A DNA stretch of 32,000 bases from an uncultured Clostridia bacterium (GTDB lineage: Bacteria > Bacillota > Clostridia > TANB77 > CAG-508), in the NCBI GenBank assembly GCA_944387425.1, contig CALXEV010000008.1:9969-41968 (forward strand). Direction: 5' to 3'. Positions 1 to 32,000 of the stretch are shown one piece after another. The position numbers and the translations under genes are program-made. The first letter of the stretch is position 1, and each line of letters opens with the position of its first letter. The notes below the pieces were generated by a model. It was not told where the DNA came from. It saw nothing but the letters and a program-made list of their open reading frames with translations, and did not search any database.

Positions 1-2001
1 ATAACTATGTTCTATTTGTTCTAGTTCGTTAAATTCATACCAACATACTTTATCATCATCAAATTTTATTCTTATATTTTTTTCTTTTTCATTTATATTA
101 GTTATTGTTCCTATTTCACCATTAAATATACCATTTCCAACTTCTATACTGTCATCTATTCTTCTTTCCCAGTACATATCATAATTATTTTTTATTTGCA
201 TTACTCTGTCACCAATTCTAAACACTGCTCCCATACTACTCTTTTCTGGTTCATTTTCTCTATGTGGATTTAATTCATTTTGTAATGCTTTGTTTAATTC
301 TTTTGTTCCTAACATTCCTTTTTTGGTTGGTGTTAGAACTTGTATATTTTCAAAAAAGTCATAATCTCCAAATTTTCGTAAGCGTCCATTACATAGTGAA
401 AGTACTTGTTCTAAAATTTTTTCTTGATTATTTTCTTTTATAAAGAAAAAGTCTTCTTTTGAGTCTTCTTCTAATTCTGGTGAATCTTTTTCTATAAATG
501 TTTTTCCATTGTTAACTCTATGTGCATTTACTATTATCTTACTTTTTGCAGCTTGTCTAAATATTTTATCAAGATGAACAGTTACTATCTTTTCTGATGA
601 AATCAAATCTTTTAGTACACTTCCTGGTCCAACAGATGGAAGTTGATCACAATCTCCTACTAATATTAATTTTGTTCCCAAATAAATACAGTCTAATAAG
701 TAACTCATTACAAACATATCTACCATTGAAACTTCATCTACTATTATTATGTCTGCATCTATTGGAGCACCTTTATATTCATTGTCTTTTTTGAATAGTG
801 ATTCCTCATCTACTTTTCCTATTTCTAGTAATCTATGTAATGTACTTGCTTCTTCCCCAGTTGTTTCTGTCATTCTTTTTGCTGCTCTTCCTGTTGGCGC
901 ACATAAAATTGTTTTGTATTTTTTTCTTTTATATATTTCTAATATTGTTTTTATTATTGTAGTTTTTCCTGTTCCTGGTCCACCTGTAATTATTGTAACA
1001 TTATTGTCATTTATTTCTCTTATTGCTTGTTTTTGTTTTTCTGATAGGAACATATCTGTTTCTTTTTCTACAATTTTTAATTCTTTTTCTATATTTGAAA
1101 TTTTTTTAACATTTTTTGCATTGTTTAGTTTAGTTATTCTTTCTGCTATTTGTTTTTCTGCATTATAAAAGGTATATAAATATACCCAATGTTCTCCATC
1201 TCTGTCTTCTACTACAATTTCATCATTTGCTTTTAAGTTTATTATTCCTTCTTCTATACTGTCTTGGCTTACACCTAATAATTGTTTAACATATTCTATC
1301 AAATTTGTTTCTAATGTGCATGAATGTCCATTATATGTTATTCTTATTAAAGCATATTTTATCCCGCTTTTTATTCTTTTTTGATTTTCTCTTTCTATTC
1401 CAAGTTTTATTGCCATATTGTCTATTTGCTTAAAGTCTACTCCTCTTGAAATATCTATTAATATGTAAGGATTTGCTTCTATTTCTGAAATTGCATTTAC
1501 CCCTAATAAATCATATACCTTTTTTGCATTTTCTGCACCTATTCCAAACCTTTCAAGAAATCCTACTATCTGCCATACTTCCCAGTTTTCTACAAAACTT
1601 TCTGATATTTCTAGTGCTTTTTCTTTACTAATTCCCCTTATTTGTGCTAATTTAATAGGTTCATATTTTAAAATATGTATTGTTTCTTCTCCAAATAATT
1701 GTATTATTTTACTTGCTGTTGCAGGTCCTACTCCTTTTATATTTCCATTTGCTAAATAGTTTTCTAATGCTCCTAGTGTTTGAGGCATCAATTTTTCAAA
1801 GGTTTCTATTTTGAATTGCTCTCCATAGTCTTTGTGTTCTACAAATTTTCCTAATAGTTTTAATGTGTCTCCTTTACTTATAAATGGTAGATATCCTACT
1901 ATAGTAATTTGTTCGTCTTCTGTTTCAAATATACCTACTGTGTAACTGTTTACTTCATTTTGGTATATTATTTCTGTTAGTACTCCTTCTATTTCTTCCA
2001 A
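1..2001 (-). CDS. recD2: ATP-dependent RecD-like DNA helicase (RecD2/YrrC family), N-terminal 667 codons; the C-terminus runs off the left edge
   Basis: Absent from the ORF track (open at the window edge, TTG start). Reverse-complement translation from TTG at 2001 (GGAGG at 2008-2012, 6-nt spacer) gives LEEIEGVLTEIIYQNEVNSYTVGIFET. It contains a helix-hairpin-helix-like GVGPATASKI, Walker A ITGGPGTGKTT (about 960-1000), LCAPTGRAAKRM, DEVSMVD, VGDCDQLPSVGPG and IFRQ. The frame stays open to nt 1. Confidence 0.9.
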   Translation of the reverse strand, partial: MEEIEGVLTEIIYQNEVNSYTVGIFETEDEQITIVGYLPFISKGDTLKLLGKFVEHKDYGEQFKIETFEKLMPQTLGALENYLANGNIKGVGPATASKIIQLFGEETIHILKYEPIKLAQIRGISKEKALEISESFVENWEVWQIVGFLERFGIGAENAKKVYDLLGVNAISEIEANPYILIDISRGVDFKQIDNMAIKLGIERENQKRIKSGIKYALIRITYNGHSCTLETNLIEYVKQLLGVSQDSIEEGIINLKANDEIVVEDRDGEHWVYLYTFYNAEKQIAERITKLNNAKNVKKISNIEKELKIVEKETDMFLSEKQKQAIREINDNNVTIITGGPGTGKTTIIKTILEIYKRKKYKTILCAPTGRAAKRMTETTGEEASTLHRLLEIGKVDEESLFKKDNEYKGAPIDADIIIVDEVSMVDMFVMSYLLDCIYLGTKLILVGDCDQLPSVGPGSVLKDLISSEKIVTVHLDKIFRQAAKSKIIVNAHRVNNGKTFIEKDSPELEEDSKEDFFFIKENNQEKILEQVLSLCNGRLRKFGDYDFFENIQVLTPTKKGMLGTKELNKALQNELNPHRENEPEKSSMGAVFRIGDRVMQIKNNYDMYWERRIDDSIEVGNGIFNGEIGTITNINEKEKNIRIKFDDDKVCWYEFNELEQIEHSY

Positions 2002-2020
2002 TTTACGCCTCCGATAATTT

Positions 2021-2049
2021 TGACATTTGGTACCGGTTCTTTTTTGCCA
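2021..2049 (-). repeat. Single A-type unit of the intergenic repeat family (R1)
   Basis: The minus strand reads TGGCAAAAAAGAACCGGTACCAAATGTCA. It lies between the stop of the 161-aa gene (2081) and the recD2 RBS. CCGG-containing GC core in an otherwise AT-rich spacer. Confidence 0.8.
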
Positions 2050-2080
2050 TTTTGACTTTTGAAACCTATTATTTTTTTTG

Positions 2081-2566
2081 CTATTCAGCTGTTTCTGTTG
2101 TTTCTTCTCCTTCAACAACTTCTTCTCCAACTGGTTGTGTTGATTTTTCTATTTTGTAATCATATGAATTTTTTAATTCTTTAGAAACAATTGCTGTTAC
2201 CTCTGTTTCTACACCTGCATCTAAAGTTGGTACCATTATAGCAAAACGTTGTACCTCTTCTGAATTTTCATTCAAAAATACTAAATCTAACATTTGTTCT
2301 TCTATTTGATTTTCTGATTCATTTTTTATAGTGATAATTAGATTACATGTTTCTGAATCTTCTGTGTCTTCCATTTTTAAATTTAAAAATTTAATTCCGT
2401 TATATTCTTTACTTGCACCATTTTTTTCAATTTGTAAGTTTTCCTGTTCATTTAATTGTTCTTCATTATTTTTATTTCTTGTAACAAAAAATGCTACTAT
2501 TAGTGATACAATAACAATAAGCACTATTAATAATGCAATTCTTTTTATTAATACTTCTTTTTTCAT
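2081..2566 (-). CDS. Hypothetical membrane-anchored protein (N-terminal TM helix, acidic extracytoplasmic domain), 161 aa
   Basis: ORF track 2081..2626. I prefer the internal ATG at 2566 (MKKEVLIKRIALLIVLIVIVSLIVAFF), which is preceded by AAGGAAG. One hydrophobic helix, then a Glu/Asn-rich domain. No motif I recognise. Confidence 0.6.
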   Translation of the reverse strand: MKKEVLIKRIALLIVLIVIVSLIVAFFVTRNKNNEEQLNEQENLQIEKNGASKEYNGIKFLNLKMEDTEDSETCNLIITIKNESENQIEEQMLDLVFLNENSEEVQRFAIMVPTLDAGVETEVTAIVSKELKNSYDYKIEKSTQPVGEEVVEGEETTETAE

Positions 2567-2605
2567 CTTTTGACTTCCTTTCTTTAATAAAAATTTATAA
2601 ATATA

Positions 2606-2634
2606 TTCTACAATAAAGAAAGACAAATATCAAG
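2606..2634 (-). promoter_or_regulatory. Putative sigma-A promoter for the 161-aa gene
   Basis: Minus strand: TTGATA (2634-2629), 17-nt spacer, TAGAAT (2611-2606). Confidence 0.4.
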
Positions 2635-2649
2635 AATTTATTTTGATTA

Positions 2650-3006
2650 TTATTCTTTTTCTTCAATATTATCTATTATATCTTTGCAATCTTTCCAACT
2701 TGAGACTTTAACACATTCATAATCTATTGACATTCTATTTATGATTTCTTTTGTATTATCAGTAGAGCCTAAATCTGTAATAATTATATCTTTCACATTA
2801 TCTTCTTTTCCATACAAAATTCTAAATAAACTCGAGCGCAAAAAACCTTCAATTTTTTCCTCCTGGTTTTTCACTGCTATAATAATATAAATCCCATCTT
2901 CTTTTAAATTTATATATGTACATAGATTTATAATTTGTCTAACAAATTCAAATAAACCATAAAGAGCAAATGTCCATAGTAGTGAATTTATAATAAAATT
3001 CTCCAT
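2650..3006 (-). CDS. Small membrane protein resembling the N-terminal part of a family-2 glycosyltransferase (118 aa)
   Basis: N-terminal hydrophobic helix (NSLLWTFALYGLFEFV). Next come IYIIIAVKNQEEKIEGFLRS and IIITDLGSTDNTKEII, which resemble the first beta-alpha-beta units and the DxD-proximal 'DDGSTD' region of GT2 enzymes. It is far too short for a full GT2. AAGGAGG RBS upstream of the ATG at 3006. Confidence 0.55.
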   Translation of the reverse strand: MENFIINSLLWTFALYGLFEFVRQIINLCTYINLKEDGIYIIIAVKNQEEKIEGFLRSSLFRILYGKEDNVKDIIITDLGSTDNTKEIINRMSIDYECVKVSSWKDCKDIIDNIEEKE

Positions 3007-3058
3007 ACTCTATTCCTCCTTATGGCTATTATATGACTTATATTAAATTATGTTTCTT

Positions 3059-4171
3059 TTATTTTAATTCAATTTTTTTCTCCCATGGTAAGTCTGGTTT
3101 TCCAAAATGTCCATAATTAGTTGTTTTTGTAAATATTGGTTCACGTAATCCTAAGTAGTTTATAATTCCTTTTGGAGATAAATCAAAATTTCTATTTATA
3201 ATTTCTAGAATTTTATCTTCTGGAATTGCATTTGTTCCAAATGTATCTATAAATACTGACATTGGCTTTTCAACACCTATTGCATAAGCTACTTGTAACT
3301 CACATTTTTTTGCATATCCATTTGCAACAATATTTTTGGCTATAAAACGTAACATATATGCTGCACTACGGTCAACTTTTGTTGCATCTTTTCCAGAAAA
3401 TGCTCCTCCACCATGACGTGCATATCCTCCATATGTATCAACAATTATTTTTCTTCCAGTTAGTCCCGTATCTCCTAAAGGTCCACCTATTACAAATCTT
3501 CCTGTAGGATTTATATAGTATTTTGTTTTTTCATCCAAAAATTTTGATGGAATTACATCATTTATTACTTTTTCTTTTATATCTTTTTTCAATGTTTCCA
3601 TATCAATATCTGCTATATGTTGTGTTGATATTAAAATTGTATCTATTCTGTTGACTTTACCATCAATATATTCAACTGTTACTTGTGTTTTTCCGTCAGG
3701 TCTTAAATATGGAATTATTCCTTGTTTACGTACTTCTGTTAATCTTTTTGATAATTTATGTGCCATTGAAATTGCAAATGGCATATATTCTTCTGTTTCA
3801 TCTGAAGCATAGCCAAACATTATTCCTTGGTCTCCAGCACCACCAACATCAACACCTTGTGCAATATCTGAACTTTGTTTAGTAATATTTATATCAATTT
3901 GACATGTTGCGTAGTCTATATCTAATTCTGCATTATCATATCCGATTTCTTTTATTCTGTTTCTCACAATTTGTTCTATGTCTAGCTCTGCATTTGATGT
4001 TATTTGACCTGCTATTGTTATTTTGTTTGCTGATGCAAATGTTTCTACTGCTACTCTTGAATATTTGTCTTGTTTTAGTGCTTCATCTAATATTGTGTCT
4101 GAAATGTAATCACACAATTTATCTGGATGCCCTTCTGTTACACTTTCTGATGTAAAATAATATTTTTTCAT
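3059..4171 (-). CDS. metK: S-adenosylmethionine synthetase
   Basis: [49 protein letters not shown] and GGGAFSGKD are hallmark MetK motifs. An S-box riboswitch lies upstream. Confidence 0.97.
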
Positions 4172-4207
4172 TTTTTATACCTCTTTCTACTATTTTTATT
4201 ACTACAT

Positions 4208-4359
4208 TATAACAAAACTCTGTTACTTTATGTAACAGAGTTTGATAATCTATTTTTAATTATCATTCAAAGCTACATGCTTTGCAGGTTTTAGCACCTT
4301 GATTACTCAGGTTGCTGTGGTTTCTTCGAGCCTGTTCTCTACACCACTCTTGATAATAG
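4208..4359 (-). promoter_or_regulatory. SAM-I (S-box) riboswitch with terminator expression platform, leader of metK
   Basis: The minus strand reads CTATTATCAAGAGTGGTGTAGAGAACAGGCTCGAAGAAACCACAGCAACC...AAGGTGCTAAAACCTGCAAAG...TGAATGATAA. This matches the S-box core (TTATCAAGAG..GG.GGA..GGC.C..TGAA.CC..GCAACC...GGTGCTAA..C..GCA). A 12-bp terminator stem follows (AAACTCTGTTAC/GTAACAGAGTTT, 4215-4243), then a T-rich tail. Confidence 0.9.
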
Positions 4360-4376
4360 CTATTTCATTGGTATAT

Positions 4377-4405
4377 ATTTTACATCATTTTGTGAGTTTT
4401 GTCAA
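4377..4405 (-). promoter_or_regulatory. Putative sigma-A promoter of the S-box/metK transcript
   Basis: Minus strand: TTGACA (4405-4400), 17-nt spacer, TAAAAT (4382-4377). The predicted start is about 10 nt before the riboswitch P1 stem. Confidence 0.6.
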
Positions 4406-4562
4406 TCGTTTTATAGAATGTATTTAAGCAAGTATTAAAAAAAATAACAAAATAATTTTTTCATTCACTTATCTTTAAAAAACATTATACAGTCTACGTA
4501 TTTTTTATTTAAAATTCATTTTTTTTTTATTTTTTTAATATACATATATAAAGGAGGTTTTT

Positions 4563-4766
4563 ATGGAAAGAAATTCTGATTTTTCACCATATTCACAATT
4601 AGATGGGATAGATAATGGTTTAAATGATATGTATAAAGACCCAATGTTTAATCCAATTATGCAATATGAACAAGCATATTCATATTATAAATATTTATGT
4701 ATGCAAATGGATTACAAAATCAAGTGTAAGGAATATGAAAAAATGTGTAATTCCAAAAACTCATAA
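4563..4766 (+). CDS. Hypothetical small protein (67 aa), rich in Tyr, Met and Cys
   Basis: Strong RBS AAAGGAGG 7 nt before the ATG. It sits in a 390-nt divergent intergenic region. Sequence MERNSDFSPYSQLDGIDNGLNDMYKDPMFNPIMQYEQAYSYYKYLCMQMDYKIKCKEYEKMCNSKNS has no family I recognise. Confidence 0.55.
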   Translation: MERNSDFSPYSQLDGIDNGLNDMYKDPMFNPIMQYEQAYSYYKYLCMQMDYKIKCKEYEKMCNSKNS

Positions 4767-4771
4767 AAAGG

Positions 4772-4800
4772 TTTACAAATCCATAGTTTTCGGTTAAAAT
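4772..4800 (+). promoter_or_regulatory. Possible sigma-A promoter for tsaE
   Basis: TTTACA (4772-4777), 17-nt spacer, TAAAAT (4795-4800). The predicted start would fall inside the tsaE Shine-Dalgarno sequence, which lowers confidence. Confidence 0.3.
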
Positions 4801-4818
4801 ATTGTAGGAGGGAATTTT

Positions 4819-5274
4819 ATGAATACTTACAAATTTACATCTCACAGTTCAACCGAAACTATGGATTTTGCATATAATTTAGCAAGTAAATTAAAAATAG
4901 GAGATATTATTGTTCTTTCTGGTGAACTTGGTGCAGGTAAAACAAAGTTTACAGAAGGATTTTTGAAATATTTTGGATTAGAAAATGAACTTTCAAGCCC
5001 AACTTTTACAATAGTGAATGAATATAAAAACGATAAAATCACAATTTATCATTTTGATGTGTATCGTTTAGAAGATGTTGATGAATTTTATGCAATTGGT
5101 GGTGAAGAATATTTTTCTTCTGGTATTTGCATTATTGAATGGGGAGAAATCGTTGAAAGTGCTTTGCCTAATGACTATATAAAAATTTCTTTTGAAAAAG
5201 ATTATGAAAATGAAAATTATAGAAATATTACAGTAAATACTTTTGGTAGTAAATATGACTATTTAAATAAATGA
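4819..5274 (+). CDS. tsaE: tRNA threonylcarbamoyladenosine (t6A) biosynthesis ATPase TsaE
   Basis: P-loop SGELGAGKTKFTEG, SPTFTIVNEY and HFDVYRL are typical of TsaE/YjeE. AGGAGGG RBS. Confidence 0.92.
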   Translation: MNTYKFTSHSSTETMDFAYNLASKLKIGDIIVLSGELGAGKTKFTEGFLKYFGLENELSSPTFTIVNEYKNDKITIYHFDVYRLEDVDEFYAIGGEEYFSSGICIIEWGEIVESALPNDYIKISFEKDYENENYRNITVNTFGSKYDYLNK

Positions 5275-5361
5275 CAAAAAAGAACCGGCACCAAATGCTA
5301 ATTTGCCACCAAGGAACGTCCCTGTGGCAAAATGGCAAAAGAGAACCAGCACTAAATGTCA
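5272..5361 (+). repeat. Repeat cluster R2: A-type, B-type hairpin, A-type, filling the convergent tsaE/uppP spacer
   Basis: 5272-5300 TGACAAAAAAGAACCGGCACCAAATGCTA; its first three bases are the tsaE TGA stop. 5303-5330 TTGCCACCAAGGAACGTCCCTGTGGCAA, with 8-bp stem TTTGCCAC/GTGGCAAA. 5333-5361 TGGCAAAAGAGAACCAGCACTAAATGTCA. Confidence 0.85.
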
Positions 5362-5366
5362 TTTTG

Positions 5367-6164
5367 CTATCTTATTAATGTCATTGCAATTACTATAATT
5401 CCTAATACAACTCTATAAATAGCAAATATTTTGAAGCTTCCTTTTTTTAAATAATTTAATAAGAATTTTATTACAAATAATCCTACTAAAAAGCTGAATA
5501 ATACCCCCATGAAAAAGGCAAGTGTAAATTCAAAATCAGTTATACTTACTAAAACAGCAGCCAAAATTATTGGTGTTGATAATAAGAATGAATATTTTGC
5601 AGCACTTTCTCTATCAACTTTTAATGCTCTTGCTACAGTCATTGTTATTCCAGATCTTGATGTTCCAGGAAAAGCCGCTGCGATTGCTTGAGAAATTCCT
5701 ATTAAAAATGATTGTTTAAATGTCATGTCTTCATATTTAGTTTCAGAAGGTGATTTTTTGTCTACTACGTATAGCAATATTCCTAATACGATTAATGCTA
5801 CTGCGATTAATATCATTTCTATTCCAAATTTATCACATATAAATTCAGAAAATTTATCTAATATTAAGCTTACTATTCCTGTTGGAATTGTTACAGCTAC
5901 TATGTACCAAAATATTTTTCCTTCTGTTGATTTTTTCTTTTTTACTACTTGCTCATATCCTCCTTTGATTAGTCCTAGCCAATCTTTAAAGAAAAATATT
6001 GTTATTGCAAGTAATGTTCCTAAGTGTAATGCAACATCAAAACTTTCTGGCATTTCCCAGCCAAATATCCATGGTATTAAGTTTAAATGTGCAGAACTTG
6101 ATATTGGTAGTAATTCTGTTACTCCTTGTACTACTCCTAAAATTATTGCTTGATATATTTCCAC
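5367..6164 (-). CDS. uppP: Undecaprenyl-diphosphate phosphatase (BacA/UppP)
   Basis: N-terminal GVVQGVTELLPISSSAHL and the later PGTSRSGITM motif. Multi-pass membrane protein of typical length (265 aa). Confidence 0.95.
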   Translation of the reverse strand: MEIYQAIILGVVQGVTELLPISSSAHLNLIPWIFGWEMPESFDVALHLGTLLAITIFFFKDWLGLIKGGYEQVVKKKKSTEGKIFWYIVAVTIPTGIVSLILDKFSEFICDKFGIEMILIAVALIVLGILLYVVDKKSPSETKYEDMTFKQSFLIGISQAIAAAFPGTSRSGITMTVARALKVDRESAAKYSFLLSTPIILAAVLVSITDFEFTLAFFMGVLFSFLVGLFVIKFLLNYLKKGSFKIFAIYRVVLGIIVIAMTLIR

Positions 6165-6221
6165 AATAAATTCTCCTTTCTTATGTACATTTTTAATTTT
6201 TTAGGACTATTCTTTAAAAGT

Positions 6222-7097
6222 CTAAGAATAATCCTTTATATTTTTAGATACTTTTAAAACCATATTATAAATAAATTCCGCAGATGTTGTTGGCGCTACT
6301 TTTCCTGGTAGTGATAATGCCCAAATAAATTTTAATTTTCTTTCTTTTACTACATTTCTATCTATCCCACCTGGATTTGATGCTAAATCTATTAATAATA
6401 CATTGTCTTTTACATATTCTAATCTTTTTTCTGTTAGAATTAAATGTGGTACTGTATTTATTATTATATCATATTGTTTTAAGTCTTTTCCTATATTATT
6501 GATATTTGTAACTTTATATCCATATGCTTGAATCCATGCAAAGTCTTCATCTTTTCTTGCAGCACAAGTTACTACAGCAGATAATCCTATTAATTTTCTT
6601 GCAAGCACTTTTCCTATTCTTCCAAATCCTAATACTAATACTCTACTGCCATGTAATATTCTATCTGTATTTTCTATTGCCAATTGAATTGTTCCTTCAG
6701 CAGTTGCTATTGTATTTAATATTGCTAATTCTTCACTTTCCATTATGTCTATAATATTAATTTCATCTAGTTTTGCTATTTCTTGAATTTTAGGAGATAT
6801 CGCTCCTGCTATAATTGTCCTTGTTTTCATATGGTCAAACATTTCTCTTATTGTTAGCTCTTTTTCTCCAAATGGTGTATTTACTGTTTCTCCATTACTT
6901 GAGATAGGAATTGGACCAACTATAATTTCAGCTTCTTGTATTGCATTTTCAATAGTATCACATTCTATAATATTTTGCATGTCTTTTAATTCTTTTGCTT
7001 TTTCTAATCCATAAGTATATACTTCAAGAGCATCTTTTGCAAGCATTTCTGCTAATTTTATTATTCTTAAATCTCCACCTATAATTGCAAATTTCAT
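6222..7097 (-). CDS. dpaA: Dipicolinate synthase subunit A (SpoVFA/DpaA-like, NAD(P)-binding)
   Basis: The sequence parallels B. subtilis SpoVFA as I recall it, in four blocks. They are FAIIGGDLR, AILNTIATAEGTIQLAIENTDRILHGS, LVLGFGRIGKVLARKL (Rossmann GxGxxG) and LIDLASNPGG...LPGKVAPTTSA. Confidence 0.85.
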   Translation of the reverse strand: MKFAIIGGDLRIIKLAEMLAKDALEVYTYGLEKAKELKDMQNIIECDTIENAIQEAEIIVGPIPISSNGETVNTPFGEKELTIREMFDHMKTRTIIAGAISPKIQEIAKLDEINIIDIMESEELAILNTIATAEGTIQLAIENTDRILHGSRVLVLGFGRIGKVLARKLIGLSAVVTCAARKDEDFAWIQAYGYKVTNINNIGKDLKQYDIIINTVPHLILTEKRLEYVKDNVLLIDLASNPGGIDRNVVKERKLKFIWALSLPGKVAPTTSAEFIYNMVLKVSKNIKDYS

Positions 7098-7164
7098 ATT
7101 TGTCTAGTCCTCCTTAATATAAATGTCTTAGTATTATTATATTAAATTTGCAATTTTTTATGAA

Positions 7165-8388
7165 TTATTCTTCTCTTTCTTTTTGATGTTGTTTTTCCTC
7201 TTCTAAGTTTAGTGATGTTTTTCCTTGTTTTTCAATTTTCACATCACTATATCCTATTTTTTTTGTAATCTCTACCATTTGCTCTAAATGTTCTTTTGCA
7301 ATCTTTTCTTTTTTAGTTAATTTTCGTGGCTTTTCTTCTTCTACATCTAAGTTAAATGGTATTGATAATTTTGTAATTATTGTAGCAAACGCAACATCTT
7401 TTTGTATTTTTTCAACAATTCTTTTTGGCTCTTCTTGTATTGCAACATTAGCATATTGAATTGCTTTTTCTTTATCACCTTTTATAAGATATATTTTTGA
7501 AAGTTCTAAATAGGCATCTGCACATAACTCTTCGTCTTCAGTTGCTTGTAAAAAGTATTTTTCTGCTTCTTCTAACTCTTTATAAATAAGTGCTATTTCT
7601 GCTAAACTATATTTTGTGTTATATGCTATAGAGTTTAGTTCAGCCGCCTTTTCATAGCTAACTTTTGCACTTTGAAAGTCATTTAGCATTGTATATACTA
7701 TTCCTAAATTGTAATTTAAATCATAGCTTGTAGGATTGTATTTTAAAGCTTCTGAATATATATTTACAGCTTCTTTATAATCTTCTTTTTCTATCAATAA
7801 ATCTCCTAAAGCAATTGTTGCTTCAATATAGTCTGGTTTCTTGCTTAATAAATTTCCAAGCATTTCTATTGCTTCATCTTTTTTGTCTAAGTCTGTTAAT
7901 AGATTTGCTATCTTATAGCATGATAAATAGTCTTTTTTATTAATATCAATTGCTTGAACATATTCATCTACAGCTTTTCTTTGTCCACCTTCTTTTTCAT
8001 ATATTTCTGCTAATAATTTGTGGCCTAAATAACTTTCTGGTTTATCTGTTACAAGTTTTATTAATATATTTTTTGCTTTTTTGTTGTTTCCAAATACTAA
8101 ATAAATCTTTGCTAAAATAATATAAAAGTTTTCTGCTATATTTCCATTTGTTTTCTCAATGCATATAATTCCAATTGGAAGTAATATTGATAGTGTATAT
8201 GTTATTATTCCTGTGAATATATTTATTTCTTTTCCAAAACAAACTTCTATAAATTTTATACCTATTCCTAATGCTTCTAAAGCTAATATTGGAACATATT
8301 TAGTATCATTTGTTTTTATTAATTTATAAAAAATATATATGAATATTCCAAAAGCAATTGTTATAAATAGTAATTGTTCTATGAACAT
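7165..8388 (-). CDS. Membrane-anchored tetratricopeptide (TPR) repeat protein, 407 aa
   Basis: About four N-terminal hydrophobic helices. Then repeated 34-aa A/Y/L-patterned units (for example YKEAVNIYSEALKYNP and FQSAKVSYEKAAELN). Lys/Glu-rich tail. Confidence 0.75.
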   Translation of the reverse strand: MFIEQLLFITIAFGIFIYIFYKLIKTNDTKYVPILALEALGIGIKFIEVCFGKEINIFTGIITYTLSILLPIGIICIEKTNGNIAENFYIILAKIYLVFGNNKKAKNILIKLVTDKPESYLGHKLLAEIYEKEGGQRKAVDEYVQAIDINKKDYLSCYKIANLLTDLDKKDEAIEMLGNLLSKKPDYIEATIALGDLLIEKEDYKEAVNIYSEALKYNPTSYDLNYNLGIVYTMLNDFQSAKVSYEKAAELNSIAYNTKYSLAEIALIYKELEEAEKYFLQATEDEELCADAYLELSKIYLIKGDKEKAIQYANVAIQEEPKRIVEKIQKDVAFATIITKLSIPFNLDVEEEKPRKLTKKEKIAKEHLEQMVEITKKIGYSDVKIEKQGKTSLNLEEEKQHQKEREE

Positions 8389-8401
8389 ATTTTACCTCCA
8401 A

Positions 8402-9640
8402 TTAGTGTGTGTGTTCATGTGAAATGGCACCATAATCAGCTTCTATTGTTTCTACTACCTTTTTAGGTTCTGCATCTGGTTTTTGCATTTCTCTATTATA
8501 TCTCTCTACCAATTTTACTAATGATTCTCCTGTTTCGTCAACAAGTTCTCCCCAAGTTTTTTGAGTATTTGGTATATAATCTTCTTCTGTAATATTCATA
8601 TCTACTTGTCCACTATCTCTTTGTGCATTTTCTACTTCATTTACTTGATGTGCTAATTCATGAGAATACTCAGTTCCTTCTGTTTCAAATTCATTTCTAA
8701 TTTGATAACTTTCTTCTTGTGTAGCATCTTCTCCTTGCATCCTAACTCCTCTTGCAATTCTTTCGTCACAAGGTAATACTTCAACTGTTTCTATATCAAT
8801 TTCTCCATATGGCCCATATGTTATTGCAATTTCTTGTTTATCATTACTTGTCTCCATTAGTGCATGTGGAACTCTTTTTTCTATACTCTCACCATTTTCA
8901 TCTATACTAATTATTGTTTTCCAAGCTGTTTGTGCTGGCTCAACATTATCATTTATTTTAAATTTGCCATTTACATTTGTTAACATTACAAATCTATTTA
9001 ATTTATTAGAATATGCTATACCATTTTCTTCTGAATTTCCAAATACTTGTGGCATTCTCTCAGCAACGTTTTTATCTTTTATTTTTCTATAATTTGAGAT
9101 TTCTAAATCTTCGCCTTGTTCTTCAAGATCTTTTTTTATTTTTTCTTCCGTTGTTTCTCCTTTATCTTCTTGTTGCTCATCAGTTTCTTGTTCTTCCTCA
9201 TCTACTATTTTTTCTTTTCCTTCAAGCATTTCTTTTACTTCTTCAGGAGTCATTTTTTCTGAAATACCTTTTAAACGTCCTGGCTCTTTTTCATTTTCTG
9301 CTATAACTTCTTCTAAATTTATATTAGATAAATATGCTTCTAATTCTGGTATTATTGAAGAAACTTTTCCATCTTTATCAACTGCTAAGATTTCATTTGA
9401 AGAACTTCCACTATAAACATGGAATGTAAAATTTCCTTCTGCATCTTTTTCTGTAGTAATAAAAATATTATTAAAATCTATATCTCCCATTTTAAATTTT
9501 TCATAATATTTTATATTTTCTACTTCTCCATTATTTTCTTGTAATCTTGCTTGTAATTCTTGTTCAAAAGAATCTAATATTGCTAGTATTTGTTTTTCTT
9601 CTGGTCCAAATGTATATTGTGCAGATTTGTTTTCTTCCAT
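8402..9640 (-). CDS. Hypothetical highly acidic protein, 412 aa, no recognisable domain
   Basis: Long ORF with the codon usage of its neighbours, spaced 14 nt after rimO and 13 nt before the TPR gene. Central Glu/Asp/Lys low-complexity linker (EEEQETDEQQEDKGETTEEK). Ends in HEHTH. Confidence 0.7.
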   Translation of the reverse strand: MEENKSAQYTFGPEEKQILAILDSFEQELQARLQENNGEVENIKYYEKFKMGDIDFNNIFITTEKDAEGNFTFHVYSGSSSNEILAVDKDGKVSSIIPELEAYLSNINLEEVIAENEKEPGRLKGISEKMTPEEVKEMLEGKEKIVDEEEQETDEQQEDKGETTEEKIKKDLEEQGEDLEISNYRKIKDKNVAERMPQVFGNSEENGIAYSNKLNRFVMLTNVNGKFKINDNVEPAQTAWKTIISIDENGESIEKRVPHALMETSNDKQEIAITYGPYGEIDIETVEVLPCDERIARGVRMQGEDATQEESYQIRNEFETEGTEYSHELAHQVNEVENAQRDSGQVDMNITEEDYIPNTQKTWGELVDETGESLVKLVERYNREMQKPDAEPKKVVETIEADYGAISHEHTH

Positions 9641-9654
9641 AATAAAACCTCCTC

Positions 9655-11010
9655 TTAAATTAATTTTCCAATTAAGTCATATTCTTTTACATCTACTATT
9701 TTTGCTGTTACAAATTGGTTCATTAATTCTTTATCATTATTTTTTATATAGATTAATCCATCTATGTCTGGTACATCTTGTTTTGTTCTTCCAACAAAAT
9801 ATTTTCCATCAAATGTCTTATTTTCTATTAGTACTTCTACTTCTTGTTCAATTTTATTTTGTAAATTCTCATTTGATATTTTTTGTTGAATTTTCATTAT
9901 TTTATTATATCTTGATCTTTTTGTGTTTCCATTTATTTGGTTTTGCATTCTTGATGCAGGAGTACCTTCTTCTTTAGAATACATAAATGTACCTAATTTG
10001 TCAAATTTCGCATTTTGGACAAATTCATATAATTCCTTAAAATCTTGTTCAGTTTCTCCTGGAAATCCAACCATTAAACTTGTTCTTAATACTACATTTG
10101 GAATTTCTTTTCTTATTTTTGCTAAAAGTTCTTCTATTTCTTCTTTACTTGTTTTCCTATTCATCATTTTCAACATTCTATTAGATATATGTTGAATTGG
10201 AATGTCAAAGTATTTACAAATTTTTTCATTGTTTTTTACTACTTCAATTAATTTATCTGAAACACCTTCTGGATAAGAATATAAAAATCTAATCCATTTT
10301 ACTTCCGGTATTTCTGATATTTTTTGTAATAATTCTGGTAATTTAGGTTCTCCATAAATATCTATTCCATATTTTGTTGTATCTTGTGCAATAACTATGA
10401 TTTCTCTAATTCCTTTTTTTACAAGCATTTTTGCTTCTTCAATTATATCTTCCATTTTTCTACTTACAAATGGTCCTCTAATATATGGAATTGCACAATA
10501 TGTACATCTATTACTACATCCTTCTCCTATTTTTAAATATGCAAAGTTTTCTCCTGTTGTTATTACTCTATCTAAGAATTCTTCACATCTTGGCATAGGA
10601 AGTGGTCGAATTTCTGTGATTTTATTACTTGTATTAGTTTTACTTTCTTCTACAATATTTTCTTTTATTAATTTTTCAATTTTTTCCCATAAGTAATCAT
10701 ATTCATCTATTTTTATGAATAAATCTACTTCTGGTAGAGCTTTTTTTAACTCTTTATAATAGCGTTGTACAAGGCATCCAATAACTATTAAATACTTACA
10801 TTTTTTCTTTTTATATTCTGCCATTTCTAATATTGTATTTATCGCTTCTTCTTTTGCAGATTCTATAAAACCACATGTATTTATAATAATTATATCGGCT
10901 TTTTCTGGATTATTTACAATTTCATAGTTATGTTTTTTAAAATGCCCTATAACGATTTCTGTATCTATTAAGTTTTTACTACATCCTAGTGATACAAATC
11001 CTACTTTCAT
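9655..11010 (-). CDS. rimO: Ribosomal protein S12 (D88) methylthiotransferase RimO (radical SAM, MTTase family)
   Basis: MKVGFVSLGCSKNLIDTE...INTCGFI (UPF0004 N-domain Cys triad), radical-SAM CSNRCTYC, and a C-terminal TRAM-like domain. The N-terminus matches RimO rather than MiaB. Confidence 0.9.
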   Translation of the reverse strand: MKVGFVSLGCSKNLIDTEIVIGHFKKHNYEIVNNPEKADIIIINTCGFIESAKEEAINTILEMAEYKKKKCKYLIVIGCLVQRYYKELKKALPEVDLFIKIDEYDYLWEKIEKLIKENIVEESKTNTSNKITEIRPLPMPRCEEFLDRVITTGENFAYLKIGEGCSNRCTYCAIPYIRGPFVSRKMEDIIEEAKMLVKKGIREIIVIAQDTTKYGIDIYGEPKLPELLQKISEIPEVKWIRFLYSYPEGVSDKLIEVVKNNEKICKYFDIPIQHISNRMLKMMNRKTSKEEIEELLAKIRKEIPNVVLRTSLMVGFPGETEQDFKELYEFVQNAKFDKLGTFMYSKEEGTPASRMQNQINGNTKRSRYNKIMKIQQKISNENLQNKIEQEVEVLIENKTFDGKYFVGRTKQDVPDIDGLIYIKNNDKELMNQFVTAKIVDVKEYDLIGKLI

Positions 11011-11034
11011 TTTTACCTCTTCTTTCAGCTATTA

Positions 11035-12222
11035 CTAACTATTGTGACTACATATATGTTTACGTGTCATTTCCATTAGATTTAGTTTTGTAAATCCTTC
11101 TACTTGTGTTTTTGCTCTATCATTTTTTAATACATCTTTTAATAATTTTTCTATTTTATCTTTGTTTTCTTGTTTTTTCATATCTATATAGTCTATTATG
11201 ATTATTCCACCTATATCTCTTAATCTTAATTGTTTTGCTATTTCTATAGTTGCTTCATAATTTACTTTATAAACTGTGTCTTCTAGTGTACTTTTTCCAG
11301 TAAATTTTCCTGAATTTACATCAATTGCAACTAATGCTTCTGTTAAATCTATAGTAATAAATCCACCACAATTCAACCATATTTTTCTTTGTTGAGATTT
11401 TTCTATTTGTTTTTCTATCTCATATCTTTTAAATAAATTATTGTTTTTGTCTAATTCAAGTTTGATATTTTTTTCTTGTAAAGTTTCTAGTTTTTTGTTT
11501 ATTTCTTCATATTCCTTTTTATCATTTACTATTATTTTTTCTATTTTATTTTTTGTAAGATCTAAAAGCATTTTTTCTAAAATTGTAGAACTTTCATATA
11601 ATAACTCCGGTTTTCCTTTACTTTTATTAAATCGCTCTAATATTTTGTTCCATTTGTCTTTCAATCTTTTTAAATCTTCATTTATCTCATCACTTTTTTT
11701 CTTTTCTGCTGCTGTCCTTACTATTGCTCCCATGTTTTCTGGTAAGTTTTTCTTAACTATATCTAGTAATCTATCTTTTTCTTTTGGTTCTGTAATTTTT
11801 TGTGAAATTGTTATAATATTCGTATTTGGCATTAATATAATATATTTTCCTGTTAGTTTTATATGTGTTGTTGTTCTAGCACCTTTTTTATCATTACTAT
11901 CTTTTTGCACTTGAACTAATAATTTTTGGTTTGTTTTTACGACATCTTTTATTTTTAAATTTTCATCTTTTTCTTCTGTCTTTTCATCTACTTGTGGTAC
12001 AACATCTTTTACATGTATAAAACTGTTTTTTTCTGTTCCTATGTCTATAAATGCTGCTTGCATTCCCGGAATAATGTCTTTAACTATGCCTAAATAAATA
12101 TTTCCTTCATTTCTAGCTTTTTTACTTTTTTTATTTTCGTTATAAACTTCAATTAGTTTTCCATTTTCCACCAAACAAATTATTTGGTTTTCTTGTTGCT
12201 TATTTATAATTACTTCTATCAT
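11035..12222 (-). CDS. rng: Rne/Rng-family ribonuclease (RNase G-like), 395 aa
   Basis: S1 domain signature GNIYLGIVKDIIPGMQAAFIDIG, and the catalytic-core-like ITIDLTEALVAIDVNSGKF...IIIDYIDM. Shorter than typical RNase G. Confidence 0.85.
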   Translation of the reverse strand: MIEVIINKQQENQIICLVENGKLIEVYNENKKSKKARNEGNIYLGIVKDIIPGMQAAFIDIGTEKNSFIHVKDVVPQVDEKTEEKDENLKIKDVVKTNQKLLVQVQKDSNDKKGARTTTHIKLTGKYIILMPNTNIITISQKITEPKEKDRLLDIVKKNLPENMGAIVRTAAEKKKSDEINEDLKRLKDKWNKILERFNKSKGKPELLYESSTILEKMLLDLTKNKIEKIIVNDKKEYEEINKKLETLQEKNIKLELDKNNNLFKRYEIEKQIEKSQQRKIWLNCGGFITIDLTEALVAIDVNSGKFTGKSTLEDTVYKVNYEATIEIAKQLRLRDIGGIIIIDYIDMKKQENKDKIEKLLKDVLKNDRAKTQVEGFTKLNLMEMTRKHICSHNS

Positions 12223-12245
12223 TTCATTTGTCCTTCCTTTATTGT

Positions 12246-12803
12246 TTAGTTAAATTTATTCATAGCAATATCTATGCCATTTTTTAATATTTCTATTAAT
12301 GCTTTTTCTGCTTTTTCAACACCTTGCATAAGTAATTTTTTTTCTTCATTAGGAATTGGACCTATCACATAATTAATTTCATCACCTTTGTGCTCCGGTT
12401 TTCCAATCCCAATTCTGATTCTAGAAAATTGGTCAGTTCCTAACATTTGAATTATGGATTTAATTCCGTTATGACCTCCACTGCTTCCTTTTTTCCTTAT
12501 CTTTATTTTTCCTGGTTCTATATCCATATCATCATATATTATAATAATATTTTCTTTTTCTATTTTATAAAAATCTACTATTTCTTTTACACAATTACCA
12601 CTTAAATTCATATATGTTTGTGGTTTTACTATAATTACTTTTTGGCCTTCAATTTCTCCTATTTCAAATAATCCTTGAAATTTATTTTTTTTTAGCTTAA
12701 TATTATATTTTTCAGATATTCCGTTTATTGCATTAAATCCCATATTATGTCTTGTATTATCATATTCTGTATCTGGATTTCCAAGTCCTACTATTAAATA
12801 CAT
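12246..12803 (-). CDS. pth: Peptidyl-tRNA hydrolase
   Basis: MYLIVGLGNPDTEYDNTRHNMGF and GGHNGIKSI motifs. 185 aa. Confidence 0.96.
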   Translation of the reverse strand: MYLIVGLGNPDTEYDNTRHNMGFNAINGISEKYNIKLKKNKFQGLFEIGEIEGQKVIIVKPQTYMNLSGNCVKEIVDFYKIEKENIIIIYDDMDIEPGKIKIRKKGSSGGHNGIKSIIQMLGTDQFSRIRIGIGKPEHKGDEINYVIGPIPNEEKKLLMQGVEKAEKALIEILKNGIDIAMNKFN

Positions 12804-12826
12804 GTTTTTCCTCTTTCTTTTACAAT

Positions 12827-13717
12827 CTATTTAATTATACTATAAAAATTCTCAAATTCATATCCTTTTTCTCTAAAATATGAAATTATTTGTGGCAATG
12901 CTTCTGCTGTGGTTTGCTTATTTCCAGCATCATGCATCAAAAGTACAACACTATTGTGTTTTGGTGCATATTTGTCAATTTCAGCAATGAATTCCTCAGG
13001 AGTTGTTTTACCAGCGGAATCTGAAGTTAACGCATTCCAGTCTACATGCACAACTCCATTCTGGTCTAATAATATTTCTGATTCTTGTTTAATTTTTTCA
13101 TATTTTCCACCTTTGTATCCTCCTGGATATCTAAATAAATGTGGATTATACTCTTGCTCTCCAATTGCATTTCTTATTGCTGTTAATGATTTATTATATT
13201 CATCTAATACACTTTGTGGCGAAGCATAAATTTGTGAATATACATGAGAATAACCATGACTAGCAATAAAATGTCCTTCATCATATTCTCTTTTTACAAT
13301 TTCAGGATAAAGCTCAACTCTACTTCCTAACACAAAGAAAGTTGCTTTTACATTTTCATTTTTTAGTGTATCTAAAATTGGTATTGTAACAGATTGTGAT
13401 GGTCCATCATCAAATGTCAAAAATACTCTTTTGGTATCTGAATGATATATGTTTGCAATATTATTTTTTCCCTCATCTGTTAATTTAGGAAGCTTTGCTT
13501 GTCTTTCCGCTTCTTTTTGCTGTTCTATTCTAGCTTGTTCTTCTTCTGCTAGCCTTTGGTATTGTTCTACATATGACATATAAAATTCTTCAGATAAAAT
13601 TTTCTGACGAATTTCATATAATAAAATCACTAAGCATAAACACAAAACCACAAAAAATGCTCCAATTATTATATTTCTTATATTTCTATATTTTCTTCTT
13701 ATAGATATCAAATCCAT
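12827..13717 (-). CDS. Polysaccharide deacetylase family protein (NodB homology domain), membrane anchored
   Basis: N-terminal TM helix, LTFDDGPS (motif 1), ASHGYSH (motif 2), RYPGG (motif 3) and LLMHD. Confidence 0.85.
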   Translation of the reverse strand: MDLISIRRKYRNIRNIIIGAFFVVLCLCLVILLYEIRQKILSEEFYMSYVEQYQRLAEEEQARIEQQKEAERQAKLPKLTDEGKNNIANIYHSDTKRVFLTFDDGPSQSVTIPILDTLKNENVKATFFVLGSRVELYPEIVKREYDEGHFIASHGYSHVYSQIYASPQSVLDEYNKSLTAIRNAIGEQEYNPHLFRYPGGYKGGKYEKIKQESEILLDQNGVVHVDWNALTSDSAGKTTPEEFIAEIDKYAPKHNSVVLLMHDAGNKQTTAEALPQIISYFREKGYEFENFYSIIK

Positions 13718-13750
13718 TTTTCCACCTTTTATTATATTTTGCGATATCTT

Positions 13751-15307
13751 TTAGTTTTTCAAGTATTCCATTTCTTCTTCTACATTTTTTCTAATAAATA
13801 ATGGTTGACCTTTTTCAATTACTTTTATATCTTTTAAACCATCATATTTTTTCAAGTTATCCCATGTTTGAAGTTCTTCTGGAATTCCTATTTGATTTAA
13901 TAAATTTTTTGATGTTTCACTCATAAATGGTAATAGGATTATTCCTATTTTTCTTATATTTTCTATTAAATGATACATTGTTGATTTTAGTTTTTCTGTT
14001 TCTTCATTTTTTGCTAATTCCCATGGTCGTGTTTCATCAATATATTTATTTGTTCTCGAAATCAATGACCATATTTCTTGTAATGCAGGTGACATCTCAT
14101 AATTATCTATAGTTTTTTCTATTAAGTCTACTTGTTTTTCTGTATATTCTTCAAATTCTTTGTCAACTTCATTTGGTGTTCCATTATATTCTGGAACTTT
14201 TCCTTCAAAATATTTATTTACCATTGAAACTGTTCTGTTTACTAGATTTCCTAAATCATTACACAAATCTGAATTATATCTTGAAATGAAATTTTCAGGT
14301 GTATATATTTCATCTTGTGATTCAGGCATTTCTCTTAATAAATAATATCTAGTTGCATCTAATCCATATCTACTAATTAATTTTTCTGGATAAACTACAT
14401 TACCTACTGACTTTGACATTTTTCCATCTTTCATCATAATCCAGTTATGAACTAAGATTTTTTTAGGTAATGGTAAGTCAAGTGCCATTAAGAATATTGG
14501 CCAATATATTAAGTGAAATCTTGCAATATCTTTACCTATAATTTGTAAGTCTGCTGGCCAGTATTTTTTGAATAATGTATCATCATCAGACATGTATCCT
14601 AATGCTGTTAGATAATTTGTTAGAGCATCTAACCATACATATATTACATGTTTTGGGTCACTTGGTACTTTAATTCCCCAATCAAAAGTTGTTCTTGTTA
14701 CACATAAATCTTCAAGTCCTGGTTTTATAAAGTTATTAATCATTTCAGTTTTTCTGTATTCTGGTTGTATAAAGTCAGGGTGTTCTTCATAATATTTTAA
14801 TAGCTTGTCTGCATATTTTTTCATATTGAAAAAATATGCTTCTTCTTTCATTAATTTTACTTCTCTTCCACAGTCTGGGCATTTACCATCTACTAGTTGT
14901 GATTCTGTAAAATAGCTTTCACAAGGCATACAATATAATCCCTCATAATGACCTTTATAAATATCTCCTTTTTGTAAGAAATATTCAAATATTTTTTGAA
15001 CTATTTCAACATGTTTTACATCAGTTGTTCTCAAAAAAAAGTCATAATTTATATCCATTAAAGACCATAAGTCTTTTGCCATTTTTGCCATTTCGTCAAC
15101 ATGCTCTTGTGGTGTTTTTCCTTGCTTTTCAGCAACAGTTTGAATTTTTTGACCATGTTCATCTGTTCCTGTTAGCATGAAAGTATCATATCCTCTTAAT
15201 TGCTTATATCTTTTTACTGTGTCTGCTAATACTGTTGTATATGCAGTACCTATATGAAATTTTCCACTTGGATAATAAATTGGCGTTGTTACGTAAAATT
15301 TTTTCAT
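13751..15307 (-). CDS. metG: Methionine--tRNA ligase (short form without a C-terminal tRNA-binding appendix)
   Basis: PIYYPSGKFHIGTAYT (HIGH-type), CPDCGREV zinc knuckle and KMSKS. 518 aa. Confidence 0.96.
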   Translation of the reverse strand: MKKFYVTTPIYYPSGKFHIGTAYTTVLADTVKRYKQLRGYDTFMLTGTDEHGQKIQTVAEKQGKTPQEHVDEMAKMAKDLWSLMDINYDFFLRTTDVKHVEIVQKIFEYFLQKGDIYKGHYEGLYCMPCESYFTESQLVDGKCPDCGREVKLMKEEAYFFNMKKYADKLLKYYEEHPDFIQPEYRKTEMINNFIKPGLEDLCVTRTTFDWGIKVPSDPKHVIYVWLDALTNYLTALGYMSDDDTLFKKYWPADLQIIGKDIARFHLIYWPIFLMALDLPLPKKILVHNWIMMKDGKMSKSVGNVVYPEKLISRYGLDATRYYLLREMPESQDEIYTPENFISRYNSDLCNDLGNLVNRTVSMVNKYFEGKVPEYNGTPNEVDKEFEEYTEKQVDLIEKTIDNYEMSPALQEIWSLISRTNKYIDETRPWELAKNEETEKLKSTMYHLIENIRKIGIILLPFMSETSKNLLNQIGIPEELQTWDNLKKYDGLKDIKVIEKGQPLFIRKNVEEEMEYLKN

Positions 15308-15331
15308 ATTATTCTCTCCCCTTTCTTTATA

Positions 15332-16189
15332 TTACACTAAAATTATATCTCTTTTTAATAGTTTTTCTTTAATTGTTCCTGTTCCTATAAATTTTTGATT
15401 TTCATATATTTTATATATTCCATCTTCTAAATTATATGTTAATTGTACACCATTCAAAAACAATTCTAATTTTTTAGAAGATATTTCTATTCTTTTTTTA
15501 TTTTCAAAAAATTTTTCTATTGTTATAATATTTTTTTCTGGTTCTTTTTCAAATTGTTCTATTGAAATTGCTTGTTCTATTGAAAATTTTCCTACTTTAA
15601 TTCTTTTTAATTCTTTCATATATCCTATTGTTCCTAAATTTTCAGCAATTTTCTCGCATAAAGTCCTTATATATGTTCCTTTTGAACAACTAACTATAAA
15701 TTTTATTTGTTTTTCTTTTGTGTTAATACCTATTAATTCTATATTATAGATTTCTATAGTACGTGGTTGTACTTCTATATTTTTCCCACATCTTGCATAT
15801 TCATAGAGTTTTTTTCCATTTACTTTTATTGCTGAATACATTGGAGGAATTTGTTGTTGTTTTCCAAGCATTTTTGTTAATGCTTTTTTTACATTTTCAA
15901 TTTCTAAGATTTGCGATAATATTTCTTGTTTTTCTATTATTTTTCCTTCTCCATCTGCTGTATCTCTTTTTTCTCCTAACATGAGTATTGCCTCATAAGT
16001 CTTGTCATGTTCAACCATATATTTTGATAGTTGTGTTCCTTTTCCTATAAGTAATGGCAATACTCCTGTAGCATTGGGATCTAATGTTCCTGTGTGTCCC
16101 ACTTTTTCATTTACGATTTTTTTTACTTTTTTTACAACATCATGTGAAGTACAATTTTTAGATTTATTTATAATTACTATTCCATCCAT
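15332..16189 (-). CDS. truB: tRNA pseudouridine(55) synthase TruB
   Basis: GIVIINKSKNCTSHDVV, catalytic GHTGTLDPNATGVLPL and a C-terminal PUA-like region. The ORF track start at 16216 overlaps nrnA. The ATG at 16189 (MDGIVII) follows AAAGGAAAAA and is preferred. Confidence 0.9.
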   Translation of the reverse strand: MDGIVIINKSKNCTSHDVVKKVKKIVNEKVGHTGTLDPNATGVLPLLIGKGTQLSKYMVEHDKTYEAILMLGEKRDTADGEGKIIEKQEILSQILEIENVKKALTKMLGKQQQIPPMYSAIKVNGKKLYEYARCGKNIEVQPRTIEIYNIELIGINTKEKQIKFIVSCSKGTYIRTLCEKIAENLGTIGYMKELKRIKVGKFSIEQAISIEQFEKEPEKNIITIEKFFENKKRIEISSKKLELFLNGVQLTYNLEDGIYKIYENQKFIGTGTIKEKLLKRDIILV

Positions 16190-16199
16190 AATTTTTCCT

Positions 16200-17159
16200 T
16201 TATTTATTAATTGCATGTTTTATTGCATCCAATATTTTTGCTTTTGCTTGTTCTAATGTTCCTGGTATGAAACATCCGGCAGCTCCTGGATGTCCTCCTC
16301 CACCTAATAATAAGCAGATTTCTGAAACATTTATTGTTTCATGTGAACGCAATGATGCTTTGTAGCCATTTTTTCCTTCTTTTTCTTTTAATAATACTGC
16401 TACTTCTACTCCTTCTATGTCTCTTAACATTTCTGTTAAGCCTTCTTCATCACCAAGTTTTGCACCTGTATTTTGATTGTCTTCTATTGTTATGTAAGAA
16501 ATTGCTATTTTATCATTTTCATAAAATTCTAATCTATCATATACTAGTCTTTCTAATTTGCAATGTGCTTTTGTTTTATTACGTAAAGCTTTTCTGCAAA
16601 TTTCTTTTATTTTTGCACCTTTTCTTATTAGTTCAGCTGCAAATTCGAATGTTTCAGGTGTTACTCCTCCCCATTGGAATCCTCCTGTATCTGTTATCAT
16701 CCCTGTTAGTATGCAATTTGCAATTTCTTTTGTTATCTCTACACCATAGTATTCAAACATTGCTATTAATACTTGACAGCATGATGGTGATACTGGATCA
16801 ACATAGTTATAATCTGCAAACATTGCATTTACTGAATGATGGTCAATTTCTACTGTTTTTTTAGCAGTTTCAAAAAACTCTTTGCCACCTGCTAATCTTT
16901 TTAAATCAGTGCAATCTACTGATATTGCTAAGTCATATTGTTCTTCTTTTCCATTGTTTAATATTTGGTCTGCTCCTGGAAGAAAATCAAAATCTTTTGC
17001 ATGTTCTGGTATTACTACATCTGCATTTTTTCCAAATTGAGCCAATGCATGCATCACAGATAGAGAACTTGATATTGCATCTCCATCCGGTGATTCATGT
17101 GTTAAAATTACTATTGTTTTTGCATTTTTAAGTTCTACTAATATATCATCTAGTGTCAT
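16200..17159 (-). CDS. nrnA: DHH/DHHA1 phosphoesterase, NrnA-type oligoribonuclease / pAp phosphatase
   Basis: HESPDGDAISS, EIDHH, and DHHA1 GGGGHPGAAG. Sits in the conserved position between rbfA and truB. Confidence 0.85.
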   Translation of the reverse strand: MTLDDILVELKNAKTIVILTHESPDGDAISSSLSVMHALAQFGKNADVVIPEHAKDFDFLPGADQILNNGKEEQYDLAISVDCTDLKRLAGGKEFFETAKKTVEIDHHSVNAMFADYNYVDPVSPSCCQVLIAMFEYYGVEITKEIANCILTGMITDTGGFQWGGVTPETFEFAAELIRKGAKIKEICRKALRNKTKAHCKLERLVYDRLEFYENDKIAISYITIEDNQNTGAKLGDEEGLTEMLRDIEGVEVAVLLKEKEGKNGYKASLRSHETINVSEICLLLGGGGHPGAAGCFIPGTLEQAKAKILDAIKHAINK

Positions 17160-17162
17160 AAG

Positions 17163-17534
17163 TTATTTATTCTCCTTATCTATTTTTTGTTTGTTTAATT
17201 CATTTATAATGTTATCAATTCTTGCTCCGTATTCTAGTGAATCATCTAATTCAAATACTAATTCAGGTGTATTTCTTAAATTGATTCTTTTTGCTAGTTC
17301 TGATCTTAGATATCCTGATGATTTTTTTAGTCCTGCTAAAGTTTCATTTACATTTTTTGAGTTTAATATGCTTACAGATACTTTTGCATATTTTAGGTCT
17401 GGTGTTACTTTTACTCTTGTTACACTTACCATACCAGTTACACTTGGTTCTTTTAACTCAAAACTTATCAATTGACTTAGCACTTTTTTATATTCTTCGT
17501 CAATTCTTCCTTGACGATTATTATTTTTTGGCAT
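17163..17534 (-). CDS. rbfA: Ribosome-binding factor A
   Basis: RIDEEYKKVLSQLI...VSVTRVKVTPDLKYAKVSVSIL...LRNTPELVFELD fits RbfA. The start is set at ATG 17534 (GAAGGGAG RBS). The 18 extra codons in the track ORF (to 17588) lie inside a repeat unit. Confidence 0.9.
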   Translation of the reverse strand: MPKNNNRQGRIDEEYKKVLSQLISFELKEPSVTGMVSVTRVKVTPDLKYAKVSVSILNSKNVNETLAGLKKSSGYLRSELAKRINLRNTPELVFELDDSLEYGARIDNIINELNKQKIDKENK

Positions 17535-17558
17535 TTGTTTGCTCCCTTCTATCAATTG

Positions 17559-17628
17559 TGTCGATTGGGACCGGGTCTTTTTTGGCACTTTGCAAATTGT
17601 GTCAATTGGGACCGGGTCTTTTTTGGTA
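17559..17628 (-). repeat. Repeat cluster R3: two tandem A-type units (41-nt period) between the infB stop and the rbfA RBS
   Basis: Minus-strand reads: 17628-17600 TACCAAAAAAGACCCGGTCCCAATTGACA and 17587-17559 TGCCAAAAAAGACCCGGTCCCAATCGACA. The first unit begins 1 nt after the infB TAA. Confidence 0.9.
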
Positions 17629-17629
17629 A

Positions 17630-20557
17630 TTATCTTTTAACTTCTTCAAGAATATATGCTTCTATGATATCTCCTTCTTTAATGTCATTATATTTTTCAA
17701 TTTGAATACCACATTCATATCCTTTTGATACTTCTTTTGCATCATCTTTAAATCTCTTCAAAGATGCAAGTTTTCCTTCATGTATAACAACATTATCACG
17801 AAGTACTCTTACTCCAGCATTTCTTTCTAGTTTACCATCTGTAACATATGCACCTGCAATTGTTCCAACATTTGAAATCTTAAATGTTTGTCTTACTTCT
17901 GCATTTCCTATAACATGTTCTTCATATTTAGGTGCTAACATTCCTTTCATTGCAGATTCAACATCATCTATTGCTTGGTAAATTACTGAATATTGTTTAA
18001 TTTCAACTTGTTCTTTTTCTGCCATTTCTTTAGCTGTTGGCATTGGACGAACATTGAATGCTATTATTATTGCATTTGATACTTTTGCTAATGTTACATC
18101 TGATTCTGTTACAGCTCCTGCTGCAGCGTGTATAACTTTTACTTTAACTTCTTCATTTGATAATTTTTCCATTGATTGTTTTAATGCTTCAACTGAACCT
18201 TGAACATCTGCTTTTACTATTAAGTTAAGAACTTTCAAGTCTCCAGCTTCCATTTGACTGAATAAATTATCTAATGTTACTTTACTCATGGCATTGATTG
18301 CTTTTTCTCTTTCTTGACGTTTTCTCTTTTCAATTAAATGTTTTGCAGTTTTTTCATCTTTTACTTCATAGAATGTATCTCCTGCTTGTGGAACTTCTGT
18401 TAATCCCATGATTTCTACAGGTGTTGATGGTCCTGCTTTTTTGACTTTTTTACCTTTTTCGTCTGTCATACTTCTTATTCTACCGATAGCAGAACCAACT
18501 ACGACTGTATCTCCAACATCAAGAGTTCCTCTTTGTACTAATATAGATGCTACTGCTCCTCTATTTTTGTCAAGTTTTGCTTCTATTACAACACCTTTTG
18601 CTTGTTTATGAGGATTTGCTTTTAATTCTAATACATCTGCTTCTAATAATACCATTTCTAATAATTGGTCTATATTTATATGTTGTTTTGCAGATATTGG
18701 AACATATATTGTGTCTCCTCCCCATTCTTCTGGTACTAATTCATAAGCCATTAATTCTTGTTTTACTTTTTCAATATTAGCATCTGGAAGGTCTATTTTA
18801 TTTATTGCAACTATAATTGGAATTCCTGCTGATTTAGCATGGTTTATTGCTTCTACTGTTTGTGGCATAACTCCATCATTTGCTGCAACTACAAGTATTG
18901 CTATGTCTGTTATTTGAGCACCTCTTGCTCTCATTGCTGTAAATGCCTCATGTCCTGGTGTATCTAAGAAAGTTATTTCTCTGTCATTTATTTTTACTTT
19001 ATATGCACCAATATGTTGTGTTATTCCTCCAGCTTCTCCTTCTATAACATTTGTTTTCTTTACAGCGTCTAATAATGATGTTTTTCCATGGTCTACGTGT
19101 CCCATTACAACAACTACTGGTGGACGTGGTTCTAATTCTTCTTCTCTATCTTCTGATTCGTCGAATAGAATGTCTTCTTCAGTAACTGTTTCTTTTTTGT
19201 TTACTTTTACACCAAATTCATCTGCAATTAATGTTGCTGTATCAAAATCAATTTCATTGTTTATTGTTGCCATAACTCCATATCCTAGAAGTTTTTTGAT
19301 TACTTCTGCTGTTGTTTTCTTTAATTCTGCAGCAAAGTCTTTTACTGTTATAGTTTCTAGAATTGTTATTTCTTCAAGCTTAAATATTTTTTGTTTTGTT
19401 CTATTTTCTTCATCTTTATTTACTTTCTTTTTGCCTCTTTTTCCTCTTTGTGTTGTTAAATCATAATAATCTAACATTCCACCTTCTTGATCATCAAACA
19501 TATTTGATAAACTATCTGTTCTTTTTAGTCCTTTTAATTTATGTTCATTTATTTCACCATTTTGGTTATTTCTTCTAGATTTATTTGATTTTTTGCTTCT
19601 ATTTTCATCAAATTTATTATTTTGTTTTTGTTTGTCTATTGCTTTGTTATATTCTCTTATTGGCTCTTTTTCAATTGTTTCAACAGCCATAATATCTTTG
19701 ATATTTTTTTCTATTCCTTTTTCATCTAATGGTCTGCTTCCACCAAATCTTTGGTTTCCACCTTGTCTATTTTTGTCAAATTTTCCACCATTTTGATTAA
19801 AGTTATTTCTGTTCCCAAAATTTCCTGGTCTAGAATTATTTCTATCAAAGTTATGATTATTATGGTTTCTGTTATCATTATTAAATTTGTTTTTATTCAC
19901 AAAGTTTCCAGATTGACTATTTTTATTATTTTGTCTAAAATCTCTATTATTATTTATATTCTTGTTTGAATTGTATGTATTTTTTGTTTCTGTTTTTACC
20001 TCAGTTACTGTTTTTTCAATCATATTTTCCTTTTTTGCCTCAACATCCATTTTATTTTCTTTTTCTTCTACCTTTTCTACCTTTTTTTCAGTCTCATGAA
20101 CCACTGGTTCTTCTTTTACTTCTTTTTTTACTGGTGTTTCTTTCTTTATCCCAAACAATTCGTCTACTGTCATTGGTTTAGATGGTTTATTCCTATATAC
20201 AATGTTATAATCTTTATTATGTTTTCTTTCAACAAATCCTACTCCATTAGTTTTTGTATTTTCTCTTTGAACTGCTTCTTTTTGTTTTGACACATCATCA
20301 TTAATAATAACTTCTCTTCTTATTATTACTGGTGAAGTGTTTCTTTCTGCTTTTTCTGCAATTGTTTTCTTTTCTTCCTTTTTATTTGTTTTCTTTTTTG
20401 CGTTTTCTCTTATTCTTTTTGCTTGTTCATCATCTACAGCACTTAAATGACTTTTAGCATCAATATCTAATTTTTGTGCTATTTCAATTACTTCTTTACT
20501 TGTTAATCCTAGCTCTTTTGCTAAGTCATAAATTTTAAGTTTACCCAATAACATCAC
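17630..20557 (-). CDS. infB: Translation initiation factor IF-2 with a long Lys/Glu- and Asn-rich N-terminal extension
   Basis: G-domain [24 protein letters not shown] and NKID, plus the C-terminal IF2 domains. N-terminal [10 protein letters not shown]. The start is ambiguous (GTG 20557, ATG 20554 or TTG 20548). TTG 20548 has the best spacing to GGGGGTG. All three overlap the end of ylxR. Confidence 0.95.
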
Positions 20558-20822
20558 CCCCGATTTTATTTACAATAGTTTCTTTTATTTGTTCATATAT
20601 CTCTTCACTTAATTTAATTTCTAAAGCTTTTTCTAATTTTTTGGTCTTTATAGCTTTTTCTAAACATTCTAGACTATAACAAATATATGCTCCTCTACCT
20701 GGTTCTTTTCCTTTTTCATCTATTTTTATTTCATTATCTTTATTTTTTACAATTCTTAATAATTGTTCTTTATTTTTTTGTGTTCTACATATTACACAAG
20801 TTCTTTGTGGTACTTTTTTCAC
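20541..20822 (-). CDS. ylxR: YlxR/RnpM family (DUF448) RNA-binding protein
   Basis: [20 protein letters not shown] and GRGAYIC motifs. Conserved position between nusA and infB. Confidence 0.9.
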
Positions 20823-20831
20823 TATTTCCTC

Positions 20832-21953
20832 CTAGTCATTTTCTTTGCTTTCATTTTCCTCATCTTTAGAGTTATTCTCTTCTTCAGCTTTTTTTGTTAA
20901 CATCTCTCTAAACTGTGATTCTGATTTTATATCTATTTTCCAGTTTGTTAGTTTTGCAGCAAGTCTTGCATTTTGACCTGCTTTTCCTATTGCCAATGAT
21001 AGTTGATCATCTGGAACTATTACTTGTGCAAATTTTTCTTCTTGTTTTATATCTACTGCTAATATTTGTGCAGGTAATAATGCTGATGCTATAAAAATAC
21101 TTGGATCTGGATTCCATTCAATTACATCAATTTTTTCTCCGTTTAATTCATTTATTACATTTTGAATTCTAATACCTTTTTGTCCTACACATGAACCAAC
21201 TGGGTCTATGTTTTCATTTTGAGAATATACGGCAACTTTACTTCTTTGTCCTGGATCTCTTGATACACTTTTGATTTCTATTAATCCTTCATATATTTCT
21301 GGAATTTCAAATTCTAAAAGTTTTCTTACAAAATCAGGATGTGTTCTTGAAACTATTGCTTGTGGAACTCCTTTTTCTCCTCTTTCTACACTTACTACAT
21401 ATGCTTTTAGTCTATCATTTACTTTGTAGTGTTCTGTAGGAATTTGATCTTTTGCTAGCATTATTCCTTCAAGTTTACCTAAGTCTAATACTACAATATG
21501 TTTATCTGCTTTTTGTACTAAACCTGTTACTATTTCTCCTTTTCTTTCATTGTATTCATTAAATACTAAATTTCTTTCTGTTTCTCTTAATTTTTGAATT
21601 ATAACCTGTTTTGCTGTTTGAGCTGCTATTCTTCCGAAATCTCTTGGAACAATTTCTACTTCTACAGTATCTCCTATATTTAATTCTTTATTAATCTTTC
21701 TTGCTTCTTCTAGGCTAATTTCTAATGCATCATCATTTGCATTTTCCATTACTTCTTTTATTGCATATACATGTGTTGCGCCTGTTTGTTCATCCATTTT
21801 TACATCAACATTTTCTAATGCATCAAAATTTCTTTTATATGCAGTTATTAATGCTGTTCTAATTGATTCTAATAATTCTTCTTTTTTAATTCCTTTTTCT
21901 TTTTCTAATTCCTCTAAAGCTAATATTAATTCTTTATTATCTATTGCTTTCAT
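20832..21953 (-). CDS. nusA: Transcription termination/antitermination factor NusA
   Basis: N-terminal domain, S1 domain (GEIVTGLVQKAD) and two KH domains (GQRSKVAVYS...DPVGSCVGQKGIRIQ, LSLAIGKAGQNARLAAKLT). Acidic tail. Confidence 0.96.
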   Translation of the reverse strand: MKAIDNKELILALEELEKEKGIKKEELLESIRTALITAYKRNFDALENVDVKMDEQTGATHVYAIKEVMENANDDALEISLEEARKINKELNIGDTVEVEIVPRDFGRIAAQTAKQVIIQKLRETERNLVFNEYNERKGEIVTGLVQKADKHIVVLDLGKLEGIMLAKDQIPTEHYKVNDRLKAYVVSVERGEKGVPQAIVSRTHPDFVRKLLEFEIPEIYEGLIEIKSVSRDPGQRSKVAVYSQNENIDPVGSCVGQKGIRIQNVINELNGEKIDVIEWNPDPSIFIASALLPAQILAVDIKQEEKFAQVIVPDDQLSLAIGKAGQNARLAAKLTNWKIDIKSESQFREMLTKKAEEENNSKDEENESKEND

Positions 21954-21968
21954 TTTTTCTGATTCCCC

Positions 21969-22430
21969 CTACCAATTATACACTGTTTTTATTTGTGATA
22001 TATTTTTTCTTTCTATCTGAATTTCATCTTCTTCACTTGTTTTTATTGATACTACTTCTTGGTCAAATTTTAATAATTCTCCTATATAGTCTTTGTTGCC
22101 TTTTTGGTCTTTCTTGAATAATTTAATTTCAATTTGATTTCCGATATTTTCTTGTAAATGTCTATCTTTTCTTAATACTCTCTCTATCCCTGGTGATGAT
22201 ACTTCTAGATAGTATTGGTCTTTTATGATGTTTGCCTCATCTAGCATCTCATCTATTGCATTACTTACTTTTTCACAATCATTTAAGTCAATTCCTTTTT
22301 CATTATCTATATAGACACTTAAATAATAATTTGGTCCTTCTTTGACATATTCTACATCATACAGGTTATAGCCTAATTTTTCTATTGTTTCTTTTAGAAG
22401 TTCTTCTACTTTTTCTTCTATTTTTGCCAT
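21969..22430 (-). CDS. rimP: Ribosome maturation factor RimP
   Basis: LEVSSPGIERVL motif, 153 aa, directly upstream of nusA. AAGGAGG RBS. Confidence 0.92.
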   Translation of the reverse strand: MAKIEEKVEELLKETIEKLGYNLYDVEYVKEGPNYYLSVYIDNEKGIDLNDCEKVSNAIDEMLDEANIIKDQYYLEVSSPGIERVLRKDRHLQENIGNQIEIKLFKKDQKGNKDYIGELLKFDQEVVSIKTSEEDEIQIERKNISQIKTVYNW

Positions 22431-22458
22431 AAATCCTCCTTTTTTTTGACTAAGATTA

Positions 22459-22483
22459 AAGAGTAGGATTTGCTCCTACTCTT
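22459..22483 (-). promoter_or_regulatory. Strong stem-loop in the rimP-nusA-infB leader (possible attenuator)
   Basis: Minus strand: AAGAGTAGGA-GCAAA-TCCTACTCTT, a 10-bp perfect stem. It is followed by TAATCTTAGTC and lies between the predicted start (about 22500) and the rimP RBS. Confidence 0.45.
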
Positions 22484-22506
22484 CTGTACGCTTTTTGTTC
22501 TTATAT

Positions 22507-22560
22507 ATTATACCCAATTTTTGGCATAAATGCAAGCTTTTTTCGAAATTTTTTCGAGAT
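22507..22560 (-). promoter_or_regulatory. Sigma-A promoter of the rimP-nusA-infB array with an A-tract UP-like element
   Basis: Minus strand: TTGCAT (22535-22530), 17-nt spacer, TATAAT (22512-22507). Immediately upstream is TCGAAAAAATTTCGAAAAAAGC, two phased A6 tracts (a duplicated TTTTTTCGA on the plus strand). Confidence 0.65.
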
Positions 22561-22563
22561 TTG

Positions 22564-22662
22564 TGGCAAAAAAGAACTAACATCAAATCTCAAAATTGAA
22601 AATGACAAAAAAAGACCCGGTCCCAATTGACATGTGTCAAAAAAGACCCGGTCCCAATTGTC
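22564..22662 (+). repeat. Repeat cluster R4: three A-type units (one degenerate) between the OFOR beta stop and the rimP promoter
   Basis: 22564-22592 TGGCAAAAAAGAACTAACATCAAATCTCA (degenerate core). 22603-22632 TGACAAAAAAAGACCCGGTCCCAATTGACA. 22635-22662 TGTCAAAAAAGACCCGGTCCCAATTGTC, which abuts the TAG stop at 22663-22665. Confidence 0.88.
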
Positions 22663-23613
22663 CTATCTATTTGTAATTTCTTCTAAATCAAGAAGTTCTT
22701 GCCATCTTGCATCTACTTCTTTTTGGAATTCCTCAATCATCCATTCATTTCCTGGTTTAAACATATGTTTAAAACGTTTTTGTGGACGTAAAAATTCTTC
22801 AATTGGAAGTTTTTTAGCTGGCTTATATGTTATTTTATATTTTCCATCTACAACTTCATATAGAGGCCAATAACATGTATCAACAGCTAATTTATTTATT
22901 ACCATTAAATCTTCTGTAGGATATCCCCATCCTCTTGGGCAAGGAGCCAATACATTTAAGAATGCAGGTCCTTTTGTATATATTGCTTTTTCAGCTTTTT
23001 CATATAAGTCTTTAAAATTATTTACTGCAAGTGTTTGTCCAACATATGGAATATGATGTCCTACCATTATTTTTGCTAAATCTTTTCTAGCTTGCATTTT
23101 TCCAGGTATTACTTTACCTGCTGGTGATGTTGTTGTATCTGCAAATTTTGGTGTAGCAGATGAACGTTGAATTCCTGTGTTCATATATGCACCATTGTCA
23201 TAACATACATATACCATGTCATGACCTCTTTCCATTGCTCCAGATAAACTTTGTAAACCTATATCATAAGTTCCTCCATCTCCACCAAATGCAATAAATT
23301 TTGTTTCTTGGTTTTCTGGTAATTTTCCTTGTTTTTTCATTGATTTGTATGCAGCTTCTGCTCCTGCACAAGTAGCTCCTGCACATTCAAATGCTGTATG
23401 AATAAATGAGTCTGTCCAAGCTGTGTATGGATATATAAATGTAGATACTTCCATACATCCTGTTGCACCTGCAACTACTGCATGATCTTCTGGTTTTAAA
23501 GCTCTCATTATCATTCTTGCAACTACTGGTGCACCACATCCAGCACACATTCTATGTCCTTCTGTAAATCTTGATGGTTTCTCTACCATAACTTTCTTTA
23601 AATCATATGCCAT
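22663..23613 (-). CDS. porB: 2-oxoacid:ferredoxin oxidoreductase beta subunit (TPP-binding), pyruvate/2-ketoisovalerate type
   Basis: N-terminal CAGCGAP cysteine motif, and the TPP-binding block GGDGGTYDIGLQSLSGAMERGHDMVYVCYDNGAYMNTG. Substrate specificity (por, vor or kor) cannot be read from the sequence alone. Confidence 0.9.
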   Translation of the reverse strand: MAYDLKKVMVEKPSRFTEGHRMCAGCGAPVVARMIMRALKPEDHAVVAGATGCMEVSTFIYPYTAWTDSFIHTAFECAGATCAGAEAAYKSMKKQGKLPENQETKFIAFGGDGGTYDIGLQSLSGAMERGHDMVYVCYDNGAYMNTGIQRSSATPKFADTTTSPAGKVIPGKMQARKDLAKIMVGHHIPYVGQTLAVNNFKDLYEKAEKAIYTKGPAFLNVLAPCPRGWGYPTEDLMVINKLAVDTCYWPLYEVVDGKYKITYKPAKKLPIEEFLRPQKRFKHMFKPGNEWMIEEFQKEVDARWQELLDLEEITNR

Positions 23614-23614
23614 A

Positions 23615-24805
23615 TTATTTGTCCTCCTTTCTTAGTCCTAAATATCTATATGGATTTTCTACTTTTCCGTTTTTTAGAATTTCTTCTAAGTCAATATATA
23701 CTTGTTTTATTTGCATTTCTGTAGTATCTCTACCACCAATACCATAAACGTAGTTTACCATAGGTACTTGTTTTTGATTTACATACATTGCTGATGTTAC
23801 ATCTTCAAATAATGCTCCTCCTGCACCATTTAAAGAATCTGCTTTGTCTAATACTGCAACAGCTTTTAAATGAGCAAGTGCTTCTGCAACTTCTTCTACT
23901 GGGAATGGTCTAAACATTCTTATTTTTAATAATCCTGCTTTTACACCTTTTTCTCTTAATTCATCAATTACAGCTTTTGTTGTTCCTGCTGTTGAATTCA
24001 TACAAACTATTGCGATTTCTGCATCATCTAGCTTATATTTTTCAAAGAATTCATATTTTCTTCCTGTCCATTTTTCAAAGTCTTCTGAAACTTCTTTTAT
24101 TACTTTTTTTGCATTTTTCATTGCTTCTGCTTGCTGTGCTTTATGTTCAAATAAATATGCTTGTACATCTAAAGGTCCTACTGCAATAGGTTCTTTTTCG
24201 TTTAATAAATAATGTTCAGGTTTATATGTTCCAACGAATTTTTTAACTTCTTCATCACTTTCTAATTGTATATTTTCAATAGAGTGTGATGTTATAAATC
24301 CATCTTGACATACCATTACTGGTAATTGAACATCTTTGTGTTCTGCTATTCTGTGTGCCATTAACATATTGTCATATGCTTCTTGGTTGTTTTCAGAAAA
24401 TAGCATTATCCATCCTGCATCTCTTACTCCCATTGCGTCTGAATGGTCATTATGTATATTTAATGGTCCTGATACAGCTCTGTTTACTAATGCCATAACA
24501 ATTGGTAAACGAAGGCTTGATGCAATATATATCATTTCCCACATTAATGATAATCCATTTGCTGATGTTGCTGTCATTGCTCTTGCTCCTGCTGCTTCTG
24601 CACCGATTGTTGCTGACATAGCACTATGTTCACTTTCTACAGCAACAAATTCTGTATCAACTTCTCCATTTGCTACAAATGTTGAAAAATATTGTGGTAT
24701 TTCTGTTGATGGTGTTATAGGGAATGCTGCAACTACATCTGGATTTATTTGCTTCATTGCTATTGCTGTTGCTTCATTTCCACTTAATCTTTCTCTTATA
24801 CTCAT
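23615..24805 (-). CDS. porA: 2-oxoacid:ferredoxin oxidoreductase alpha subunit
   Basis: MSIRERLSGNEATAIAMKQINPDVVAAFPITPSTEIP is a typical alpha N-terminus. The start is set at ATG 24805, overlapping the delta stop as TAATG and preceded by GAGGAGGG. The 25 extra track codons (to 24880) overlap delta. Confidence 0.9.
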   Translation of the reverse strand: MSIRERLSGNEATAIAMKQINPDVVAAFPITPSTEIPQYFSTFVANGEVDTEFVAVESEHSAMSATIGAEAAGARAMTATSANGLSLMWEMIYIASSLRLPIVMALVNRAVSGPLNIHNDHSDAMGVRDAGWIMLFSENNQEAYDNMLMAHRIAEHKDVQLPVMVCQDGFITSHSIENIQLESDEEVKKFVGTYKPEHYLLNEKEPIAVGPLDVQAYLFEHKAQQAEAMKNAKKVIKEVSEDFEKWTGRKYEFFEKYKLDDAEIAIVCMNSTAGTTKAVIDELREKGVKAGLLKIRMFRPFPVEEVAEALAHLKAVAVLDKADSLNGAGGALFEDVTSAMYVNQKQVPMVNYVYGIGGRDTTEMQIKQVYIDLEEILKNGKVENPYRYLGLRKEDK

Positions 24806-25113
24806 TATTCTACACCCTCCTCTTTCATATCTATTGCTTTGAAAGGACATACTTTTGCACATATTCCGCATCCTTTGCAATAATCATAGTTATAATCTTT
24901 TCTTTTTAAATCTTCTCCTACAGGAATTGCATTATCTGGACATACTGGAAAACATAGTCCACATTGTTTACATTTTTCTTCTAACCAAACAGGTTTCATA
25001 CTTCTCCAGTCACCTGTTTTGAATTCTCTTGCATTTCCTGCCTCATATATAGTTCCTCCTATTGTCATTTTTTCAATAGGTGTTTTTGAGTTAATTTCTG
25101 TCATTTTATACAC
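24805..25113 (-). CDS. porD: 2-oxoacid:ferredoxin oxidoreductase delta subunit (2x[4Fe-4S] ferredoxin)
   Basis: Two CxxCxxCxxxCP motifs: CKQCGLCFPVCP and CKGCGICAKVCP. 102 aa. Confidence 0.9.
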   Translation of the reverse strand: MYKMTEINSKTPIEKMTIGGTIYEAGNAREFKTGDWRSMKPVWLEEKCKQCGLCFPVCPDNAIPVGEDLKRKDYNYDYCKGCGICAKVCPFKAIDMKEEGVE

Positions 25114-25119
25114 CTCTCT

Positions 25120-25689
25120 TTATATTTTTTTAACTTCTTTTAAAGCAATTTCCAATGCTTTCATATTTCCATCTATTACTTCTGGCTTTTTAGCAAATTT
25201 GTGTTTAAATGATTTTTGCATATCTGCTAATAATTCTTCATCTGTCATTATTCCAGATACTTTTACTATTGCTGCAAGCATTGGTGTGTTTGGAAAATAT
25301 TTTCCTAATGCTTCTTGTGATACTTTTCTTGCATCTATTGTATATATTGCTCCTTTATATCCATGTAATGCTTTTTTTAGATATTCAGGAGATTTTGTTG
25401 TATTTATTACTATTGCTCCTGTTTCTTTTAATCCATCAGTTACTGGTACTGATTCTAGTAATGTGTCATCTACTACAACTACATAATCTGGTTCATAGAT
25501 ATTACTATGAATTGTTATTGGTGTGTCACTTATTCTGTTATATGCTGTAATAGGTGCTCCCATTCTTTCTGGTCCATATTCTGGAAAACCCTGTATATAT
25601 TTTCCTGTGTTAAATGCTGCGTCTGCTAATAGAAGTGAAGCTGTTTTTGCTCCTTGTCCTCCTCTTCCATGCCATCTAATTTCAATCAT
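25120..25689 (-). CDS. porC: 2-oxoacid:ferredoxin oxidoreductase gamma subunit
   Basis: MIEIRWHGRGGQGAKTASLLLADAA is the signature N-terminus of gamma subunits. 189 aa. AAGGAGG RBS. Confidence 0.9.
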   Translation of the reverse strand: MIEIRWHGRGGQGAKTASLLLADAAFNTGKYIQGFPEYGPERMGAPITAYNRISDTPITIHSNIYEPDYVVVVDDTLLESVPVTDGLKETGAIVINTTKSPEYLKKALHGYKGAIYTIDARKVSQEALGKYFPNTPMLAAIVKVSGIMTDEELLADMQKSFKHKFAKKPEVIDGNMKALEIALKEVKKI

Positions 25690-25767
25690 TGAATTTAGCC
25701 TCCTTTTTTGCTATTTTAGTTTTTTTTCTAAAATAGTGAGTTTTTATTTTTGTTTTAACTCACACAT

Positions 25768-25796
25768 AGTATATTCTTATTTTGTCTTAATGTCAA
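25768..25796 (-). promoter_or_regulatory. Sigma-A promoter of the oxidoreductase operon
   Basis: Minus strand: TTGACA (25796-25791), 17-nt spacer, TATACT (25773-25768). The roughly 70-nt leader contains two AT-rich hairpins (25710-25735 and 25735-25762). Confidence 0.55.
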
Positions 25797-25822
25797 GCTA
25801 TTTTGAACAGTCATCCTAAAAT

Positions 25823-25911
25823 TTGCCACAGGGACGGTCCTTTTTGGCAATTTGAAAAAAGGAACCGGCACCAATAACCAAATTTGCCAAAAAGGACCGT
25901 CCCCATGGCAA
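25823..25911. repeat. Repeat cluster R5: 89-nt composite of inverted B-type units flanking one A-type unit
   Basis: 25823-25850 TTGCCACAGGGACGGTCCTTTTTGGCAA is the reverse complement (26/28) of 25884-25911 TTGCCAAAAAGGACCGTCCCCATGGCAA. The 33-nt spacer holds the A-type TGAAAAAAGGAACCGGCACCAATAACCA (25853-25880). Confidence 0.88.
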
Positions 25912-25920
25912 AAAATTGCA

Positions 25921-25956
25921 CAAAAAGAACCCCCGCATTTGCAAGGGTTCTTTTTG
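25921..25956 (-). terminator. Rho-independent (bidirectional-looking) terminator after ftsH
   Basis: AAGAACCC (25925-25932) pairs with GGGTTCTT (25945-25952) across a 12-nt loop. An A-run lies on one side and a T-run on the other. It starts 11 nt after the ftsH stop. Its left arm, TGCACAAAAAGAACCCC, resembles the 5' half of an A-type repeat. Confidence 0.65.
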
Positions 25957-25966
25957 ATAGGACTAC

Positions 25967-27862
25967 TTATGCGTCTATATTTTCCGCACGAGCATTTTGG
26001 TATGCACTAAACATTTTGTCCAGTTCTTCGCCTTGAATTGTTTCTTTTTCCAAAAGAAGTTGAGCAACTTTTTCTACAAAAAAGCTATGTTCTTTGAGAA
26101 TTTGAGTTGCTTTTTTCTCTGCTTCGCAAAGCAGTTCTTTGGTCCGATTTACCAATTCATGAGAATAACTATCAGATTCAAGATAATCCTTGTATTCCCC
26201 ATTCATAGAAATAGGACCAAAAACATCATCCATGCCATAAATGGCAATCATTTTAGTTATAATGTCAGTAGCCCGCTTTAAATCGTCACTAGCTCCTGTA
26301 GAAATATCTTGAATGAAAAGTTTTTCTGCCGCTCTTCCTCCAAGCAAGGATACAACCTTTTCTTGAAGCATAGTCTTGCTAATGAAACTTCTATCTTCAG
26401 TAGCTTCATACCAAGTATATCCACCTACTACACCAGCACCAATGATGGAAATTTCTTTTACTTTATCTTGAGTTTTCATGAACATACTTACAACTGCATG
26501 TCCAGTTTCATGATAAGCCACAAGACGGCGCTCTTTTTCACTCAAAATCCGCTCGTTTTTGGACAGTCCAACAACAATCTTTTTCATTGCAGAATCAATA
26601 TCGTCATTAGAAATCTTTTCGTGTTTGTTTCTAACAGCCATGATTGACGCTTCATTCAAAAGATTTTCAAGTTGAGCACCAGAAAATCCGGAAGTATTGT
26701 AGGCAATTTTTTTGAAGTCCACACTATCTTCAAATTTTTTGTTTCTAGCATGAATTTTCAAAATTTCTTCTCTTCCTTTTACGTCTGGTAGAGATACAAC
26801 AATTTGCCTATCAAATCTTCCTGGTCTTAAAAGTGCTTTGTCTAAGCTTTCTATACGGTTTGTTGCAGCAACTACAACAATACCATCTGCCTCAGATGTT
26901 TCAAATCCGTCCATTTCGATAAGAAGCTGTTCTAGTGTTTGGTTATGCTCAATAGTATTTTCACTGCTATCCCGCTTAGAACCAATAGCATCTATTTCAT
27001 CAATAAAGATGATACATGGTGCTTCTTTTCTTGCTTGTTCAAACAGTGTTCTAATTCTTTTTGCCCCAACTCCCACATACTTTTCTACAAATTCTGCACC
27101 AGAAGATGGCAAAAATGCAACTCCTGCCTCTCCAGCTAATGCTTTAGCAAGTAGAGTTTTGCCTGTTCCTGGAGTACCTGAGAGTAAAATGCCTCTTGGG
27201 ATTTTGGCTCCCATTTGTTTATACTTTTGGGGATTTTTTAAAAAGTCTACAACTTCTTCAAGTTCGAATTTTTCTTCTTTCAAGCCTGCAATGTCTTTAA
27301 ATGTTATATTTCTAGGTGTTATATTTCTTTTTTTAGTTTCCTTTTGATTAATTGTGCCATTATTTAGACCTTCTTTTTGAACAGTATCTCTAAATTTTTG
27401 TATTTCTTCTTCAGTCTTTTTTTCAGTTTGCTTAATTATTTTATAAAATCTAAAAATCATTACAGCAAGAAATGTGAGAAAAATTATATACATAATATCA
27501 GCTATAGAAACAGATTCTTTGTTGACTATTTTTATTTCTTGTCCTGCTTCTATCTCCTCTTGAATAAAGTTTTTAAAAATTTCTTTATCCAAAAGTACTA
27601 CTTCGTATTCATTTCCTTCTTTGTCTATCAAATCAGCTTCATTTGAACTGTCATCATTGATTTGAATTTCTGAAATTTGCTTATCTTGGATTATAGCAAT
27701 TGCATCACTATATGATATTTGTTGAACCTGAACTTCTTCTTTCGATGGAAACATACTTTTATAAAAATTGAATACAGTTGGCATAACAACAATAATCAAT
27801 CCTATAATACAAGCCATCCGAACAAGAAAGTTTTTCTTGAAGTCAATTTTGTGATTAAACAT
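25967..27862 (-). CDS. ftsH: ATP-dependent zinc metalloprotease FtsH
   Basis: Two N-terminal TM helices, AAA+ Walker A GTPGTGKTLLAKA, Walker B IIFIDEIDA, SRH ATNRIESLDKALLRPGRFD, and zinc site HETGHA. Confidence 0.96.
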   Translation of the reverse strand: MFNHKIDFKKNFLVRMACIIGLIIVVMPTVFNFYKSMFPSKEEVQVQQISYSDAIAIIQDKQISEIQINDDSSNEADLIDKEGNEYEVVLLDKEIFKNFIQEEIEAGQEIKIVNKESVSIADIMYIIFLTFLAVMIFRFYKIIKQTEKKTEEEIQKFRDTVQKEGLNNGTINQKETKKRNITPRNITFKDIAGLKEEKFELEEVVDFLKNPQKYKQMGAKIPRGILLSGTPGTGKTLLAKALAGEAGVAFLPSSGAEFVEKYVGVGAKRIRTLFEQARKEAPCIIFIDEIDAIGSKRDSSENTIEHNQTLEQLLIEMDGFETSEADGIVVVAATNRIESLDKALLRPGRFDRQIVVSLPDVKGREEILKIHARNKKFEDSVDFKKIAYNTSGFSGAQLENLLNEASIMAVRNKHEKISNDDIDSAMKKIVVGLSKNERILSEKERRLVAYHETGHAVVSMFMKTQDKVKEISIIGAGVVGGYTWYEATEDRSFISKTMLQEKVVSLLGGRAAEKLFIQDISTGASDDLKRATDIITKMIAIYGMDDVFGPISMNGEYKDYLESDSYSHELVNRTKELLCEAEKKATQILKEHSFFVEKVAQLLLEKETIQGEELDKMFSAYQNARAENIDA

Positions 27863-27924
27863 ACATTTACCTCCATTATGTTTTTGTGCATGTCCTATTT
27901 AGTTTTCAAAGTGCATACTTACAT

Positions 27925-27953
27925 ATTGTACCACAATTTGGTAATGTATTCAA
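27925..27953 (-). promoter_or_regulatory. Sigma-A promoter of ftsH (extended -10)
   Basis: Minus strand: TTGAAT (27953-27948), 17-nt spacer ending in TGG, TACAAT (27930-27925). That gives a TGnTACAAT extended -10. Confidence 0.6.
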
Positions 27954-27980
27954 TGTTTTATGTAAATTTATTGTAAATAG

Positions 27981-28040
27981 TGCAAAAAAGAGCCGGTACC
28001 AATTGCCAAAATGGCAAAAGAGAACCGGCACTAATTGCAA
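27981..28040 (+). repeat. Repeat cluster R6: two A-type units between the small Cys-rich ORF and the ftsH promoter
   Basis: 27981-28008 TGCAAAAAAGAGCCGGTACCAATTGCCA and 28012-28040 TGGCAAAAGAGAACCGGCACTAATTGCAA. The junction TTGCCAAAATGGCAA is a 6-bp palindrome. The cluster ends 4 nt from the stop at 28045. Confidence 0.88.
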
Positions 28041-28044
28041 ATTG

Positions 28045-28218
28045 TTATTCACACCCATCGCAATGAGAACAATGACCTGTGCATGATGAAATATCTACTT
28101 CATCATCATCCTCATCAAAAGCATAAATATCTTCCTTTATATATGATACATCCTTCTCAAGAGATGCAATTCTTTTTTCAAGTTCTTGTATTTTTTCTAA
28201 CATTTCTTTTTCTGACAT
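28045..28218 (-). CDS. Small protein (57 aa): coiled-coil N-terminus, acidic linker, C-terminal Cys/His cluster
   Basis: ATG at 28218 with GGAGG (28231-28227). Sequence MSEKEMLEKIQELEKRIASLEKDVSYIKEDIYAFDEDDDEVDISSCTGHCSHCDGCE, with a C-terminal C-x2-H-C-x-H-C-x2-C-E. The longer track ORF (to 28275) would run through the efp terminator. Confidence 0.6.
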   Translation of the reverse strand: MSEKEMLEKIQELEKRIASLEKDVSYIKEDIYAFDEDDDEVDISSCTGHCSHCDGCE

Positions 28219-28244
28219 TTCAAATTCCTCCTTCAAATTTATTT

Positions 28245-28283
28245 TACAAATAAAACGGACTTGTTTATTTTGCAAATCCGTCT
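28245..28283 (-). terminator. Rho-independent terminator or attenuator after efp
   Basis: Minus strand: ACGGATTTG (28281-28273) pairs with CAAGTCCGT (28263-28255), 9 bp with one G-U, across a 9-nt loop. TTTTATTTG follows. Confidence 0.55.
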
Positions 28284-28299
28284 TATTGTATTTATTTAA

Positions 28300-28866
28300 T
28301 TAAACTCTTTCCATATATTCACAAGTACGAGTATCTATTCTTAGAACATCACCGATGTTTATAAACATAGGAACTTGTAATTCTAATCCTGTCTCTAATG
28401 TAGCTGGTTTCCCAGATGTTGTTGTTGTATTTCCTGCGAATCCTGGTTCTGTATATGTTACTTCTAATTCAACAAATATTGGTGGTTCTACAGCAAATAC
28501 TTTTCCTTTAAATGAAAGTATTGTTACTTCCATGTTTTCTTTTAGATATTTTAGACAATCACCAAGGTCTTCTTTATTTAATGGCATTTGGTCATATGTT
28601 TCATTATCCATGAAATAATATAAGTCTCCATCATTATATAAATATTGCATTGTTTTCTTTTCTATATCTGCTCCTGGATATTTATCTGATGGGTTAAATG
28701 TTCTTTCTATTACTGCACCTGTTATAACATTTTTTAATCTTGTTCTTACAAATGCTGAACCTTTTCCTGGTTTAACGTGTTGGAATTCTACTACTCTGTA
28801 AACTCCTCCATCCATCTCAAATGTTGTTCCGTTTCTAAAATCTCCTGCCATGTATACTCCTGCCAT
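28300..28866 (-). CDS. efp: Elongation factor P
   Basis: [41 protein letters not shown] contains the conserved KPGKG loop. 188 aa. GAAGGGAG RBS before the ATG at 28866. A second ATG at 28851 is also possible. Confidence 0.96.
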
Positions 28867-28912
28867 ATTATTTTCTCCCTTCTTTTTCTTAACATAATTT
28901 AACGCTTTTTCT

Positions 28913-28941
28913 ATTTTACACCATTTTCAACAAAAAATCAA
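28913..28941 (-). promoter_or_regulatory. Putative sigma-A promoter of efp
   Basis: Minus strand: TTGATT (28941-28936), 17-nt spacer, TAAAAT (28918-28913). Confidence 0.45.
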
Positions 28942-28947
28942 GTATTA

Positions 28948-30009
28948 TTATTTAATGATTATATATTTTTTTGGTGATTTAGTTAATGCTTCACAACTTC
29001 CTTTATTTATTAAAACTGTGTCTTCTATTCTAACACCAAATTGACCAGCTATATATATTCCTGGTTCATTTGTAACAACCATATTTTCTTTTAATGTGTT
29101 TTCTGAATATACTCCTAATACCGGTGCTTCGTGAATATCTAATCCAACTCCATGACCTAATGCATGTATTAAATCATAATTATGCAATCTAAAGTCATTG
29201 TCTACCATTTTTGCAATTTGTTTTGTATTTGAGTTTTCTCTTAAATCATTTAAAACTTGTTCTTGATTTTTTAATACTAATTCATATACTGGTTTAACAT
29301 ATTCTGGTACTTTTCCTACAAAAAATGTTCTTGTCATGTCTGAACAATATCCATTGACTTTACAACCCATATCTATTGTTATTATATCAACATTTTGGAT
29401 TTTTCTATTTGTTGGGATGGCATGCGGTTTTGACGAATTCTCTCCTGATGCCACAATTGTATCAAATGATGTTCCTTCTGCATATTTATAATAATAATCA
29501 TCAATTTCTCTTGCGATTTGCTTTTCTGTCATTCCTGGTTTGATATAATTTACTATATATTCAAAACATTTATCTGTTATTTCACATGCTTTTTTTATGT
29601 TCTCAATTTCATCTTCATCTTTTATCATTCTTTGTTTTTCAAGCATGTTTTCTGTTTCTACTAAATTGTTGATTTTGTACCTATGCATATATTCTTTATA
29701 TTTTGCATATGTTACATAATTTTCTTCAAAGCCAACATTTTCACAAAACATGAAAAAGTTTTCATAATCATCTTGACTTAGTCCTCTTGCATCATACACT
29801 ACAATTTCATCAAATAATGTGAGTGTGTTGTGAACATCTTCAATATATCTTCCATCTGTTATAAATATATTTTCTTTTCTTGTTACTAATAATGTTCCTT
29901 CTGCTCTTATATTTGTTAAATATCTTATATTAACTGGGTTTGATACAATCATGCCCTGTAAATCCAGGCTTAGTAGTTGATTTCTAAGCCATTGCATTTT
30001 TCTATTCAT
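28948..30009 (-). CDS. M24-family Xaa-Pro aminopeptidase/dipeptidase (PepP/YqhT-like)
   Basis: Creatinase-like N-domain plus a pita-bread domain with metal ligands (DMGCKVNGYCSDMTRT, HALGHGVGLDIHE, NEPGIY, RIEDTV). Conserved position upstream of efp in Firmicutes. Confidence 0.9.
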   Translation of the reverse strand: MNRKMQWLRNQLLSLDLQGMIVSNPVNIRYLTNIRAEGTLLVTRKENIFITDGRYIEDVHNTLTLFDEIVVYDARGLSQDDYENFFMFCENVGFEENYVTYAKYKEYMHRYKINNLVETENMLEKQRMIKDEDEIENIKKACEITDKCFEYIVNYIKPGMTEKQIAREIDDYYYKYAEGTSFDTIVASGENSSKPHAIPTNRKIQNVDIITIDMGCKVNGYCSDMTRTFFVGKVPEYVKPVYELVLKNQEQVLNDLRENSNTKQIAKMVDNDFRLHNYDLIHALGHGVGLDIHEAPVLGVYSENTLKENMVVTNEPGIYIAGQFGVRIEDTVLINKGSCEALTKSPKKYIIIK

Positions 30010-30051
30010 ATGCCTCTCCCCTTACAAAACTTAACTTTGTTTTGAAAATTA

Positions 30052-30804
30052 TTATCTTTTGAACATTCCTAGTGTAAATATTGTCATAAGTGTATTTGCT
30101 AATAAATTAAATGGTACAAACATACTAATAAATGTTGAAATAACTATAAATGGACCAAATGGTATATATTCATCTGACTTTCTTATTTTAGTTACTATTA
30201 GAATTACTCCTATAACAGCTCCAATTAAAAATGACATCATTGAAATCAATCCTATACTTGCAACTCCAAAATATAGTCCTAATGCTCCCATTAATTTTAC
30301 ATCACCAAGTCCTAATGTTTCTTTTCTATATATTAAGCTTCCTATTACAGTAATTGCTAAAAATATTCCTGCACCTAATAACATTCCTAATAATAAGTCT
30401 ATTGTTATTGCTACATTAGAAATACCATATAAAAATGCTATTACAATTCCAACTTCAAACATTGCTAAGTTTAATCTATTTGGTATTATTTGTAGTCTAT
30501 AATCTATTACAAATGCTGATAATAGCATTGGTGTTAATAATGAATATTTGATTAAATTTAAGTTTCCTATAAAAGTATCTTGTATTCCATATCTATAAAC
30601 TAGTGCAACATATATTACTGCATTTATTAACATTAAAATATAATTTGGTTTGAATTTATATTTATATTGTTTAAAAATTTCTCTTGTAAATATTTTTTTA
30701 TATTCCGGCAATCTTTCATTTAACCAGTCAACAAATTGACCTACAAATAATCCTAAAATTGCTGCTGCTATAAAAAATCCTATGTGGGTATCATTTATAT
30801 ACAT
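30052..30804 (-). CDS. Prepilin peptidase (A24 family aspartic peptidase, PilD/ComC-like)
   Basis: Polytopic membrane protein carrying both catalytic Asp contexts (FVIDYRLQIIPN and GLGDVKLMGALG). Confidence 0.85.
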   Translation of the reverse strand: MYINDTHIGFFIAAAILGLFVGQFVDWLNERLPEYKKIFTREIFKQYKYKFKPNYILMLINAVIYVALVYRYGIQDTFIGNLNLIKYSLLTPMLLSAFVIDYRLQIIPNRLNLAMFEVGIVIAFLYGISNVAITIDLLLGMLLGAGIFLAITVIGSLIYRKETLGLGDVKLMGALGLYFGVASIGLISMMSFLIGAVIGVILIVTKIRKSDEYIPFGPFIVISTFISMFVPFNLLANTLMTIFTLGMFKR

Positions 30805-30806
30805 TT

Positions 30807-31337
30807 TTATTTTTGTATGGTTTTATTACCATACTCTCCTTCCTTTGTACATTTCTTTAAAAATCGTTTCTTTATTGCATTTTCAATTGGTCTTTTTAAT
30901 CTTGTAATCAAAATGTCTTTTTCTGCAATTGGTTCTACTAATATTGTGAACATTTTGCATCTGTTTCCACCTATTACATCTGTGAAAATCTGATCTCCAA
31001 CTGTAGCAATATTTTCTGGTTTTTCTTGTAATATTTTTTGAACTTTTTTAAAGCCCATTTTTAATGGTTTCTTTGCGAAATAATCATATTGTGTTCCTAA
31101 TTTATCTGCAACCATTTTGACTTTTTGCTTTTTATTTGAATTTGATAGTACATATAGTTTTATTCCATTTGCCATCAGTTCTTTTGCCCATTTAATTGTT
31201 TCTTCTGATAAATTTTTGTCAAAGTCTATTAATGTATTGTCAACATCTAAAATTAGTGCTTTTATGTTATTTTCTCTAAGAAATTCTAACTTTATTTCTC
31301 TTACATTTGTAAAATATGCTCGTGGTTCTAGGAACAT
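30807..31337 (-). CDS. yqeG: YqeG-family HAD-IIIA phosphatase
   Basis: LILDVDNTL (HAD motif I), LSNS (motif II) and VGDQIFTDVIGGN (motif IV). 176 aa. Confidence 0.85.
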   Translation of the reverse strand: MFLEPRAYFTNVREIKLEFLRENNIKALILDVDNTLIDFDKNLSEETIKWAKELMANGIKLYVLSNSNKKQKVKMVADKLGTQYDYFAKKPLKMGFKKVQKILQEKPENIATVGDQIFTDVIGGNRCKMFTILVEPIAEKDILITRLKRPIENAIKKRFLKKCTKEGEYGNKTIQK

Positions 31338-31399
31338 TTACTCCCTCCTGTATGTTTCTATGTTATTATATTAACAATCTGAAGTTATTTTGTCAATAC

Positions 31400-31951
31400 T
31401 TAAAGCTCTTTATAAACTTCATAATCTCTAAGTATTTTTCTAACATAATTATTTGTTTCTTTAAATGGTATGTTTTCTATGTCTGAGCCATCTGCACTAA
31501 TTGTTCCTTCTCTAAGCCATTTGTCGACAGATGTCATACCAGCATTATATGCTGCAAGAGCAACACCTATATTTGTATATCTTTCTATTAATGTTGAAAT
31601 ATATCTTGTTCCTAGTTCTATATTTATCTCAGGATCAAATATATTTTCTTCTGTAAGTTCTATTCCACATTGCTCTGCAACTTCTTCTGCTGTCGCATAC
31701 ATTAATTGCATTAATCCTTTGGCATTACTCGCTGATACTGCATTTTCATCAAAATTGCTTTCTGCTTTTATTATTGCATATACTAAATCTTCATTAACAT
31801 TATATTCAGCAGAGTATTTAGTTACATATTCTTGATAATCTTTTTTATATATGATTTTTAACATTAGTTTTCTTCCACCTAAGATTGCTCCAATTATTAT
31901 TAAAATAAGTATAGCTATTATAATAAGTGTTTTTATTTTTTTGTTTTTCAA
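31400..31951 (-). CDS. Lytic transglycosylase (SLT domain) with an N-terminal membrane anchor
   Basis: TTG start at 31951 with AGGAGAG RBS. TM helix, then catalytic AIIKAESNF, GLMQLM and AAYNAG motifs. Confidence 0.85.
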   Translation of the reverse strand: MKNKKIKTLIIIAILILIIIGAILGGRKLMLKIIYKKDYQEYVTKYSAEYNVNEDLVYAIIKAESNFDENAVSASNAKGLMQLMYATAEEVAEQCGIELTEENIFDPEINIELGTRYISTLIERYTNIGVALAAYNAGMTSVDKWLREGTISADGSDIENIPFKETNNYVRKILRDYEVYKEL

Positions 31952-31973
31952 ATCTTAACTCTCCTTGCATTTT

Positions 31974-32000
31974 TTATTTGCAGTCATACCAATTTGTTGC
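31974..32000 (-). CDS. 3' end (8 codons plus stop) of an upstream minus-strand gene, identity unknown
   Basis: The open frame reads ...ATNWYDCK then TAA (31976-31974). Too short to identify. Confidence 0.25.
   Translation of the reverse strand, partial: ATNWYDCK

Follow-up and report, generated by a model that had tools for sequence, protein, structure and literature searches.

Repeat units in the window and their neighbouring genes

The window, a 32,000-nucleotide stretch of an uncultured Clostridia contig, carries 14 short repeat units that were listed in the initial annotation, and all of their sequences proved exact in position and strand. A single A-type unit with the core GAACCGGTACC (2021-2049, minus strand; 24.7 bits in the profile search described below) lies 19 nt 5' of the TTG start of the gene at 1-2001 (minus strand), just before its GGAGG ribosome-binding site. 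The convergent tsaE/uppP spacer is occupied by an A-B-A cluster (5272-5361). It opens with the A-type unit GAACCGGCACC (5272-5300, plus strand, 21.4 bits), whose first three nucleotides are the TGA stop codon of tsaE (5272-5274), and continues with a degenerate B-type unit with the core GGAACGTCCC and the inverted flanks TTGCCAC/GTGGCAA (5303-5330, plus strand) and a degenerate A-type unit, AAGAGAACCAGCAC (5333-5361, plus strand). The AAGAG variant seen in the last of these recurs beside the transposase gene of the window's species. Between infB and rbfA there is a direct pair of GACCCGGTCCC units with the A run first on the coding strand. The first of the pair (17600-17628, minus strand, 26.9 bits) is 1 nt from the infB stop, and the second (17559-17587, minus strand, 22.7 bits) falls within a mechanical open reading frame, yet ahead of the actual rbfA start (17534) and just 5' of the rbfA ribosome-binding site.

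At 22.6 kb, a decayed A-type unit that keeps the 5' half TGGCAAAAAAGAAC alone (22564-22592, plus strand; 2.8 bits, which is noise level) is followed by two more GACCCGGTCCC units. One of them (22603-22632, plus strand, 26.5 bits) reads T-run first on the coding minus strand and lies between the end of a 2-oxoacid:ferredoxin oxidoreductase operon and the rimP promoter, while the other (22635-22662, plus strand, 29.3 bits) abuts the stop codon of the oxidoreductase beta gene (22663-22665). Together they form a candidate terminator: U-rich sequence follows the pair, and no canonical terminator was flagged in the oxidoreductase/rimP spacer. The 25.8-kb cluster consists of an inverted B/B pair, with GGACCGTCCC as the left arm (25823-25850, minus strand) and GGACCGTCCCC as the right arm (25884-25911, plus strand), and, in the hairpin loop that these arms enclose, of the A-type unit GAACCGGCACC (25853-25880, plus strand, 12.7 bits). 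The last direct pair, GAGCCGGTACC (27981-28008, plus strand, 22.3 bits) and then AAGAGAACCGGCAC (28012-28040, plus strand, 14.9 bits), spans the spacer from the start of an ftsH-like gene to the stop of a small gene (28045-28218, minus strand). The initial annotation placed no unit inside a gene, which holds for the window with three small corrections but is not general, because related genomes hold in-frame units within genes.

A loose core pattern, AAAAGRNCCNGNNCCNAA, allowing up to two mismatches, matched the window 15 times against 0.99 expected, a count equalled in none of 100 shuffles; the units are far more frequent than chance allows. A hidden Markov model (HMM) built exclusively from units of other genomes recovered 10 window units, scoring 12.7-29.3 bits against a maximum of 5.5 bits in 20 shuffled windows, and found no copies in the window beyond those listed. 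The degenerate units (5333 and 22564) and the B-type units gave noise-level scores under the A-type HMM, but judged by sequence they are clearly related. Similarity is higher within clusters, with CCCGGTCCC at 17.6 and 22.6 kb and ACCGG[CT]ACC elsewhere, as had been proposed, and the picture of a single dedicated repeat family with locally homogenised clusters, intergenic within the window, was borne out.

The view that the unit is not an ordinary terminator was likewise upheld. Canonical terminators are present alongside the units, one of them at 25921-25956, and the proposed Rfam check matched no family: the covariance models detected only a SAM riboswitch in the window and nothing at the units, and on unit-rich loci gave only generic miRNA-hairpin matches below gathering scores.

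Anatomy, folding and distribution of the family

The unit of ~30 bp comprises a 20-nt core, quasi-palindromic around CCGG, and mutually inverted flanks of 5-7 nt. The family core AAAAAGA[AC]CCGG[TC][AC]CCAA[AT]T is conserved and the short flanks are variable, their consensus over 190 units being ..TG(N)NCAA / TTG(N)NCA. The dyad differs among sub-families, all of which share only CCGG or CCG. Pairing of each unit's own flanks beats within-genome shuffles (z = 8.2), and an orthologous unit shows a compensatory change. On its own, a unit has no folding advantage over shuffles (z = -0.75 and +0.4). The earlier statement that the units have no internal hairpin is therefore correct for the single unit, but the TGNCA-type flanks of a given copy are inverted repeats specific to that copy. 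Any two neighbouring units, direct ones included, form a long hairpin owing to the quasi-palindromic core centred on CCGG. Unit pairs fold at z-scores of -2.7 to -8.7, the T-run strand being more stable in every case, and counts of G.U versus A.C gave no strand preference. The A-B-A cluster at 5272-5361 folds at -26.9 kcal/mol on the plus strand and -39.5 kcal/mol on the minus strand, the 22603-22662 pair makes a hairpin of -30.8 kcal/mol on the coding strand (z = -5.3), and the inverted B/B pair at 25823-25911 reaches -51 and -58.8 kcal/mol (z about -8.5).

When 185,579 species genomes were scanned for exact 20-mers, at least 97 stretches matched, and among the matches listed most belonged to 'uncultured Clostridia' MAGs from the gut, ~20 in number and low in GC, each of which was hit several times. 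In ~560 kb of related genomes we counted 260 cores; the density in these loci, which had been chosen by the presence of the repeat, is ~0.3-1.2 units per kb and by extrapolation corresponds to hundreds of units in a genome of 1.5 Mb. Open reading frames, as crudely called, hold 13% of the units versus 84% of the DNA, and units occur in 11% of the spacers between divergent genes, 28% of those between convergent genes and 33% of those between same-strand genes. Both orientations are plentiful (99 versus 71 units). T-run-first copies lie at a median of 26 nt from the upstream stop, and 40 of the 99 A-run-first copies are 20-40 nt 5' of the next start. Among 115 adjacent pairs, 89 are direct, 24 have their A/T runs facing each other and 2 are arranged the opposite way; the direct tandem arrays have a period of 31-33, and arrays reach 3-4 units. 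In relatives, in-frame units are found within genes for an AddA-like helicase and RimO, where they encode KKEP[VA]P[NI]; the window's own RimO ortholog has no in-frame unit. No target-site duplication is visible around the units. The family is a dense, previously undescribed set of ~30-bp selfish repeats in an uncultured low-GC gut Clostridia lineage.

Ten strains with 97.8-100% identity were compared over loci that cover the clusters at 17.6, 22.6 and 25.8 kb. No gain or loss of units was seen at these three clusters, apart from the L110 locus, where the 25.8-kb cluster is missing at a synteny break; this constancy counts against the mobilisation proposed below. The only insertion sequence seen nearby is an IS30-like element in L107, which had inserted into another palindrome and carries a 13-bp duplication of its own.

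The units are associated with a Y1 transposase

A gene at one of the unit-rich loci (L082, 6548-7321) matches Pfam Y1_Tnp (E = 6.7e-11; 7e-9 to 7e-11 across the enzymes) and the NCBIfam model 'REP-associated tyrosine transposase' (E = 1.1e-16), the REP_Tyr_transpos score of 61 bits being below the equivalog cut-off of 80. The protein is 255-262 residues long (~258 aa) and has 819 homologs, one of which is called RayT in one source. Its HUH and Y---NP motifs are invariant (H60, H62, Y119, N123 and P124). The AlphaFold2 model (pLDDT 82.5) has as its best Foldseek match 4ER8_A (E = 4.2e-6, TM 0.71), the E. coli REP-associated transposase bound to a REP hairpin. With test sequences taken from supplement 5 of PMC3733652, an HMM of the enzyme family gave published TIRYTs 69-122 bits across the entire catalytic domain, apart from an outlier at 38 bits, and gave classical RAYTs 10-38 bits; on sequence evidence, the enzyme groups with the TIRYT class and not with classical RAYTs. 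A conserved helical C-terminal extension of ~110 aa gave isolated weak matches to HTH_7, HTH_19, HTH_23 and HTH_28, each in 1-2 of 20 members; it has no significant match to a DNA-binding family and none in the PDB, and did not align with published TIRYTs.

The IS200-like transposase gene is bracketed by units in inverted orientation in at least five species, among them that of the window (L082, L111/L113, L114-116, L117 and L118), with one such gene per locus. Upstream the units are T-run-first; downstream they are A-run-first and begin at or within a few nucleotides of the stop, and in two homologs the reading frame continues into the unit (...KKEPAPN). P0062 was assigned to the window's species because it shares its assembly and coverage (11.327 versus 11.331) with a strain copy of the window. 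Dispersed and gene-flanking copies share a species-specific core variant, and B-type units flank one of the enzymes, P0095. Against a role of the enzyme, the window holds three unit sub-families but only one enzyme was found for its species. With units this frequent in spacers, adjacency to any single gene proves little, and the argument for association is built on the inverted arrangement and the stop-codon-starting units in five species. The inverted units around the transposase gene make the family this lineage's counterpart of E. coli REP elements. The initial annotation had excluded REP/BIME, but inverted units flanking a RAYT-like Y1 gene, as found in the window's species, are the genomic hallmark by which REP-type repeats are defined.

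Relation to known repeats and rival explanations

TIRtrons combine TIRYT tyrosine transposases with families of TIR repeats (Di Nocera et al. 2013, PMC3733652). The TIRYT class corresponds to TnpA-REP subclass 2.1 (Quentin et al. 2018, PMC6006769) and to RAYT group 1 (Bertels et al. 2017, PMC5581495), a group already reported from Clostridia. The C-terminal extension typical of TIRYTs is of the HTH type (Bac_DnaA_C, HTH_23 or HTH_28). As in TIRtrons, a long protein (~258 aa) with a C-terminal extension is encoded by a gene flanked by inverted repeats that are not classical hairpins, and the dispersed family occurs in dimers and clusters. The B-type and distant units read GGGGACGG or GGGGACAT, agreeing with the published TIR motif GGGGWSAS at 7 of 8 positions, and the A-type units read TGGGACCG or TGGTGCCG, agreeing at 6 of 8 or fewer. 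In contrast to TIRtrons, direct tandem arrays predominate here, the C-terminal domain cannot be aligned with that of published TIRYTs, and copy density is far above the published figures for the class, around which no REP-like sequences were found in one survey (PMC6006769) and whose flanking 16-mers are low-copy, with ~12 copies (PMC5581495).

The units resemble REP/BIME elements in being ~30 bp long, high-copy, mainly extragenic and scarce between divergent genes. They share with REP/RAYT systems the inverted arrangement around the transposase gene (REPtron) and an enzyme with HUH and Y---NP motifs whose predicted structure has 4ER8 as top match, and with REPINs the stable hairpin made by a pair of units. 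REPs are also occasionally intragenic, including in a RecB-family helicase (PMC3733652), as are the present units. Unlike REPs, they show no GTAG or CGTC tag in the position-by-position consensus of 190 units, and one unit alone makes no stable hairpin; conservation would fall in the 'loop' and variation in the stem, whereas in REPs it is the other way round. A further difference is the host, a 28% GC Firmicute, and the enzyme belongs to another subclass than classical RAYTs. Rickettsia palindromic elements (RPEs) are selfish palindromes of 100-150 bp that also occur in-frame in genes and are translated, and they are not known to have a dedicated transposase. The present repeats are likewise selfish, palindromic, inserted in-frame in protein-coding genes and translated, but they measure 30 bp per unit and have a link to a Y1 transposase.

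The units are probably lineage-specific REP-like (TIR-type) non-autonomous repeats maintained by a Y1 transposase of the RAYT/TIRYT class. An RNA element selected by the host, with T-run-first pairs as intrinsic terminators, A-run-first copies as 5'-UTR stabilisers or processing sites and the transposase incidental, is an unlikely origin. It would account for the orientation-dependent placement after stops and before starts, for the stability of the oxidoreductase-operon pair with its U-rich 3' side and no canonical terminator flagged, and for the retention of clusters across strains. It fits poorly with large numbers in both orientations, in-frame copies within genes, arrays of 3-4 units, a genome-specific core variant common to the transposase flanks, the lack of strand preference in the G.U versus A.C counts, canonical terminators beside units (25921-25956) and the absence of Rfam matches. 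Since such an element accounts for the persistence of copies and not for their origin, it is more suitably seen as a secondary use of the units than as a competing explanation. The RNA 3'-end role in the initial annotation is plausible for T-run-first copies after stop codons, but not otherwise.

A reading as double-stranded sites whose CCGG-centred dyad is recognised by a dimeric nucleoid or DNA-binding protein, perhaps the C-terminal domain of the transposase itself, is highly improbable. The conserved core with variable flanks, the small core dyads (ACCGGT, GACC-C-GGTC) and the scattered weak helix-turn-helix matches in the enzyme's conserved helical C-terminal domain would suit it. That domain is, however, without a significant family or structure match, the dyad varies among sub-families down to CCGG or CCG, base pairing is indicated by inverted flanks peculiar to each copy and by compensatory changes, and operators are not expected in tandem arrays or inside genes. 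Uptake sequences of Neisseria and Haemophilus (DUS/USS) are high-copy, biased towards intergenic DNA and occasionally found in inverted pairs, features that our units share with them and with MITEs. That the units are DNA-uptake sequences, or MITEs derived from classical insertion sequences with terminal inverted repeats and target-site duplications, nevertheless has next to no probability: no target-site duplication is visible around them, the 30-bp unit is shorter than known MITEs, the IS30-like element sits in a different palindrome with a duplication of its own, and terminator-like pairs, with core ends facing and then a T run, are rare (2 of 115). The uptake-signal role suggested earlier is without support, and miniature mobile-element debris was the closest of the four candidate roles then proposed. 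Nor are the units a regulatory signal of a new kind.

Under the transposase-maintained reading, and with E. coli TnpA-REP and IS200/IS605 as models, the enzyme would mobilise the units by binding the folded single strand exposed at replication forks and by cutting and rejoining it, whereby units would be copied or removed. Hints of such mobilisation are a difference in unit number between strains (2 versus 3) and the missing 25.8-kb cluster at the synteny break in L110. Arrays may then enlarge via slippage or recombination, and copies would be homogenised within each genome in step with that genome's enzyme. Selection would set which copies survive, mostly 3' of genes and in same-strand spacers: T-run-first copies would stay close to stop codons, their pairs probably serving there as terminators or as 3' stabilisers, 5' UTRs would tolerate A-run-first copies, and protein linkers may occasionally hold in-frame ones.

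The repeat unit in the window and in related genomes

The window has a GC content of 28% and carries nearly all of its genes on the - strand. Its gene content includes metK with a SAM riboswitch, tsaE, uppP, spoVFA, rimO, pth, metG, truB, nrnA, rbfA, infB, ylxR, nusA, rimP, a four-gene 2-oxoacid:ferredoxin oxidoreductase operon, an ftsH-like gene and efp. A strongly acidic protein of 412 aa, encoded between rimO and a TPR protein (8402-9640, -), has no Pfam match and is kept across strains. The sequences of all 14 repeat units are identical to those listed in the initial annotation, and their clusters occupy six spacers. The units are present above chance, as a loose core pattern gave 15 matches where ~1 was expected, a number equalled in 0 of 100 shuffles. 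An HMM trained solely on units from other genomes recovered 10 of the window units (12.7-29.3 bits, compared with a best score of 5.5 bits over 20 shuffled windows) and found no further copies in the window. The earlier statement that no unit lies inside a gene held in that the HMM had no intragenic match in the window, but the unit at 5272 opens with TGA, the stop codon of tsaE. A unit also touches the stop codon of infB, and another that of the oxidoreductase beta gene; the unit at 17559-17587 is located upstream of the true rbfA start (17534).

Alignment of the contexts of 129 exact matches revealed a conserved core, AAAAAGA[AC]CCGG[TC][AC]CCAA[AT]T, bordered by 5-7-nt flanks that differ between copies and are inverted repeats of each other (consensus TG(N)NCAA ... 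TTG(N)NCA). The two flanks of a unit pair with each other better than flanks shuffled within the same genome, at z = 8.2 over seven positions and at z = 5.2 over the two central variable positions. At one orthologous unit, two genomes differ by a compensatory change (ttgccca/tgggcaa in one, ttgctcg/tgagcaa in the other). The B-type unit, AAAAGGACCGTCCCC, is about one indel away from the A-type, and the two types are one family.

An RNA hairpin whose 20-nt loop is conserved was the first explanation considered for the variable inverted flanks. It was dropped as the main idea because counts of G.U versus A.C gave no strand preference, because lone units fold no better than shuffles, in line with the initial annotation, which gave A-type units no internal hairpin, and because both orientations are common and units also occur inside genes. 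Because the core is quasi-palindromic around CCGG, any neighbouring units, whether direct or inverted, fold together into a single long hairpin (z = -2.7 to -8.7). The strand bearing the T-run gave the more stable hairpin in every case, for example -30.8 versus -21.0 and -30.7 versus -16.2 kcal/mol for the T-run and A-run strands. Sigma-54 sites, Spo0A boxes, -35 boxes, CRISPR and polar motifs of the parS/Chi type were also rejected, because the units disagreed with them in consensus, spacing or strand polarity.

A scan of one genome per species with the exact 20-mer AAAAAGAMCCGGYMCCAAWT matched at least 97 stretches. Among the matches listed, ~75 came from ~20 low-GC 'uncultured Clostridia' gut MAGs (human, rabbit and goat), whose contigs often carry several, and the others were isolated matches in unrelated genomes of high GC content, as expected by chance. 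No earlier description of this family was found in Rfam or the searchable literature: a full-text search with six core 11-mers returned only unrelated primers and oligonucleotides, and Rfam searches of two unit-rich loci at an E-value threshold gave generic hairpin matches only. At gathering scores, the sole Rfam match in the window was the SAM riboswitch (RF00162, 4257-4359, -, 84.3 bits) upstream of metK (3059-4171, -). The species of the window is common in (human) gut metagenomes, since 540 indexed blocks of an assembly collection contain its exact RbfA protein; one metagenome assembly locus is 100% identical to window positions 7163-27534. Viral contigs gave three matches. One IMG/VR contig classed as viral, L003, has an inverted unit pair (13-66) upstream of a gene (MRNIKLTI...) also found in the Clostridia MAG locus L011; this contig may be prophage DNA, or a chromosomal piece from the clade that was misclassified.

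Arrangement, orientation and placement

Neighbouring units are mostly direct with a period of 31-33 (89 cases); in 24 cases the A/T runs face each other, and in two the arrangement is the reverse. In another species (locus L111), nearly all units form fixed hetero-dimers with a period of 32 (unit 1, ..GGTCCCAA; unit 2, ..GGT(C/A)CATAA) that fill seven successive spacers in 12.8 kb, suggesting that the dimer is the module being copied.

Placement depends on orientation, as counted in spacers between same-strand genes. Units reading A-run first on the coding strand (n = 99) were positioned 20-40 nt before the next start in 40 cases, and those reading T-run first (n = 71) had median distances of 26 nt from the upstream stop and 119 nt to the next start. 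At least one unit was present in 33% of the spacers between same-strand genes, 28% between convergent genes and 11% between divergent genes, in a sample biased by loci having been seeded on the repeat. This dependence on orientation is consistent with selection acting on the sites at which copies survive. In a 5' UTR, the strong hairpin of a T-run-first pair and the U-rich stretch behind it would be deleterious, whereas downstream of a stop codon they would do no harm or be of use. One such pair separates the oxidoreductase operon from rimP and is the sole terminator candidate upstream of the rimP promoter. In the region 22431-22545 (read on the - strand), the rimP-nusA-infB operon has a promoter rated good (TTGCAT, 17 nt, TATAAT), and the leader hairpin downstream of it, AGAGTAGGAGCAAATCCTACTCT at ~22460-22483 with a T-rich tail, is a possible attenuator of the kind known from NusA autoregulation. 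On the 3' side of the ftsH-like gene there is a canonical bidirectional terminator, AAAAAGAACCC..GGGTTCTTTTT (25921-25956), the 5' arm of which, AAAAAGAACC, is the exact 5' half of the A-type core. Judging from this shared stretch, the units may derive from terminator halves, or the match may be coincidence.

Within related loci, where gene calls are crude and loci were seeded on the repeat, 34 of 260 cores fell in ORF calls, compared with a coding share of 84% of the DNA, and the ORFs concerned were mostly small and dubious. Units are found within three genes. An AddA-like helicase (L056, 1850-2180, -) has, between helicase motifs, a single unit and a tandem array of three more (period 33 nt), translated as ...GDKKEPAPIDSIDKKEPAPIDPIDKKEPAPIDPID..., and in a RimO (L032, 2740-2790, +) the linker between domains contains two, PKKEPVPNRNPKKEPVPNGK. 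The RimO of the window is 66% identical to the latter protein and has an unrelated linker of equal length; the two linkers are unalignable, and neither insertion boundaries nor a target duplication could be defined. In a third locus (L053, 5020-5175), a DUF2207-like protein is extended at its C-terminus by three opposite-strand units. In-frame translation of the units yields KKEP[VA]P[NI], or NLVPVLF from the opposite strand. Di Nocera et al. described REPs within RecBCD and Uvr genes (PMC3733652). The presence of units inside genes is the behaviour of insertional DNA rather than of a regulatory site.

A Y1 transposase associated with the repeats

Among 589 ORFs of these loci, an HUH...Y motif filter picked out a gene at L082 6548-7321 that matches Pfam Y1_Tnp (E = 6.7e-11) and the NCBIfam 'REP-associated tyrosine transposase' (E = 1.1e-16, 61 bits, the equivalog cut-off being 80); phmmer with an approximate IS200 TnpA sequence had found no match. 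The enzyme has 819 homologs of 255-262 aa, one labelled RayT by its source. Its HUH (H60, H62) and Y119---N123-P124 motifs are invariant, and a helical C-terminal domain of ~110 aa is conserved. Sequence and profile searches of the PDB gave no match for the enzyme, and its C-terminal domain matched nothing significant in PDB or Pfam. The AlphaFold2 model (pLDDT 82.5) matched best 4ER8_A, the REP-hairpin complex of the E. coli REP-associated tyrosine transposase (E = 4.2e-6, TM 0.71), followed by TnpA of IS608, ISDra2 and IS200. The family profile scored 69-122 bits over the entire catalytic domain of the TIRYTs of Di Nocera et al. (PMC3733652) and 10-38 bits against classical RAYTs, which places the enzyme in the TIRYT class, equivalent to subclass 2.1 and group 1 (PMC3733652, PMC6006769, PMC5581495).

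The transposase gene is itself flanked by units, T-run first upstream and A-run first from the stop codon or a few nt beyond, a pattern of inverted flanks seen in all loci examined for close homologs (L082, L111/L113, L114-116, L117 and L118). In two homologs the reading frame continues into the unit (...KKEPAPN). The homolog P0062 is the enzyme of the window's species, because it is encoded on a contig of the same assembly, and at the same coverage (11.327 versus 11.331), as a strain copy of the window. Beside it are units of the AAGAGAACCGGCAC variant, also found at window positions 5333 and 28012, with two or three units upstream depending on the strain. Dispersed and gene-flanking copies likewise share species-specific variants in L111 (AACAGAACCGGTCCC) and L117 (GACCCGGTCCC), the homolog P0095 is flanked by B-type units, and the more distant homologs P0075 and P0040 have more divergent flanking variants, such as TTTGGGGACGGGATT. 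The window's genome has three unit sub-families, and only one enzyme was found for it.

Relation to known systems and strain comparisons

Repeats partnered with Y1 transposases are well studied in Proteobacteria. The combination of units and Y1 transposase is the signature of REP-type repeats, i.e. a REPtron or TIRtron, and presents a clear case in low-GC Firmicutes, in a very common human gut species, that bears on the spread of such repeats and their use to the host. The units would be mobilised via single-stranded hairpins, as an analogy with TnpA-REP and IS200/IS605 suggests (PMC3479197, PMC8266576). The units depart from the known families in three further respects: they have no GTAG or CGTC tag, a single unit has inverted flanks yet folds no better than shuffles, and direct arrays prevail. 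The TIRYT class is the largest RAYT class and so far an 'orphan' that was reported to lack REP partners, surveys having tied few or no repeats to it (PMC6006769, PMC5581495). A high-copy family is now tied to this class, at a density far above that of TIRYT-class reports (by extrapolation, hundreds of copies per 1.5-Mb genome). The enzyme-repeat pairs GACCCGGTCCC, GAACCGGCACC, AACAGAACCGGTCCC and B-type GGACCGTCCCC offer natural specificity swaps for tests of recognition. A broader reading, which we hold tentatively and consider rather doubtful as a whole, is that the TIRYT class drives a very dense repeat family, enzyme and repeat variants co-diversifying (A- versus B-type). Under this reading, the streamlined 1.5-Mb genomes would have recruited the repeats for routine gene punctuation, with T-run-first pairs acting as post-stop terminators and pairs in the A-run-first orientation as elements of 5' UTRs; the enzyme would be a domesticated maintenance factor, not a parasite.

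Many of the enzyme homologs are on ~1-kb contigs, and the repeats thus probably fragment assemblies. Units also lengthen or break ORF calls and mark a possible rearrangement breakpoint, which is relevant to MAG annotation in the clade. Comparison of ten close strains gave no sign of recent transposition, and, apart from locus L110, no gain or loss of units was seen at the three window clusters covered by all ten loci (17.6, 22.6 and 25.8 kb). In an orthologous spacer of locus L079, synteny with the window stops at the unit. At ~1727 of locus L110 (window 25821), synteny stops exactly at the edge of the B/A/B cluster, with SecA upstream in place of the ftsH-like gene and a spacer devoid of units, so the cluster marks either a rearrangement breakpoint or a presence/absence polymorphism. 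One strain (L107, 3250-4990, corresponding to window 22548-22560) carries an IS30-like insertion, encoding a 434-aa HTH_38 protein, in the oxidoreductase-rimP spacer. The 13-bp target duplication of this insertion, ATCTCGAAAAAAT, is part of the palindrome TCGAAAAAATTTCGA, and the insertion adjoins the repeat units while lying outside them.
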